The notes under the pieces are model-generated. The model was not told the origin of the DNA, searched no databases, and was given only the letters and a program-made list of their open reading frames with translations. A stretch of 64,000 bases of DNA from an uncultured cyanobacterium. Lineage in GTDB: Bacteria > Cyanobacteriota > Cyanobacteriia > CAKZMO01. Of the stretch, positions 1-64,000 are shown one piece after another; the first letter of the stretch is position 1; every line of letters starts with the position of its first letter. The DNA is taken from NCBI GenBank assembly GCA_963719515.1, contig CAVRCJ010000004.1, forward strand, positions 95,555 through 159,554. The letters run 5' to 3'. Both the position numbers and the translations under genes were made by a program.

Positions 1-522
1 CAGTCGACCCAGGGGGGCAGGGGCGATGCCGAGGCGAAAGTAGAAGACGTAGATCAGCAGCAGCCCCGTGAAGAAGGTGGGCAGGGACACCCCCGCCGTG
101 GCCAATACCCGCACCCCATGGTCAATCCAAGAGCCCGGACGGGTGGCCGCTAGAATGCCCAGCGGCAGGGCTAAGCTGAGAGAAAACAGCAGCCCCGCTA
201 GGGTTAGCTCCAGGGAGGCGGGCAGTCGCGTCAGCAGGTCTGACATCACCGTTTGCCCCGTGGTCAGGGAGTTGCCCAAATCCCCCCGCAGCAGTTCCCC
301 CACGTAGATCAAGAACTGCTCGGGCAGGCTGCGGTCCAGCCCTAGGGTGACGCGAATTTGGTCGATGGCCTCCTGGCTGGCCGCTGGCCCGGCAAAGTAG
401 GCCGCTGGGTCCCCCGGTAGCGATCGCGTCAGCACGAAGGTGACCACAATCACGCCAATGACGCTGGGAACGGCGGCGAGGATGCGGCGAAGGATAATCG
501 TGATTGTGGAGGGCCGGGCCAT
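1..522 (-). CDS. ABC transporter permease, DppB/OppB family (3' part runs off the window)
   Basis: Manual translation from ATG at 522: MARPSTITIILRRILAAVPSVIGVIVVTFVLTRSLPGDPAAYFAG...LGLDRSLPEQF...GDLGNS...RLPASLELT, the DppB N-terminal signature. It lies directly downstream of the binding protein. Not in the ORF track because it is open-ended. Confidence 0.9.
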   Translation of the reverse strand, partial: MARPSTITIILRRILAAVPSVIGVIVVTFVLTRSLPGDPAAYFAGPAASQEAIDQIRVTLGLDRSLPEQFLIYVGELLRGDLGNSLTTGQTVMSDLLTRLPASLELTLAGLLFSLSLALPLGILAATRPGSWIDHGVRVLATAGVSLPTFFTGLLLIYVFYFRLGIAPAPLGRL

Positions 523-525
523 GAG

Positions 526-2217
526 TTACGCCTTCTGCAGCTGCCGGTAGTCCAGCTGCCGGTGGAACCAATATTGATAGCCCTCCACACCGGGCTGCAT
601 GGCCACCGAGAGGTAGGGCTGGGCAATCACGATGCGGGGCATCTCTTCAAAGGCGATCTTGAGGAACGCCTTGACGTTCTCTTCGTAGGCAGGCTCGTCC
701 GGCGCTAAGGCCAGGGCTGCGTCCACATGCTTGTCTAGCTCAGGGTTTTGGTAGGCGCTGCCGTTAAAGGTGGCGTTCTGCCCGTGGTAGGAGTAGAAGA
801 AGAAATAGTCGGGGTAGTTGAGCCAGCCGCCGAAGTTGTTGACAATCATGGGCCGGTTCTTTTCCACCAGCACCGCCCGGAAGTTGGAGCCTGGCACCTT
901 CTCCAGGGTGACGTCGATGCCAATTTGGGCCAGGGATTCCTGCACTAGCACGCTCAGGGGTTCGGCCCACTCCTGGGTGCCCAGGTTGAAGGCCAGGGTG
1001 GTCTCAAAGCCTTCGGGGTAGCCCGATTCTGCCATCAAGGCTTTGGCCTGCTCCAGGTCGGTGCTGTAGGGGTAGGGCTGGGGCCAGTCGATGGTTTTCG
1101 GCTCGGCGCTGTCCGCCCCGTACATGGGAACACATTCCCCGTAGAGCGCGGTGTTCACAATGTCGTCGTAGGGCATGGCGTAGGCCACCGCCTGCCGCAC
1201 TTTCACATCGCTAAAGGGGTTGGGGGCACCCTCCAGCTCGGGCTGAGAGTTGAGGTCGATGGTGTAAAGGCAGTTTTCAATGGGCGTAGAGACGATGGTG
1301 TAGTCTCCGGTGGTGCGCAGCTCGCTGACGTCTTTCTCAGACATGTCGAAGTTGACGTCCACATCCCCCTTCTCCAACAGGGCGCGGCGGTTTCCAGCCT
1401 CGGGCACGTTTAGCTCAATGATCTTAGCAACGGCGGGCAGCGGCCCCGATTTCCACTCCTCAAACCGCACCAGCTCCACCCGCTCTTCGGGCTGGAACGA
1501 CTCTAGCTTATAGGCTCCGCCTCCCGCCGGGTTGGCGTTGACCCACTCCAGCCCCCAGGGGTCAGCCTCGGTGACGTTGGGCTCAATCAGCGCTGAGTTC
1601 ATGATGGCTGGAATGGGCACCGCCATATCCATCAGGGTCAGCTTATCTTGGCGCAGGAAGTTGACCCGAAACGTATAGTCATCTTCTACAACGAACTGCT
1701 CAGGGTTCTCTAGCGCCCCGGCCTTCATCTGAAACGAGGGGAAGCCGCCCACGGAAACAGCGCGATCGTAAGACCACTTCACGTCTTTGGCGGTGACGGG
1801 GGTGCCGTCGTGGAAGGTGGCGTCTTCCCGCAGCTTGAAGGTCACCGAAAGTCCGTCGTCGGCCACGGTCCAGGATTCGGCCAGCTCGGGTTCAACTGTG
1901 GTGTAGTCGTAGGATAAGGAGCCGTCCTCTAGGGTTTTGGTGCCGAAGGTGACGAGGCGATCGTACAGGCACCAGGAGGTGCCGTAGGCGGGGCGGTTGG
2001 TGCCCACCTGGTGCAGGTCCAAGCCGTTGGGGAAGCCGCCGCCTCGGACGACGGTGAGGATAGCGGGTTCGCTGCTGCCCGAGGCGTCTGCCTCTGCGTC
2101 GGTTGAGGGGGCGTCTGAGGTGGTGTCACTGCTAGGTCCGCAGGCTTTGAGCAGCATAGCTAGGGAGATGCCTGTAGTGAAGGCGGTGCCCCGCTGTAGT
2201 AAGTCTCGTCTTCGCAT
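526..2217 (-). CDS. ABC transporter substrate-binding lipoprotein, family 5 (DppA/OppA-like)
   Basis: 563 aa. Twin-arginine-like MRRRDLL, lipobox LLKAC, and motifs PELAESW, TFKLR..ATFHDG.PVTAKDV, PFSDVKVRQAV. Confidence 0.92.
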   Translation of the reverse strand: MRRRDLLQRGTAFTTGISLAMLLKACGPSSDTTSDAPSTDAEADASGSSEPAILTVVRGGGFPNGLDLHQVGTNRPAYGTSWCLYDRLVTFGTKTLEDGSLSYDYTTVEPELAESWTVADDGLSVTFKLREDATFHDGTPVTAKDVKWSYDRAVSVGGFPSFQMKAGALENPEQFVVEDDYTFRVNFLRQDKLTLMDMAVPIPAIMNSALIEPNVTEADPWGLEWVNANPAGGGAYKLESFQPEERVELVRFEEWKSGPLPAVAKIIELNVPEAGNRRALLEKGDVDVNFDMSEKDVSELRTTGDYTIVSTPIENCLYTIDLNSQPELEGAPNPFSDVKVRQAVAYAMPYDDIVNTALYGECVPMYGADSAEPKTIDWPQPYPYSTDLEQAKALMAESGYPEGFETTLAFNLGTQEWAEPLSVLVQESLAQIGIDVTLEKVPGSNFRAVLVEKNRPMIVNNFGGWLNYPDYFFFYSYHGQNATFNGSAYQNPELDKHVDAALALAPDEPAYEENVKAFLKIAFEEMPRIVIAQPYLSVAMQPGVEGYQYWFHRQLDYRQLQKA

Positions 2218-2365
2218 GGTGTTGCTCCTTTGGCCCGGCCTGACACGTTAAAGATAATAGTAGGGCAAGGGCGCGGAGCTTTTGGGGAAGAAATCGGGAA
2301 GATTGAGCTAGTTGGACTGGATCTTGAGAGGAATTATGAATGGTCGAGGAAACTATCGTCTTTCT

Positions 2366-2802
2366 GGAAGCCTTTAAGATGTGGCCAGTGCTCGCGTGGC
2401 GGTTAGGAAATGGTGTAGGACATGGGAGAGCGGTGCGCCTTTACTTTGATGCCGAAGGCGAGAATTGAGGGCAGCGCTGAGGTGAGCAATAGGTGTACTT
2501 GTGGATGTACTTAAGTATAGATGTACTTAAGAGATAGCGGTAATGCGCACTAATATATCCTATGGGTATGGTCCGGAGCACCTGAAAAACCTGTAGTGGC
2601 GGTCAACCACAAGCCAGAGCCAGCTGGTGCTGAGAAGAGGATTTCCTCAAATTGTCTGCGGTGGGACGCACCGTCGACGTAAAACAAACAGCCTGTGAAG
2701 GCGTTCTGACCGGGGATGTCTGGGCTTGCTTGGATATCTAGGCATGAGCCAGTGAAACAGGACTTTCTGACTGTACCCGTAGGGTCAGGGGGAGAGCGTT
2801 AG
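2366..2802 (+). mobile_element. Degenerate non-autonomous IS200/IS605-derived cassette (copy E) with omega-RNA-like scaffold; ends eroded, boundaries approximate
   Basis: 2432-2490 GGTGCGCC..GATGCCGAAGGCG..AATTGAGGGCAGCGCTGAGGTGAGCAA and 2653-2762 TGTCTGCGGTGGG..GAC..AAACAAA..GCCTGTG..CGGGG..GCTTGC..CTAGGCA..TGAAACAGGA align by eye with copies C and D. No clean TTTAG or TCAC termini. Confidence 0.7.
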
Positions 2803-2822
2803 GGCGGCCTCCTGCTCAAAAC

Positions 2823-4617
<1,795 letters not shown>

Positions 4618-4622
4618 CTATA

Positions 4623-4652
4623 GCAAATGTCCTGATGCATTAGGACATTTGC
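4623..4652. repeat. Intergenic hairpin GCAAATGTCCT-N8-AGGACATTTGC between ptxA and ptxB
   Basis: 11-bp perfect stem; related to the hairpin at 53513-53556. Confidence 0.7.
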
Positions 4653-4679
4653 GCGTTCAGCTGCCTACACAACGCCGGA

Positions 4680-5480
4680 TTAGTTTCTTGCTTCGCTGAT
4701 GTCATAACGCTCTACATCGGTTGGCGAACCGGCAGGCTGCCCTGCGTAAATTTCACTCAACACTTGAGGTCCTAATGCGGTAGGAGGGCCATCAAAAATA
4801 ATCCGCCCGTGGGCCAGGCCAATAATGCGATCGCTGTAGGCTTGAGCAAAATCGACCTGGTGCAGGCTCAGCAGCGCCGCAATGCCGTCGGTCTTACAAA
4901 TAGAGCGCAGTAGCGCCAGTATTGTGTGGGCGCTTTCTGGGTCTAAGCTAGCGATGGGCTCATCTGCCAGCATCAGCTGCGGATGCTGAGCCAAGGCGCG
5001 GGCAATGCCAACCCGCTGCTGCTGTCCGCCGCTTAGGGTGCTTACGGGCGTCAACGCCTTATCAATTAAGCCCACCCGCGCCAAGCAGTCTAAGGCGATC
5101 TTTTGGTCTCGCTGGGGCAGGGGCAGCAGACTCCGCCAGAACGAGTGGTAGGCCAGTCGACCTGTGAGTACATTTTGCAGCGCTGAGTATCGCTCAATCA
5201 GCTGGTGCTGCTGAAAAATCATTCCGGTTTGTTTGCGATGGAGCCGTAGCGCAGCGGATTGGGAAAGCGCGCCCAAGCCGTTAATGCTGACCCTGCCGCG
5301 AGTGGGAGGGTGCAGATAATTAATCGCGCGCAGCAGCGTCGATTTTCCTGCGCCAGAAGAGCCCAAGAGCACAACAAATTCGCCCCGGTTCAACCGTAGC
5401 GACACCGACTCTAGAGCAACTGTGCCGTTGGGGTAGGTGACGCCAATGCGCTCTAAGCGGAGCAGCTGATCGCCTTTCAT
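4680..5480 (-). CDS. ptxA: Phosphite/phosphonate ABC transporter ATP-binding protein (PtxA/PhnC family)
   Basis: Walker A GSSGAGKS, LSGGQQQRV, ADEPIASLDP, IFQQHQLI, NVLTGRL. Confidence 0.88.
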   Translation of the reverse strand: MKGDQLLRLERIGVTYPNGTVALESVSLRLNRGEFVVLLGSSGAGKSTLLRAINYLHPPTRGRVSINGLGALSQSAALRLHRKQTGMIFQQHQLIERYSALQNVLTGRLAYHSFWRSLLPLPQRDQKIALDCLARVGLIDKALTPVSTLSGGQQQRVGIARALAQHPQLMLADEPIASLDPESAHTILALLRSICKTDGIAALLSLHQVDFAQAYSDRIIGLAHGRIIFDGPPTALGPQVLSEIYAGQPAGSPTDVERYDISEARN

Positions 5481-5520
5481 CGCGTATCGTTCAACCGCAC
5501 CTGGTCTTGAGAGACGCTCA

Positions 5521-5912
5521 GTGACATCCTCCCGACGCTGACAGCAAGCTGTACAGCGCGGGCTTCCTCAGTGACTCCCAGCTATTGCCGGGACATATCC
5601 TGAGATAGGTTTATACTCCGCCTGATGCCCCACGGCAGAGTTTTGAATTTTCATCTCCGCGAGGGAGGATACGCACTATGTGTCGCAGATACATTTGCAA
5701 ACTGAGGAACGGGTGACTTGCAGCTTTCGCCTACGGGCCCGTCACACTCTTTGCGGGGTGTATCACCTTGCTATCTCTATCATACCAACTGCTAGCCTCA
5801 GCGCTGAGCGCACTATCCGCTGTGCATCATTTTGCGGGCGCACTTCGGCTAGCGCGACTCTCATCCCGACGCTCACCCTGACGGGTAGAGCGCGGGGCTT
5901 CCCGTCTAGTCG
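5521..5912 (-). mobile_element. Non-autonomous IS200/IS605-family mini-element (copy A, 392 bp): left end, -10 box, omega-RNA-like scaffold, right end
   Basis: On the minus strand it follows TTTAG (5913-5917). Left hairpin AAGC-CCCGCGCT..AGCGTCGGG; right hairpin GAAG-CCCGCGCT..AGCGTCGGG-AGGATGTCAC. Inverted copy of 56811-57202 with about 3 differences by eye. Confidence 0.88.
5779..5787 (-). promoter_or_regulatory. Extended -10 box TGGTATGAT inside copy A, pointing to the right end and ptxA
   Basis: Position conserved in B (56936-56944 TGGTATGAT), C (6685-6693 TGGTAGAAT) and D (62844-62852 GGGTACAAT). Confidence 0.6.
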
Positions 5913-5918
5913 CTAAAC

Positions 5919-6317
5919 CTACTGAGGTTGCCCCTCTTGATAGGCCCGCCAGCCGCCCCACGCGGTAATCTCCCGCTGTCCCTCACAGGCGATCGCCTCC
6001 CCTAGCACCCCTAGCACTTCTTCCCCGTCAGCAAGCTTCACCTTGCCAATCGCTAGCCCCGAGGGCTCCTGCTGCAAAATCTGCAATAGACCTGCAGACG
6101 GTACAGCCCATACCTCTAGGGCGATCGCGGCGCCACCCTCCTTCACGCGCTGCATAGCCGGGTGGCGATCGCTGATGGACCATAGGCGGTAGGTCGGCTC
6201 CGTCTGGGCATCGTAGAGAAATTCTGCTCCCGCTGCTTGCATGTTGCCGTTGAGTTCTAATCCCCGCATCAGGGTTCCGTTGACGGCAAGCTTGAGAGTG
6301 AAAGAAGGATCTGACAT
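5919..6317 (-). CDS. Allophanate hydrolase C-terminal-domain-like protein (GGCT/AIG2-like fold), stand-alone
   Basis: LAVNGTLMRGLELN, T.P.YRLWSI, P.M.RV..GG.AIALEVW, GL.IGKV.LADG..VLG.LGE, EIT..GGWRAY match the AtzF C-terminal domain pattern. Confidence 0.8.
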   Translation of the reverse strand: MSDPSFTLKLAVNGTLMRGLELNGNMQAAGAEFLYDAQTEPTYRLWSISDRHPAMQRVKEGGAAIALEVWAVPSAGLLQILQQEPSGLAIGKVKLADGEEVLGVLGEAIACEGQREITAWGGWRAYQEGQPQ

Positions 6318-6379
6318 AGAAAGTTTGCTCGCTTGACGTCGATTCTAGGCCTAGGGGGCTGTGAGTCTGTAAGTCTCAA

Positions 6380-6818
6380 GTGACATTCTCCCGGCGCTTA
6401 TCTTACAGATAAATCGCCGGCTTCAGAGAGCGCTCCCCTGCGATTTCCTGCTTATTTTGGCTCTGTCTAGTCACGCAGCACGCTATGCGACCCCGATTAG
6501 CTCCCATCCACAGGCCATTCTTACGTCCAGGTGATGACCCACCCCAGACACCAAGTATTTACTCCTTCACCTCACGTATCCTAATTTGCCGCACTGTTCA
6601 CCAGCCATAGCTGCAGTTTGTGTCAGAACAGAAGGCCGCCACCCGTGTCGTCCCTCTGGGCGGTTTGTCCGCGTTGGCGATGTAATTCTACCATTTGTTC
6701 ATCTCGCCACTGCCCTCAATTTCTGCCCTCGGCATCAGACTAGGGGCGCACCTCGACTCACACGATTTTCACCCCGACGCTGATGCTTTGCTTACAGCGC
6801 GGGGCTTCCATCTAAAAG
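6380..6818 (-). mobile_element. Non-autonomous IS200/IS605-family mini-element (copy C, 439 bp)
   Basis: Minus strand: TTTAG|CTTTTAGATGGAAGCCCCGCGCT..AGCGTCGGGG, internal GCCTGTGGA..AAGCAGGAA, ending GAAGCCGGCGA..AGCGCCGGGAGAATGTCAC. Homologous to 62528-62976. Confidence 0.85.
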
Positions 6819-7447
6819 CTAAAGATCGCCTCATCACATCTAAGCTGCCGCGCCCTGATCTTGCCAACGGCGATCGCCGTGAGAATCGTCGTGCGCGAGA
6901 GCGCAAAGAGTGCGGTGCGGCTAGAGTTGGCGAAAAGCAGATGACCGCATAACCCCAGGAACAGGAGGCCGAACTGGAGGGAGCTGTGGTTTTGTCCTAG
7001 CCAGGAGTAGCCCGAGATAGTGACCCCCTCACGATAAATTTTTCCCGTCCCCGTATGGACCCGTCTGCGCTGACGCTGAAGCTTGAGAGCCCCAGGCAGC
7101 TGGGAGACAAACGACAGGGGGCAGCTGCGCCGCCAGAAATCGTGGCCAAATACCAGCAAAACGAAGATACAGGCTGGAACGACAACCATCCAAAAGACAA
7201 AATTGCCCAGGCTGTAGGGGGCGGCCTCAAAGCACCGTCCCTGAAATTCAACACAGCGGCTGGGGCCTAAACGAAACGGGCTGACAAGGCTCGACCCAGC
7301 GGTCAGCTGGCTCGAAAGGGGGTCGTACAGCAAAGAGCAAAGCAAGATGCCCCATCCGGCTGTGAGTATCCACCTGACGCGGCGCATACTTTTTTCAGGC
7401 AAATCAGCAATCATGACGGGTGTGGCAATAGAGACGGGCCGGTCCAC
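6812..7447 (-). pseudogene. 3'-truncated cyanobacterial membrane protein of the 4Fe-4S-binding (CPL motif) / cyclic-nucleotide-binding type
   Basis: RW.LT.GW..L..SL.YDP, FW..VVP..IF.LLVFGH..WRR.CPLSF.SQ. Recognisable similarity stops at TAIAVG, about 45 bp before copy C; full-length relatives as I recall them continue for hundreds of residues. Confidence 0.65.
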
Positions 7448-7489
7448 CAGGGTGGCGGCCCTTGATGTGAGTAGCCGAGTCAGGGAGAA

Positions 7490-8035
7490 TCAGTTGGCGG
7501 AGAACTCGGGCAGTGCGACTGCGCTGACGTCTGGGGAAACCGACGTCGGAGATTGAGCAAGCAGAGTCACTTTGTCAGCAGCGTTGGCCTGAGCGGGAAT
7601 GGAATAGTTCAACGGTGATGACGCCAGCGGGGTATTGAAGTCGTCTGACAGCAGAAACGCGGCTGTCGTCGCCGTCATCAGGCTACCGAGTCCCGCCAGT
7701 CCTATCTTTAGAGAGGGGTGGGTCAAGGGCGAGCCGCTGTGACGCACAATAGTGTAGCGGCGGCCCTGCGCTGGAGCTGCATTGCCGAGGCCTGAATGCC
7801 CCGTAAACTGCTGATAGTACTCCTGAAAAGAGGTTGCTTCCCCACCTGCCATAGGGTTTTCCCATTCAGTAAACGTAGAATCGCTGGTGACCGGTGCGTC
7901 ATCAGGTAGCGACGATGCTGAGGAAGGAAGGCTAAATCGATTGTTCATAACTGCCGTGGCGCTGGGCGAGCCGAGGGAGGTGAGGCGACCCAAAACGGGA
8001 ACAACCTCGGTTTGCGTGCTTAGGGTAATATCCAT
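7490..8035 (-). CDS. Hypothetical protein with one hydrophobic segment
   Basis: 181-aa ATG-started ORF, Ser/Thr/Pro-rich, no recognised family. Confidence 0.45.
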   Translation of the reverse strand: MDITLSTQTEVVPVLGRLTSLGSPSATAVMNNRFSLPSSASSLPDDAPVTSDSTFTEWENPMAGGEATSFQEYYQQFTGHSGLGNAAPAQGRRYTIVRHSGSPLTHPSLKIGLAGLGSLMTATTAAFLLSDDFNTPLASSPLNYSIPAQANAADKVTLLAQSPTSVSPDVSAVALPEFSAN

Positions 8036-8105
8036 TTCTGTTTTCTCGTAAACAACAGTGGTAAGCGTCGGGGTAGTTTGAAAGTTGCCCTCGTGCGAAG
8101 GGGAG

Positions 8106-8139
8106 GTAGGGGCCTAAAGCGATCGCTTTAGGCCCCTAC
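8106..8139. repeat. Perfect 34-bp palindrome GTAGGGGCCTAAAGCGATCGCTTTAGGCCCCTAC (GTAG-type REP-like, HIP1-centred)
   Basis: Reads identically on both strands; about 10 bp past the stop of the last EPS gene. Confidence 0.85.
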
Positions 8140-8149
8140 TCGCCGAGTT

Positions 8150-10426
8150 CTAGTAGGCTCCCGTCTTGCGCAAAACAGTGTCGACGGTCCGCAGCAAAAT
8201 CCTGACGTCGAGCAGCAGCGACCAGTTCTCGATGTAGCGCAGGTCTAGGGCCACGACGTCTTCAAAATCGAGAATGTCGGAGCGGCCTGAGACCTGCCAC
8301 AGCCCCGTGATGCCGGGCAGCACTTCGTGGCGAACGAAGTGGTGGGGCGAGAATTTCTCGGTGTCGCGGAGAGGTAAGGGGCGCGGACCCACCAGGCTCA
8401 TCTCGCCGAGCAGCACGTTGATGAGCTGGGGCAGCTCGTCTAGGCTGTACTGCCTCAAAAAGACGCCAACGCGAGTGATACGCGGATCTTTCTTCACCTT
8501 AAACAAGATGCCGTCCTGGGTTTCGTTCATCGTCTCAAGCTGAGCCTGCAGGGCTTCCGCGTTGATCACCATCGTGCGAAACTTCCAGGCCTGAAAAAGA
8601 TCGTCTTTGAGACCCATGCGCGTCTGCTTAAAGAAAATCGGACCGGGAGAGTCCAGCTTGATCAGCGTGGCAATCAGCAGCAGCAGCGGCGACAGCAGCA
8701 GCAGCAGCAGCAGCGCCCCGCAAGTATCAAAGACGCGCTTGACTAGAAATTCGCTACCCGTCAGCAGCGGCGGGGTGAGCCTGTGGGAAGAGAGGTCTTT
8801 CCCTAGCTTTGACTCGCGGGGTAGGGCGCTGAGGTTGGCGGGCAGGACCTGCAGCGTGATACCGGCGTTGCGCAGCTTCCAGTACAAAAACATCGAATTT
8901 TCTACGGTTTGCGTTCCGTAGAGAAACACGTCTGAAACCCCCTGCTGGCTAATCGTTTTCAGCGTCAGATCCCAGCCGCTGTTGTCAATTGCGTTGACGT
9001 CAATCCAGCCTTTGAGAGCGTAGCGATTTTGCTGCCCTAGCAGCTGCCGCGCGGCCTCAACCTGGTCGGATGGACAGATTAAAACGCTGGGATAGCGCCC
9101 CGTCCCCGACCGCCGCACTGACGCGATCGCTCTATCGAGGGCGGCGCGCCCCGCCATCACAAAAATGACGCTCAGCAGCCAAACCGCTGCCACTGCAGTC
9201 CCCAGAACAAACCCGTTCGGCTGCAGCGACGCAGCCAAACCGAGGGGCAAAGCCGCCAGCGCCAGCGCCTTGGCTACCGTCCCAGAGTCGCGGCGGTGCT
9301 CCCCCGGACCGTACAGCCCGCAGGCTGCCATAAAGCACACCTGCAGGGCGACGCTGAGCAGCATCACCAGGGTCTGCTCCTGTTGACTCCAAAACCAGTA
9401 GGGCTGGTGGGTCAACCATCGGTTGGCTTCTTGGGCCGCGCTGAGCAGGCTAATGTCTAGGGACAGCAGCGTCAGCACCCGCAGAGACACCAGGGGCAGG
9501 CCTTTTCGCAGAGTCGTGAAGGTGGAGGCCCGCAGGTCGATATTGTTTGAGGAGCGCCTAGCTGCTGGAGGATGAGCGGAGGCTTGAGCAGAAGGTTGAG
9601 TAGGGGCTTGAGAGGGGACCTGGAGAGTCTGGACTCGCTGCCCTAGCATCGTCTTGAAGACGCGGTAGAAGAAGAGAGGATTGCCCACTAGGTAGCGCTG
9701 CCAGAGCCGTCCCGGCTCTGTAAATAGCCGGGTGAGCCACTCTAGGCCCATATCGGTGGCCCAGCGAGGGCCGCGGTTCACCGCTCCGGTATAAAAGTCG
9801 AGGCAGGCTCCTAGGGGAAGAAACACCTTGGCGTCGATGCGGTCCAGGTTTTCGTCAATCCACCACTCCTGCAGCGGCATGCCGAAGCCTACGTAGAGCA
9901 CGTCAGGCTTAAACGCGTTAATGGCGTCAATGACGGCGTCGTTCTCCGGGCCTGACTTCTCGAAGTAGCCGTGGTGGCCCTGAATGCGAAGGTTGGGGGC
10001 GATCGCCTTGAGCTGAGCAATGGCGCGGTCGGTAATGCCGGGCTCACCGGCCAGCAAAAACACCGAGAGATTGTTGCGATCGCAGGCCTGGGCCAAATCC
10101 TCGATGTAGTCAGGGGCGGTCATCCGGTGGCACGACTGCACATCGGCTCCAAGCAGTTTGCTGCCCAGCAGCGTCCCAAATCCATCGCAAAATACGAGGT
10201 CTGACCGATTGAGAAACGAGCGATACCACGGCAGGTCGCAAGAAAAATTGGCGCTGCGGATGTTGACGTTGCCGACGACCGTCTTTTCAGGCCGCTGACC
10301 GGCGTCAACGATGTAGTCAATCAGCTGCTCAACGGTCACCTTGTGAAAACGCGTTTGCAGAAGGGGAACTTCTTCAAACTGCGCTCTCGGCTCGACCAGC
10401 TTGGGGTCTTGTATAGATTGAATCAT
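8150..10426 (-). CDS. Fusion: WecB/TagA/CpsF glycosyltransferase + undecaprenyl-phosphate sugar phosphotransferase (WcaJ/CpsE-like)
   Basis: N-terminus [36 protein letters not shown]-terminus [55 protein letters not shown]. Confidence 0.9.
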
Positions 10427-10928
10427 GGGTTGAACTCAATGGCGTGAAGATCGGACTAAGCAGGTAGACCACACCTTGAGCTTGGGTAAGCAGAACGCCT
10501 ACAGTAAAAATTAAAACGGAGTAAAAAGCTTGCGGATCGAGACCCACGTCTCGTCTGGTTCAAGCAAAAAAGATTGAACCTATGAGTTGGAGATGAATGC
10601 TTATCTACAGGGGGCAGTATTGACCTGCCAAAATTCGGTATTCTAAACCTTTTGCACCGGTTTAAGCGACGAGAAATACCGATAAGTGAGTCATTGAGAG
10701 AATACACTCAACTTAGCGGCCTCTATTGATTACTCAAGACCACGTTGGGTCCGTAATTGTTCCACGCTTAGGCTTTTGTCGATACCTTTGGACGGGGTTA
10801 CGTCACGGATGCGGGAGGTTTGGCCGAGGGGCAACTCCTGTGGCTTTTCCATTACGAAATGGGGACCCGCACAAGTCCCCGTTTCGTAAGCAGCCTTCTT
10901 GGTACTGCACATCGCCAGCTAGGCCTCA

Positions 10929-12164
10929 CTAAGACAGCTGCGCCGCCAGCATTGAGGCAGGCCGCGCCGTCAAAATCTCCTCTAGTTCATTCATCATCTT
11001 GTCCATGCGGGCTACCCAACTGTGGTGGTCGATGGCTATTTGGCGGGCGCGATCGCCCATGGCGGCGAGCTGCTGGCGCTGGTGGTGGGCCTGGGTGAGG
11101 GCGCGCTTCAGGTCTTCCTTGTCCCCCGGCGCGTAAAGAAAGCCGGTTTTCCCCTCCTCCAGCGTGCGCCGGGCATCCTCAAAGGCAGAGGCCACCACGG
11201 GCTTGGCCATGGCCATATATTCGTAGAGCTTCAGAGGCGAGTGATACATCTTGCCCACCTGCATTTTGATCTGCCCAGTGTAGCCAACGTCAAACCCGGC
11301 GATGTAGTCCGGCACCTCTGACCAGGGCACCTGCCCTACAAAGGCCACCTGAGATCCCAGCTCCAGGGTCTGAGCCAGAGCCTCCCACTCAGGCCGCATC
11401 AGGCCGTCCCCCACCACCACCAGACCAACGGGGATGCCCTCAAGCTTAAGCTCGTGAATGGCGCTCAGCAACAGGTCCAGCCCGTGCCAGCTGTACAGCC
11501 GCCCGACGAAGCCCACCGTCAGGTGGGGGAACGGCCGCTTGGGCTTTGCCCGCTTGGGGTTGAAGCGCTCGGTGTCGACGCCGTTGGGCACCACAATCAC
11601 CTTGTCGGCAGAAATGCCCGAGGCCTCAATTACCAGCGATTTGAGCGCCTCAGTGACGCACACCAAGGCGTCGCAGTCGCGGTAGGCCTGCACCTCTAGC
11701 CGCCGCGCTAAGCCGTGGAGCACCGTGGTTTTCCGTTCTGTTTTGGCCTCGTAAAACAGGGGGGCGTGGGTTTCCAGAACCCAGGGCACCCCGCGGCGCT
11801 TAAAAGGTTTTCCCAACGCCTGGAAGGGGGCAAACCGCTCGTAGACCCAGTCCACCTGACCCCCAAGCTCGCTCCAGGCCTCGCGGGCGTACTTCATACC
11901 CAGGACGATTCGCGCCAGGTCTAGCGCCAAAGCGCGAGGCACCCCGCCGCTCATGGCCCGCTCCGACTTGCCGGTCACCCAGGCGGTGGGAACGCGATCG
12001 CCGACGATGAAGGGGTTCACCTGCCAGCCCAGGGCTTCTTTGGCGCGAATGCAGCCCAGAATGTGGGCGCGGGGGCCGCTAATCTCGGCCTCGGGGTGGG
12101 TGGAAATTCGCGGGGCACCGCTGAGGTAGCCGAGTCGGGTGTTAAGGGTGGAGGTAGGTCTCAT
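10929..12164 (-). CDS. Glycosyltransferase family 4
   Basis: VVPNGVD, GFVGRL..WHG, VGDG, SPLKLYEYMAMAKPVV. Confidence 0.9.
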   Translation of the reverse strand: MRPTSTLNTRLGYLSGAPRISTHPEAEISGPRAHILGCIRAKEALGWQVNPFIVGDRVPTAWVTGKSERAMSGGVPRALALDLARIVLGMKYAREAWSELGGQVDWVYERFAPFQALGKPFKRRGVPWVLETHAPLFYEAKTERKTTVLHGLARRLEVQAYRDCDALVCVTEALKSLVIEASGISADKVIVVPNGVDTERFNPKRAKPKRPFPHLTVGFVGRLYSWHGLDLLLSAIHELKLEGIPVGLVVVGDGLMRPEWEALAQTLELGSQVAFVGQVPWSEVPDYIAGFDVGYTGQIKMQVGKMYHSPLKLYEYMAMAKPVVASAFEDARRTLEEGKTGFLYAPGDKEDLKRALTQAHHQRQQLAAMGDRARQIAIDHHSWVARMDKMMNELEEILTARPASMLAAQLS

Positions 12165-12245
12165 GAATTATCCTTAGTGAAAGTTACCTATTAAGCCTGG
12201 GGGCCAGCGATCGCAGGGTGGGCAATGCCCATCCGACCCATGGGA

Positions 12246-13406
12246 CTATTTGACCGGGGAGGCCAGCGATCGCAGCGAGGAGACCCCCATCGCCTGGTGG
12301 TAGAGGCCTTCAAGCTGGCGCGTTTGCCGGTGCAAATCGAAGCTTTGGGTGACCCAAGCTTGCCCCCGGCGGCTGAATCGTCGCCACAGAACTGAGTCCG
12401 TCAGCAGCTGGAGAATGTATTGACCGAGGGTCTCCCAATCTCCCTCCGGAGCAAGAAAGCCCGTCTCACCGTGCATCACCGCCTCTGGAATGCCGCCGCT
12501 GGCAAAGCTGACTACGGGAAGCCCCATGGCCTGGGCTTCAACAAAAACGATGCCAAAGGCCTCGGCATCCCCCGAGGGCGCAATGACGCTAGGGACGCTA
12601 AACACCTGCGCCCGGTTCATCCAGGCTTTGACCTGCTCGGGAGACTGGCGGCCCAAGAAGCGATAGCGCTTTAGGGTTGCCTTGGCCTGCTCTTCTAGGG
12701 AAGAGCGCAGCGTCCCATCGCCAATTACCACCAGCTCAACATCGGGGCGCACCTGCTGGACCTGGGCCATTGCCTTGATGAGGCGATCGCAGCCTTTCTT
12801 CTCCACAAGCCTGCCCGTAAACAGCACCACCGGCTCTCGGGAAACGGTGCTGTCTGGGCAGAAGCGGGCGGTGTCGACGCCGATGTAGTGCACCTTCACC
12901 TTCTCGGGGGGAAACCCTTGATTGAGCATGGTGCGCTGAATAAAGTGGGACACCGCAATGAAGCAGGTGGCTTTTTTTTGAAGCCGACTGCGGTGGCGTA
13001 GATAGGTGCGGTGGCTGGAGGTGGACTGGCGAATGGCCTGTTCCGTCAGGGTGACGTCGTAGCCGTGCATCGTCACCAGCAGCGGAATATTCAGTCCCTG
13101 AGCGAGGGGTAAGGCTCTTAGCCCGTCTGGCCCGAAGTGGGCGTGGACCAGGCTGGGCTGCAGCTTCTGGGCGCGCTCGAAGAAATCGGGGGCAAAGCCC
13201 TGGAGCTTATAGGAAAGCTTCCACAATTTGCCCAACCGACCGGCGTCGACAACTAGGGTCCGCTCTGCCGGCAGCGGTAGCCCCTCAACCCGCTGTATCC
13301 CCGCGTAGTGGGGCACAAACTCCTGCAGCGCTTCCGCCTGCGATCGCACAAAGGTGGCTGAATAGGCCAGCAGGTCATCGCAATAGATCAAGGCTGATTT
13401 AGCCAT
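12246..13406 (-). CDS. Glycosyltransferase family 4 (WcaL/AmsK-like)
   Basis: HAHFG, T.HGYD, GRLVEKKG, GDAEAFG.V..EAQAMGLPVV, GIPE; ATG at 13406 preferred. Confidence 0.9.
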   Translation of the reverse strand: MAKSALIYCDDLLAYSATFVRSQAEALQEFVPHYAGIQRVEGLPLPAERTLVVDAGRLGKLWKLSYKLQGFAPDFFERAQKLQPSLVHAHFGPDGLRALPLAQGLNIPLLVTMHGYDVTLTEQAIRQSTSSHRTYLRHRSRLQKKATCFIAVSHFIQRTMLNQGFPPEKVKVHYIGVDTARFCPDSTVSREPVVLFTGRLVEKKGCDRLIKAMAQVQQVRPDVELVVIGDGTLRSSLEEQAKATLKRYRFLGRQSPEQVKAWMNRAQVFSVPSVIAPSGDAEAFGIVFVEAQAMGLPVVSFASGGIPEAVMHGETGFLAPEGDWETLGQYILQLLTDSVLWRRFSRRGQAWVTQSFDLHRQTRQLEGLYHQAMGVSSLRSLASPVK

Positions 13407-13435
13407 GGCTTCAGTTCTATACCTTTTCAAAACCG

Positions 13436-14677
13436 TTATCTAGACGTAAGCACCCATGGCTCCGCCTGAACCGGCGGCGGGTCTGCAGGCTCGTCTCGCT
13501 CTTGAGGCGCGTGCCGCGTGCAGACCGTCGTGACGTAAAAAATCCAAAAGAAAGTATTTTGCAGCAGCCAGACGCTTTCCGTCAGGTTGTAGAGCAGCAT
13601 AAACGTTAGGTAGGCCAGGGGCAGCAAATACTCAGAGGTCTGGGTGACGCTCACCCGCCGGATGGCCCGGTAGAACGCAAACGCCAGCCCCAGCCCAAAT
13701 ACAATCATGCCCAGCAGCCCCACGTCGAGCCAAAGGTCCAGGTAGCCGTTGTGGGAATGCCTAGGGAACCAAGGCTCTAGAAACCAAACGTCTGCAGACG
13801 GCCCCGACCAGCCGCGCCAAAATCCGCCGTAGCCATAGCCCCACCACAGCCGCTCTTGAATCTTCGTCAAGGCGATGCTCCACAGGTCCGTTCGCCCTGA
13901 GAAGGTGAGATCCTTGCCGGCGGCCCCCACCACGGACTCAATCTGGGCCAAAATACCGATAAACACGCCGCTGCCCAGCAGCAGGGTGACGCTGAGCACC
14001 GGCACCGCCAGCTTGTAGTAAAGCCGCACGATGCGGTAGACCGGCATGAAGGCCAGCAGCAGCACAAACAGCGCCAGAGCCGTTTTCGAGTTAGACAACA
14101 CCAGCAGCGCCACCGACAGCCCCAGCCCCGCCCAATGAACCCAGGCCCACCGCTGCCCCTGCTGCGCGTTCAACAAAAACACCATGCCGCTCAGCACCAT
14201 CACCCGGCCCAAGAGGTTTTTGTGGTGATAAATTCCTTGCCAAGACTGCCCCCCCTGCAGGCCATAGCTGGGCAACCCCAGGGCAAACACAAAGCTCAGG
14301 GCCACCGCAATCCCCATCACCCAGGCCAGCAGCTGCAGCTGCTGTTTGAGGGAGTAACGCTCCGCCAGGTAGACGCCAAACAGCGTCGTTCCCGTGAGGG
14401 CGATCGCCTTTTGCACCGTTTCTCCAGGGGCCGTCGACCAAACCACCGACGCCGCGATAAACCCCATGTAGAGCCACAGCAGCTTGGCCCGCACAATCAC
14501 GGGCAGCGCCGTCCGCCACTGCAGCGCCAAAAGCAGGGTCGTCATGGCGTATACCCCCAGCCAAAACACCTGACGCAGGGCATGGGGAATCAGCAGAATG
14601 AATGACTCGGTGGACAGCAGCAGGGTCAGCACCGCAAATCCCGGTTCGATACGACGAAAAGAAATGGTAAAAGGCAT
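13436..14677 (-). CDS. O-antigen ligase / Wzy-like polymerase
   Basis: Multi-TM protein; WQG.Y.HKN.LG, S.SKT, TFSGRT.LW, GYGYGGFW, HSHNGYL. Confidence 0.88.
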   Translation of the reverse strand: MPFTISFRRIEPGFAVLTLLLSTESFILLIPHALRQVFWLGVYAMTTLLLALQWRTALPVIVRAKLLWLYMGFIAASVVWSTAPGETVQKAIALTGTTLFGVYLAERYSLKQQLQLLAWVMGIAVALSFVFALGLPSYGLQGGQSWQGIYHHKNLLGRVMVLSGMVFLLNAQQGQRWAWVHWAGLGLSVALLVLSNSKTALALFVLLLAFMPVYRIVRLYYKLAVPVLSVTLLLGSGVFIGILAQIESVVGAAGKDLTFSGRTDLWSIALTKIQERLWWGYGYGGFWRGWSGPSADVWFLEPWFPRHSHNGYLDLWLDVGLLGMIVFGLGLAFAFYRAIRRVSVTQTSEYLLPLAYLTFMLLYNLTESVWLLQNTFFWIFYVTTVCTRHAPQERDEPADPPPVQAEPWVLTSR

Positions 14678-14769
14678 GAGCGGTATGTATAAGACCGTTG
14701 TAGGGGCTTGGCGGTGCCAAGCCCACCCACAGGTTCAATCGGAGACGAGATTGGACGACAAAAGAACCG

Positions 14770-15681
14770 TTAGCGCGGCACCAAATAGCGGTACACCGCC
14801 CGAGAATTGAGCTTGAACCGGTCTAGCCAGGACAGCGATCGCAAATAGCTCGCCACAAAATCCCGCTGATCCGCCTCAATGCCCCCCGCCCGCCAGGATG
14901 CGCTCATGCCGCGAGCCAGCAGCCCGTGGGTAAAGCGCTCCAGGTTGGGAAACTTTTGACGAATCCAGTAGGCCGCCAAAATCAGGATGCGGGCCTGCAT
15001 CAGCTGATTTTTGGGTTGCCAGGTGTAGGCGTTGTTGCCGTGAATGGTTTGGTTAGCTAGGTTTTGCTCCAAGAACACCCCTGGCGTTAGGGCCACGGTC
15101 GTAAACTTTAGGTAGTGATCACCGATGGAAATATGCTTTCCCTCCGGCATGGGCAGCACCTGCGCTAGCAGCGATCGCCTGAAGCAAAGGCCGGAGGTAG
15201 CGGGGGGGTCGAAGGAGACGGTCCCTTTGCTGCGAATGTAGCCCGTCATGTCGTAAATCTGCTCTAGGGCGTCGCCTTTGGGAAACGGCTCAAACAGGGT
15301 TTTGTGGGCGTCGCTAATGAGCTTTAGGGTGTGGAAGCACCAGCCGCTTTGGGGGTGTCGCTTGAAAACATCCATGACCGTTTCCACCTTTTGAGGCATG
15401 AACACGTCGTCCGCGTCGAGCAGGAAGATCACCTCGCCCTTGGCGGCGGCAAAGCCGGCGTTAAACGTAGAGGCCTGTCCTCCGTTTTCTTTAAAAACAG
15501 GCCGGACGCTGTCGCCATAGCCGCTAATGACGTCGCGGGAACCGTCAGTGGAGCCATCGTCCACCACAATTACTTCCGTATGAGGGTAGGTCTGATAAAT
15601 GGCGCTGTCGATGGCCTGTTCGAGAAAGTCGGCGTAGTTGTAGTTGTTGATAATGATGCTGGCGAGCATGGGTTCTGACAT
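14770..15681 (-). CDS. Glycosyltransferase family 2
   Basis: SIIINNYNY, VVDDGSTD, NGGQAS..N.G, LDADD. Confidence 0.9.
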   Translation of the reverse strand: MSEPMLASIIINNYNYADFLEQAIDSAIYQTYPHTEVIVVDDGSTDGSRDVISGYGDSVRPVFKENGGQASTFNAGFAAAKGEVIFLLDADDVFMPQKVETVMDVFKRHPQSGWCFHTLKLISDAHKTLFEPFPKGDALEQIYDMTGYIRSKGTVSFDPPATSGLCFRRSLLAQVLPMPEGKHISIGDHYLKFTTVALTPGVFLEQNLANQTIHGNNAYTWQPKNQLMQARILILAAYWIRQKFPNLERFTHGLLARGMSASWRAGGIEADQRDFVASYLRSLSWLDRFKLNSRAVYRYLVPR

Positions 15682-15829
15682 GTCTGCCTCTTTGTAGAAA
15701 AGTTGTAGTAAGAATGGATGGAACTATTGGCGTCGCAGCGGTAGTGAAATGAAGGCAGCGCTGGATTTTGGGCTTATGATTTTGGACTGATTCAGTGCCG
15801 CTTCACGCCGTGATTTCAAGGTCAAAGCG

Positions 15830-16745
15830 CTAGGCCCGCTTAGAGCTGCCCCCCATCACCAGACGGAGGCGCTCCCAGCTGCGCACATAGCGCACAAACA
15901 GCATCGCCGCCGTAAACTGCAGGCGCTGCCAGTGGGTCTTAAGGTGGTCGTAGGACCAAATGTAGAAGTACATCCGCACGGGGGGCAGGACGTCTTTAAT
16001 AGAGTCTCGAAGAATCCGCAGCAGCAGTGGAACAGGGGCCACACCGCGCGATCGCACTAAGTCTAGGTGACCGCCCGTGACGCGGGCCACCTTCACCCGC
16101 AGCTGCCGCCAGGTGTGGCGCGCGGGGTGAGCCACAAGGGCCTCCTCGGCGTAAACCTGCCCGTAGCCTGCGGCAAATACCCGCTGCCCCCACTCGCGAT
16201 CGCCGCTGGACTTGAGGCTGTCGTCAAAGGGACCCTACCGCTTCAACAATGGCTTTGGAGGTAAACAGGTTGGCCGTGGCCCCGTAGTGGGACTCCGCCA
16301 CAAACTCGGCCTGGGGAAAGCCGATTTTGATGCTGTCGTACAGCTCCACCGCTGTGGGCTGTGACGGGTTTTGAAAAAACAGCTCGATTTGTCCCGCCAC
16401 TAGGCCACAGTTGTCGGCGGCCAAAAAGCGCGCTGCGCCCAGCGCAATCCACTGCCGGTCGGGAATGCAGTCGGCGTCGGTGAACGCCAGGATATCTCCT
16501 TTGGCTTTGGCGATGCCGGCGTTGCGGGCCGCGTAAGACCCTGGGCGACGCTCCCTCAGCAAGACGACTTGCTTGTAGGGATCCACCACGGGCTGCAGGT
16601 CATCATCTGAGCCGTTGTCCACCACAACCACCTCGTAGCGATCGCGGGGGTAGCTTTGGCGCTCTAGGGCCTGTAGGCAGAGCCGCAGGCGCTCGGCGTC
16701 ATTAAAAACGGGAATGATGACGGAGACAAAGGGAGATGAAGTCAT
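15830..16745 (-). pseudogene. Glycosyltransferase family 2 with +1 frameshift near 16232-16235 (pseudogene or sequencing error)
   Basis: ORF 16224-16745 stops at AVGSL*. Removing one G from GTAGGGTCCC restores VGPFDDSLKSSGDREWGQR..HPAR, colinear with the paralog at 16846-17745. Confidence 0.8.
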
Positions 16746-16845
16746 CGGTACGGTGTGGGTAATGGAAATTAGAATGTCGAGGCTAGGCGCTGTGTGGTTT
16801 GGACTCTTCCCCTTTAAAGGGAAGCTTTTAGGGACGCGTCAGGGC

Positions 16846-17745
16846 CTAGCCTCGGGTCGAGATGCCGCCCAGCCGCAGCCGCAGCCGCTCGCGGGCGCTC
16901 AGGTGCTTCACCGACAGCATTACTAGATTGATCTGCAGCTTTTGGGCCGCGCTCAAGCGCCCGTGGGTCCAGATGCGGCGGCAGTCTTCGCTAGAGAGTA
17001 TCAGGTCTCTCGACAAGTCCCTCAAGAACTCCTTCCAGCGGTAGCCCCGCCGGGTTTTGAAATCGTAGTGGCCCCCGGTGATGCGAATTGTGCGCTTGAA
17101 CAGCTCGGCAAACGACCGACGGGCCGGGTGAGCGACGCGGGTGCTCTCCCCATAGACCTGCTGGTAGCCCGCCTTGTAGACCCGCTGTCCCCACTCGCGA
17201 TCGCCGTTGGACTTGAGGCTGTCGTTGAATCCTCCCACCCGGCCTAAAACGGCGCGAAAGGTGAAAACGTTGGCCGTTGCCCCATACCGCAGCTTCTCGA
17301 TGAACTTCTTTTGGTGGAAGGCCGTGACGCTGTCGTAGAGTTCTACTAGGGTGGGCTGCTTGGGGTTTTCAAAGGAAAGCTCAATTTTTCCCGCGACCAG
17401 TCCGCAGTTTGAGGTGGCCAGCAGGGTGGCTACCCCCGTCTCCAGCCAGTCGGAGGCCGGAAGACAGTCGGCGTCCGTAAAGGCCACCACCTCGCCTTTG
17501 GCGAGCTTGATGCCGTGATTGCGGGCGGCGTAAGAGCCGGTTTTCTTTTCGTAGGTGAGAGTAACTAGGGGGAAGGGATCGACAGCTGGGCGGGGGTCTT
17601 CTTTGGACCCGTTGTCGACCACAATAATCTCATAGCGATCGCGAGGGTAGGTCTGGTTGTGCAGCGCCGACAGGCAGGCGCTCAGGCGCTCTGAGTCGTT
17701 AAATACGGGAATAATAATAGAAACAAACGGATGGAAAGAACTCAT
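16846..17745 (-). CDS. Glycosyltransferase family 2
   Basis: SIIIPVFND, VVDNGS, YAARN.G, FTDADC, GDREW. Confidence 0.9.
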   Translation of the reverse strand: MSSFHPFVSIIIPVFNDSERLSACLSALHNQTYPRDRYEIIVVDNGSKEDPRPAVDPFPLVTLTYEKKTGSYAARNHGIKLAKGEVVAFTDADCLPASDWLETGVATLLATSNCGLVAGKIELSFENPKQPTLVELYDSVTAFHQKKFIEKLRYGATANVFTFRAVLGRVGGFNDSLKSNGDREWGQRVYKAGYQQVYGESTRVAHPARRSFAELFKRTIRITGGHYDFKTRRGYRWKEFLRDLSRDLILSSEDCRRIWTHGRLSAAQKLQINLVMLSVKHLSARERLRLRLGGISTRG

Positions 17746-17887
17746 AGTTTTACGCGTCCCTTGAAACGGTATTACCGTTTAGCACGGTTAACAGGTGCAG
17801 AATGGAAGGGGCGGTAGTGCAGCCTTATAGGTCGATTGCGCCCGGTTTATACCGGGCTCGACCTCGCATATTAGATAAAAACTATTC

Positions 17888-18125
17888 TGGGAGCCGGGTC
17901 TCCCCGTCGGGGAGTATCTGTTTGGCATCTCGGAAGACCCCCTCTAACTCCCCCTTGCTAAGGGGGAGAACTGCACCTTCCCCCTTTGTTTTGGCGCAGC
18001 CTGCCCGTTGGCGAAGCCTGACCGAAGGTCATAGGGCGTAGGGGGATTGAGGGGGGTAAGACCGAGGCATCTCGCTGCTTCTCCAAAGCTGCTAAACACT
18101 TACATCGGGGGAAGCCCAGCTCCCA
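17888..18125. repeat. Nested cyanobacterial palindromic repeat / MITE-like element (CCCCCTT..AAGGGGG family)
   Basis: Outer inverted repeat TGGGAGC.GG..TCCCC, inner TGTTTGGC..GCTAAACA; body colinear with 24239-24579. Confidence 0.7.
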
Positions 18126-18208
18126 ACCCAGACAAGGTTTAATTGACCTTCGCTGGTTATGGTAGACCAGGCGCTAGGGGCCAAGGTTCCGGCTTCACCG
18201 TATCCTCA

Positions 18209-19273
18209 TCAAGGTTTGGCCGGTAATGCCACCTGCTGTGGGGGCCACTGAAGGCCGTACTGACGGATCAACGCTGACGCAAACCGGGTTCGGGACTGGT
18301 GGAGGGTGAAGGTCCGCTTGGGGGTTAGCTTGGCCTGTAGATGGTTGAGATAGATGGTGGGGCTGTGGAGCACCAGGCGCGCCAGCCGCCACGCACTCTC
18401 CAGCCTGCGGCGATCGCGGCGGCTTTGCTTGTACTGCCGCAGCAGGTACTCATAGCTGAGGTGGGCCAGCAGCGCCTTGCCCTGGGCGGTTTCGAGAGCT
18501 TTTGGCTTCAGCGTCTGCAGACGTTCTACATTAGCCGCCGCGATCTTGAGCCCCCGCTCTGCTTTCTCCACCGTGCGGGTGGGCTGGGTGGCCTGCCCGT
18601 CGTAGATGCGCCAGGTGGCCAGCAGCTGGGGTAAGTAGAGCACGTCCGTCGCGAGGGCCGCTCGCATGGTCCAGTCGTAGTCGCCGGAAGAGCCGTAGTC
18701 GCTGCTAAAGCCCTGCAGGGTTTCTAGGAGGCGGGTGCGAAACACGAGCGAGGTAATAGTGACGTAGGGGGCTCGGTAGGCAAAGTGGAGCACAAACTCG
18801 CATAGCCCCGAGCGGCGGTGAGGGGACCGGTTGACCTCGGCGTAGAGGGGGAACTGGTGCTCAATGATGTCTTGGTAGGGGCGCGTGATGTGGCCCTGCT
18901 CGTCGATGTAGGCAAACTGAACGTGGCACATGTCCACATCCGGGTGGGCATCAAGGGCGCGGGTGGTCTCTGAAACTAACGCGGGGTAGCAGGTGTCGTC
19001 GCTGGTGAGAATGTAGAAGTATTCCGTGTCGACATGGGCCAGACACTCGTTCCAGTCTTGATACATGCCCTGCTGGCGGCCCTGCAGCAGGAGAAAGCGC
19101 GGATCGCCTTTGAACTGCTGCATATATTCCCAGCTGCCGTCGGTGGAATAGCCGTCGACAAACACGCATCGCCAGTCGGGGCAGTCCTGCTGGAGGATGC
19201 TGTCGATGCAGGCCGGCAGATACTTAATTTTGTTGAGGTTAGGGACGCAAAAGGTAAATCGAGGCCGGGTCAT
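18209..19273 (-). CDS. Glycosyltransferase family 2
   Basis: Start MTRPRF at 19273 overlaps the sulfotransferase stop; VDGYSTDGS, TSDD, GDYDW. Confidence 0.88.
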   Translation of the reverse strand: MTRPRFTFCVPNLNKIKYLPACIDSILQQDCPDWRCVFVDGYSTDGSWEYMQQFKGDPRFLLLQGRQQGMYQDWNECLAHVDTEYFYILTSDDTCYPALVSETTRALDAHPDVDMCHVQFAYIDEQGHITRPYQDIIEHQFPLYAEVNRSPHRRSGLCEFVLHFAYRAPYVTITSLVFRTRLLETLQGFSSDYGSSGDYDWTMRAALATDVLYLPQLLATWRIYDGQATQPTRTVEKAERGLKIAAANVERLQTLKPKALETAQGKALLAHLSYEYLLRQYKQSRRDRRRLESAWRLARLVLHSPTIYLNHLQAKLTPKRTFTLHQSRTRFASALIRQYGLQWPPQQVALPAKP

Positions 19274-20319
19274 GGTGTAGTCCAGGTCGTAAGGGTGTAT
19301 TTCTGTAATAGACGCACCAGCGCCCCCCCGGCCCCCCGCCGCTGAAAGGCGCGAATCACGTTGACGACGGCCTGCTCGTACTCCCAGCTGCGGCGGGTTT
19401 CCCGCGTCTTCAGCAGCCACGACAGGGGAATGGTGCCCATTTGCTGTAGCTTGGGGGGGCGGAACTCGTCAACGGTGCGCTGCAGGCCGTCAAAGTCGTA
19501 GCCCATTTGGGCCAGAGTATCCGGCCCCAGCAGGGTCAAGTAGTCTTGAATCACCCGCCAATATTGGGGGTCAGACAGGTTCTGCGTCCATTTATCTAGG
19601 TTTTGCTGACTGGGGGTTCCCTGACGAAAGACGCTGCCCTGGTCTTTGTAGCCGTATCCAGACTGGGGAGCTGACTGGGTCTGATACTGCAGCAGGTCTG
19701 GGGAGAAAGGAAGACTGAGGGCAGCGCAGAGCGACTCGACGGTCTCGGCGGGCGAGGTGGTGAGCTGCTCGTAGGTGACCACCTGGGCGCGATCGCCCAA
19801 GGACTCAATCCCCTCTATCAAGTAGCGCGGCGCGGCCACCAAGTCCTGCTCGTAGCGGTGCAGCCGAAACCAGTTGTCTCGCTTCCAGGCGTTGGCGATG
19901 GAGCAGGCCACGGCCAAGGGATTGCGCAGCAGAATGACAAATTTCGCTTGGGGAAAGATGCGCTGCAGCTCGGGAATGATTAGGTAGTAGCGGGGGGTTT
20001 TGTCGAGGAAGCAGGCCTTATCGGTGGAGGCAAGGGCGGCGTTGTAGAGGTGGGTATACAGCTGGCGCAGCCCCGCTATGTAGGCGTCCTCAGGTAGCCC
20101 CTGCAGGAACTCCCCCACCGCCTGCCGCTCGGCGGAAACGGTGTAGTTGGCGCTATATCCCGTATCCTTGAGGCCGTAGGCTCCCTGCAGCATCACCCAT
20201 GGCTCGGCCAGGGTGTGGACGGCGGCGTGGCTGCCCAGGATGCGCTGCAGCAGCGTAGACCCCGCACGGGGCTGAGAAATTAGAAAAATTAGGTTTTCGC
20301 CCGTGGGGCCAATGCTCAT
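19270..20319 (-). CDS. PAPS-dependent sulfotransferase
   Basis: 5'-PSB loop SQPRAGSTLL, DKTP.Y, 3'-PB motif LLRNPLAV..S, YE.L. Confidence 0.88.
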   Translation of the reverse strand: MSIGPTGENLIFLISQPRAGSTLLQRILGSHAAVHTLAEPWVMLQGAYGLKDTGYSANYTVSAERQAVGEFLQGLPEDAYIAGLRQLYTHLYNAALASTDKACFLDKTPRYYLIIPELQRIFPQAKFVILLRNPLAVACSIANAWKRDNWFRLHRYEQDLVAAPRYLIEGIESLGDRAQVVTYEQLTTSPAETVESLCAALSLPFSPDLLQYQTQSAPQSGYGYKDQGSVFRQGTPSQQNLDKWTQNLSDPQYWRVIQDYLTLLGPDTLAQMGYDFDGLQRTVDEFRPPKLQQMGTIPLSWLLKTRETRRSWEYEQAVVNVIRAFQRRGAGGALVRLLQKYTLTTWTTP

Positions 20320-20349
20320 ACCGATACCTACAATAGAGTTGACGCTGCG

Positions 20350-21294
20350 CTACGCCCTGCGCAGCAAAATAGACCGATGGGTTTCGCCGGCGATCGCTCC
20401 CCTAGCGATTTTGAACAGCTCTTTGAGAGGGACGCGGCGACCGGTCAGCGCCTGCCCCAGCAGCGCCAGCATGCGCCCCACGTCGCGGCGCTCCATGGCG
20501 TCGAAGAATCGCCACCGAAACAGCCTTGTGGTCCAGGCCTGACGAATGCGATCGCCCTCGGTCAGGGGAATCTGCTCCAGCAAAGGCTCAAGCTTGCTGT
20601 AGATCAAGGTCAAATCCTTGAGGTGGGCGGCGGCGTTTAGGGCAGTGGAGTCGCTGTTTTGATGGACGCGGTAGTCCACCAGCGGCGTGGGAATGTAGAC
20701 CAGTCTGCCGTGGGCCGCCAGCCGCACCGACAGGTCGAAGCCGTCGTATCGGGGCAGGCGCTCGTCTAGTAGGCCAATGTCCTGCAGGGCGGCGCGGCTG
20801 ATGACCAAGCTGCGCAGCAGCCCAAACTTGCCTGCGGCGACGTAGGCGAAAATCGCCCCCGAGGGGTGGGGGACGCGATCGCGCAGGCTAATGAGCTGCC
20901 CCCCTGACCCGACGATGCGCACGTTGCTGTAGACGCCGACGGCCCCCGGATGGGACTGCAGCGCTTCAATGGCCGTTTCGACGCCGTTGGGCAATACCTT
21001 GTCATCCCCATCTAAGATCGCCACGTGGCTTCCCGCGGCCACCTTGAGGGCGGCGTTGCGGTTTTTAGGGATGCCTACGTTGTGGGGCTGAAGGACGACG
21101 CGGACCCGGTCGGGATAGCGGCGGGCGTAGTCTTGAATCACCTCCACGGACCCGTCGGTGGAGCCGTCGTCGGCAACGATAATTTCGTAGGGGCTCACCG
21201 TCTGCTGCAGCAGGCTGTCTATGGCCTCAATCAGGTAGGCCTTGTGATTAAAGGAGGTGACGACGACGCTAATGCGGTAATCGGAATGGTTCAT
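20350..21294 (-). CDS. Glycosyltransferase family 2
   Basis: VADDGSTDGS, N.G...NRN, LDGDD, YRVH. Confidence 0.9.
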   Translation of the reverse strand: MNHSDYRISVVVTSFNHKAYLIEAIDSLLQQTVSPYEIIVADDGSTDGSVEVIQDYARRYPDRVRVVLQPHNVGIPKNRNAALKVAAGSHVAILDGDDKVLPNGVETAIEALQSHPGAVGVYSNVRIVGSGGQLISLRDRVPHPSGAIFAYVAAGKFGLLRSLVISRAALQDIGLLDERLPRYDGFDLSVRLAAHGRLVYIPTPLVDYRVHQNSDSTALNAAAHLKDLTLIYSKLEPLLEQIPLTEGDRIRQAWTTRLFRWRFFDAMERRDVGRMLALLGQALTGRRVPLKELFKIARGAIAGETHRSILLRRA

Positions 21295-21406
21295 GGTGAC
21301 ACTGGAACTAAACTTGTTTCGGTTACCCTATCGCTGACAGGGATTTTGGCTTGAATCCTTGCGTTTCGTAGGCGACGGGGCGCGCAAACGCCTCAGAGCA
21401 GCTGCG

Positions 21407-22510
21407 CTAACAGCTCACGGGCATGGTGCGGCTTTCGACAAACTTCAAAAACCGCTGCACCTGATACTGAGGCTCAAACTCAGCCCGCTGGCTGTTGGCG
21501 TAGGCCTGCCGGGACAGCCGCTCGTAGACCCCCTCGCTGTGGCGCAGCTGCTGCAGCGCCTCAACGTAGCCCTCGGCCTGGTCGGCGGGCTGAACCAGCA
21601 GGCCGCCCTCGCCCAGGGTGTAGGGAATGCCGCCGATATGGGCTGCCACCACGGGAATACTGTTGGCCTGGGCCTCGACGATGACGCGGCCAAAGGTCTC
21701 GGTAAACTGCGACGGCACGAGCAGGATGTCCGTCATCTGGTAGACCTTGCGCATGTCGCTCTGGTAGTCAATGATGTCGACGTTGGGCAGCTCGCGGGCG
21801 ATTTCCAAAAACGCGTCGGGTCGGTTCTGGTAGCGGGTCCACTTACCTTTGACGAACAGAAACTTTTCCTCAGGGAGTCGCCGGGCCACTTCAATCGCTT
21901 GGTCCACTCCTTTTTCAGGAACGGGATTCACGAAGGTGATGTAGCGGCGATCGCGCTGGGGCACCCGGTAGCGCTCGACATCGATGAAGGGCAGCACCAC
22001 CCCAACGGGGTTGTGGGTAACCCGTTTGGCCTGGGAGGCGGTGAAGGGAGAATTGGCAATGGCGTGAATCTTGGCGGGAATGGTCTCGCCCGCCTCAATG
22101 CTGCTCAACTCTCGTACAAAGTAAAAGCTGGGGTATCCCCGGCTGGCGGCGTAGTTGAGCAGCGGGCAGTTGGGGCTGCTGTAGCCCACCACCACGTCGG
22201 GCTGGTACTTACTCAAGCGGCGCTCAAGCCACTCTTGCCAGTCATGCAGCTGGGTAAATTTTGACAGCCGTCGCCAGCAGGGATATCCCAAGTCCTTGTC
22301 TTGAAGCACCAAGCCGGGACGCTGCAGCCGCAGCAGCGACCGCAGCCAGCCTCGCCGGGTGAAGGGCGATCGCAGGGATAGCCCGCACATGACTTCTATC
22401 TCCCAGCCCAGACGCTGAAGACTTTCAAACAGGTAGAGCGAAGATTGCTGAGCACCTCCTGAGGTGTCTGGATAAAAGGGATGTTCTGTGACGAATAGCA
22501 GTTTTGGCAT
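21407..22510 (-). CDS. Glycosyltransferase family 4
   Basis: GGAQ.S, KG, ETFGRVIVEAQANSIPVV, GGIP. Confidence 0.9.
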   Translation of the reverse strand: MPKLLFVTEHPFYPDTSGGAQQSSLYLFESLQRLGWEIEVMCGLSLRSPFTRRGWLRSLLRLQRPGLVLQDKDLGYPCWRRLSKFTQLHDWQEWLERRLSKYQPDVVVGYSSPNCPLLNYAASRGYPSFYFVRELSSIEAGETIPAKIHAIANSPFTASQAKRVTHNPVGVVLPFIDVERYRVPQRDRRYITFVNPVPEKGVDQAIEVARRLPEEKFLFVKGKWTRYQNRPDAFLEIARELPNVDIIDYQSDMRKVYQMTDILLVPSQFTETFGRVIVEAQANSIPVVAAHIGGIPYTLGEGGLLVQPADQAEGYVEALQQLRHSEGVYERLSRQAYANSQRAEFEPQYQVQRFLKFVESRTMPVSC

Positions 22511-22699
22511 GGTGTCCTCGACTGATGGGGATCGGGGGTCGCTGATCTGCGTAAGTCTGCGGATGTTAGAGTTACTGACTAGACCCCGTTCGAATTGTTT
22601 CGCGCTTTTCTGTATCGAACTGTTAGGAATCTTTCACGCAAAGAGACTGAAATCAGCTGCATAAACCATCAAATTCGTTGGTAGAAAAGCGCTACGGGA

Positions 22700-24169
22700 T
22701 TATTTCTTGGTAGCTGGTTTCGCGAGAAACCCCTGGGTAAAACTGAGTACTTGCCTGTAAAGATCGGGAGCCAGCAGAAATACGCTGCCGCCATAGACCA
22801 AACCGCCAGCAGTAATACTGGTGACTAGAACCTGACGAGGATCGCTCTGCTCCGGCCAAACCGATTTGACCGCAAAGATAGTCGCCACCATGATTCCGGC
22901 ACTGAGCAAAGGCACGCCAAACTCTTTCAGGTAGTCCACAATTTTGACCCGGATGAGCTTTTGAATTAACCAGAAGCCCAACGGTGCTGAGAGGTAGCTG
23001 CGTGCAACCAGGGCGATCGCCACCGCCAAAATGCCCCAGCGCACGGCAATAAAGAAGCAGAGGACGTTCATCACCGTATTAAATACGTTGATTTTGAGCT
23101 GCCAGTCAGGCTGTCCCATGGCCAGCATGATGGGACCGTTGAACTGAAATACCGTCCGCAGGATGCCTAAAAAGGCCAGCACCTGCATCACCGGAATGCT
23201 CGGGGCCCACTGCTCGCCAAACACGACGGGAACGAGCTCAGAGGCGACGGCGGAGATCCCCAAAAATACGGGAAACGCGATCAGACTGGTGAGCCGGGTG
23301 GCCTGGCAAAAAGCCCGTCGCAGCCGCTCTGGGTCGTGCTGCAGCCGCGAGAAGGTGGGAAAGGCCACCTGGTTTGTCGTTTTAGCGAGCAGCGTCGTCA
23401 GCACGGTCAGCACGCGGTAGGCAATGGTGTAGTAGCCCAGCGCCGTCGGCCCGAGATAATAGCCCACCAGTAAATTGTCGGAATAGTTAGAAAGAAAGAT
23501 GAGCCCATTCATGCCGACGACGTGAATGCCAAAGTTAAACAATTCCCGAAAGTGGGGCTTAGAGAGCCGCAGTCCCGGTCGCCAGTCGCTGACCATCCAA
23601 AGGACGGGAACTTCGACGATGCCGTTGGCGAGCTGATAGCCCACCAAACTCCAAACGCCAAAGCCCATCAGCGCCATTGCCACACCCACCGCCCCTCCTG
23701 CGGTAATCCCAATCAGGGCTCGCACGGCCAGGGGGCGAAAGGCCATCTGCCGGGTAAGAATCGCGTTTTGAACGCTGTTGAGCGCCTTGAAGACAAAGTT
23801 GATGGACAGCAGGCGAATCACCCAAGTCAACTCTGGCTCATGGTAAAGGTGGGCAACGAGGCCTGCCGTGGCCCAGGTGAGCGCCATCAGCACCAGGCTG
23901 ATGCCGATGCTAATCCAAAAGGCCGTGTCGAGGTGCTCTGGCTCTAGGTCTTGCCGCTGCACAATGGCGGAGGCGAAGCCTTGGTCAAGGAACACTCGCA
24001 TAAAGGCGATAAAAACCCCCGACATGGCAATCAGGCCGAAGTCTTCGGGACCCAACAGTCGGGCCAGCAGAAGGAAGACGCTAAAGGAGATGACCTGGCT
24101 TCCCCAGCGCTGAACAAAGGACCAGGCGATACCTTTGGCGGCTTTCTGTTTTAGAGACATGGCTGTCAA
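22700..24169 (-). CDS. wzx: Polysaccharide flippase, Wzx/WzxC (MOP) family
   Basis: LARLLGPEDFG, AIVQR, GVWSLV, FP.FSR.Q; multi-TM. Confidence 0.88.
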   Translation of the reverse strand: MTAMSLKQKAAKGIAWSFVQRWGSQVISFSVFLLLARLLGPEDFGLIAMSGVFIAFMRVFLDQGFASAIVQRQDLEPEHLDTAFWISIGISLVLMALTWATAGLVAHLYHEPELTWVIRLLSINFVFKALNSVQNAILTRQMAFRPLAVRALIGITAGGAVGVAMALMGFGVWSLVGYQLANGIVEVPVLWMVSDWRPGLRLSKPHFRELFNFGIHVVGMNGLIFLSNYSDNLLVGYYLGPTALGYYTIAYRVLTVLTTLLAKTTNQVAFPTFSRLQHDPERLRRAFCQATRLTSLIAFPVFLGISAVASELVPVVFGEQWAPSIPVMQVLAFLGILRTVFQFNGPIMLAMGQPDWQLKINVFNTVMNVLCFFIAVRWGILAVAIALVARSYLSAPLGFWLIQKLIRVKIVDYLKEFGVPLLSAGIMVATIFAVKSVWPEQSDPRQVLVTSITAGGLVYGGSVFLLAPDLYRQVLSFTQGFLAKPATKK

Positions 24170-24238
24170 ATAGGTGAAATTTTAGTTGCGATAGGGCATT
24201 CAGCCGTTGGAGTTGCCCGCGGGGACAGGGCACTGATG

Positions 24239-24579
24239 TGTGTTTAACGTTCTGGTAGACCCCCTCTAGCTCCCCTACGCCCTGCGGGCAGGCTAACGCC
24301 AAAGCTCAAGGGGGAGAACTGCACTTCCCCCCTTACCAAGCTACGGTGTACACACGAGTCGGTCTGACCCCCTCTAGCTTCCCTACGCCCTGCGGGCAGG
24401 CTAACGCCAAAGCTCAAGGGGGAGAATTGCCCTTTCCCCCCTTAGTAAGGGGGGATTAAGGGGGGTAATGCAGCATTTAGGCTTCTCAACAAAGATGTGT
24501 GTACACGGTAGCCTTATCAAGGGGGGAATTAAGGGGGGTAAAACCAAAGCGTGTCGCCTTTTCCAGAGTCGCTAAACAC
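24239..24579. mobile_element. Nested MITE-like composite
   Basis: Inner element 24341-24511 has 15-bp TIRs CTAC(G/C)GTGTACACAC and is flanked by CCTTACCAAG/CCTTATCAAG. There is a ~63-bp direct repeat at 24258 and 24366, and outer GTGTTTA..TAAACAC ends. Confidence 0.78.
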
Positions 24580-24597
24580 GTGCCTGCCATGTCCCTA

Positions 24598-25710
24598 CTA
24601 CACCGCCACGTCTTGATATAGCCGCGAATAATTCTTGGCCACCGACTGGGGATGGAAATGGGTCTCGGCAAACAGCTGTCCCTGCTGAGACCAGTGCTGC
24701 AGCTGCTCGGAGTCATTGAGCAGCGACGTCAGCCGGGCGGCGGCAGCATCGGCGTCGGGCGGCAGCACCAGCCCCAAATCGTGCTGCTCAAACAGCTCGG
24801 CAAAGTTAATTGTCTCCGCCACCGCGCAGGGCGTCCCCAGATACATGGCCTCCGCAATAGAAATGCCAAACACCTCCCAGCGGGCGGGCTGAATGTAGAG
24901 GCTGGCCTCTGCCAGCACCCGAAACTTGTCGGGGCCGTACACCGGGCGATGGAACTGTACGTTGGCGGGTAAGTCTTGCTTAAGTTCGTCCAGCCAGGCC
25001 TTAGTCTTGGCGTCTTCGGTGCCGTAGAGATGAAACTCGACCTCGGGGGCAAAGCGAGCGATCGCCACCAGCAGGTCGATGCCTTTATGCAGCACGTCGA
25101 ATCGCCCCAGGTATACCACCCGCTTTGCCTCTGGGCCCTGCCAGCGCTGGCCCTGAAGGCTTTCGATATCAACCGGGTTAGGCATCCAGCGGACGATGCC
25201 GCCGTAGCTGGGGACAAACGCCCGCACGGGCCGCTCTTCTCCAGGGGTAACCACAGCGATCGCCGCAGCGTTGTGAAAGCGCGGCCTTTCCAGCACCCAG
25301 CTGTAGAACAGCTTTTGCCAGTAGCCCCGCTTTAGCACCTCGGGCAGCAGCCCCCCGGCGGGCTTAATCACGTAGGGAACGTTGTGCTGGCGGAACTGCC
25401 GCGCCAGCATGGCCTGCCGCATCTGAAAGACAGAGTGCATATGGGCCACGTCGGGCGGGTTCTGCCGCAGCCGCTGGGCGACTGCCTGGGGATCATACCG
25501 CCAGGTGTTGGGCAAGTGCAGCAGCTCAAAGCCGCCAGCTTTCGCGGCCTGCTCCCCCGCTTGGTCCGGGGGAGAATGGACCACAAAGGTGACCTGATGG
25601 CCCAGCTTAGCCTGCTCGCGGGCCATCACCCAGGCCGACATATTGAGGCCACTGACCCGCTTGGGGGAGGCCGATGCGCCGACGTGCCAAATCTTCATGG
25701 CGATCTCCAA
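24598..25710 (-). CDS. Glycosyltransferase family 4
   Basis: HMHS, PNPVD, YLGR....KG.DLL, RWEVFG.SIAEAM..G.P. Confidence 0.9.
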   Translation of the reverse strand: MEIAMKIWHVGASASPKRVSGLNMSAWVMAREQAKLGHQVTFVVHSPPDQAGEQAAKAGGFELLHLPNTWRYDPQAVAQRLRQNPPDVAHMHSVFQMRQAMLARQFRQHNVPYVIKPAGGLLPEVLKRGYWQKLFYSWVLERPRFHNAAAIAVVTPGEERPVRAFVPSYGGIVRWMPNPVDIESLQGQRWQGPEAKRVVYLGRFDVLHKGIDLLVAIARFAPEVEFHLYGTEDAKTKAWLDELKQDLPANVQFHRPVYGPDKFRVLAEASLYIQPARWEVFGISIAEAMYLGTPCAVAETINFAELFEQHDLGLVLPPDADAAAARLTSLLNDSEQLQHWSQQGQLFAETHFHPQSVAKNYSRLYQDVAV

Positions 25711-25760
25711 TGATTAACGATCTCGGTTGGGGTAAATGGCCGTTTACCCATACGGCGGGG

Positions 25761-26918
25761 TTACGCTACGGCAAGCTGCTGGGCGCGGGTTTGGGCGAAG
25801 GACGTCACGATGATGCGGTTCTGCAGCGCCTGGGCGCGTATGTTGTGCCAAGCCTCGTCCTTGATGTCGGGCGGGCTGCAGGCTGCCTGAACCGCTTGAT
25901 CAGTCTTTTGGGCCGCTAGCTCTGGCGTCAGGTTTTCCAGCAGCGTGCACTGCTGCGATCGCTCGATTTGCTCGTAGAAGCGGGCGACCTTGGCGTGGAC
26001 CGCGTAGGACTCGGCGTAGACCCCCATGGCGTAGGCCACGATCGCCACGTGCAGCTTGGTGGTCATCACGGCGGAGAGCCGAGAAATGAGGGCGACGGTT
26101 TGCCAAGTGCCCTGAAACGGCACCGTCAGGCAGGGGCCTTTGGTGCGCGATTGAATCAGTCCGGCCAAGCGATCGCAGGGCTCAGACGATTTGCTGCCCC
26201 CATCGTCGGCCAGCACCACCGGCACCACCTGGGGGTTGGCCGCCAGGGTCTCTAAAAGACTGTTGCGCAGGGCCTCCGCTTGGGGCGTGTCGGCCAAGAT
26301 ATAGCGGGGGTGGTGGATGCCCAGCAGGGGGCGATCGCCGTAGGGAGACAGGCGCTGCTCCACAGATGCGATCGCCTTTTCCGGGATGTCCTCCCGCGTC
26401 AGGGTGAGGGCGGCATCGGGGACCATGGCAACGGTGTCGATGCCGAGCTGCTCGCGCACAAAGGTTTCAGAGGCCTGGTCTCGCACTGAAACCGCGGTGG
26501 CGTTGGCAAAGATGCGCTGCACCTCTTTCCGCACCAAAAGGTTAGACAGGGGACCGACGCCGACCCCGGCAATTAGGTAGGGCACCTGGTGACGCATACA
26601 CAGCTCGGCGGGCCACACGTGCCGCAGGAAAAAGCGCAGGCTCCAGCTGCGGTAGCCTTGGTAGCCCTTACGGGAGCTGATGTTGGGCTCGCCAAAATGA
26701 CCGCCGCCAGCGTAAATCAGGCCTTGCCACTGCTGAGGGTTCTGGGTCCCAAACTGAGCCTCCGGAAAAAATCGCCCAAACCGGGACTGCTCCCCCTCTG
26801 GCACTAGGGGATAGACTACAGGCGACGGCGCGGAAGCGCGCAGCCAGGTCTCGAAAATTTTCATCAGCAGCAGGTCGCCGAAGTTGTTGTCGTAGTAAGC
26901 GCCGTGAATTGCAAACAT
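25761..26918 (-). CDS. Polysaccharide pyruvyl transferase family protein
   Basis: From MFAIHGAYYDNNFGD: GGG, GVGVGP, SVRD..S, PD, LH..I.A; the track's longer N-terminus looks spurious. Confidence 0.85.
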   Translation of the reverse strand: MFAIHGAYYDNNFGDLLLMKIFETWLRASAPSPVVYPLVPEGEQSRFGRFFPEAQFGTQNPQQWQGLIYAGGGHFGEPNISSRKGYQGYRSWSLRFFLRHVWPAELCMRHQVPYLIAGVGVGPLSNLLVRKEVQRIFANATAVSVRDQASETFVREQLGIDTVAMVPDAALTLTREDIPEKAIASVEQRLSPYGDRPLLGIHHPRYILADTPQAEALRNSLLETLAANPQVVPVVLADDGGSKSSEPCDRLAGLIQSRTKGPCLTVPFQGTWQTVALISRLSAVMTTKLHVAIVAYAMGVYAESYAVHAKVARFYEQIERSQQCTLLENLTPELAAQKTDQAVQAACSPPDIKDEAWHNIRAQALQNRIIVTSFAQTRAQQLAVA

Positions 26919-27033
26919 AGTAAAAATAGGTCGATATTGGACTAGCGGATTAATTGGGGGAAGGGCCAGGGATGGGGGCCTCCGGGACGCTAAACCATGG
27001 CACTGCCATGTCCCTACAACCGGGTTGACATCC

Positions 27034-28321
27034 CTACCCGGCGGTTTCAGGGTTGGCGATCGCCATAGACTTTGAGGCGATATCCCCGACGACGACCGGC
27101 TTCGAGGCCACCAGCGTCTGGTAAAACTGCGACATCCGCCGCACCTTCTTGGGCCAGGTCTGCGTTTTAGCGTAGGCAAACCCCGCCCTCCCCATGGCCG
27201 CACGAGCTTCTGGGTCGCGGTGGAGACGCTCAATGGCCTGGGTCAGCCCTTGTCGAGTCTCAGCGGGCTCGGTGACCGCCACCTTTACTCCCGCCGCTGC
27301 CGGAACGTGGTCTCCCGCGCCCTGATGGTCGAGGATCACTACGGGCAGCGCCTGGGCCATGGCCTCCAGCAGCTGCGCCCCGCCGGTATCCCGCAGGCTG
27401 GTGAACAGCATGGCGTCGTGCTCCAGGTATTGGGCCTTCACCGCATCCCAAGTCAGAAAGCCAACGCAGGTTACCTTGTCCGTCAGGCCCAGCTCTTCTA
27501 GCCACTGGGGCAGCAGCGTCTCCTGGGCTGCCGCCCCCGGCAATGGTCAGCCGCACCGGCACCGCTGGGTCCACGTCGGCGATCGCCTCTAGAGCCAGCC
27601 GCAGGGCCTTGCGGGGAAACATGCGGGCCACCCAAAGCAGCCGCAGCTCATCGGCAGGCTCTCTTACTGGAGGCTCCGCCGGGAAGTAGTCCTCGGGCAG
27701 TCCGGCGTCGAAAAACAGCTCGGCTCGCTTAGCCCCTAGCCGCTGCACCAGGCCAACGCTGTCGCGATTGGCCGCCAGCACTAGGTCGGCGTGGCCAAAG
27801 GTGTTGCGCAGCCAGGGGTGTAGCGGAATCAGACGGTTGACGATGAAATTGCGGCAGGCCTCGGTCCACCAGGCGTCGTAGAAGTACTGCTTGAAGGCCG
27901 CTGGCGCGGTCTGGCCGCCGCCCGCCGGACCGAAGACGAAGGGCTTTTTGAGCTGCCACAGCCACGAGCCTCCGGTGAGGCTGCCCATGGTCACATGGTG
28001 CACCACGTCAAAGTTATGGGCGTCATCTAGGGCTTGGGCCACGCTCCGGGCTTTCCACTGCCACAGGAAGTAGCGCAAAATGGTGCCTTTCTTGTCTGTG
28101 AGGTGCTTGCGAATTAGCTCAGAGTCGGCGATGTAGACAAAGGTGAGGGCGGGCAGCGATAGGGTGGCCAGCACAGGCTCAATCAACGCCTTGTTTTTGG
28201 TGGGGGTGAGCACCCAAACGTGATGGCCCAGCTTGGCAAGCTCTAGGGCGCAGTTCCAGCCGCGCCCCTGTTCGCGCCCTCGGTTGGGTTCGCACTCGTA
28301 GGCAGAGAGCAAAATGTTCAT
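27034..28321 (-). pseudogene. Glycosyltransferase family 4 with +1 frameshift near 27524-27530 (pseudogene or sequencing error)
   Basis: The N-part (MNILLSAYECEPNRG.E.G.GW..RKAL.L) and C-part (SLRDTGG..LLEAMA..LPV) lie in different frames; deleting one C of AGCCCAG gives TIAGGGSQETLL. Confidence 0.8.
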
Positions 28322-28348
28322 AGTTGTCTTAATATCTGGAATCTAAAT

Positions 28349-29434
28349 CTAAAACTGGTTGATCAGGTCAATGACCGCCCCTAAAGGCCGCAGCACCCGG
28401 CCCGCAAAGTCGAGAATGGAGAAGGTGTTGCCCTTCGGCACAAACACCACGTCGCCCTCCTGCACCTGGTACTCGTCAATTAAGTTGCGCAGGTCAATTT
28501 GCTCTCGCTGGATGGTGCCGCTCTCCGACAGACGCACCAGCTCGACGCGGCGCAGGTTAGCGTCTTCTGTGGGCCCGCCCGCCGTAGCCACCGCACTCGA
28601 AATTGAGCTGTCGGGGGTTACCGCTATCTCTCCCGGTAGGGTGACCTCCCCGACGACGCGCACCTGCACCGTGTCGGGGGAGAGCCGAGAGCGGGCTAGC
28701 ACCCGCCGGTCAAGGCGATCGCCGCTGGTGTTGCGGGGCACAAACACCGCGTCCCCGTCCTGCAAAATTGGGTCTTGGGGCGTCGCCTCTGACCAGATGG
28801 CGTCCCACAGGTTAACGCTGATGGTCTGCGCCTCCCCGCTGCTGCCGGTGCGCTGCACCTGAATCTCGCGGATATCGGCCAGACTTGTCACTCCTCCAGC
28901 CTCCATCAGGGCGGAGCTAAGGGTGGGCATCGCCTCTAGGGCCGCGCCTGGGGTGCCGCGATTGGCGGATGTGGCCGTGGTCAGTCCCCGCAGCTCCACC
29001 GGACCCGGGCGCTGCACCTCTCCGGCAACCGTAACCACCACAGGGCGCAGGGTGGCCAAGCTAACGGTCACGGCGGGCTCCACCACCAGCGCGCTGAGCT
29101 GCGTTGTCAGGCTGCTCGTCAGGCTGCTGAGGGTCTGCCCCTCCACCTGCACCTGCCCCACCAGCGGCAGGGTAATGGTGCCGTCTGGCAGCACTACCTT
29201 GGGGCCGGTGTACTCCTCGTAGCCGTAGACGGTAATTTCGATCTGGTCCCCTGGGCCGAGCTGGTAGTTGGGGTCTAGCGCTGCGGGCGGTAGGGCTGGG
29301 CCTTGGGTGGCTGCGCCCTGGGTCGATATCGCGGGCAGCGGCAGCGATTCAACAGCCTTACTGGACGGAGCTGAGCTAGCCAGCAGGATAAGGGCGATCG
29401 CGGTGGAGTGAGGTAGCCGGAGAAATACTGGCAT
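28349..29434 (-). CDS. wza: Polysaccharide export protein Wza/KpsD with SLBB domains
   Basis: YQLGPGD, VLPDG.I.LPL.G, V.GEV.RPG, AGG repeats. Confidence 0.9.
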   Translation of the reverse strand: MPVFLRLPHSTAIALILLASSAPSSKAVESLPLPAISTQGAATQGPALPPAALDPNYQLGPGDQIEITVYGYEEYTGPKVVLPDGTITLPLVGQVQVEGQTLSSLTSSLTTQLSALVVEPAVTVSLATLRPVVVTVAGEVQRPGPVELRGLTTATSANRGTPGAALEAMPTLSSALMEAGGVTSLADIREIQVQRTGSSGEAQTISVNLWDAIWSEATPQDPILQDGDAVFVPRNTSGDRLDRRVLARSRLSPDTVQVRVVGEVTLPGEIAVTPDSSISSAVATAGGPTEDANLRRVELVRLSESGTIQREQIDLRNLIDEYQVQEGDVVFVPKGNTFSILDFAGRVLRPLGAVIDLINQF

Positions 29435-29583
29435 AGAACTCCTATAGAAATAAGGGTGGGGTGGGGACGGTACTGTCGGAGGTGAATGAGGGACTGTCCG
29501 CGCAGGCGCTAGATCGCGATATAGATTGCGGCGAACCCTGCGCGGCAGACCCTATTTGGTAGAACCCTGCAGTGACGCTGAGC

Positions 29584-31806
29584 TTAAGCGCCAGTAGTCA
29601 CGCCAGTAGTCGCGCCAGTGGTCACGGCTGCAGGCACGACCTCGACAGGAGGCTCAGCAATCCGGTCTCCATCCTGGAAGTAGTAGTAGCTGTCGGGCTC
29701 TTCGGCCACCAGCACGTGGTTGGCGACAAGGCCGAGAACGGTCTGCCTAGAGCGCTCCAGAAAGTCCTTTGCCTGAGTGGCTTGGGCCTGGGTCGCCTCT
29801 CCGGGGCGCACCACCATCAGTAATCCATCCGTCAGCTTGCTCAAGGTGAGGGTGTCAGCGGCGCCCAGCAGCGCTGGGGTATCAAACAAAATCAGGTCGT
29901 AGTCGTAGCGATGCCTACAGCTCTCTACGAGGTGAGCCATCCCCTTAGAGCCTAAGAGCGCTAGCGTATTGGGCGGCGTCACCCCTGCCGTCAGTACATC
30001 GAGATTGGGCACAGTCGTCTGCACAGCCTGATGAAAGCTTGATTGCCGGACAATGACGTTGCTGAGCCCAGTGGTGTTGTTCAACTCCCAAAAATGATGC
30101 TGCATGGGCTGATGGAAGTTGGCATCAACGAGAAGGACTCGCTGTCCCCGCAGGGCCGCCGCCGCCGCAAGGTTGGCTACAACCTCCGACTTTCCTTCCC
30201 CCGCCACGGCGCTGCTGACGGCCACCGCCCGAATCACCCCGTCAGGGTTGGCAAACTCTAGGTTGGCTTGCAGCATCTGGTAGGCGCTGCTCAAAGGAGA
30301 CTGGGGCGCAGCCAGCACCACGATGCGATCGCGGTTGGGCCGGTCGACGACGGGGCTGGGGCTGCGGAAGGCGGGAATTACCCCCAAGACGGGCTGGTCG
30401 TAGAGTACTTGGGCCGCCCTGATGGTCTTCACCGAGCCGTCGGCTAGATCTCGCAGGAAGGCCGCGGCGATCGCCATCAGCAGTCCGGCAATTATGCCCG
30501 CCGCCATATTGATTTTTTTGCTAGGCGCGACGGGGCTGCCGGGCGCGGTCGCCGCTGAAATCACCTGGGCGTTGCCGATGGTCTGATTTTCGGCCACCTG
30601 CACCTCTTGCAGCTGGGCTAAGAGGGTCTCGTAGGTCTGCTGCGCAGCGTTCAACTGCCGCTCTAGCTCCCGCTGGGTTTCCTCCAAACGAGGTAGAGAC
30701 TGCGATCGCGCCTGCGACTCTCGCTGGGCCGCTTGAAGCTGCTCTAAACGCTGGGTCAACCCCAGTCGCTCTACTTCAGTCTGCACGAGGTCAGAAATCA
30801 GGCCTTGCTCAAGCTCTCCGAGCTGCAGGTTGTCTAGAGAGACAGACTGATTGGAGCCCAACATCTCTTGGACTCGCTCCCGCAGCAGCGCGATTAAGGA
30901 GGCTTCTTGGCGCTGGAGTCCCGCGACCTCGGGATGTTCCGCCCGATAGCGCGTTCGCTGAACCGCCAGCTCACCCTGCACCTGCTGCAGCTGCAGCAGG
31001 GCCTCTTGTACGCCCTGGGACTGACTGAGGGCGCTCATGGCCACGGCAACCTCAGAGTCCATCCCGACGCGATCGCGCAGGGTCGACGCTTTTTGGGTGA
31101 TATCGGCGAGCTGCGACTTGACTTGGGTAATCGTCTGCTCCAAGGTCGACAGCCTACTCACTGTGGCCGTAGCTTCTTCCTGCAGCACCACAATGTTGTT
31201 TGCTTCCTTAAACTGCCTTAGCTCTGCCTCAGCTTGGCTTACGGCCTGCTCCGTCCCCGGCAGCTCCGCTAAAATAAACTCTCGCGCCGCAGCCGTCGCC
31301 GCCCGATTCATCAGAACGTTTTTCTCTCGATACACTTCGATGAGGCCGTTGACCACCGCCGCCGCCAGGATTGGATCGGGAGAGCGATAGGATAGCTGCA
31401 GCACGTCTGAGCCGGGAACAGGCCGCACCGAGAGCTCAGATGTAATCTTTCCTGGAGAAATAGGTTCCCCGTCTTCGGTACGGATGTCGAGGGCGTCAAT
31501 GGTTGCTTGGGCAACGGCGGGCGATTTGATAATTTCTGCTTGGGTCGTCAGGGGCTCGCTTTTGGCGCTGACGCTGTCTAGCTCGCCACGCTTGTTTTGA
31601 CTCTCTAGCCCCGTCAGTGATGAGCTTTGGTCACTTTGAAAGAGTAGCTTTGCTTGGGCTTCGTATACAGGTTCCTGCAGCGCTGTTGCGATCGTCGCCG
31701 CAATAACAGAGAGGCCAAATACGCTTGAGGCCACAAACCAGCGGCGCTTCAAGGTTAGCCAATACTTGCTGAGGTCAATATCTTCTGAATAGGTTTTGAG
31801 ATCCAT
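29584..31806 (-). CDS. wzc: Polysaccharide co-polymerase / BY tyrosine kinase (Wzc/GumC)
   Basis: Wzz-like N-terminus, coiled coil, Walker A GEGKS, LLVDAN, ILFDTP, C-terminal SYYYF; alternative GTG start at 31830. Confidence 0.9.
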   Translation of the reverse strand: MDLKTYSEDIDLSKYWLTLKRRWFVASSVFGLSVIAATIATALQEPVYEAQAKLLFQSDQSSSLTGLESQNKRGELDSVSAKSEPLTTQAEIIKSPAVAQATIDALDIRTEDGEPISPGKITSELSVRPVPGSDVLQLSYRSPDPILAAAVVNGLIEVYREKNVLMNRAATAAAREFILAELPGTEQAVSQAEAELRQFKEANNIVVLQEEATATVSRLSTLEQTITQVKSQLADITQKASTLRDRVGMDSEVAVAMSALSQSQGVQEALLQLQQVQGELAVQRTRYRAEHPEVAGLQRQEASLIALLRERVQEMLGSNQSVSLDNLQLGELEQGLISDLVQTEVERLGLTQRLEQLQAAQRESQARSQSLPRLEETQRELERQLNAAQQTYETLLAQLQEVQVAENQTIGNAQVISAATAPGSPVAPSKKINMAAGIIAGLLMAIAAAFLRDLADGSVKTIRAAQVLYDQPVLGVIPAFRSPSPVVDRPNRDRIVVLAAPQSPLSSAYQMLQANLEFANPDGVIRAVAVSSAVAGEGKSEVVANLAAAAALRGQRVLLVDANFHQPMQHHFWELNNTTGLSNVIVRQSSFHQAVQTTVPNLDVLTAGVTPPNTLALLGSKGMAHLVESCRHRYDYDLILFDTPALLGAADTLTLSKLTDGLLMVVRPGEATQAQATQAKDFLERSRQTVLGLVANHVLVAEEPDSYYYFQDGDRIAEPPVEVVPAAVTTGATTGVTTGA

Positions 31807-32289
31807 AGGGTTAAGAAATGCGGCACGCACTCAGCTAAACCGGCAATGCAGCGGTAAATGTACCCTAGGCCGTAGAAACGGTTGACTTACGATAGAGGTT
31901 ATGCATGTGCTTTGCTTATGGGACGCTGAGGCCTCGGTAAAGTTCCGTACCTGCCCTTGCTAATGCTGTCTTGTATGTGACCTGGTTTCGTCCGGATGCT
32001 CCCAGAAAAGCCCGAATATCAGCGATATGGCTAAACGGCCTAAGCATCAGAGGACCGATGCGATCGCCTACTAACGATAGGCATTATCTGCATGCCGGTT
32101 ACGAGCAAGCCAATCAGTCCAGATCCCACCAGCAAGACATGGACTGGCTTTAGCGCTGATCCCAGATATGTTGTCGCCGTGAGTAGTAGGGACAGCAGGA
32201 TTGACGCGCTTTTGCGGCGCAATATACGAAACCGTATTATTCAGTTTTCCTTAAAAGGGTTGTGGTCGGCAGCAGGTGATAGAGCACCC

Positions 32290-32955
32290 CTAAACCTCAA
32301 TCCACTGCCGCAGTAAGTTGGCGTGGGTTTTACTGAGCAAATCAAATTCGAGTGTTTTGCCGTACTTCTCGAAGATAGAGCGGCGAGCGGTATCTAAATC
32401 GAACAGCAGTTCGCGCTGCTGGGCGTTGCGCAACAGACTTTGCACCCAGGTTACCGCCGCTAGCCGCACGCCATCGGTTACTTCGGCAACCTGGTGGAGA
32501 TAAGTAGAAGGATAAACAACCATTGACCCAGCCGCTAGCTTAAAGGACTGCTCCCCCACGTCTGTATCAATAATTAGCTCTCCGCCTTCATAACTCTCTG
32601 GCCCAGTAAGGAAGAGGGTCGCAGAGACATCGGAGCGTAGAACCGATGAAATCACGGCGTTATCCATATGCCAGCCGTACGCCATGCCTGCGCAGTAGCG
32701 ATTTACTAAAGGTGGACGAATCACTTTGGGCCGAGCAACGGCTTGGAACAGTGCGTTGCCCTGAAGCGCCGGAAGAACAACGGCTGCGATCGCCTGAGCG
32801 CTCTCAGTCTTCTGACGAAGCTGCTCGTTGTGCTTGACCGTTTTGGCGAACGTTCCGGCAGTACTGCTCCCCGCGCCAAACTCGGCTTTTTCTAGCAGAA
32901 GATGGATTTCTTTAAGGCTTTCCGGCGTCAAAACCTGATCGATGCAGACAATCAT
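32290..32955 (-). CDS. piuC: PKHD-type Fe(II)/2-oxoglutarate dioxygenase (PiuC/YbiX)
   Basis: G..TAG, K.N.Q, YG.H.DN, RSDVS.TLFL, YEGGEL, YPS..LH.V, W.QS, LLR.W. Confidence 0.9.
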   Translation of the reverse strand: MIVCIDQVLTPESLKEIHLLLEKAEFGAGSSTAGTFAKTVKHNEQLRQKTESAQAIAAVVLPALQGNALFQAVARPKVIRPPLVNRYCAGMAYGWHMDNAVISSVLRSDVSATLFLTGPESYEGGELIIDTDVGEQSFKLAAGSMVVYPSTYLHQVAEVTDGVRLAAVTWVQSLLRNAQQRELLFDLDTARRSIFEKYGKTLEFDLLSKTHANLLRQWIEV

Positions 32956-33020
32956 AGCTTGCAGCAGACTATTAGATGGTTTTGCCGGAGTAACCTCGTC
33001 ACTCCGGTAGGGAGTTTAGA

Positions 33021-33206
33021 TCACCCCCCCTCTTCGCCACCTTCAGCTTCGGGCGTTACCTCAGGGGTGGTATCGATCTCTTCTTGAGTATCTGATGGAG
33101 TATCGCCATCGTCACCGGTAGTATCGGCCTCGCCGCAGGCTGATACGGTAGCAGACAGGCCAAGGCTTAGAAACAGCGCGACGGCTTTAGACGGTCTAGA
33201 CACCAT
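33021..33206 (-). CDS. Small acidic lipoprotein ending EGGEEGG
   Basis: MVSRPSKAVALFLSLGLSATVSAC signal with lipobox, acidic tail; directly upstream of piuC. Confidence 0.6.
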   Translation of the reverse strand: MVSRPSKAVALFLSLGLSATVSACGEADTTGDDGDTPSDTQEEIDTTPEVTPEAEGGEEGG

Positions 33207-33286
33207 ATGTTGGGGAAACCTTATTGAGCAATTTACTATATCTGAAATGGTAGTGCACAGCGCGCGCAAAGATTCAGAGCAACAGG

Positions 33287-34189
33287 CTAATCTGATTCGA
33301 TAATCACCTCGGCGTCATCCGAAAGCGTCGTTCCATCGCTGCTAGTGGTGCCCGCGTTTGGCGTCACCTCCAGCGGAGCGACCTCAGAATCAGGTCGGGT
33401 AATCGAGGTTTCGGGCTGAATCGCACCGTTCTCGTCAGTCAGGCTGTCCGGGTTGTTGTCGGGCACAAACTCAAAATCGTTGCTGTCCTCCGCGTCGACA
33501 ACACCACCGCTGCTAGTGGTGCCCGCGTTCGGCGCCACCTCTAGCGGCGCGACGTTCGAGTCCGGAGTCGTACCAGAGGTCTGGGGCTGAATAGCTCCAT
33601 CTTCGGTAGCCCCATCAACGCGATCGCCCGCCACTTCACGACCCACCGAATCGATCGCGCCATCGCTGCCCGTGGGTGCCGTAATAGTAACGCTGGTCGA
33701 CGAAGGCTGACGGTTTTGGTCAGCTTCTGCCGTGTCGCTATCGCTCCCGTCCCGAGCAACGGCGGGGTCGGGCTGCGGAGCGGGTTCTGCTAGACCCAGC
33801 AGCACCTCACTGTCAGGGAAATAGGTGGCCCACTGCTCGGTTTGGGGTACAGCCGTCCACTGCTCACGGGTAACGTTCAAGTCCAGCACGGGGGCGATCA
33901 GCCCTGCGTTGCTGCCGTTGAGGGTAACCAGGACGCTGTCCGCAGAGGACGTTTCGAAGTAGCGCTGAACCTGTACTTGAGCCGTTTGCCCGGCCCGCTT
34001 CACAAACGCTTCGTACGATTCTCCTGGCAATAGCGCCACGGAAATTGACAACTGTTGCGCTGGCGCTGAAACCTGGGCTTTGGCGGGCAATACAAAAGCT
34101 ACGCCCGCGGTCATGAGGCTGAGGCTAAGGGCAGCGGCTTTAATCGTGGCTGCAGCTGTAGATTGAATCACAATAGATTTCTCCAACAA
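33287..34189 (-). CDS. Secreted hypothetical protein with a duplicated ~35-aa acidic module
   Basis: Signal peptide ending PAKA; GAIQP.TS.T.PDS.VAPLEV.PNAGTTSS occurs twice. Confidence 0.7.
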   Translation of the reverse strand: MLEKSIVIQSTAAATIKAAALSLSLMTAGVAFVLPAKAQVSAPAQQLSISVALLPGESYEAFVKRAGQTAQVQVQRYFETSSADSVLVTLNGSNAGLIAPVLDLNVTREQWTAVPQTEQWATYFPDSEVLLGLAEPAPQPDPAVARDGSDSDTAEADQNRQPSSTSVTITAPTGSDGAIDSVGREVAGDRVDGATEDGAIQPQTSGTTPDSNVAPLEVAPNAGTTSSGGVVDAEDSNDFEFVPDNNPDSLTDENGAIQPETSITRPDSEVAPLEVTPNAGTTSSDGTTLSDDAEVIIESD

Positions 34190-34380
34190 AGTGGTGGGGG
34201 CGGTTATGGGGGGCTGGATAAAGGCGGCTCTATTAGGGCTCTATCAAACGGCTTGATATCGGACAGTTTTATGCTGAACGCTCTGCGCAGTTTGGTTGTC
34301 TATTGTGAGGGGTGTCTGGAGGTTCGCGCCTGGGTCAGTCGGTAGATTTTGACGGCGGTGCGATCGCCCTCAAGAGAGAC

Positions 34381-34660
34381 TTACGCCAAGAACAGCCGGG
34401 CGACGCCAGTGATATTGTCTTCCCCGTAGCCTTGAGCGATCGCCTCCCGGTAGACCTCTTGAGCCGCCTGGGCGATAGGCGTCTCGTGACTGTGCCGTAG
34501 AGCATAGCGAAAATCTTTCTCCACCAGCTCAATGGGAAATAGGGGCGCATGGCTCCCTGTGAGCATCAGCTGTCCAGCTCCGCTGGCTGCTGGACTCATA
34601 ATTGGCAGCTGACTCAAGCAGGCGATCGCCTGCTTCGGGGATAGCCCCTGCTGCGTTAAA
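34381..34660 (-). pseudogene. C-terminal fragment of a beta-hydroxyacid dehydrogenase (3-hydroxyisobutyrate/6PGD family)
   Basis: SP.A.....ML....APLFPIELVEKDFRY, AI.QGYG..NITGV; no N-terminal Rossmann fold. Start approximate. Confidence 0.6.
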
Positions 34661-34791
34661 GTGCCAGTGCCGCCACTTGAATCAGGGATCACGGAAGAGC
34701 GCACCCAAAAGACGTAGGCTCAAAAATCGGCGATACTAGTACTCAGCCCGCTGTGTAGTTGATCGAGGCCTAGCCTTCCGTCTCACCCACC

Positions 34792-35376
34792 ATGACCAAT
34801 CCCCTCGAAGACCGCTCTGCCGCCCTGGCTACCGCTCAAAAGCTGCGCAACGCGGCGATCGCCGTCGCTGCGATTGTCCTTAGCGTGGCCCTCGTCGTTG
34901 GCCTTAGAAGTCCAGCCTCCTCTATGAGCTTAGCCGCCCTGGCCGAAGCCTCAACGCCCCTAGAAGTCGCCCTGCAAAGCGATCGCCCTACCCTGATGGA
35001 GTTTTACGCCAACTGGTGTACCTCTTGCCAGGCTATGGCACCCGATATGGCGGCGCTGAAGCAGGAGTATGGCGATCGCGTCAACTTTGTCATGCTCAAC
35101 GTCGATAACGATAAGTGGCTCCCAGAAATGACGACCTACCAAGTAGACGGCATTCCTCAGTTCGTCTTTTTAAACGCTCAGGGAGAAGCCGTCGCGGGTC
35201 TATTGGGCGAGCAACCTCAAATTATTATGGCCGCTGATCTAGAGGCGCTTGTGGCGCAGCAGCCCATCCCCCATCAGCAGCGTCAGGGAGCGCTGTCCGC
35301 AATTCAAGAAACGCCCACTGTTACGGTGCAGCCCGGTCCCCGAGACCATGGCGCCTCTCCCAGGGGAAACTCTTAG
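34792..35376 (+). CDS. txlA: Thiol:disulfide interchange protein TxlA
   Basis: N-terminal TM, EFYANWCTSC, NFVMLNVDN.KW.PE, VDGIP, PRDHG tail. Confidence 0.88.
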   Translation: MTNPLEDRSAALATAQKLRNAAIAVAAIVLSVALVVGLRSPASSMSLAALAEASTPLEVALQSDRPTLMEFYANWCTSCQAMAPDMAALKQEYGDRVNFVMLNVDNDKWLPEMTTYQVDGIPQFVFLNAQGEAVAGLLGEQPQIIMAADLEALVAQQPIPHQQRQGALSAIQETPTVTVQPGPRDHGASPRGNS

Positions 35377-36194
35377 TGGCTCAGCATTCCGTCAGGCATG
35401 GTGGCATTACTCAGGGTGGCGGCGTCTAAGGTCGCGCCGTCCAGCTTGGCTTTGCTTAAGTCAGCGCCGCTGAGGTTGGCGCTTGTCAGGTTTGCGCCGC
35501 TGAGGTCTACTCCCGTCAGATTCGCCCCCAGTAGCGTAGACGATTCCAGGTTGGCCTGCCTAAAGCAGCTCTCTGACAGGTCAGCTCGATTGAGGCGGGT
35601 GTGGCTTAAGTTGGCTTCGGTGAGGTCAGCGCCGGTAATGGTTGCGCTCAATAGGCGAGCGTTGCTTAGGTTTGCCCTCACCAGACGAGCCCCCGACAGC
35701 TTAACGCGGCCCATCTCGGCCCGGCTCATATCAACCCCTTCTAAGTCGGCGTTGGTCATATCGGCGCGGCTGATGTCCGCGCCGATCGCGTTCATATTTT
35801 TCAGGGTCGAGCCGCTGAGGTCGGCTCGCGTGAGGTCAACGCGATTCATAGTGGCATTGCTGAGGTCTACCCCCACCAAACTGACGCCCGCTAGGTAGGC
35901 GCCCAGCAGATTGGCCGACGTGAGGATAGCCCCATCGAGCTTGGCTCCGTTGAAGTCCACCCCACTGAGGTTAGCGCCGGCCAGGTTGGCCTGCTGGAGG
36001 TTGGCGTCTTCCAAGCCGGCGCCAACTACGTTGGACCTAGCCAAATTTGCGCCGCTCAAGTCAACGCCGCGCAGGCTGACCTGAGTCAGCATTGCGCCTT
36101 CTAAATCCGGCAATACGTCGGGATTGTCGCTACGCCACTGATTCCAGTCGGCGACGCTTTTTCGCAAGAGAGCAAGATGTTCCTCATTAGCCAT
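35373..36194 (-). CDS. Pentapeptide repeat protein
   Basis: MAN.EHL..L...V..WN.WR, A(D/N)LSG repeats, MPDG end. Confidence 0.93.
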   Translation of the reverse strand: MANEEHLALLRKSVADWNQWRSDNPDVLPDLEGAMLTQVSLRGVDLSGANLARSNVVGAGLEDANLQQANLAGANLSGVDFNGAKLDGAILTSANLLGAYLAGVSLVGVDLSNATMNRVDLTRADLSGSTLKNMNAIGADISRADMTNADLEGVDMSRAEMGRVKLSGARLVRANLSNARLLSATITGADLTEANLSHTRLNRADLSESCFRQANLESSTLLGANLTGVDLSGANLTSANLSGADLSKAKLDGATLDAATLSNATMPDGMLSH

Positions 36195-36448
36195 GATGTC
36201 CTAGCCTCAGTATGTTCTTAGATTCTCTGACGAAAAATGCGGACAAGGTGACCCCAACCCTCATCTACCTACAAGTCTACAGTGTCCCTTACAAGGGACT
36301 GACGCCGTCAACAGCTCGGCTCGTTACGCTTCTTAATATTGCGGCTTGGGCGTGGAGAGACCCGTCCTTTCGCTATATGATGAAAGCTAGGCTAGGCTAA
36401 TGGCTTGGCTCACTTGACGATTGGTTTAGAAAGTCTCTATCACGACCT

Positions 36449-36538
36449 ATGGATATTTTGACGCTCGGCTGGGTTTCGCTGCTGGTTCTCTTTACCTTTT
36501 CCATCACTATGGTGGTTTGGGCACGCAACGGGCTCTAG
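36449..36538 (+). CDS. petN: Cytochrome b6f subunit PetN (29 aa; below ORF-track cutoff)
   Basis: Manual translation [29 protein letters not shown]. Confidence 0.95.
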
Positions 36539-36666
36539 TCTCTCCTGCACCTTTTTAAGCATTTGCTTCCAGTATCGCCGTGACACCATTGCCGCGTGAG
36601 CTGGCTATTCAGGGGTCCATCCTGCAGCCCCAGCATAGTTTAGCTTTTTCATTTTCCTTCGATACG

Positions 36667-36810
36667 ATGACGCCGCAGGCGTTTGCCCTGAGTACTCTGG
36701 CTGTGGCCGCTTTGGGGATGCTGCTCGTTGTGACGGGGGGCATTGTCTACCTCACTGCCGTCGAGTGGCGCGATCGCCGTCGTCGCGACCGCGATCGCCG
36801 CAGCGGTTAG
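36667..36810 (+). CDS. Small single-TM cyanobacterial protein (VTGG..YLT..EWRDRRR)
   Basis: ATG at 36667; hydrophobic helix followed by a basic tail. Confidence 0.7.
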   Translation: MTPQAFALSTLAVAALGMLLVVTGGIVYLTAVEWRDRRRRDRDRRSG

Positions 36811-36857
36811 CGGGCCCTGCACCGCAGTTTACCTAAGCCCGCATTTGGGCTGCCTCT

Positions 36858-37532
36858 ATGCCTACCTCAATCGAATCGATTGATTTAGCTCAATATATCG
36901 ATCACGCCCTGCTCGATCCGGCCAGCACCGAAGAGCAGCTTAAGCAGTGCTGCGTCGAGGCAGATCGCTACCAGTTTCCCGCTGTTTGCGTCTACCCAAT
37001 GCATGTGCGACTTGCCGCAGAGTATCTCAACGCCAAGCGATCGCGGGTTTGCGCCGTGATTGGGTTTCCGGCCGGGGCGACAACGGCAGCGGCGAAGCTT
37101 TACGAGGCGCAAGAGGCCGTGGAAGACGGGGCGAGGGAGCTAGATGTGGCGATTAACCGCAGCTGGCTGAAGATGGGCGACGCTGAGCGCCTGCACCGCG
37201 AGCTGGCTGAGCTGTGCGACATAGGTCAGCCCGTGAAGGCCATCCTGGAGATGTCGCGGTTGACGCCGCCGGAGGTGCAGATGGCGGTGGATGTATGCCT
37301 AAACGCTGGGGTGCAGTATCTAAAGACGAGCACCGGCTGGTTTGGCGGGGCGACGGTGGAGCAGGTGCAGCAGCTCAAAGCCCTCTCTAAAGACCAAGTG
37401 GGTATTAAAGCCTCAGGGGGCATTCGCACCGCAGAGCAGGCGGTGGCGCTGGTGCTGGCGGGGGCAACTCGGCTGGGCACCTCTCGGGGGCCGGAGCTCA
37501 TGCGGCTAATGGAGCTGATGGAGCCGTCGTGA
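36858..37532 (+). CDS. deoC: Deoxyribose-phosphate aldolase
   Basis: IDHALL, VIGFP.G, GA.ELD, KTSTG, KASGGIR, GATRLGTS. Confidence 0.95.
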   Translation: MPTSIESIDLAQYIDHALLDPASTEEQLKQCCVEADRYQFPAVCVYPMHVRLAAEYLNAKRSRVCAVIGFPAGATTAAAKLYEAQEAVEDGARELDVAINRSWLKMGDAERLHRELAELCDIGQPVKAILEMSRLTPPEVQMAVDVCLNAGVQYLKTSTGWFGGATVEQVQQLKALSKDQVGIKASGGIRTAEQAVALVLAGATRLGTSRGPELMRLMELMEPS

Positions 37533-37566
37533 TGGTCCGATTACGTCTCTTCCAGGCACCATAGCC

Positions 37567-38454
37567 ATGGGCGGCACCTACAAGGCGACGGGGATTACCC
37601 TCAAAAGTACTCCCTTTGGGGAAAGCGATCGCCTCCTGACGATTCTTACGCCAGAGGTCGGTTTAGTGCGGGCGATCGCCCCCGGAGCGCGGAAGCATCA
37701 GTCACAGCTGCGGGGCCGGAGCGGCATCTTTGTCGTCAACCAGCTGCTGATCTCCCAAGGCCGCAGCCTCGATAAGGTCCTGCAGGCCGAGAGCCTCAGC
37801 TCATTTCCCAAGCTAAGCCAAAACCTGGGCAAGCTAACCGCTGGGCAGTACCTCGCCGAGATGGCCCTTGGCGCTGCCCTTAGTCAGCAGCCTCAGGTAG
37901 AGCTGTTTACCCTACTCAACGGGCATTTGGCGCGACTAGAGTCCTGTTCTAACTCGGCAGCGCTGGCATTCCTGGTGCAGGGCATTTTTCACCTGCTGGC
38001 TTTGGAAGGGATTGCGCCCCAGGTGCAAGTTTGCTGTCTCACCCAAACTCCGCTACTGCCGGTGCTGTCGGACACCAGCTGGCGCGTCGGGTTTGACGCC
38101 AGCATCGGCGGGGCCTTTTTGCTGACTTTAGAAGACCCGGACGGCGATCGCGCATCACCCCGCCCTCTCAAGCGCGTTACCTCCAAGCTCACCGCCTTAG
38201 AGCTACTGCTTCTGCAGCAGCTCTCCCAGCCTGATCTGCTGCAGTCTGACGGCACCCTGCTTCCGGCTATTGCCTCAGAGCTTTCGGTCAACAGCCGCGA
38301 TGACCGAGCTGATGCCGAAGCGGGTTCCCAGCCCCCATCTCTTGAGATTGACAAAGCGGTTTGGCTTTCCCTAGAGCGAACGCTGCGGTACTACCTGCAG
38401 TATCACTTTGATAAGACGATTTACTCGGCTAAGCTCATCGAGTCCTGTTTCTAG
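37567..38454 (+). CDS. recO: DNA repair protein RecO
   Basis: GESDRLLTILT...GL...APGARK..S.L; cyanobacterial deoC-recO-MFS-GT gene order. Confidence 0.93.
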   Translation: MGGTYKATGITLKSTPFGESDRLLTILTPEVGLVRAIAPGARKHQSQLRGRSGIFVVNQLLISQGRSLDKVLQAESLSSFPKLSQNLGKLTAGQYLAEMALGAALSQQPQVELFTLLNGHLARLESCSNSAALAFLVQGIFHLLALEGIAPQVQVCCLTQTPLLPVLSDTSWRVGFDASIGGAFLLTLEDPDGDRASPRPLKRVTSKLTALELLLLQQLSQPDLLQSDGTLLPAIASELSVNSRDDRADAEAGSQPPSLEIDKAVWLSLERTLRYYLQYHFDKTIYSAKLIESCF

Positions 38455-38659
38455 GCTTTGATTCTTTAAGGCTTCAATGCCTCAGGCGTCCCAATAAGCG
38501 CTACGGTTAAAAGGTAAGGGAGTACTGCATGATCAGGGCTACCTCTCCACAATGCGTGCCCCTGGTGTATGTCGCCGCTGCATTCCAGCTGTCCCTGACA
38601 TAAAACTGCGCTCAACTCGCGCGCCGCGCGGGCTACGCCCATGACTATCCTCGTGTACT

Positions 38660-40138
38660 ATGAGCCGTCCGCCGACCATCAACGATCCACTGCCATCTCC
38701 ACCGCCTGAACCCCCCTCAGCTGAGTCCCGATTGCCTGATGCATCCCCCGAGGAGACCGGCACTGAAGCAGAGTTTGCTCCTCTTCCGGTCTCCCAAGGA
38801 CTGCTGCCGGTGCTCAAAAACACCAGCTTTTTGACGCTGTGGTCGGGTCAGGTGTTCTCCCAGGTCGCAGACAAGATCTACCTGGTCCTGATGGTGGCGA
38901 TTATCTCCAGCCGCTTTCAAACTGGCGCTCAGACTATCAGCGGCTGGGTTTCCACTTTGATGGTCGTGTTTACTATTCCCGCTGTGCTCTTCGGATTTTT
39001 GGCAGGGGTGCTGGTCGATCGATGGCCTAAGCGAGCGGTACTGGTGACTACAAACCTGCTGCGGGGGGGGCTGGTGCTCGTTCTGCCACTGCTGATTTGG
39101 CTGACCCAGGGCTGGATGGTTGATGATGTTCCCGTTGGCTTTTTAGCGCTGTTGGGGATCACTTTCTTGGTGTCGACGCTAACTCAGTTCTTCGCGCCTG
39201 CAGAGCAGGCCATCATTCCCCTAATCGTCAAGCGAAAAAATTTGCTGCCCGCCAACTCCCTTTACACCACCACGATGATGGCCTCTGTAATCGTGGGGTT
39301 TGCCCTGGGAGAGCCGCTGCTTAACGTCGTCGATGCGATCGCCGTCCGCGTTTTGGGGGTCGATATTGGCAAGGCGCTACTGGTGGGGGGCTGCTACATC
39401 TTGGCGGGGGGGCTGTTGCTATTGGTAACCCCCAAAGAGGCCAGCCGAGTTGAGCTGAGCAAACCTAACGGCGGCGCTTCTAGTCAGACAGACTCCACCG
39501 AAGCCTCCCCCCTCTCTCAGGTTTGGGCCGATATGCAGGACGGACTCAAGTATCTCAACCAGCAGCCTCGAGTGGGGGCCGCGATCGCTCAGCTGGTAGT
39601 CTTGTTCTCGGTATTTGCGGCGCTAGCGGTATTGGCAGTGCGCATGGCGGAGGTGATGCCGGCGATCGAGTCGGCTCAGTTCGGCTTTTTGCTCGCGGCG
39701 GCTGGAGTGGGTATGGCTATCGGGGCGGGAATGATCGGTCAGTTTGGACAGCGGTTCTCTCGGCGGCAAATCAGCGTCGTGGGCTCCTGCGGCATGGCGG
39801 GTTGTCTCGCTGGGCTATCGCTATTTACCCACCAGCTTTGGCCGGCGCTGGTCTTAATTGCCTGCCTAGGGCTGTTCGCGGCCTGCGTCGGCATTCCCAT
39901 GCAGACTACCGTTCAAGATGAAACGCCGGAGGCCATGCGAGGCAAAATTTTTGGACTTCAGAACAACGCTGTCAACATTGCCCTGAGCCTGCCGCTAGCG
40001 CTGGCGGGGCTGGCCGAAACGGCTTTTGGGCTCAGCGCGGTGCTATTGGGACTGTCAATAGCCGTAATTCTTGCAGGGCTACTGGCCTGGTATAGCTCCC
40101 GTACGGTATCGAAAAGCGCGTCGTCCCCTGTAAGCTAG
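38660..40138 (+). CDS. MFS transporter
   Basis: LW.GQ.FSQ.ADK, AGV.VDRW.KR, TQFFAPAEQ, RGK.FG. Confidence 0.9.
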   Translation: MSRPPTINDPLPSPPPEPPSAESRLPDASPEETGTEAEFAPLPVSQGLLPVLKNTSFLTLWSGQVFSQVADKIYLVLMVAIISSRFQTGAQTISGWVSTLMVVFTIPAVLFGFLAGVLVDRWPKRAVLVTTNLLRGGLVLVLPLLIWLTQGWMVDDVPVGFLALLGITFLVSTLTQFFAPAEQAIIPLIVKRKNLLPANSLYTTTMMASVIVGFALGEPLLNVVDAIAVRVLGVDIGKALLVGGCYILAGGLLLLVTPKEASRVELSKPNGGASSQTDSTEASPLSQVWADMQDGLKYLNQQPRVGAAIAQLVVLFSVFAALAVLAVRMAEVMPAIESAQFGFLLAAAGVGMAIGAGMIGQFGQRFSRRQISVVGSCGMAGCLAGLSLFTHQLWPALVLIACLGLFAACVGIPMQTTVQDETPEAMRGKIFGLQNNAVNIALSLPLALAGLAETAFGLSAVLLGLSIAVILAGLLAWYSSRTVSKSASSPVS

Positions 40139-40177
40139 ATCCTGCAACATCTCTAGCTGTAACGTCTACTGACCTGA

Positions 40178-41356
40178 ATGCATATCGCCTGGCTTGGAAA
40201 GAAATTCCCGTTCTGTGGCAACGTTACCTACGGTCGAGAAACGACTAACGCGCTTCTAGCTCGGGGCCATCGCGTTAGTTTTTTCCACTTCAGCGCTGCA
40301 GACATGGCGGACGGCCAAGGGAGTAAGCCGGCGTCAGGCCAGGCTGCGGCCACAACAGACTTCGACGAAGTTTCTTTGCCCTACCTCTATAAGTCGCAGA
40401 TCTATACTATTCCCTCTTTGCGCTCTAGCCGCATTCTCAAAGACGCCCTCCGGCGGCTAAATCCGGATGTCGTTCACGCCTCATTAGCCCTCTCGCCCCT
40501 CGACTTCAAGCTGCCGGAGATCTGCGGCGAGCTAGGGCTGCCCCTGGTTGCGACGTTTCATCCTGCTTTTGACGCCCAGCGCCGCAACCTTACCTCTAAT
40601 ACCCAGCAGCTCACTTACCAAATCTATGCGCCATTCCTAGCAGAGTACGATCGCGTTATCGTTTTTTCCGAACTGCAGCGGGATATTCTGCATCGTCTAG
40701 GGGTATCCGGACGCAAAATTAGCGTCATTCCCAACGGCGTAGACGCCAACAAATATTCGCCAGGATTTTCGTTACAAAAGGCGCACTTTTACGCCGAGCG
40801 CCTGTTTGTTTACCAAGGACGCCTCTCTGTTGAGAAAAACGTCGAGTCGCTGCTTCGCGCCTGGAAGCAGAGCCATATGGGTCCCTCTTGCAAGCTGGTG
40901 ATTATGGGAAATGGCCCCCTCGAGTCGTCGTTGCGGGCGCTGTACGGCGAGGAGCTTGGCATTATCTGGCTTGGGTTTGTTGCAGATGAACAGCGGCGAA
41001 TAGATGTGCTGCGGGCCGCTGATGTGTTCATTTTACCGTCGTTGGTAGAGGGGCTCTCGCTCTCGCTGCTAGAAGCGATGGCTTGTCAAACAGCCTGCCT
41101 CGCCACCGATGCGGGAGCCGATGGCGAGGTTTTGGCCCGGGGGGCCGGCATTATTCTCACGACGCACCGGGTGACGACGCAGCTGCAGACGCTTTTACCC
41201 CTATGCCGCGATCAACCTGAGTTGACCCACCGCCTTGGTCAAGCTGCCCGTCAGCGAGTGCTGGAGCGCTATAAGCTGCAGCAAAATATTTCCCTACTGG
41301 AAGCGCTCTACAGTCAGCTACGCCAGCAAAAAATGGCGCTAAGTCGCTCTCACTAG
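40178..41356 (+). CDS. Glycosyltransferase family 4
   Basis: MHIAWLGKK.PFCGNVTY, PNGVD, EKN, LPSLVEGLSLSLLEAMA. Confidence 0.9.
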   Translation: MHIAWLGKKFPFCGNVTYGRETTNALLARGHRVSFFHFSAADMADGQGSKPASGQAAATTDFDEVSLPYLYKSQIYTIPSLRSSRILKDALRRLNPDVVHASLALSPLDFKLPEICGELGLPLVATFHPAFDAQRRNLTSNTQQLTYQIYAPFLAEYDRVIVFSELQRDILHRLGVSGRKISVIPNGVDANKYSPGFSLQKAHFYAERLFVYQGRLSVEKNVESLLRAWKQSHMGPSCKLVIMGNGPLESSLRALYGEELGIIWLGFVADEQRRIDVLRAADVFILPSLVEGLSLSLLEAMACQTACLATDAGADGEVLARGAGIILTTHRVTTQLQTLLPLCRDQPELTHRLGQAARQRVLERYKLQQNISLLEALYSQLRQQKMALSRSH

Positions 41357-41879
41357 GAGATGTAGCCGCTAAGCTGCTGGCCAAGGGTGGGAAAAAGCGA
41401 TCGCCTTTCCCACCGTCAATAGACCTGAGTTATTGTACCGATTGAGAATTCTAATGGTCCGTAACCATCAATTTTTCTGATAGGTTTTTGAGGGTCGGAA
41501 ACCCTGCTTGGGCACAGTAGATAAGCACCAGTTCAGCTAAAAACGGCCCGGTGAACTGACTGCGTTTTTCGCGGTGGACGATTGTCTGTATCCATCGCCA
41601 AGCCTACATCTATAGATATAGAGGTTAGGCGCTTTGCTAGAGAGAGACACTGTGCAGCACACCCACTGTGTTTGAGGGGGATTTTAGCCCTATAGACGAT
41701 TATGAGTTTCCTATGACTGAATTTACGGCAAAGAGTCTGTGCTAGTTTGTAACAGTTCCGTAAATTGAAAATAAACTCATAACGAGTACGGTTAATGACG
41801 ACCTTGTATCCCGGCTTCGAACCTATTTTGTTTTGGTTCGTGCGGAGTTGGGCTCTAGCTGAGTTGAATTACAACATTT

Positions 41880-42968
41880 ATGAATCAACGGTTTTTAGGT
41901 GGATTGACGGCTGCCCTCATGGCGACGTCCTTTGGTCAGGTGATGCCCCTCCAGGCATCTGAGCCTGCAGTAGGTGACGACCGGCTCGATGGCGGATTCT
42001 CTCAAACCGCATCATTGCTAGAGGGAGCCAATCAGGCTCCCTCTAACGCGCCTGCAGAGGCATCAGCAGTCAAGATTGGTGAGTATCGCTCAAAGCAGCT
42101 CGACGAGGTGGACGAGGCGGTAGCGGCTATTCACGCCCACGAGATGGACAATCGTCAAGCCGCTACGCTCTACGTGCGCGATATTCCAGTACTAACGACA
42201 TTGGGAGGTGCCGTCGATGAGGGCCAGGCTGAGCCTGTAGGCTCAGCGCAGGTCAAAGTGGGTCAGCCTGCGTCGGTCTTACAAAAGCAGTCTGTAGCTG
42301 ACGGTGCGCCTGCCGATGCTGCCGGGGGGGACACAACTGTCGCTTCCGTTCAAGATCCGGTTTTGCGCGCAACGGCGATCGCCGCCCGCCTCAATCAAGC
42401 TCATAGAGAGCAGTTTGACCCCAGCAACATCACCGCTCGCTGGGAAAGTAAGCAAGAGACCTACGTCATCAAGCTAGGCGACGAGGTTCTGGTGACCTTT
42501 GACAACCGCGTCACGCTTCCCAACTCAACGGGCAATGAGGCAGAGGATGTTCTTCAAATTGCCAACCGCATCCGCCGGCAGCTAGGCGCTGAGCCTTTGA
42601 CAGAAATTGAGGGCGCCCCCGAGCCACCCGTACAGGAGGTTGCCGTGGGTCCAATGCGGGTGCGGTTCTCCGGCATGGCTTCTTGGTATGGCCCTGGGTT
42701 TCATGGCCGTCGCAGCGCCAGCGGCGAGGTGTTCAACCAAAACGCCTTGACGGCAGCTCATCCTTCTTTGCCGTTTGGTACCCTACTTCAGGTCACCAAC
42801 GCCAATACCGGCAGCACCGTGACGGTGCGCGTCAACGATCGCGGCCCCTATGCCGGACATCGCGTCATCGATCTCTCGGCAGGTGCAGCGCGGGCGATTG
42901 GCATGATTCGTTCTGGGGTTGCGCCCGTGCGAGTAGAAGTTCTGGGACAGGGCCGGGCTGCTAACTAG
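41880..42968 (+). CDS. rlpA: Septal ring lytic transglycosylase RlpA family
   Basis: GMASWYGPGFHG..ASGE, TAAH..LPFGT, VNDRGP, IDLS. Confidence 0.92.
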   Translation: MNQRFLGGLTAALMATSFGQVMPLQASEPAVGDDRLDGGFSQTASLLEGANQAPSNAPAEASAVKIGEYRSKQLDEVDEAVAAIHAHEMDNRQAATLYVRDIPVLTTLGGAVDEGQAEPVGSAQVKVGQPASVLQKQSVADGAPADAAGGDTTVASVQDPVLRATAIAARLNQAHREQFDPSNITARWESKQETYVIKLGDEVLVTFDNRVTLPNSTGNEAEDVLQIANRIRRQLGAEPLTEIEGAPEPPVQEVAVGPMRVRFSGMASWYGPGFHGRRSASGEVFNQNALTAAHPSLPFGTLLQVTNANTGSTVTVRVNDRGPYAGHRVIDLSAGAARAIGMIRSGVAPVRVEVLGQGRAAN

Positions 42969-43010
42969 GCTGTAGCGCTGCCGCTGGCCACTGAAGGGAT
43001 TTAGTTCCCC

Positions 43011-43050
43011 CGAAGTCGTCTTGTGCTGTCCTGCGTACAAGACGACTTCG
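43011..43050. repeat. Hairpin with a 14-bp perfect stem downstream of rlpA (possible terminator or mRNA stabiliser)
   Basis: CGAAGTCGTCTTGT-N12-ACAAGACGACTTCG. Confidence 0.6.
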
Positions 43051-43104
43051 AAGTGAAGAGGAATTATGTAAACTACTAGGCAAAGACACACATACGGGGA
43101 TCAG

Positions 43105-44679
43105 GTGCGCTGGCTGACAACAACGGTAGAACTACGACAGTACTTGGACTTTCACCGCTTTTCCTCCGTCCTAGAGGATGACACCCTAGAGCAGCCGCAC
43201 CATCCCTATACGGTGGGATTGGTGCCCACCATGGGGGCTCTACACGAGGGGCACTTGAGCTTAATCCGCCGCGCTCGCCAGGAAAATGACCTGGTTGTTG
43301 TCAGTATCTTCGTCAACCCGCTGCAGTTCGGCCCTGACGAGGATTTAGACCGCTATCCCCGCGATCGCCATCAGGACTCAACGCTTTGCGAGCAGGCGGA
43401 TGTCGATGCGGTGTTTGCCCCCTCTCCAGCCGATATGTATGGCGCTATCGATCATCCCGGCCAGTTGACCCAGGTGGTTCCACCTCAGCGGATGGTCGAA
43501 AAGCTTTGCGGCCTCCGGCGCAGGAACCACTTTGAAGGCGTCGCTACCGTCGTCCTGAAATTGTTCAACCTTGTCTCGCCGCAGCGGGCATACTTCGGCC
43601 GTAAAGATGCCCAGCAGCTCGCCATTTTGCGGCAGATGGCGGAAGATTTGAGCTGTCCTGTGACGATAGTGGCCTGTCCCATAGTGCGCGAGGCTGACGG
43701 GCTGGCCCTCAGCTCTCGCAACCGCTACCTCACGCCAGAAGAGCGCAGCGAAGCGCCCCTCATCTACCAGGCGCTCCAGGTGGCAAAAGACAAGTTTAAG
43801 CAGGGTGAGCGGGACGGCGCTGTTTTAGTGGGGGCTGTTCGCGCCCTGCTGGAGCGCTCTAGTCTGCTGGAGATTGAGTACATCGATCTCGTTCACCCCC
43901 AGACGCTTGTTCCTCTAGAGCAGATTACCCACACCGGGCTACTGGCGATCGCGGTACGGTTGGGGGCTACTCGACTAATTGACAACCTGCTGCTGCAGGG
44001 ACGCCGCCCTATAATCGCCATTGACGGTCCGGCAGGAGCAGGCAAATCGACGGTGGCCCGGCGGGTGGCCCAGCAGCTGGGGCTGCTGTATTTAGATACG
44101 GGGGCGATGTACCGGGCGGTAACCTGGCTGGCGCTGGAGACCAATACGCCCGTGCAGGACGAAGCGGCGATCGCGGCGCTGGTGCGTCAAAGCGAGATTC
44201 GGCTGAAGGCTCCCGATGAAGTCGGAAAGCCGGTGCAGGTATGGATTGATGGGCGAGAGGTGACCCAAGAAATTCGTCTACCCGAGGTGGCGGCCCAGGT
44301 TTCGGCGATCGCAGCCCAGCCGGTAGTCCGACAGGAACTTGTTAGGCAGCAGCAGCAGTATGGTCGCCAGGGAGGAATTGCCCTCGATGGCCGAGATATT
44401 GGCACCCACGTGTTTCCCGATGCGGAGGTGAAAGTATTTTTGACCGCTTCCGTTCACGAACGGGCACGGCGGCGACAGCAGGATATGGCGCAGCAGGGAC
44501 AGCCGGTTCAGTCTATAGAAGATATCGAAAAGTCTATTTATCAGCGGGACCACAAAGACACAACGCGGGCGATCGCCCCCCTGCGTAAAGCGCCCGATGC
44601 GGTGGAGGTGCAGACAGATGCCCTATCTGTAGATGAGGTGGTGAGTCAGATTGTTGCGCTGTACCATCAAGTTGATTGA
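43105..44679 (+). CDS. panC/cmk: Bifunctional pantoate-beta-alanine ligase / cytidylate kinase
   Basis: PTMGALHEGH, FVNPLQF, GLALSSRN, RLIDN, then IAIDGPAGAGKST, DGRDIGT. Confidence 0.96.
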   Translation: MRWLTTTVELRQYLDFHRFSSVLEDDTLEQPHHPYTVGLVPTMGALHEGHLSLIRRARQENDLVVVSIFVNPLQFGPDEDLDRYPRDRHQDSTLCEQADVDAVFAPSPADMYGAIDHPGQLTQVVPPQRMVEKLCGLRRRNHFEGVATVVLKLFNLVSPQRAYFGRKDAQQLAILRQMAEDLSCPVTIVACPIVREADGLALSSRNRYLTPEERSEAPLIYQALQVAKDKFKQGERDGAVLVGAVRALLERSSLLEIEYIDLVHPQTLVPLEQITHTGLLAIAVRLGATRLIDNLLLQGRRPIIAIDGPAGAGKSTVARRVAQQLGLLYLDTGAMYRAVTWLALETNTPVQDEAAIAALVRQSEIRLKAPDEVGKPVQVWIDGREVTQEIRLPEVAAQVSAIAAQPVVRQELVRQQQQYGRQGGIALDGRDIGTHVFPDAEVKVFLTASVHERARRRQQDMAQQGQPVQSIEDIEKSIYQRDHKDTTRAIAPLRKAPDAVEVQTDALSVDEVVSQIVALYHQVD

Positions 44680-44713
44680 GCTCAGGCAGGCGGGATTGTG
44701 CCTTAAAGCTCTT

Positions 44714-46411
44714 TTATTCCTGCAAGCGCATGCGGTACAGCGTCTCTTTCTTCTCTGACAACAGGTCTTCCAAAATCACATTGCTTGAAATCTTTTTCCG
44801 AATATGGCCGCCCGATATATCTGGCCTACTTCGCAGCAGGGTGCAGCCATTACTTTGAGCAATCACCTCGGAAGTTTCAGCCGGACCGCCATACTTCAAA
44901 AACTGTATAGGTCTTGAAGCTTTAAATGAACCACGCAGGATAAAAAACGAATTAGGATAGAGCTTATTCAATAGATCGGAAAATGCCGAGTCCGCCCATC
45001 TGTCGCCATAAAAGAGCGCAGAGCGTATCGTGGAAGCGCGCCGCTCTAAGACGACGAGGCAACCTTGATACTGAGGTTCATCGAGGGTGTTCTCGATGTT
45101 CTGCATTCGCCGTGAGAGGTTTTGAAATCTTGAAGAAACCTGATCATAAGACAGATTGTACTGCTGGATGCTAGTCCCTATGCACAGAGCGTAGACAAAC
45201 GCACAGGCTGCAGGGGCCAAATAAGGTATCCGAATGTCGGCGGCTAGGGACTCAATCCACGTCACCATCAGGACGAGAAGCAGCCCGCACAGGCCTACGG
45301 CCAAGACAAGATAGCGAGAGTGAGCAAATTCGTTGATGGTAACGAAAACTTGACTCCACATGACAATTGTCAGCCAGAGAATCAGTCGATTTCGTCGTTC
45401 GTCCAGCTCTGTGGCGGACGTCCTCGATGTTTCGGCTCCTGACCGTTTCATCTTGCCTAGCAGCCGTAGAACGCCCGAAATGACGCACAGTGCGCTTATG
45501 GCAAAGAGAAGATAGAAGAAAATATTGTCTCGCTCAAATAGTTTTGCCAGTCGCGTTCCAAGCGTAGCCGGTGAAGAGAGCCCCCGATCGCCCGTGCCAT
45601 ACTTACCGCTTGTCAAAGCGATGCCGCTCATCCACCGCCATACGCGTCCGTACTCGCTGAGGATAGGCAGCGTCGCAGCAACAAACGTCACAACTGACGT
45701 CGCTAATGCCAACAGCTTCAGCCGGTATCCAGCGATCGCCAAGCCAAAGATAATCGCGGGAAGGAACGTGATCTTGGTTGCCATCCCCAGACCGAATATC
45801 ACCCCCAAGCTCAGCGCAAACCAACGCGTTTTGTCAACGCCGCGGCGAAACAGATAGACCACCAAAAGCGTCGCCAGCAGCTGGCTAAAGAAAAAGATAG
45901 CTGTTTCAGGATCAACGCGGCTGGGCTCGTTGACGGCGAGCGTTCTCACCAACAGGAGAGGCGTCAGCTGACTCAAAAGCGCCAGCAGCAGCCGATTGGT
46001 CAACAGAAATACCGTCAGCCCCAGCGCCAAAACTCCCAGCATACATAGCCCTAGCAGCGCATAGCTGATGCCGCTGAGGTAGGGTTCAGGGTCGCTCAGG
46101 ACCGCCTCGCTGAAGCTGAGGACTGGCTGACCTGTGAGCAGCGACGCCGCAGACCGCAGACCATAGTTTAGCCAAAGAGCCATCGCCCCCAAGAGCTGAA
46201 CGGGCGTTCCGGGATGAACTGTAAGCCCTGGCGGTAAAAAATTTGCCATGGCCAGAGAGCTGACCAAGTAGGCGTAGTCTGGATCTGGGTTAGGTCCTAG
46301 CCAGTAGGCAATCTTCTGGTGGCCCAGAGTAGCAAAGGCCGCTCCGTAAACCAGGGGCGTGAGCGCAAGGAGTCCAACTCGAGCGAGGTATCTTGTCGGC
46401 TTAGCTTTCAT
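44714..46411 (-). CDS. Multi-pass membrane protein, possibly GT-C/ArnT-like
   Basis: 565 aa with many TM helices; DPDYAYL and HPGTP motifs in the first loop, ATK motif. Confidence 0.6.
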   Translation of the reverse strand: MKAKPTRYLARVGLLALTPLVYGAAFATLGHQKIAYWLGPNPDPDYAYLVSSLAMANFLPPGLTVHPGTPVQLLGAMALWLNYGLRSAASLLTGQPVLSFSEAVLSDPEPYLSGISYALLGLCMLGVLALGLTVFLLTNRLLLALLSQLTPLLLVRTLAVNEPSRVDPETAIFFFSQLLATLLVVYLFRRGVDKTRWFALSLGVIFGLGMATKITFLPAIIFGLAIAGYRLKLLALATSVVTFVAATLPILSEYGRVWRWMSGIALTSGKYGTGDRGLSSPATLGTRLAKLFERDNIFFYLLFAISALCVISGVLRLLGKMKRSGAETSRTSATELDERRNRLILWLTIVMWSQVFVTINEFAHSRYLVLAVGLCGLLLVLMVTWIESLAADIRIPYLAPAACAFVYALCIGTSIQQYNLSYDQVSSRFQNLSRRMQNIENTLDEPQYQGCLVVLERRASTIRSALFYGDRWADSAFSDLLNKLYPNSFFILRGSFKASRPIQFLKYGGPAETSEVIAQSNGCTLLRSRPDISGGHIRKKISSNVILEDLLSEKKETLYRMRLQE

Positions 46412-46447
46412 GAGTAACGGTTACAAACTACTCAAGCCGCTGAAACG

Positions 46448-48436
<1,989 letters not shown>

Positions 48437-48614
48437 TCAAAGCTCGCTTAGGTCTAATGGTTCCAAAATTCTAGCACAAAAGGCTTGAGCACGGTTTTAG
48501 AGCGGTTAAACGGCAGGTTTACAAGGGGGGTGCATCATACCTTTTATGAGGTTGAACTGCCCTCTAAAGCCCGCTAGGATGATTGACGCGTCGTCGTTTT
48601 GCTTTTGAGGTGCT

Positions 48615-49580
48615 GTGAAATTGACTCAAGACCCTGCTTCTAGGGCTCGCCAGATAGCGCCGTCGTCCGCTCTGCTCCCTGGTCTGCTCGTAGTCTGCGG
48701 CCCCACTGCCGTTGGAAAATCATCCCTAGCGCTAAACCTGGCCCAACGTCTTGGGAGTCCGATCTTGGGGGCGGATTCTCGGCAGGTTTACCGGGAGCTT
48801 GATATTGGTACCGCTAAGCCGACTCTAGAGGAGCGGCAGCGCGTCCCCCACTACTTAATTGATATCTGTGAGCCTACCGAGTTGTTTACGCTAGCAGACT
48901 ATCAGCGCCGCACCCAATCTATAGTAGCTCAGCAGCATCAATCTTCAGCAACGCCTCTACTGGTGGGAGGAACAGGGCTTTATATTCGTGCCATCGTTCG
49001 GGGGCTGAAGATTCCGCGGGTACCGCCCCAGCCGTCGCTGCGATCGCAGCTCAAAGACTTAGGCCAGCCTCACTGCTACGCCCTGATGCAGCAGGTAGAC
49101 CCAAAGTCGGCCCAGGCTGTCCATCCCAACGATCAGGTGAGGACGCTGCGATCGCTAGAGGTATTCTACGCAACGGGTTTGCCGATGTCGGCTCAGCAGG
49201 GGGAACGCCCGCCTACCTACCCGATTTTGCAAATTGGAATCGATTCTGACGGACTGCGCGATCGCATCGAGCGACGCACCCAACAGATGCTCGACGCGGG
49301 CCTAGTAGATGAGGTGCAAAGACTACAACGCCGCTACGGAGCAGATCTACCGCTGCTAAGAACCCTGGGCTACGCCGAAGTTGTGCAGCATCTGCGGGGG
49401 GATTGCACCCTGGCCACCGCTCAGCAGAACATCGTCGACCACACTCGGCAATTCGCCAAGCGCCAGCGCACCTGGTTCTACAGCGATAAGACAATTGAGT
49501 GGTTTGACGCGGAGCGGTCCGACTTGGTGCAGGCGGTCTGGGAACGGGTTGCTGAGGTGGGTCTCGCAAGACTTCCGTAA
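48615..49580 (+). CDS. miaA: tRNA dimethylallyltransferase
   Basis: GPTAVGKS, DSRQVY, IGTAKP, VGGTGLY, FAKRQRTW. Confidence 0.96.
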   Translation: MKLTQDPASRARQIAPSSALLPGLLVVCGPTAVGKSSLALNLAQRLGSPILGADSRQVYRELDIGTAKPTLEERQRVPHYLIDICEPTELFTLADYQRRTQSIVAQQHQSSATPLLVGGTGLYIRAIVRGLKIPRVPPQPSLRSQLKDLGQPHCYALMQQVDPKSAQAVHPNDQVRTLRSLEVFYATGLPMSAQQGERPPTYPILQIGIDSDGLRDRIERRTQQMLDAGLVDEVQRLQRRYGADLPLLRTLGYAEVVQHLRGDCTLATAQQNIVDHTRQFAKRQRTWFYSDKTIEWFDAERSDLVQAVWERVAEVGLARLP

Positions 49581-49693
49581 AAATAACGATCTAAAAAGCG
49601 ACCCCTGACCAAAATTGCTCAACAATACCGAGAGGGAAACGCCTCTGGGCAGCCCACTCTAGCATTGTCTAAGGTTCAGGACTTGGTGAGTAT

Positions 49694-49726
49694 ATCCCCG
49701 GCCCACAGGGTCGGGGATTTTCTTTT
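49694..49726 (+). terminator. Intrinsic terminator-like hairpin between convergent miaA and arsA-like genes
   Basis: ATCCCCGGCCC-ACA-GGGTCGGGGAT followed by TTTCTTTT. Confidence 0.6.
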
Positions 49727-49738
49727 AAACGGGCGTTG

Positions 49739-50908
49739 CTAGAACTGAATCTTGAGATAATCATCTTCCATCTTGGCCCCAGACGGCTGCCGCGCCGCCA
49801 GGGCTTGGGGCAGCACCAGGTTACGACGATGATTGCCGATGCGAATGTTGAGTTCGTCCCCCGTCTTGCTCAAGTCGACCTTATCTTTCGGGATTCCAGG
49901 TAAGTAGACCTCTAGGCTAAAGTTGTTGTCCTCTTCCACCACCCGCAGCGTAGTCTCCTTGTAGTAAACCTGCGACGGATCCTCATCGGCAAATAGGGTC
50001 TCTTTCAGGCGCTCTAGCGCCTCTAGCCCGCACATCTCTTGGGTGAACAACGGCACTTCTTTGACCGGCAGCGGATGAAAGTTGTCGTGAATTTCCTGGC
50101 GGTACTGCTGCTGGTTCTCCTTCCACTGCTTAAAGAAAGGGTCGGTAACGGTGTCGGGAATGATGCGGTTGGCAATTATTAGGTCAGTGGCAACGTTGTA
50201 CAGGCTGAGGTAGGCGTGGGCCCGCAGCGACTCCTTGATCACCATTTTCTCAGGGTTGGTGACCAGCCGCACGGAAGTCTTCGTATTGTCTACCAGCACC
50301 CGCTCTAGCGCCTCAATCTGCTCGTAGAACTCGTAGGGGGCGTCCATCACTTCGCGATTGGGCAGGGAGAAGCCAGCAATGGGCCGAAACAGGGGCTCAA
50401 CGAGGGGCCGCAGGGCCACAGACATGGCCTGCAGCGGCTTATAGAATCGGCGCATGTACCACCCCGCCACCTCCGGCAGGCTCAGCAGCCGTAGCGCTGT
50501 TCCCGTCGGCGCTGAGTCAATAATCAAAACGTCAAACTCTTCTTCGTCATAGTGGCGCTTCATGCGCACCAGGCTAAAGATTTCGTCCATTCCCGGTAGG
50601 ATAGCCAGCTCCTCCGCCTCAACCCCGTCTAGCCCTCGCGCCTGCAGCACCTGAGTGATGTAGCGCTTTACGGCCCCCCAGTTACCCTCTAGCTCCATCA
50701 GCGCATCTAGCTCTGCCCCCCAAAGGTTGGGGCGGACTTGGGTCGGCTCGTGCCCCATCTCCATATCGAAGCTATCTGCCAAGGAATGGGCGGGGTCAGT
50801 GCTTAAGACGAGGGTTTTATAGCCAAGCTCAGCGCAGCGCAGCCCTGTTGCCGCCGCAACTGAGGTTTTGCCGACGCCGCCCTTTCCGGTCATCAAGATT
50901 ACGCGCAT
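49739..50908 (-). CDS. ArsA/GET3/TRC40-family ATPase with HSP20-like C-terminal domain
   Basis: [23 protein letters not shown]-terminal alpha-crystallin-like region. Confidence 0.93.
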
Positions 50909-51042
50909 GGGGTGGAGCCTAAGAGTTTACGTTCTTTTACCTTAGCGAGTTTTGGACGGTCAGGCTGGAAGTCCTGCCTAAAGGTAAGTCCACTGCGGGG
51001 CAAGAAGCAGAGAGACAATCGCCGCGCCGTCAGGAGTATAAA

Positions 51043-52422
51043 ATGACGTGGAAGACTGCTGCTGCCCCCTTGACGCTTGAGGGGGACCTATGCCCTGTTA
51101 TGACGGGTTTTGCCGTGAGAATCGCCATCATTAGCTCTGGATTTTTGCCGGTTGTCGATGGCGTCACCGTAGCCCTCCACCAGCGGGTGCGATCGCTCAG
51201 CCAGTGGGGCCACCAGGTGTTAGTTCTGTGCCCAGACTACCGGCCCATCGCGTCGGTGTATCCCCACTGGGATGACTATGTGGGGGAAATTTTGCCGGGG
51301 GTGCGGGTGGTGGGTCTGCCCAGTGAGCCTTTCATGGGGGTAGCGTTTGAGCGTAACGTCAGCCGCCAGGCCATTCCGGTGATGCAGCAGGCGCTGGGTG
51401 AATTTCAGCCCGATATCATCCATGTCGACGAGCCTGACCGGCTCTTCCTTGGAATGCTGCAGGCCCCAGGGGTAGCCTACGCCCGGACGCAGGGGGTTCC
51501 CTGCGCGGGGTTTTACCATACCCACTTTATTGACTACATTGAGGATTTCTTTCCCCTGCCGCCGCCGCTGCTGGCGCTAGGGCAGTGGGGCTCCTCCCAA
51601 ATTATTCGCCGCGTCTTTCGCGCCTACGACGCGACCCTAGTCTCTAGCCCCAGCGCCGAGCAGCGGCTGCAGCGCATGGGCATCCACAATACCCGGTGCG
51701 ATCGTTTTTTAGGGGTGGATGTGGCCACCTTCGGCTCCCAGCCCCGCGACCCCCAATTCTTTTCGACGCACTACGGCCTTGAGGATCTGGGCGACAGGCT
51801 AAAGCTGGTGTTTTTAGGGCGGCTGACCCCCGACAAGGGCTGGCGCTTCACGCTGCAGGCGCTGTCCCACTGGGCAACCCATCCCGACAGCGCCCCGTAC
51901 CGAAAGCGGGTGGCGCTGATTGTGGTGGGAGATGGGGCGCTGCGACAGGAGATTGAAGCCAGCCTGCGATCGCTGGGGCTGACGGTGCATTTGCTGGGGC
52001 GGGTGCCGCCGGACGCAGTGCCGTCGCTGCTGGCCAACAGCGATATTCACGTCACCACTTCTGAAAAGGAAACGCTGGGGCTGACGGTTTTAGAAGCATT
52101 TGCGGCAGGCATTCCGGTGCTGGCTCCAAGGGCCGGGGGGGTGGTAACGCTAATTCGAGACGGGGAAAACGGGCGGCTGTTCGCCCCTCGAGACGAGGAG
52201 AGCTTTAGGCGATCGCTCCTCAGTTTGGTCTCGGACGCTCAGCAGCGGCAGCGACTGGGACAGCAGGGGCAGCGCGACGTGGCCCCTTACGACTGGAGCA
52301 CCGTCACCCGAACGTTGCTCAAGACTTGGGAGGCGCTGTGCTCATCGCCTCCCAAGAAGCCCTCGTTTAGGCCCTCGTCTGAGCCTTCGTCCAAGCCGAC
52401 AGGTTCAGGCTCAAGCAGATAG
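51043..52422 (+). CDS. Glycosyltransferase family 4
   Basis: F.P.VDGV, YHT, GRL..DKG, ET.GL.VLEAFA.G.PV; true start may be ~51100-51115. Confidence 0.88.
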   Translation: MTWKTAAAPLTLEGDLCPVMTGFAVRIAIISSGFLPVVDGVTVALHQRVRSLSQWGHQVLVLCPDYRPIASVYPHWDDYVGEILPGVRVVGLPSEPFMGVAFERNVSRQAIPVMQQALGEFQPDIIHVDEPDRLFLGMLQAPGVAYARTQGVPCAGFYHTHFIDYIEDFFPLPPPLLALGQWGSSQIIRRVFRAYDATLVSSPSAEQRLQRMGIHNTRCDRFLGVDVATFGSQPRDPQFFSTHYGLEDLGDRLKLVFLGRLTPDKGWRFTLQALSHWATHPDSAPYRKRVALIVVGDGALRQEIEASLRSLGLTVHLLGRVPPDAVPSLLANSDIHVTTSEKETLGLTVLEAFAAGIPVLAPRAGGVVTLIRDGENGRLFAPRDEESFRRSLLSLVSDAQQRQRLGQQGQRDVAPYDWSTVTRTLLKTWEALCSSPPKKPSFRPSSEPSSKPTGSGSSR

Positions 52423-52519
52423 TTTTACCAGTGCGCCCCCGCTCGCCGTAGCTGTTGCGGCTCAATCATTCCCTGGCGTACAGTACGGGAGCCACAACCT
52501 TTCTGGCCGCCATATATCC

Positions 52520-53491
52520 ATGAAGCGTACAAGCCTAAAGCGCCTGATTTCTCTCGTCGTCAGTCTTGGGATCCTCGCCTTGATCTACTGGAAGATTGAC
52601 TTTGACGGCCTGATAGCGGTCTTTCGAGACTGCCACATCGCTTGGATGGCCGTCAGCTTACTGATGGTAGTTCCTATTACGGCAGCGTCGGCCTGGCGGC
52701 TGCAGGTGCTGTCTCCCCCCGAAGCTAAGCTCACCTCGGCGGAGGCTAACCGGCTGATTTTAGCGGCGAGCAGCCTCAACATGGTGCTGCCCTCCAAAAT
52801 GGGAGACATTGCTAAAGCCTATTTCATGCGCGATCGCGGCGGGATTAGCGGGGCGCTGGCGGTGTCGCTGGTGGTGTTTGAAAAGGCTTGCGACATGCTG
52901 TCGCTGCTCCTGTGGTGCGTGTTTGGCCTTATTTTCTATCAGCCGAAGAACTGGCTATTTGTGCTGATGACGGCGGTTATTTTCTCAGGGCTGATTTTAG
53001 GGTCGCTGCTGCTGGCTTCGCCTCGCTTTGCTGGCCTCGCCTTTCACGCGGCGCGGCGGGTGGCCCCCGGTAAGCTGCGCCCCAAAATAGAGGCCATGCA
53101 TGGGTCTTGGGAGGCGATGCATCGCTATGCCTGGCGCGATCGCGATCGGCTGCTGACCATTACGGGGATGTCGGTGGGCATTTGGCTGCTGCACCTGCTG
53201 CAAATCTGGTTTTTTATTCTGGCCCTTAACGCTTGGGTACCCTTTCTGACTAATTTGGCGCTTTCCCCCCTAGCGATCTTGGCGGGGCTGCTGCCCCTGA
53301 CCTTTGCCGGGGTGGGGACGCGAGACGCAGCGTTGATTGCCTTTTACGCGCCTTTCTTTAACGCTCAGGTGGGGGCGGCACTGGGGCTGCTCTGTACCTC
53401 TCGCTATCTGCTGCCTGCGGTAGCAGGGCTGCCTTTTCTAGAGCGATACCTGAGCGCTATTGGGGCCAATCAGCAAAAGGTGTCTCGATAG
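52520..53491 (+). CDS. Lysylphosphatidylglycerol synthase TM-domain (flippase-like) protein
   Basis: N.VLPS..GD..K, E(K/R)..D, LP.T.AG.G.RD. Confidence 0.82.
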   Translation: MKRTSLKRLISLVVSLGILALIYWKIDFDGLIAVFRDCHIAWMAVSLLMVVPITAASAWRLQVLSPPEAKLTSAEANRLILAASSLNMVLPSKMGDIAKAYFMRDRGGISGALAVSLVVFEKACDMLSLLLWCVFGLIFYQPKNWLFVLMTAVIFSGLILGSLLLASPRFAGLAFHAARRVAPGKLRPKIEAMHGSWEAMHRYAWRDRDRLLTITGMSVGIWLLHLLQIWFFILALNAWVPFLTNLALSPLAILAGLLPLTFAGVGTRDAALIAFYAPFFNAQVGAALGLLCTSRYLLPAVAGLPFLERYLSAIGANQQKVSR

Positions 53492-53512
53492 CGAGGTGCT
53501 CTTGGCTTGATA

Positions 53513-53556
53513 GCGCAAATGCCCTAATGCTTACCTAATGCTTAGGGCATTTGCGC
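53513..53556. terminator. Long hairpin between convergent genes
   Basis: GCGCAAATGCCCTAA-N14-TTAGGGCATTTGCGC (15-bp stem). Confidence 0.6.
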
Positions 53557-53843
53557 GCCGCATTACCTATGCTGCGCGAGGGTTTGAGCCCGCGGCCTTG
53601 CCTTAAGCAATGTAGCCAGAGCTATAAGCGCCGCTGGCGGGCGATCGCACTGCTGAGACAATGGGGTCCCCGCTCAAAAGCGCCATGCAGCGGGGCGGTC
53701 GCCCGCTTCGCGTGAGATTTGCCAAAACAGTATCTCACGCGCCTCTACTAGACAGCGCTCTACCTGCAGCGTTCTTCACGCCGCTGGATAACTCTGGAGT
53801 CTCGAATCTATGAGTGCGATCGCAGAATCCAAAAACCCGTAGC

Positions 53844-55121
53844 TCAAGCCGTATGCCGCCGCTTGCGTTTGCCCGGGCTACCGGTATTGGGCTTTCTGCT
53901 TCGAGCAGAACCTGCCTGAGGTTTCGACGTGCGCGACTTCGATCGGCCCCCCTTATCTTGCTTCTCTCCGCCTGGCTCAGGGCCAGCCACCGGCTCATAC
54001 CCTGGAACAATATCTTGAGTGAGCTTGCGTTTGAGTAACTTTTCAATCCCCTTTAACAGCGGCTGCTCATCGTTAGACACTAGCGAAATGGCCTTTCCTT
54101 CGTTTCCGGCCCGCCCAGTCCGACCAATGCGGTGAACGTAGTCCTCTGGCACGTTGGGCAATTCAAAGTTGACGACGTAGGGCAATTGGTCAATGTCCAA
54201 ACCCCGTGAGGCAACGTCTGTCGCGACAAGAACTCGAACCTTGCCTTTCTTAAAGTCGCTCAAGGCGCGGGTTCGCGCCGTCTGGCTTTTGTTGCCGTGA
54301 ATCGCGGCGGTCGTCAGTCCGTCTTTGGCCAGCTGTTCCGCCAGGCGGTTGGCGCCGTGCTTGGTGCGGGTGAACACGAGCACCTGCGGCCAGTTGTTGG
54401 AGCCAATGAGATACGACAGCAGCTCCCGTTTGCGGCTTTTATCTACGGGATGCAGGTGCTGCTCGACTTGCTCAGCAGTGGTGTTGCGGGGCGAAATTTC
54501 AATCTGCACCGGATTGTGCAGCAGCTGACTAGCCAGCTTGCGGATGTCGGTTGAGAAAGTGGCGGAGAACATCAGGGTCTGCCGTGAGGCGGGGAGCTGG
54601 GCCAAAATTTTGCGGATGTCGCGAATGAACCCCATATCCAGCATGCGATCGCATTCATCCAGCACCAATATTTCAACCTTAGAGAGGTCAACTGTGCCCT
54701 GGCTCAGGTGATCGAGTAGCCGGCCCGGCGTCGCCACCACAATGTCGCTGCCCTGTTTCAAAGCCTGAATTTGGCGCACGATGCCCACGCCGCCAAACAC
54801 CACAACCGACTTGATGGGCAGGTATTTGCCATAGGTATTGACGCTGTTGTTCACCTGAGCGGCCAATTCGCGGGTCGGCGTCAGAATGAGGGCTCGCGGG
54901 GCTCGCTGCGCTTTGGCAGAATGCTGGCTGCTCAGGCGCTGCAGCAAGGGCAAGGTAAACCCTGCCGTTTTGCCAGTACCCGTCTGAGCGCTAGCAAAAA
55001 TGTCGTGCCCCTGCAAGATTGGGGGAATCGCCTGCTCCTGAATGGGCGTTGGCGAGTCGTAGCCCTCTTCGTTGACAGCGCGTAAAAGCTCGGCAGCAAG
55101 GCCAAGAGTCTCAAATGTCAT
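53844..55121 (-). CDS. rhlE: DEAD-box RNA helicase, RhlE/CrhC-like
   Basis: [23 protein letters not shown] variant, [11 protein letters not shown], basic tail. Confidence 0.9.
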
Positions 55122-55305
55122 GGATTTTTAGTCGCTCCTAGTGCCCCTACCCCAAGTAAAATGCTGGGACCAGTCTTAAGAGCAATAAATGTATGGTTCG
55201 CGTTGGACGGCTCGGGTTAACAAGCTCCAAGGCTGCAACGCTAGACCAGCGGTAAGTTGCAGTCTCCTACTCTAACACACGCTCGATAGGCGATTATAAA
55301 CCCGC

Positions 55306-55740
55306 TTACTTTGCGAATAGCTCCGAGTCGATATTTCTAAATGCTTTAAACTCCAGAGCGTTACCCGAAGGATCTAGAAAAAACATTGTGCCTTGTTCTC
55401 CAGGCTGCCCTTTAAACCTTATGTAAGGCGCAATGACAAAATCATCAACGAACTCGCTAGCTCTTTGAGCGAAAACTTCCCAGTCGTCAAAGGTCATAAC
55501 GACGCCACAGTGAGGCACCGGCACGCCGTGTCCGTCTACCAGATTTGAAATACTGGTTATCTTTCCAGCTTTGCCGATTTGCGGGTTGAGGTGGGTGACA
55601 AACTGGTGGCCAAACATATTAAAATCAATCCAGTTTTCCGCGCTTCTGCCCTCGGCAAGCCCCATCTTCGCGCCGTAGAAGTCCCTAGCCTCGTCAATAT
55701 CGCGAACCTGGACCGATAGATGAAACGGCGTTAGCGGCAT
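55306..55740 (-). CDS. VOC (glyoxalase/dioxygenase) family protein
   Basis: PFHL, EGRS...W.DF...GHQ, VPVPH.G, DPSGNALEFK; GGAGGA RBS before ATG 55740. Confidence 0.88.
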   Translation of the reverse strand: MPLTPFHLSVQVRDIDEARDFYGAKMGLAEGRSAENWIDFNMFGHQFVTHLNPQIGKAGKITSISNLVDGHGVPVPHCGVVMTFDDWEVFAQRASEFVDDFVIAPYIRFKGQPGEQGTMFFLDPSGNALEFKAFRNIDSELFAK

Positions 55741-55952
55741 CACTCCTCCATACGCGAATGTGCGCGCGTCAGTAGTCAGCGGCAAACGGGGTCATTTCCG
55801 ACTGCCTTACGAAAACAATATAGGCTACTCGCGCAGCGCTATCCAAACAGTTTGTTTCCTGCAGCACATTTATCCCCTTAGGGCCTGATAACGTAGTGCT
55901 GATACAGCTTTAAAAAGACTGAGCCCCGCGCGCTTTACAATTTTCTCCTCAG

Positions 55953-56810
55953 ATGATACCCAGCTGGAAAACGGTAAAACCCTACGTCCTAGCAGCACCT
56001 CAGGCGATCGCCCTGTGCCTGTTCCTGGTTTTCCCCATTGCGCTAATCGCGGTGGTGAGCTTCTGGGAGTTCAACGGGTATTCCATGACGCCCGCCTTCA
56101 CGCTGGACAACTACGCCGGCATCTTCACCTCCGACGTCACCCTCAAAACCTACCTCAACACCTTTAAGTTCGTGGGCTTGGTGTGGTTGGTGACGCTGCT
56201 CATCGGCTATCCCGTGGCCTACTTCTTGGCCTTCTGCGTGCCCAAGCTGCGCTGGCAGGTGCTGCTATTTTTGCTCTGCACTATCCCCTTCTGGACCTCT
56301 AACATCATCCGCATGATTTCTTGGGTGCCGCTGCTGGGAAAGGAGGGGCTGGTGAATCAGATTTTGCTGGGAAGCGGGTTACTAGACCAGCCCCTGGAAT
56401 TCTTGCTTTACTCCGATTTTGCGGTGGTGCTGGGGCTGGTGCATCTCTACGTCATTTTTATGATTGCGCCCATATTCAATAGCCTCATGCGCATCGATCG
56501 CACCTTAATTACTGCAGCAGAGGACATGGGAGCCTCGGGCCTAGCGGTGTTTCAGGAGGTGGTGCTGCCCCTGTCGGCTCCCGGCATCGCCATTGGCTCT
56601 ATTTTTATCGTCACCCTGGTAATGGGGGAGTTTGTCACGGTGCGGCTGATGGGGGGCGGGCAGGCGGCGTCCATCGGGAAACTGATTCAAACGCAGATTG
56701 GCAGCCTGCAGTATCCGCTGGCGGCGGCGAACGCCATGGTGCTGCTGCTGGTGACGCTGCTGCTGGTGGTGTCCATTTTGCAGGTGGTGAACATTCGCAA
56801 AGAACTTTAG
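55953..56810 (+). CDS. ABC permease, PotB-like
   Basis: GYPVAY, PFWTS..IR..SW, AA.D.GA, PLS.PGI; the stop codon TAG is part of the TTTAG target of copy B. Confidence 0.9.
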   Translation: MIPSWKTVKPYVLAAPQAIALCLFLVFPIALIAVVSFWEFNGYSMTPAFTLDNYAGIFTSDVTLKTYLNTFKFVGLVWLVTLLIGYPVAYFLAFCVPKLRWQVLLFLLCTIPFWTSNIIRMISWVPLLGKEGLVNQILLGSGLLDQPLEFLLYSDFAVVLGLVHLYVIFMIAPIFNSLMRIDRTLITAAEDMGASGLAVFQEVVLPLSAPGIAIGSIFIVTLVMGEFVTVRLMGGGQAASIGKLIQTQIGSLQYPLAAANAMVLLLVTLLLVVSILQVVNIRKEL

Positions 56811-57202
56811 CTACTAGACAGGAAGCCCCGCGCTCTACCCGTCAGGGTGAGCGTCGGGATGAGAGTCGCGCTAGCCGAAGTGCGCCCGCAAAATGATGCA
56901 CAGCGGATAGTGCGCTCAGCGCTGAGGCTAGCAGTTGGTATGATAGAGATAGCAAGGTGATACACCCCGCAAAGAGTGTGACGGGCCCGTAGGCGAAAGC
57001 TGCAAGTCACCCGTTCCTCAGTTTGCAAATGTATCTGCGACACATAGTGCGTATCCTCCCTCGCGGAGATGAAAATTCAAAACTCTGCCGTGGGGCATCA
57101 GGCGGAGTATAAACCTATCTCAGGATATGTCTCGGCAATAGCTGGGAGTCACTGAGGAAGCCCGCGCTGTACAGCTTGCTGTCAGCGTCGGGAGGATGTC
57201 AC
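56811..57202 (+). mobile_element. Non-autonomous IS200/IS605-family mini-element (copy B, 392 bp)
   Basis: TTTAG|CTACTAGACAGGAAGCCCCGCGCT..AGCGTCGGG ... GAAGCCCGCGCT..AGCGTCGGGAGGATGTCAC; inverted near-identical copy of A. Confidence 0.88.
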
Positions 57203-57392
57203 GCGGTAGGCTCCTCGCTCGTCGATATTGGAATAGGAGTAGCGTTGCCGACTGGGGGTATACATTTTGTCAGGATACGGCAGTGCCTTGTCCCTACCGC
57301 CTGACTTTGGACCTACCCAAGACCGGGAATTCATACCTAGAGTCATCAATTCCGTCAACGCCGGAAATCTCTAAACCGATGTTCTACTCGGA

Positions 57393-60300
57393 ATGCCCAC
57401 TGCTGGAATGAACGAGTCAGCTCTAAAGTCTCACGATCGCCCCTTTCATGTTTTGGCGTGCCTACTGAGCCTAGGCGTGATCGGCCTAGGAACGCTTGTC
57501 GTCGTCGGCTGGATTTTCAACGTTGATGGACTGAAGGGGGTTTCGCCCGATCTGCCGACGATGAAGGTGAACACGGCCCTGTGCCTGCTGCTGGGCGGGA
57601 CATCGCTGTCATTGGCCCAAATCACAACCCTGCCCCAGGTGGGGCGGTGGCGACGGAGCTGCCAGTTTCTCAGCCTGTGTCTTGCGGGGCTGATGGTTTG
57701 GCTGGGAGGCAGTACGCTGCTGGAATACGGGCTGGGGACCGACCTGGGAATTGATCAATGGCTGATTCTCCAGCCGGAGCCGTCTGGAAGCCTCGCCGCT
57801 CCTGGGCGCATGGCCCCTAACACCGCGATCGCCTTTTGGACGCTGGGTATAGCGCTAATATTCGTGCAGTACCCGGTGACCTGGTGGGGGGCGCAAGCGC
57901 TGGCCGCGCTGGCCGGCTGTATTAGCTTTGTTGCCCTGTTGGGATACCTCTATGGGGCCATTCCTTTCTACGGCGTAGGCTCACTGACGGGAATGGCCCT
58001 GCACACGGCCCTGGGCTGTCTCGCCCTCAGCTTGGGGATCCTGTGTCTATACCCCCAGCGGGGACTGTTGGCCATTGTGGTTGGGCCTGACCTGGGCAGT
58101 CGGCTGTTGCGGCGGCTGTTGCCCTTGCTGCTGGTAATTCCACCGACGATTTGGGGCATTGCCGAAAGCGAGTGGCTGCAAAACTACTACGGCGCTGACT
58201 ACGCCGAGGCGATCGCCAGCACCGTCAATATCCTTCTGCTGTCGGCCATTGTCACCTGGACTGCCCATCAGCTCAATCAGCTCAGCCGCAGGGAAGGGGC
58301 CGCTCGGCGGGAGCTTGAGGTCTCTCAAAAGCGGCTCAAGGGCATATTACAGCATGTGCCCGTTGGTGTTTTTCAAACCACGACGGCGGGGCAGTGTACA
58401 TACGTCAATCAGCGCTGGTCAGACATGACCGGACTGACGCTAGAACAGGCCCGGGGGGACGGATGGATCGCTGCGCTCCACCCCGTGGACCGCGAAGCCG
58501 TCTTTACCGAATGGCAGCAGTCCATTGAAGGCGACCGCCCTTTCGTGCTGGAATATCGCTTCATTAAGCCAAGAGGAGAAGTGGTTTGGGTCCAGGGTAA
58601 TGCTGTGGCCCTACGCAGCGACGCCGGGGAGGTGATTGGCTATTTGGGCAGCACCCTAGATATTTCTGAGCGGAAACAGGCAGAGATCACGAATCAGGCG
58701 CTGATTCAGGCGATTCCCGACTACCTGGTACATATCCGACAGGACGGAACCTACGTCGATGTTTTAAACAAAAGCAGTACGTCCGTAGATCTTTTATATC
58801 CCGAGGCCAACGTGCCAGGATGCCACATTACAGATGCGCTGCCCCGCGATCTTGCCGCCGAGCGCATGAGCTACGTGCGCCGCGCTCTAGCCACGGGCCA
58901 AACCCAGCAGTATGAGTATCAGATCACCGTTCGGGACTGCCTTTACGACGAAGAGGCGCGGTTGATTCCCCTGGATGACGTCAACGTCTTGGCGGTGATT
59001 CGCGATATCACCGGACAAAAGCAAAAAGAGCAGTTCCTCAAACAGGCCAAACAGCAGGCAGAGGCCGCTAACCGGGCCAAAAGTGAGTTTTTGGCCAACA
59101 TGAGCCACGAAATTCGCACGCCCATGAACGCCGTTTTGGGGTTTGCCGAACTGCTGCAGCCCATGATTACGGAGGCGATCGCGCAAGATTACCTGCGGGC
59201 GATCGCCTCCAGCGGAAAAACCCTGCTGGGCCTGATTAACGACATCTTAGACCTGTCGAAAATTGAGGCCGGGCGACTCGAACTCTATCTAGAGGCCGTC
59301 GATATCCGCATGCTGGCGCAGGATGTCTGCGCTATTTTCAGTCAAAACGCCCGCAGCAAAGCCATCGGCCTTGCCCAAACCGTTGCCGCAGAGGTCCCCC
59401 GCTACCTGCTGGTTGATGAAATCCGGCTGCGTCAGATTTTGTTCAACGTGGTGGGCAACGCCCTTAAGTTCACTGAGGCGGGCCAGGTCAACATTTGCAT
59501 CGACCTCTGCGCGCCCCCCTGTCCATCACCCGGCTCGCCAGCATTATCCAACGCCAATCAGGTTTGCCTCCAGATTGTCGTTCAAGATACGGGAATTGGT
59601 ATTGCCCCGACCCAGCAAGCCCGCATCTTTGAAGCCTTTACCCAAAGCCAAGGTCAGAGCGCCCGCGAGTTTGGGGGCACCGGTCTAGGACTCGCCATCA
59701 CCCGACGCCTGGTTGACTTGATGGGCGGTGAAATCACCGTCACCAGCCTGCTGGGACAGGGCAGCAGCTTTACCTTTTTCTTTCCCGAGGTCGAAATCTC
59801 TGTCCCCAAAGCAGCTTCGGTGGTCTCAGACACCACCGACATCAATCTTCGCCAGTTTGCGCCCGCTCGCCTCTTGATTGTGGATGACGTCGCCTCCAAC
59901 CGCGACGTGCTTGCCGGCTATTTTCGCGGGACGCCCCACACCCTCGCCTTTGCCGAGAACGGCGAGGCGGCGGTGCGTTTGGCTCTCACCTGGCAGCCTG
60001 ACGTAATCTTGATGGATCTGCGGATGCCCCGCATGGATGGTCTAGAGGCCTCTCGCCGCCTTAAGGCCACAGAAGCGACTCGCCACATCCCCATCGTGAT
60101 AGTGACCGCTTCATCCCAGGCACAAGACGAAGTTGCGCTAAGAGAGCTATGCGAGGGATTTATTCGCAAACCCGTCAGCTATGGCAGTTTGGTCGCGGCC
60201 CTGAAGTCGGTGATGGCGATCGCGGAGCCTGCCCCATCGGCGATGCTCTTGCCATCCCCCAAGGCCGAAACAAAAATCAGACCAGATTCAGCGGCAGCCC

Positions 60301-60590
60301 TATCCTCAGAGCAGCGTCAGCGCCTTATCCAACAGCTACAGTCTCTGGCGACTACCCTCTGGGAACCGCTGCAGCAAACCCTGTCGGTAGATCAAGTTGA
60401 GGCATTCTCAGCTACTTTGAATCAGCTGACAGCTGAGATGCCCTATCCCCCGCTATCGCAGTACGCCCAAACCCTAACCCAGCAGCTAGACGACTTTGAC
60501 TGGACAGCGATTCCCCAGACTGTAGCTGCATTTATGCCTCTGCTGCACAACCTCACGGAGGGAGCGGTGCACCCCATAGAACCTATTTAA
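57393..60590 (+). CDS. Membrane-bound hybrid histidine kinase (TM region, PAS x2, HisKA, HATPase, REC)
   Basis: [52 protein letters not shown]. Confidence 0.95.
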
Positions 60591-60824
60591 GCGTCCTCAC
60601 GGTGACTTGGCGATCGCGAATTTCATGTTTTCTTAAACACTGAAGACAGAAGGGTATCAAACCGGTACATTAAATCTATATGTGAATGATTATCTTTGGA
60701 GTTTCTCAGGCCGGATTTCTCCGACTTGCGTCCCCGCCTCAGATCAAGTGCGTTGTTTTTACCGACCCCTCGACGTAGTACATCCCGCTGTCTACTCTCT
60801 AGCTCTATACCGGGGTGACCTATT

Positions 60825-62531
60825 GTGAAACCTCTCGCTCCCGCAGTTGCCACATCTAGCCTGATTTTGATTGTTGACGATCAACCAGCTAACCTCAAAG
60901 TGCTGCGCGGGCTGTTTGCCAACATGGGGCATCGGCTTACCTTTGCCGCGAGCGGGCAGCAGGCCCTTGAGCGAGCCCGCTCCGCCCAACCCGACTTAAT
61001 TTTGCTAGACTTGATGCTGCCCGACATGAGTGGCTTAGAGGTATGTCAACGGCTCAAGCAAGCGGAAAGCACCGCCGACATTCCCATTATCTTTTTGACG
61101 GCCAGCCACGAACTCGACCACCTGCTAGAAGCCTTTGAGCAGGGCGCTGTGGACTACGTCACCAAGCCGTTCCGCTCATCTGAGCTGTTGACCCGCGTGC
61201 GGCATCACCTGTTGCTCCAAAATACAAAAGCTGCCCTGGCCGAGATCAATCATCATCTGGAGGAACAAGTTCAGCAGCGTACGGCTCAGCTTCGGCAGGC
61301 GCTTACTTTTACGGACATTTCTCAGCGCATTATTGAGCGCGTCCGAGACAGCTTGGATGAAACCCAAATCCTTTCAACGGTGGTGCATGAGCTGACCCAG
61401 GTGCTGGCATTAGAGCGAGCACAAACCGGTCTCTATAACGTAGCTGCAGAGACCTCTACCATTACTCAAGATTACGCAGTTTCTTCCAGTGTAGATAGGG
61501 TGAATCGGTTTGCGGACTATCAAGACATTTATAACCCGCTGCTGCAGGGCGAGACCATTCAGCGCCTCCTGCCCGCAACGCCGGCGCACCAGGTGCATCA
61601 GCTTACAGAGGCCGCGACGCTTCTAGCCTGTCCGCTCCAGCACGAGCGCGAAATTATTGGTGACCTGTGGCTCTACCGACTTCACCAGCAGCCTTTTAGC
61701 GACAATGAAATTCAGCTCGTAGAGCACGTCGCGGCCCAAAGCGCGATCGCCATTCGTCAAGCCCGCTTCTACCGGGCCTCCCAAGCGCAAGTCGAAGAGC
61801 TAGAGCGCCTCAACTACGCCAAAGACGACTTTTTGAAGACCATTTCCCACGAGCTGAAAACGCCGCTGACGACCATCAAAGCCGCTGCAGGCACCCTCGG
61901 CATATTATTTCAACAGCCCGACTGGCGATCTAAAGAAGCGCAGATTGCCCAAGAATCGCTCAATTTTTTAAACGAAGGATGCGATCGCGAAATTCAGATT
62001 GTCAACAATCTATTGGAGCTCGTCCATCTCGATATCGGCACCGTAGACTCGATGATGGAGCTGACGGATATTCCCACCATAGTGGAGGGAGCGTCTCGAT
62101 TTCTCAGCCAGCGCTTCAGTCAGCGCAACCTTACGCTAAAAATAAGCCTTTCCGAGACCCTGCCGCTGCTGTTAACCCACGCTGAGATGCTGGAGCGCAT
62201 CTTGCTGGAGCTGCTCGACAATGCCTGTAAGTACACGCCGCCCGGAGGAAAAGTCGAAGTGGCCGCATCCCACAGCGATCGCGCCGTTGAATTCACGGTG
62301 AGTAATTCGGACGTTACCTTACCGGATGAAAATCTCGATCGCATGTTTGAAACGTTTTATCGCTTACCCCAGCCCGATCGCTGGCAGCATGACGGCGTCG
62401 GGCTGGGGTTAGCTCTGGTGAAAAAGCAGGTGGACTACTTGGGCGGGAGCATTTCCCCGCACTACGACAACCGGTGCCTCACCTTTAAGCTCAGCTTTCC
62501 CTTGCGAAATCCCAGAGAGTTGGTAAGGTGA
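60825..62531 (+). CDS. Hybrid histidine kinase (REC, GAF, HisKA, HATPase)
   Basis: ILIVDD, LLDLMLP, DYVTKPF, GAF region, SHELKTPLT, NACKYT, G.GLGL; the stop codon lies in the first bases of copy D's right end. Confidence 0.93.
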   Translation: MKPLAPAVATSSLILIVDDQPANLKVLRGLFANMGHRLTFAASGQQALERARSAQPDLILLDLMLPDMSGLEVCQRLKQAESTADIPIIFLTASHELDHLLEAFEQGAVDYVTKPFRSSELLTRVRHHLLLQNTKAALAEINHHLEEQVQQRTAQLRQALTFTDISQRIIERVRDSLDETQILSTVVHELTQVLALERAQTGLYNVAAETSTITQDYAVSSSVDRVNRFADYQDIYNPLLQGETIQRLLPATPAHQVHQLTEAATLLACPLQHEREIIGDLWLYRLHQQPFSDNEIQLVEHVAAQSAIAIRQARFYRASQAQVEELERLNYAKDDFLKTISHELKTPLTTIKAAAGTLGILFQQPDWRSKEAQIAQESLNFLNEGCDREIQIVNNLLELVHLDIGTVDSMMELTDIPTIVEGASRFLSQRFSQRNLTLKISLSETLPLLLTHAEMLERILLELLDNACKYTPPGGKVEVAASHSDRAVEFTVSNSDVTLPDENLDRMFETFYRLPQPDRWQHDGVGLGLALVKKQVDYLGGSISPHYDNRCLTFKLSFPLRNPRELVR

Positions 62532-62976
62532 CATACTCCCGACGCTCATCTTTTAGATGGAGCGCGGGCTTCTTGGCTCACGCACCACAATTTAATGGAT
62601 GCCGCGCAAGAAGGTTTCCTGCTTCATCTGGTCCTGTCTAGTTACGCAGCAAGCCGTGCAACCCCGATTAGATCCCATCGACAGGCGATTTGTTTAATGT
62701 CCAGGCAATGACCAACCCCAGACAGTGACGAGTATTCAATTTCCAGCTACGTTTTCTACCGTCTGCACTGTTCACCAGCCAAGGGCTGTACGTTTGTGTC
62801 AGGATAGCAGGCCGCCGCCATGAAATAGTTTGAGCTTGGTTCAATTGTACCCTTTGCTCGCCTCGGCGCTGCCCTTAATTGCCGCCTTCGGCATCCAGTC
62901 AAGGGCGCACCTCGACTCGCTCGCTTACATCCCGACGCTGATGCTGCGCATACAGCGCGGGGCTTTCACGAACTAG
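62528..62976 (-). mobile_element. Non-autonomous IS200/IS605-family mini-element (copy D, 449 bp)
   Basis: Minus strand: TTTAG|CTAGTTCGTGAAAGCCCCGCGCT..AGCGTCGGG ... GCCTGTCGA..TGAAGCAGGAA ... GAAGCCCGCGCT..AGCGTCGGGAGTATGTCAC. Confidence 0.86.
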
Positions 62977-62993
62977 CTAAAGAGAACCCATCC

Positions 62994-63791
62994 ATGAAGC
63001 GATCGCCCTCGTTCTACCTGCTCGCGGCTTTCTTCGGACTATTTCTCCTGTTTCTCTACGGCCCGATGTTCACCATCTTTATCCTGTCGCTGCAGGGGCC
63101 CGACGGGGCGCTCACCTTTCCCGTGCGCAGCTTTGGGTTCTACTGGCTCGGTCAGGTGTTTCAAGAGCAGCGGGTGGGCAATTTTGTAGAACCGTTTCAG
63201 CGATCGCTCGTGTTGGGCGCAGTGGTAACGCTGCTGGCGGCAGGTATCTCGATGCTAGGGGCGATGGCGTTTCGGCTGCGGTTTCGCGGGTCTACAGCGC
63301 TGTTTTACCTCACGGTAGCGAGTTTGATTGTGCCCAGCATCTTGATTTCTTTGGGGCTAGGGGTGATGTTTCAGGTGATGGAATGGCCTACCCGCTGGTA
63401 CACCTCAGGCTTGGGAGCCCATTTGACCTGGACGCTGCCCATCGCCTTCTTAATCATGCTGGGGGTGTTTAACCGCTTTAATCCAGCGTATGAAGAGGCG
63501 GCTCGGGATTTGGGGGCTGGCGATGTCCGCACCTTTTGGGAGGTGGTGCTGCCGCTGGTGGCTCCTAGCCTGGCGGGGGTGAGTCTGCTGATGTTCACGC
63601 TGTCCTATGACGAGTTCACCCGGACGTCGTTGGTGTCGGGGCAGTACAATACCCTGCCTTTGGAGATCTTTGGCATGACGACCAACGTTACGTCTCCGGC
63701 GCTCTATGCCCTGGGTACGCTAACGACGCTGTTTTCAGGGAGCTTGATTGCTATTGCCTATGTGCTCTACCGGCGGTTTTCGATGCGCTGA
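62994..63791 (+). CDS. ABC permease, PotC-like
   Basis: FLYGP, EEAARDLGA, FTLSYDEF, TLPLEI. Confidence 0.9.
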   Translation: MKRSPSFYLLAAFFGLFLLFLYGPMFTIFILSLQGPDGALTFPVRSFGFYWLGQVFQEQRVGNFVEPFQRSLVLGAVVTLLAAGISMLGAMAFRLRFRGSTALFYLTVASLIVPSILISLGLGVMFQVMEWPTRWYTSGLGAHLTWTLPIAFLIMLGVFNRFNPAYEEAARDLGAGDVRTFWEVVLPLVAPSLAGVSLLMFTLSYDEFTRTSLVSGQYNTLPLEIFGMTTNVTSPALYALGTLTTLFSGSLIAIAYVLYRRFSMR

Positions 63792-64000
63792 TGGGATTGA
63801 CGCTGCGGCTGAGTGAGAATGCTGGGACCCTTGAGCAGTAGGATCGTTCGTTGGCGTATTAAGGATTTTTGCTTGAGCGCTTGGAGCTTAGGATTCAGCA
63901 CTGGCGCTGAACTGAAAGCCGTTGTCGAGCAGACTTGAGCATAAGTGGATTTGACTTGAGCTATAGGGCTTAACGCTTGAACAGTAAGGCTTTTTACAGA

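Follow-up and report, generated by a model that had tools for sequence, protein, structure and literature searches.

Protein-free IS200/IS605-derived elements of an uncultured cyanobacterium carry predicted TnpB ω-RNA scaffolds

Palindrome-associated transposable elements (PATEs) of the IS200/IS605 family are described as encoding ω-RNAs in Geobacillus stearothermophilus in the preprint of Meers et al. 2023 (PMC10055086), and stand-alone ω-RNAs that act in trans are credited to Altae-Tran et al. 2021 in PMC10691335. A PATE with IStron ends is presented for Clostridioides difficile by Zedaveinyte et al. 2023 (preprint 10.1101/2023.11.20.567912), and RAGATH-18 RNA (Rfam RF03064) is named as the source of IS607 TnpB reRNAs in PMC11061315. 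Here, we analyze four elements, A–D, and a related cassette, E, found in a 64,000-nucleotide stretch of a cyanobacterial genome (the window). They are probably ORF-less, non-autonomous PATEs derived from IS200/IS605 that carry TnpB ω-RNA scaffolds for homing in trans.

A preliminary description of the window proposed the four elements and their shared layout from the letters alone, and both their coordinates and the layout hold in full-length alignments and among genome-wide copies. Each element directly follows a TTTAG and terminates in TCAC, with a left-end hairpin (GAAGCCCCGCGCT..AGCGTCGGG) and a right-end hairpin (GAAGCCCGCGCT..AGCGTCGGGAG, whose 3′ arm has a bulged T). These hairpins are subterminal and imperfect, and there are no terminal inverted repeats. 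A CGARGTGCGCCC..GATGC block is followed by a −10-like hexamer (TATGAT, TAGAAT or TACAAT). A 12-mer by itself says little (4 matches where 1.21 were expected, with 4 reached in 1 of 100 shuffles); it is alignment over the full length, together with the copies elsewhere in the genome, that settles the reality of the elements.

Element A (5912 to 5521, minus strand, 392 bp) is one of 53 full copies of the A/B-type PATE that are 96–100% identical. It comprises, in order, the left-end hairpin, the promoter block, the −10 box, a 5′ leader, a T-type ω-RNA scaffold, the right-end hairpin and TCAC. Its TTTAG target, which is also the presumptive TAM, lies immediately 5′ of the element (5913–5917, minus strand), and its predicted guide, TGAGCGTCTCTCAAGA, is the flank past TCAC (5505–5520, minus strand), a position taken from the published TnpB ω-RNA layout. 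Element B (56811–57202, plus strand, 392 bp) is of the same type and 99% identical to A. It is inserted immediately behind a 285-aa ORF (55953–56810), whose stop codon, TAG, lies within the TTTAG at 56806–56810 (plus strand); the guide predicted for it is GCGGTAGGCTCCTCGC (57203–57218, plus strand). Element C (6818 to 6380, minus strand, C-type PATE, 439 bp) has TTTAG at 6823–6819, a −10-like TAGAAT at 6690–6685 and a putative guide running from 6379 downward, and an 85% identical copy is found at G000:C1:7103-7555. Element D (62976 to 62528, minus strand, D-type PATE, 449 bp), which is about 73% identical to C, has TTTAG at 62981–62977, TACAAT at 62849–62844 and a putative guide from 62527 downward. 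Its 18 full copies are about 99% identical, and its terminal bases supply the stop codon of a 568-aa kinase-like ORF (60825–62531). Element E (about 2376–2797, plus strand) lies outside the range initially described. It shares the promoter block with A–D and carries a U/V-like core (2641–2768, 117.6 bits), its V-family ends are degenerate, and a short tandem insert interrupts its −10 box; a second copy (80%) is located at G000:C7:179659-180063.

None of the elements has a plausible ORF, the longest frame within any of them being 78 aa, and the TnpB coding trace that tblastn detects is limited to a C-terminal remnant with an in-frame stop. The window was said to be devoid of tnpA and tnpB and, accordingly, its contig gave no HSP when the resident TnpA and two resident TnpB proteins were used as tblastn queries.

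In a genome-wide census, which the preliminary description had called for, full copies number 53 for the A/B type, 18 for the D type and 2 for the C type. The targets of the A/B type are TTTAG (47 of 53), GTTAG (3) and CTTAG (3), and those of the D type are TTTAG in 12 of 18 copies, the remainder being NTTAG and one TCTAG. The last tetranucleotide is TCAC in all copies bar one D copy (TCGC). Near-identical copies occupy more than 70 different sites, with a different right flank at every copy; insertion is 3′ of the target, and the flanks are not duplicated. Element A is missing from the orthologous site of a related genome (G004), where diverged intergenic DNA makes the exact empty site unreadable. 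At the site of B, relatives have an empty TTTAG/stop at which the left-flank homology stops exactly, followed by diverged intergenic DNA.

The preliminary description advised a search for carriers of tnpA and tnpB with matching ends, and such carriers are present in the genome away from the window. The ends of the T family are 93–96% (left end) and 85–88% (right end) identical to those of A and B, and one locus (L001, G000:C10:312041-314085) combines such ends with a 159-aa Y1_Tnp protein and a 398-aa TnpB (Pfam E values of 7.5e-41 and 2.4e-23, respectively). The genome contains 18 full TnpB_T and 3 TnpA genes with A/B-like ends, as well as 6 TnpB_U genes, and cassettes outnumber carriers about 3:1. 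TnpB_T is intact: residues 8–381 align with ISDra2 TnpB (E 5e-44), and its acidic residues, in GVDVG, HEKL and RDHNAA, are in register with those of the solved ISDra2 protein. The TAM of ISDra2 differs from TTTAG. The presumptive TAM of TnpB_T is the same as that of A and B (TTTAG), whereas the second tnpB family, U, inserts at TTTAA. The 3′ ends of U and of a third family, V, resemble the core of C, D and E. In C and D, the target is T-like (TTTAG) but the scaffold is U/V-like, a disagreement that points to no single nuclease family for these two elements.

The cassettes were proposed to be protein-free IS200/IS605 derivatives, and this is upheld. Their 3′ part (125–200 nt) is homologous to the tnpB 3′/right-end region of the resident carriers, whose RNA fold it keeps via compensatory changes. 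The T-type scaffolds of A (5521–5645, minus strand) and B (57078–57202, plus strand) consist of hairpin 1 with a conserved GUGGGRCAUCA loop, a CUCAG/CUGAG stem around a hairpin, and the right-end hairpin. B 282–398 is about 80% identical to the final 117 nt of T-family tnpB elements, hairpin 1 of B displays compensatory changes relative to these elements, and a TnpB remnant (..AVGHQA..SG.VSA.AGSH*) is still readable in the translated cassette scaffold. The U/V-like cores of C (6445–6562, minus strand) and D (62611–62736, minus strand) score 111 and 121.6 bits, respectively, with covariance model R1; that of C contains hairpin 1, a GCCUGUGGA..GAAGCAGGAA stem and a covarying internal hairpin, and the core shared by C, D and E aligns with the 3′ ends of U- and V-family tnpB genes. 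The two scaffold subtypes suggested earlier, T-type in A/B and U/V-like in C/D/E, are mosaics: C and D have a T-like target, and E has V-family ends.

Covariance models built for the cassette/carrier region show that it keeps a covarying RNA fold. In R1 (37 sequences), 93.6% of cells are paired and double-change cells number 181 against 51 in shuffles, with slid controls at 33–45%; in R2 (32 distinct sequences), the respective values are 91.1%, 172 against 56, and 32–45%. These figures come from alignments fitted to the models, at loci that are the best matches of models seeded mainly with PATEs. The right-end hairpin covaries as well (R2 helix 5, 95.8% paired), and the frequent G:U pairs agree with the tnpB-sense strand. 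Among the best-per-genome loci of other cyanobacteria that have 1500 nt upstream, 17 of 22 (R1) and 18 of 27 (R2) have no long frame. Rfam searches returned no family match in the elements, the U/V carriers or 20 other loci.

The 5′ half of the cassettes is also conserved. The −10-like hexamers are found at an equivalent position in every subfamily and remain −10-like in relatives (TATACT, TATAAT); together with the promoter block, they are kept over three end families and other genera. In A (TATGAT, 5779–5784, minus strand) and B (TATGAT, 56939–56944, plus strand) the hexamer is preceded by TGG (56936–56938 in B), an extended −10 form. A strict σ70 scan called no promoter on the sense strand of A–D and one antisense promoter-like site in A/B. 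The cassettes would be transcribed from an internal promoter. Upstream of the −10 box, the promoter block forms a predicted hairpin, in B at 56879–56923 (plus strand; arms GUGCGCCC.. and ..CAGCGC) and in D at 62865–62911 (minus strand; GGUGCGCCC and GGGCAGCGCC, with a bulged A and an inner GCC-GAA-GGC hairpin). Across an alignment of 11 sequences, 95.2% of its cells are paired and a U:G is invariant; the A/B copies have mismatches. If this hairpin is an RNA helix, the transcript would start further upstream than assumed. The 5′ leader (about 110–130 nt) is structured, too: in A/B, GAUACA/UGUAUC is replaced by GAUGCA/UGCAUC and a G/C pair is inserted. Considering these compensatory changes and those in the scaffold, the interior is not decaying neutrally, the outcome that would have reduced the elements to plain remnants. 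Leader and promoter-block hairpin are conserved but absent from TnpB carriers, and the 5′ domains vary among subfamilies, the TnpB scaffold being the constant part.

Combining these findings, we consider it most likely that the cassettes are used in trans, each homing to its own donor site. The internal −10 promoter would give rise to a 250–310 nt RNA, the 3′ end of which would be the TnpB ω-RNA scaffold plus some 16 nt of the adjoining flank, which would serve as the guide. A TnpA encoded elsewhere would excise the cassette and re-insert it, and a TnpB from elsewhere would load the RNA and cut the scarless donor joint (TTTAG plus flank), upon which recombination with a sister copy would restore the cassette. 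The cassettes would then be parasites on both proteins of the parent element, with a guide that protects their own insertion site and targets no other DNA.

The elements might instead be inert, MITE-like deletion remnants that are still moved by TnpA and whose functionless RNA-like region looks conserved through a recent burst. Copies within the genome are indeed 96–100% identical with few variable sites, and so provide no selection signal; furthermore, the −10 box of E is broken and its ends are degenerate, and TCGC replaces TCAC in a single D copy. We nevertheless regard this explanation as unlikely, since compensatory changes maintain the scaffold fold, both from PATEs to carriers and across more than 30 genomes, the A/B leader shows such changes as well, and the −10 hexamer and promoter block are retained in three end families and other genera. 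Moreover, the A/B interior (74–281) has no similarity to T and is therefore not a deletion product of a T element. A role of the RNA other than, or beyond, homing, whether as a decoy that ties up TnpB, as a regulator that works through its family-specific 5′ domain or as a mobile promoter reading outward into neighboring genes, would fit the conserved, structured leaders and promoter-block hairpin without counterpart in carriers, the numerical excess of cassettes, and a 132-aa ORF located 62 nt downstream of C's predicted RNA end, in the same orientation and without an intervening terminator-like site. As no target is linked to the 5′ domains, Rfam offers no match, and it is the scaffold that stays constant while the 5′ domains differ by subfamily, we find such a role quite improbable.

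The preliminary description went further and saw a dispersed, mobile guide repertoire. Much like a CRISPR array, such a repertoire would send TnpB in trans to other targets in the genome, plasmids and phages. About 75 different guides and many TnpB genes do coexist in one genome, and the four guides predicted for the window are, as stated then, the sequences immediately past TCAC in A–D. Each guide is, however, merely the adjoining right flank, so that under the published model its own donor joint is the sole target. A search of the genome with 72 guides gave no second match (at least 14 of 16 bases) preceded by TTAG. The window guides have 0, 1, 3 and 1 exact 18-mer matches to viral contigs, which is about chance level, and none of these five is preceded by TTAG. 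A repertoire of this kind is thus very improbable, and homing at the donor site remains the preferred reading. An extension of homing that we put forward tentatively is that the cassettes are not simple deletion products but dedicated modular units for ω-RNA expression, made up of the conserved upstream hairpin, the −10 box, the family-specific structured 5′ leader and the TnpB scaffold. The modules would have been shuffled among no fewer than three end families of IS200/IS605 (T, U and V) and would persist in different families of cyanobacteria, and the cassettes would be hyperparasites that out-compete the guide RNAs of the carriers for TnpB.

Provided that the cassettes are indeed expressed and loaded, the genome offers about 75 natural guide-only units beside about 25 intact nuclease genes, a convenient natural system in which to study the choice that TnpB makes between rival guide RNAs and to ask whether homing in trans retains guide-only elements. 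It would also show what a stand-alone ω-RNA needs (promoter, leader) once it is no longer part of the tnpB mRNA. At about 125 nt, the T-type scaffold is compact and, with its TTTAG TAM, may interest TnpB engineers. If the cassettes are modular units, the upstream hairpin and 5′ leader would be new parts for expression control, RNA stability or TnpB loading; we know of no such parts in described PATEs or stand-alone ω-RNAs. For biology, the published idea is extended to cyanobacteria and no new idea is opened.

Several known systems share features with the elements. As in the ISDra2 TnpB–ω-RNA complex (PDB 8EXA/8BF8/8H1J), the scaffold overlaps the tnpB 3′ end and right end, and the guide would come from the flank, but at the level tested the scaffolds have unrelated sequences, and the cassette RNA stands alone. 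D has the CCUGU..GAAGCAGGAA closing stem of the RAGATH-18 model; its score of 17.4 bits is below the gathering score of 44.9, and A, B, C, the carriers and 20 other loci gave no match, which rejects membership. The C. difficile PATE (10.1101/2023.11.20.567912) is likewise an ORF-less IS200/IS605-family derivative with a structured RNA, but IStrons have a group I intron, and the elements are not IStrons: searched up to an E value of 10, they gave no match to Intron_gpI. Like the stand-alone ω-RNAs cited in PMC10691335, the cassettes are free of effector and transposase, and probably mobilized, in a genome that has effector-bearing OMEGA loci. A close parallel, as far as PMC10055086 describes them, is with the PATEs of G. 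stearothermophilus, which are protein-less, have the left and right ends of resident TnpB/TnpA elements and encode an ω-RNA that needs TnpB from elsewhere, with a presumably common homing/retention logic. Unlike these, the cassettes studied here reside in a cyanobacterium, have other end sequences and a TTTAG target, are known from sequence alone, fall into three end families with mosaic subtypes, and possess a promoter block with a hairpin and a 110–130 nt leader that the carriers lack. The cassettes are thus a well-documented new example of a concept already published (Meers 2023; Altae-Tran 2021), and not a new system.

The four cassettes of the preliminary description were found where it had placed them: A (minus strand, 5912 to 5521) and B (plus strand, 56811-57202) are both 392 bp long, C (minus strand, 6818 to 6380) spans 439 bp, and D (minus strand, 62976 to 62528) spans 449 bp. 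They share one layout, in which TTTAG directly precedes each element, TCAC forms its last bases, and the bases that directly follow TCAC are the four guides predicted earlier. A and B are 99% identical, C and D about 73%, and similarity between the pairs is found at the ends and across the CGARGTGCGCCC..GATGC block as far as a −10-like hexamer. Plausible open reading frames are absent (the longest frame inside any element is at most 78 amino acids) and, as had been stated for the window, tnpA and tnpB are missing: a tblastn search with the resident TnpA and two TnpB proteins gave no match on the window's whole contig.

A TnpB-bearing carrier with matching ends, which the earlier reading called for, is present in the same genome. 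The T family, one of three tnpB carrier families (T, U and V) that each have their own ends, comprises elements of about 1.49 kb whose left and right ends are 93-96% and 85-88% identical, respectively, to those of A/B. A longer T form of 1.8 kb encodes a 159-aa Y1 transposase (Pfam Y1_Tnp, E 7.5e-41) and a 398-aa TnpB with OrfB_IS605, Cas12f1-like TNB and HTH_OrfB_IS605 domains. This TnpB matches the solved ISDra2 TnpB with an E value of 5e-44, and the acidic residues of its GVDVG, HEKL and RDHNAA motifs, which we take to be the catalytic D-E-D, align with those of the ISDra2 TnpB chain. According to tblastn, the genome contains 18 full copies of the T-family TnpB at identities of at least 90%, three copies of TnpA, six full copies of the 419-aa U-family TnpB, and many more distant TnpB genes.

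The cassettes are numerous. A blastn census of the 5.28-Mb genome returned 53 full copies of the A/B type (96-100% identical), 18 of the D type (about 99% identical), and two of the C type plus a truncated one, all with different right flanks. The 5′ target of the A/B type is TTTAG in 47 of the 53 copies, GTTAG in three and CTTAG in three, and that of the D type is TTTAG in 12 of 18, so that the core target is TTAG with a T preferred before it. TTTAG is the target of the T carriers and of the A/B, C and D cassettes, and TTTAA that of the U carriers (e.g. locus L003, contig C10:347622-349267) and of a further cassette type of roughly 430 bp, U2 (e.g. locus L004). From hairpin 1 to the right end, the U2 cassettes are 84-88% identical to D, and their 5′ half is unrelated to it; D is mosaic, its 5′ half resembling C and its 3′ half U2.

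The window contains a fifth cassette, E (about 2376-2797, plus strand), a second copy of which lies on contig C7. E shares its promoter block and U/V-like core with C/D, and its ends belong to a third IS200/IS605 family, V, whose target is about CTACC and whose carrier right end reads ..GGGAGAGCGTCAAT. A short tandem insert interrupts the −10 box of E, and its last motif is degenerate (GCGTTAG); judged by its sequence, E looks immobilised. The two proposed subtypes, A/B and C/D/E, are mosaics: A/B have a T-type scaffold, E has V-family ends, and C and D join a T-like target (TTTAG, where U uses TTTAA) to a U/V-like scaffold, an inconsistency as regards the TnpB, if any, that would serve them.

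The 3′ part of the cassettes had been likened to the tnpB-3′/right-end region, and at positions 282-398 B indeed shares about 80% identity with the final 117 nt of the T elements. A remnant of the TnpB C-terminus can still be read by translation in A/B (..AVGHQA..SG.VSA.AGSH*), with an in-frame stop further upstream. In the alignment of A/B and T, the loop of hairpin 1 (GUGGGRCAUCA) is kept in both PATEs and carriers, and its stem is rebuilt with other bases (CUCUGCC/GGCGGAG in A/B, GGGCU/AGCCC in T). In C/D/E, the core (hairpin 1, an A-rich linker and GCCUGUGGA..covarying hairpin..CUAG..GAAGCAGGAA) can be aligned to the 3′ ends of tnpB in the U and V families. Two covariance models were built, R1 for the C/D/E/U/V core and R2 for the T/A/B scaffold; R1 has a match in 36 of 151 class genomes and 48 matches in its own genome, and R2 has a match in 70 of the 151. 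Pairing is found in 93.6% of the cells of the R1 alignment (37 sequences; 181 double-change cells vs 51 in shuffles; slid controls 33-45%) and in 91.1% of those of the R2 alignment (32 distinct sequences; 172 vs 56; slid controls 32-45%), large margins in alignments that, being fitted to their models, favour them.

Because G:U pairs are frequent, the structure is assigned to the tnpB-sense strand. The opposite strand of A/B displays a sigma-70-like site (GAGACA-16-TATACT) and a terminator-like hairpin (57106-57133 and 56898-56915, minus strand, in B; 5590-5617 and 5808-5825, plus strand, in A), which would together frame an RNA of about 200 nt. An antisense reading of the scaffold was rejected because the supported helices contain many G:U pairs, and on that strand these would become A:C. 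Rfam gave no match over the window at gathering thresholds, and when the elements, the carriers and 20 related loci were scanned permissively, only chance-level matches emerged, apart from a weak resemblance to RAGATH-18, which a passage of PMC11061315 describes as a TnpB reRNA source. At 17.4 bits against a threshold of 44.9, RAGATH-18, the only lead, was dismissed as the family of the scaffold, and neither of the two RNAs falls within an Rfam family.

About 130-145 nt in from the left end, every cassette type carries a −10-like hexamer (TATGAT, TAGAAT or TACAAT), often with TGN in front of it. Same-genus copies of the A/B type have TATACT or TATAAT instead, which are still −10-like, and TANNAT-type hexamers, read by eye, occupy the same place in ORF-less relatives from other genomes. 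A strict two-hexamer sigma-70 scan calls none of the cassettes' hexamers because they have no −35 element, which cyanobacterial promoters often lack. The block between the left end and the −10 box is common to A/B, C/D and E and absent from the carriers. It can fold as a hairpin (GUGCGCCC / GGGCAGCGC, with a bulged A) at 62865-62911 in D, 6706-6752 in C and 5800-5844 in A (minus strand), and at 56879-56923 in B (plus strand). Among 11 sequences from five genomes, 95.2% of the cells are paired, one U:G is invariant and three pairs have changes in both arms; the structure was drawn from, and is thus favoured by, the same 11 sequences. The hairpin lies upstream of the −10 box and the presumed start site, a position that no explanation fits.

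Downstream of the −10 box lies a family-specific leader of 110-130 nt. Neutral decay of the interior, as expected of plain remnants, is at odds with this leader: between A/B and two same-genus copies, GAUACA/UGUAUC changes to GAUGCA/UGCAUC and a G insertion is compensated by a C insertion, and the C and D leaders, 53% identical overall, retain a conserved island of roughly 55 nt. Polymorphism among copies within the genome offers too few variable sites to show selection.

Two conserved ORFs flank A, which occupies the short spacer separating them; in the relative G004 they lie about 90 bp apart without A. B begins directly after the TAG stop codon that ends a 285-aa ORF, exactly where homology ends in four same-genus genomes, and an unoccupied TTTAG is found at this place in G004; the intergenic DNA compared at A and B has diverged, so exact empty sites are unreadable. 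Two same-genus genomes contain full A/B-type copies (93% identical in one, 86% identical and cut by a contig end in the other), and a search of 38 further relatives found none. B and D, with their left ends outward (56811-62976), bracket 5.3 kb with a 1065-aa ORF and a 568-aa kinase-like ORF. The outer ORFs abut in the relatives G001 and G003, the kinase-like gene directly follows the first ORF in G004, and the two-gene block is on another contig in G001, but no sign of PATEs moving the block was seen and a B...D composite transposon was rejected. The last bases of D supply the stop codon of the 568-aa ORF (62526-62531); without D, the frame would stop one codon later, at the TAA within the target (..AGC TAA). 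C and A, in the same orientation (5521-6818, minus strand), flank a native 132-aa ORF (6317-5919), into which the predicted RNA end of C points from 62 nt upstream; C's left end shares a strand with A's right end, and their joint use is possible in principle. Elsewhere in the window, two 75-nt direct repeats (24258-24440; repeat-scan family D5) are 95% alike and 108 nt apart.

In the published layout, TnpB takes its guide from the flank that follows TCAC. Scarless excision would put this flank next to TTTAG, and each RNA would then target its own donor joint. The suggested dispersed guide repertoire against other targets found no backing: of 72 guides, none matches the genome a second time (at least 14 of 16 bases) after TTAG, and the four window guides have 0, 1, 3 and 1 exact 18-mer matches in a viral collection, about the chance level, with the TAM absent at all five.

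Among 22 R1 loci, the longest frame that ends at the scaffold is at most 156 aa in 17 and 365-420 aa in five; among 27 R2 loci, frames are at most 168 aa in 18, 250 aa in one and 404-432 aa in eight. Taken from the best match per genome with 1500 nt upstream available, and with models seeded mostly with PATEs, these counts are not frequencies and show only that ORF-less and tnpB-bearing forms are both common across cyanobacterial families. A 16-base pattern, too short for the purpose, returned 93 stretches when genome contigs were scanned for A/B variants, nearly all from unrelated bacteria; the only two relevant cyanobacterial MAG contigs (loci L070 and L090) have match statistics identical to those of loci L007 and L008 and thus add no new variant. 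A 20-base metagenome scan for A/B-type variants found nothing, and one with 28 bases yielded a single T-type tnpB carrier (L153).

The literature on TnpB with PATE, cyanobacteria, MITE, and stand-alone or in-trans omega-RNAs, as far as that search reached, yielded no description of the promoter block and leaders. The Nezha MITE of Anabaena/Nostoc has, according to a passage of a review, terminal inverted repeats and direct repeats, a layout that differs from that of the cassettes and does not fit it as their relative. PATEs 'often encode' omega-RNAs that have to be acted on in trans by the TnpB of other elements, as a passage of a preprint puts it (Meers et al. 2023, PMC10055086), and mobilised stand-alone omega-RNAs shown to work in trans are mentioned in a passage of PMC10691335, citing Altae-Tran 2021. 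The identification of the cassettes as instances of this already described kind, PATEs that carry a predicted TnpB omega-RNA, is well supported.

What the first reader, a model, noticed from the sequence alone, without database searches (positions are those of the whole stretch)
56806..57202. Ends obey the TnpA guide/cleavage pairing code, suggesting the cassettes are still mobilisable
Seen: in all four intact copies the 4 nt before the left hairpin are AAGC and before the right hairpin GAAG; the two ends differ by a single extra C (GAAGCCCCGCG vs GAAGCCCGCG). Established from IS608 (AAAG/TTAC, GAAT/TCAA): guide positions 1, 2, 4 pair with cleavage-site positions 2, 1, 4. That rule predicts TTnG and TCnC, matching the observed TTAG and TCAC. 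The hairpin tips vary in sequence but remain self-complementary (ACCC-GTCA-GGGT, ACAGC-TT-GCTGT, CATCT-AAA-AGATG). Inference: the ends are maintained for a Y1 HUH transposase acting in trans.
Basis: partly seen in the sequence, partly recalled or inferred. Interest (0 to 1): 0.7.

Follow-up and report, generated by a model that had tools for sequence, protein, structure and literature searches.

The report
Gene-less transposon with working DNA guides
This 392-base stretch is one of 53 near-identical copies of a gene-less jumping element in a cyanobacterium whose four-base DNA guides predict its insertion word, a known principle, and which differs in position between close strains, so it likely still moves with a transposase made elsewhere in the genome; in its relatives two amino acids of the RNA-guided nuclease TnpB change in step with the guide, which suggests a testable code for the DNA word the nuclease reads.

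Summary
Observation confirmed with small corrections. The element is 56811-57202 (TTTAG is host target), one of 53 copies of a gene-less IS605 derivative (PATE); 14 copies, including this one, are identical. Ends carry IS608-type hairpins, guides AAGC/GAAG and sites TTAG/TCAC. The pairing rule holds as natural covariation: in this genome AAGC-TTAG 94/94 and AAGT-TTAA 15/16; elsewhere in cyanobacteria 96/98 for guide position 4, and 15/15 CAGC-TGAG in a prediction test of position 1. Three local CAGC copies miss it. No target duplication. An intact tnpA with the same ends is present, and a public-run contig shows a copy joined exactly behind a TTTAG that is empty here. Mechanism (TnpA in trans) is known. 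The scan reported the guide/target and TnpB covariation and the leader before, on other DNA of this genome. New member of a known kind; nothing tested at the bench.

The parts
56806..56810 (+). Host target TTTAG (left cleavage site TTAG; predicted TnpB TAM); its TAG is the stop codon of the upstream PotB-like permease gene
56811..57202 (+). Mini element A1, 392 nt, no gene; identical to 13 other copies
56823..56826 (+). Left guide AAGC (predicts TTnG)
56827..56858 (+). Left subterminal hairpin with bulged T
56859..56860 (+). AT at the foot of the left hairpin, the position of the IS608 triplet bases A+42/T+43
56939..56944 (+). Promoter-like -10 hexamer TATGAT (TATACT and TATAAT in two same-genus homologs); not found by the strict two-hexamer scan
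56950..57085 (+). Folded RNA leader not derived from tnpB, conserved in gene-less elements of other cyanobacteria, no Rfam match
57082..57202 (+). TnpB1-type omega RNA scaffold: stem 57082-57108 with compensatory changes against the parent, GTGG (57090-57093) able to pair with terminal TCAC
57157..57160 (+). Right guide GAAG (predicts TCnC)
57161..57192 (+). Right subterminal hairpin, followed by AG (triplet bases)
57199..57202 (+). Right cleavage site TCAC, last bases of the element
57203..57218 (+). Host flank that would be the RNA guide for TnpB (matches the empty site)
   Evidence: inference from PMC8612924 passages
5521..5912 (-). Mini element A2 (target TTTAG at 5913-5917)
62528..62976 (-). 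Mini element B, 449 nt, one of 16; TnpB2-type scaffold with a pseudoknot mismatch (target 62977-62981)
6380..6818 (-). Mini element E, 439 nt, single copy; TnpB2-type scaffold (target 6819-6823)

Best explanation
This is a gene-less IS605-family mini-transposon whose ends carry intact IS608-type hairpins and four-base DNA guides that match its insertion word TTAG and its last bases TCAC, and it is likely still cut out as a single strand and pasted behind new TTAG sites by the TnpA transposase of the genome's full-length IS605 copies. Shown: ends, 53 copies, target, no duplication, a tnpA with the same ends, one insertion polymorphism, covariation of guide with target. From IS608/ISDra2 work: TnpA binds the hairpins, guide positions 1, 2, 4 pair with site positions 2, 1, 4, and two bases 3' of the hairpin form triplets. 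Inferred: an internal promoter makes an RNA (leader + omega scaffold + host flank) that loads TnpB1 from about 15 intact gene copies elsewhere; TnpB1 would cut the empty TTTAG joint so that repair restores the element. Inferred: because TnpB must read the same word that TnpA inserts behind, two TnpB residues change whenever the DNA guide changes.
For: Own genome AAGC-TTAG 94/94, AAGT-TTAA 15/16. Other cyanobacteria: 96 of 98 left ends with a callable TTAn fit position 4 (AAGC-TTAG 53, AAGA-TTAT 23, AAGT-TTAA 18; label shuffles mean 40.5, max 57 of 10,000); right ends 30 of 33 fit, including GAAT-TCAA 13. Prediction test of position 1: CAGC-TGAG 15/15 in 11 genomes, GAGC-TCAG 3/3, GAGT-TCAA 3/4. 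Triplet base: guide A->AT 29/32, C->AA 14/18 (none AT), G->AG 7/8 (IS608 triplets in PMC3201880). TnpA: 159 aa, HVH motif and tyrosine helix, NCBIfam IS200/IS605 transposase 128 bits against cut-off 55; 2 of 3 copies have a normal start. Recent movement: 14 of 53 identical; run X4 contig joins the family-A right end with no overlap or extra base to the base after a TTTAG that is empty here; a related strain in run X1 lacks A1 with spacing kept; a paralog spans one tnpB1-element junction without gap. TnpB: residue placed at ISDra2 S56 is K with guide-4 C (29), Q with T (11), L with A (1); residue aligned to F77 is Q with guide-1 A (27), H with C (10), D with G (2), 2 exceptions; all 20 fixed differences between 5 TTAG-type and 5 TTAA-type tnpB2 copies here lie in codons 61-100.
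Against: Three family-B copies with guide CAGC sit behind TTAG, TTAG, CTAG, not TGAG, and CAGT ends fit in 0 of 3. No excision circle was seen (contigs only). The X4 joint lies 50 nt from an existing copy and rests on one contig, so a local rearrangement is possible. The X1 empty site has 8 diverged letters and only 30 nt on one side. The strict promoter scan finds no + strand promoter. Family B has a fixed mismatch in the predicted pseudoknot (16/16). Independent-pair tests of the TnpB link are too small (3 of 3 same way, p 0.25; 2 of 3 with one tie, p 0.5), and the S56 placement is by motif, outside the phmmer alignment.
Confidence: 0.88

Rival explanations
1. The ends are leftovers of a recent burst that has stopped; conservation reflects young age and gene conversion, not current use.
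For: Mean pairwise difference among the 53 copies is only 3.8 nt, so ends would look intact without selection. Families B and C have no identical copies. One of three tnpA copies lacks the normal start.
Against: Insertion polymorphism among near-identical strains; 14 identical copies; two tnpA copies with full frames; same architecture kept in same-genus homologs at 94% and 86%.
Confidence: 0.08
2. The element moves with TnpA, but its RNA is not a working TnpB guide: the scaffold is a remnant, or the leader turns it into a decoy or regulator that binds TnpB or another protein.
For: Leader is unrelated to tnpB 3' ends and conserved only on gene-less elements among the hits read (11 of 12 loci shown, one spurious); family B pseudoknot mismatch; no TAM plus 12-nt guide match elsewhere in the genome for any of 101 elements.
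Against: Family A keeps the scaffold stem through compensatory changes and the GTGG/TCAC pairing in 53/53; scaffold type matches a TnpB with the matching TAM residue; stand-alone omega RNAs are reported to work in trans (PMC10691335 passage).
Confidence: 0.35
3. The TnpB residue/guide match is hitch-hiking: left end and TnpB N-terminus are inherited as one block, with no functional code.
For: Left end and these codons lie about 100-900 nt apart; guide labels cluster on both trees; independent pairs do not reach significance.
Against: In this genome the 180 nt of tnpB2 between left end and the variable patch carry no fixed difference; the two columns rank first of the whole alignment and fall where ISDra2 reads the TAM; a K/D TnpB was predicted to have guide GAGC and target TCAG and did (L199).
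Confidence: 0.2

Closest known systems
IS608 (Helicobacter pylori) ends; He et al. 2011 PMC3201880 (Introduction and passages read), Morero et al. 2018 PMC5934647 (passages)
   Same: Subterminal hairpins with an extra-helical T, 4-nt guides at the 5' foot, target kept on the left, cleavage site inside the right end, AT and AG triplet bases 3' of the hairpins, no duplication; guide changes redirect the target.
   Different: Words are AAGC/TTAG and GAAG/TCAC instead of AAAG/TTAC and GAAT/TCAA; no genes; retargeting is seen as natural variation at positions 1 and 4 with the triplet base following.
Homogeneous PATEs of Haloquadratum walsbyi (PMC3119063, passages)
   Same: No terminal inverted repeats, near-terminal palindromes like those of IS605 elements, no duplication, no transposase, >90% identical copies, strain-specific insertions.
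   Different: Cyanobacterial; interior holds a promoter-like site, an RNA leader and an omega scaffold rather than a plain core deletion.
PATE-like omega-RNA elements of Geobacillus stearothermophilus (Meers et al., PMC10055086, passages) and stand-alone omega RNAs (PMC10691335, passages)
   Same: Gene-less, predicted to be moved in trans by TnpA and to supply guides to TnpB in trans; clade-specific TAMs.
   Different: 53 copies of one family; extra conserved leader with no Rfam match.
ISDra2 TnpB TAM readout (PMC10097598, PMC8612924, review PMC13639567; passages)
   Same: TAM equals TnpA target; Y52/S56 contact base -1, Q80 base -2, K76/F77 base -3.
   Different: Here natural K/Q/L and Q/H/D states at the S56 and F77 positions track G/A/T and T/G/C; the passages read report alanine losses and K76 relaxation, not such a switch code.

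Membership tests
PATE (non-autonomous IS200/IS605 derivative) | Near-terminal palindromes, no terminal inverted repeats | tested here: met
PATE (non-autonomous IS200/IS605 derivative) | No target duplication | tested here: met
   101 complete elements, none with 5 nt or more; X4 joint
PATE (non-autonomous IS200/IS605 derivative) | Too short to encode a transposase | tested here: met
   392 nt; only a 78-codon minus-strand ORF; tnpA search has no hit in it
PATE (non-autonomous IS200/IS605 derivative) | Ends shared with an IS605 element that encodes TnpA | tested here: met
   three tnpA+tnpB elements with 89-92% left-end and 87% right-end identity
PATE (non-autonomous IS200/IS605 derivative) | Strain-specific insertions | tested here: met
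   (one contig each)
IS608-type peel-and-paste substrate | Guide/cleavage-site pairing and triplet bases | tested here: met
   three local CAGC copies are exceptions
IS608-type peel-and-paste substrate | TnpA cleavage and single-strand circle formation | not testable with these tools
   needs assay or raw reads; only contigs were served
Stand-alone (trans) omega RNA for TnpB | Scaffold homologous to a TnpB 3' end with stem and pseudoknot | tested here: met
   family A matches the TnpB1-type profile only, E 1.4e-4 with ends masked; stem and GTGG kept
Stand-alone (trans) omega RNA for TnpB | Expressed as RNA | not testable with these tools
   no RNA run available; promoter-like -10 only
Stand-alone (trans) omega RNA for TnpB | Guides TnpB cleavage | not testable with these tools
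   bench assay needed
Classical MITE | Terminal inverted repeats and target duplication | tested here: not met

The most novel reading that the evidence does not exclude
One base in the left-end DNA guide resets a four-part lock: the insertion word, the triplet base behind the hairpin, and a two-residue TAM code in TnpB (K/Q/L for G/A/T at -1; Q/H/D for T/G/C at -3). A single TnpA then serves TTAG and TTAA families in one genome, and the gene-less minis are self-transcribed guide cassettes with an uncatalogued RNA leader that borrow the TAM-matched TnpB to defend their sites. The residue code would let TnpB TAMs be read from, and switched by, two substitutions.
Probability: 0.5. Interest if true: 0.66.

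Novelty: new member of a known kind. Interest (0 to 1): 0.42.

Why it matters
What would matter is the by-product: natural elements give matched sets of guide, target, triplet base and TnpB residues, so TAM specificity, a main limit of TnpB editors (review PMC13639567, passages), becomes testable with two point substitutions; and a 53-copy, strain-polymorphic mini element is a ready substrate to test in-trans use of both TnpA and TnpB and the role of the leader RNA.

Tried and rejected
Rfam: no match in the window at gathering score or in 56800-57250 at E<=1. Metagenome scan with a family-A pattern: 0 hits. No RNA holder listed. Empty-site search in four same-genus genomes: the intergenic DNA behind the permease stop is too diverged to show a clean joint. 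In-genome empty-site search: 3 junction-spanning hits among the complete elements, one clean. Two further loose-end flanks: one belongs to a known tnpB1 element, one has only a 2-mismatch hit and was left unresolved. Composite-transposon idea (A1 and B bracket two kinase genes between permease genes that are adjacent in G001 and G003): rejected as unsupported, the elements face each other on opposite strands and a related strain has the flank without A1. Guides aimed at other sites of the genome: 0 of 101. Interior as a decayed tnpB remnant: only the last ~120 nt match. blastn for the leader beyond the genus found only the scaffold stem; the covariance model did find it. Left ends could be called for only 54 of 149 TnpB hits; earlier, stricter callers gave fewer. 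Small-share runs were not used for habitat.

Full report
Observation. The stretch is a 392-nt element, 56811-57202, behind TTTAG (56806-56810) and ending in TCAC. A 99% identical inverted copy lies at 5521-5912, and two more elements with both ends at 62528-62976 and 6380-6818, minus strand. All four have AAGC before the left hairpin and GAAG before the right; the six ends folded give the expected hairpin with a bulged base. Pairing of guide positions 1 and 2 with site positions 2 and 1 is stated in PMC3201880; the position-4 pair is recalled from Barabas 2008 and agrees with those words.

What it is. The genome (21 contigs, 5.28 Mb; a cyanobacterium, judged from where its class-level relatives and end homologs fall) has 53 full copies of this family at 96-100% identity; 14, including A1, are identical. 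A pattern search gave 113 left and 106 right ends: family A (53), B (16 of 449 nt), C (6 of 422-424 nt), single minis, 16 complete tnpB1-only elements, tnpB2 elements and three elements with divergent tnpA plus tnpB1. The TnpA scores 128 bits on the IS200/IS605 transposase model (cut-off 55); the C10 and C1 copies have a full frame, the C5 copy lacks the normal start. Fifteen tnpB1 copies have full frames with the three RuvC acidic motifs.

The code as covariation. In this genome AAGC goes with TTAG in 94 of 94 left ends and AAGT with TTAA in 15 of 16; background TTAG is 0.23%. Overlap between target and right flank is near chance in 101 complete elements, none 5 nt or more. All 106 right ends have GAAG, but they were selected for a TCAC-like tail, so that count is not a test. 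A collection scan (15 of 64 parts) gave 103 left ends from other genomes, nearly all cyanobacteria, many from a few genera; 98 had TTAn at 11-14 nt and 96 of these fit position 4, with a third state AAGA-TTAT. Right ends fit in 30 of 33. I then predicted TGAG for CAGC guides and searched 401 genomes: 35 matches, 30 fetched; CAGC-TGAG 15 of 15 (11 genomes), GAGC-TCAG 3 of 3, GAGT-TCAA 3 of 4, CAGT 0 of 3; 2 were own-genome, 2 right ends, 1 unclear. Position 2 never varied usefully. Against the rule: three family-B copies here have CAGC yet sit behind TTAG, TTAG and CTAG. In IS608 two bases 3' of each hairpin form triplets with guide positions 1 and 2. In loci not chosen for that base, it follows guide position 1: A-AT 29 of 32, C-AA 14 of 18 (none AT; the three AG cases carry a right-end tail), G-AG 7 of 8. 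The three local CAGC copies keep AT, so they look like incomplete mutants rather than retargeted ends (inference).

Still mobile? Run X4 holds a contig (depth 10.6, no mismatch over 282 nt of flank and 61 nt of family-A right end) that joins TCAC directly to the base after a TTTAG that is empty in this assembly and in run X1. That is the joint TnpA integration makes; it lies 50 nt from an existing copy in the other orientation and is one contig. In run X1 a contig of depth 6.6, probably from the related strain seen there, skips A1 with spacing kept but 8 letters diverged and 30 nt on the short side. One tnpB1 element has a gap-free paralog across its junction. No circle junction was seen, which contigs cannot be expected to show.

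Interior. A TATGAT at 56939 varies as TATACT and TATAAT in two same-genus homologs, though the strict scan finds no plus-strand promoter. With both ends masked, family A matches a profile of TnpB1-type 3' ends only, and B, C, E a TnpB2-type profile only. The scaffold stem differs from the parent yet pairs 8 of 8; GTGG able to pair with TCAC is kept in 53 of 53 A copies but reads GTCG in 16 of 16 B copies. The 136-nt leader has no Rfam match; a model built from three homologs found it in 6 more of 151 genomes; 11 of the 12 loci read run into a right end with no gene in the stretch shown, one was spurious. Seven of 27 predicted pairs change on both sides, on an alignment fitted to the model and mostly between two groups, so the fold is only suggested. 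Earlier scan notes gave me this lead.

TnpB follows the guide. TnpB's TAM equals the TnpA target in ISDra2, read by Y52/S56 (-1), Q80 (-2) and K76/F77 (-3). Here tnpB2 occurs behind both AAGC/TTAG (5 copies, lysine) and AAGT/TTAA ends (9 copies, glutamine) at the position I place at S56 by motif; K76, F77, Q80 align by phmmer to S, Q, Q. Between 5 of the 5 K and 5 of the 9 Q copies all 20 fixed differences lie in nt 181-300, none in the other 18 windows. Across cyanobacteria, of 149 TnpB hits 54 had a callable left end; dropping 5 duplicates and 8 weak or gapped rows left 41: K-C 29, Q-T 11, L-A 1 for guide position 4, and Q-A 27, H-C 10, D-G 2, two exceptions for position 1. In 36 full-length rows these two columns rank first, and on a tree of the C-terminal part AAGT needs at least 4 changes on starred branches; independent pairs are too few for significance. 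I reached this before seeing that the scan had reported it on other DNA of this genome; that is not independent support.

Comparison. Gene-less IS605 derivatives moved in trans are PATEs; that they often carry omega RNAs is stated by Meers et al. and Altae-Tran et al.. Six literature searches listed no paper on a natural residue code for TnpB TAMs or on this leader; I read passages of eight papers and one Introduction, no supplements, and did not see Xiang et al. 2024, which may cover it.

Verdict. Real, correctly read, and a new member of a known kind. Mobilisation by the genome's TnpA is likely (0.88); in-trans TnpB guiding about 0.55; the residue code about 0.7 as a functional link. Interest 0.42.

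Noticed in passing
window 2432-2790 (+): Decayed fifth mini: B/E-like segment and TnpB2-type scaffold remnants, no intact ends.
   Followed up: partly
window 55953-63791: Two histidine-kinase genes (57393-62531) sit between PotB-like and PotC-like genes that are adjacent in G001 and G003; element B's right end supplies the stop codon of the second kinase gene.
   Followed up: partly
genome-wide: 14 of 108 targets use their TAG/TAA as the stop of an ORF of 100+ codons, against 4.2% of sampled TTAG sites (p 2e-4); probably survival of harmless insertions, no intergenic control run.
   Followed up: partly
G000 C10:892622+, C3 468288-, C10 126350- (strand offsets): Some tnpB2 right hairpins carry a ~24-nt palindromic insert in the stem, reminiscent of small repeats that target PATE palindromes.
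   Followed up: no
L290, L294, L298: Left-end target and guide followed by one hairpin and a right-end tail: apparent terminal-only elements after core deletion.
   Followed up: no
L019, L205, L208, L224, L230, L231: Left ends with a 24-25 nt instead of 12 nt spacer between target and guide, still obeying the code.
   Followed up: no
G000 C6:428062-428458: A family-A copy splits the tnpB of another IS200/IS605 element.
   Followed up: no
G000, TTAA families: No tnpA was found on an AAGT/TTAA element here, so these would depend on the TTAG element's TnpA or another one; ends of the other tnpA genes were not examined.
   Followed up: partly
L081-L144 (Okeania and relatives): Many 230-330 nt gene-less elements with AAGA/TTAT or AAGT/TTAA left ends and GAAT/TCAA right ends.
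   Followed up: no
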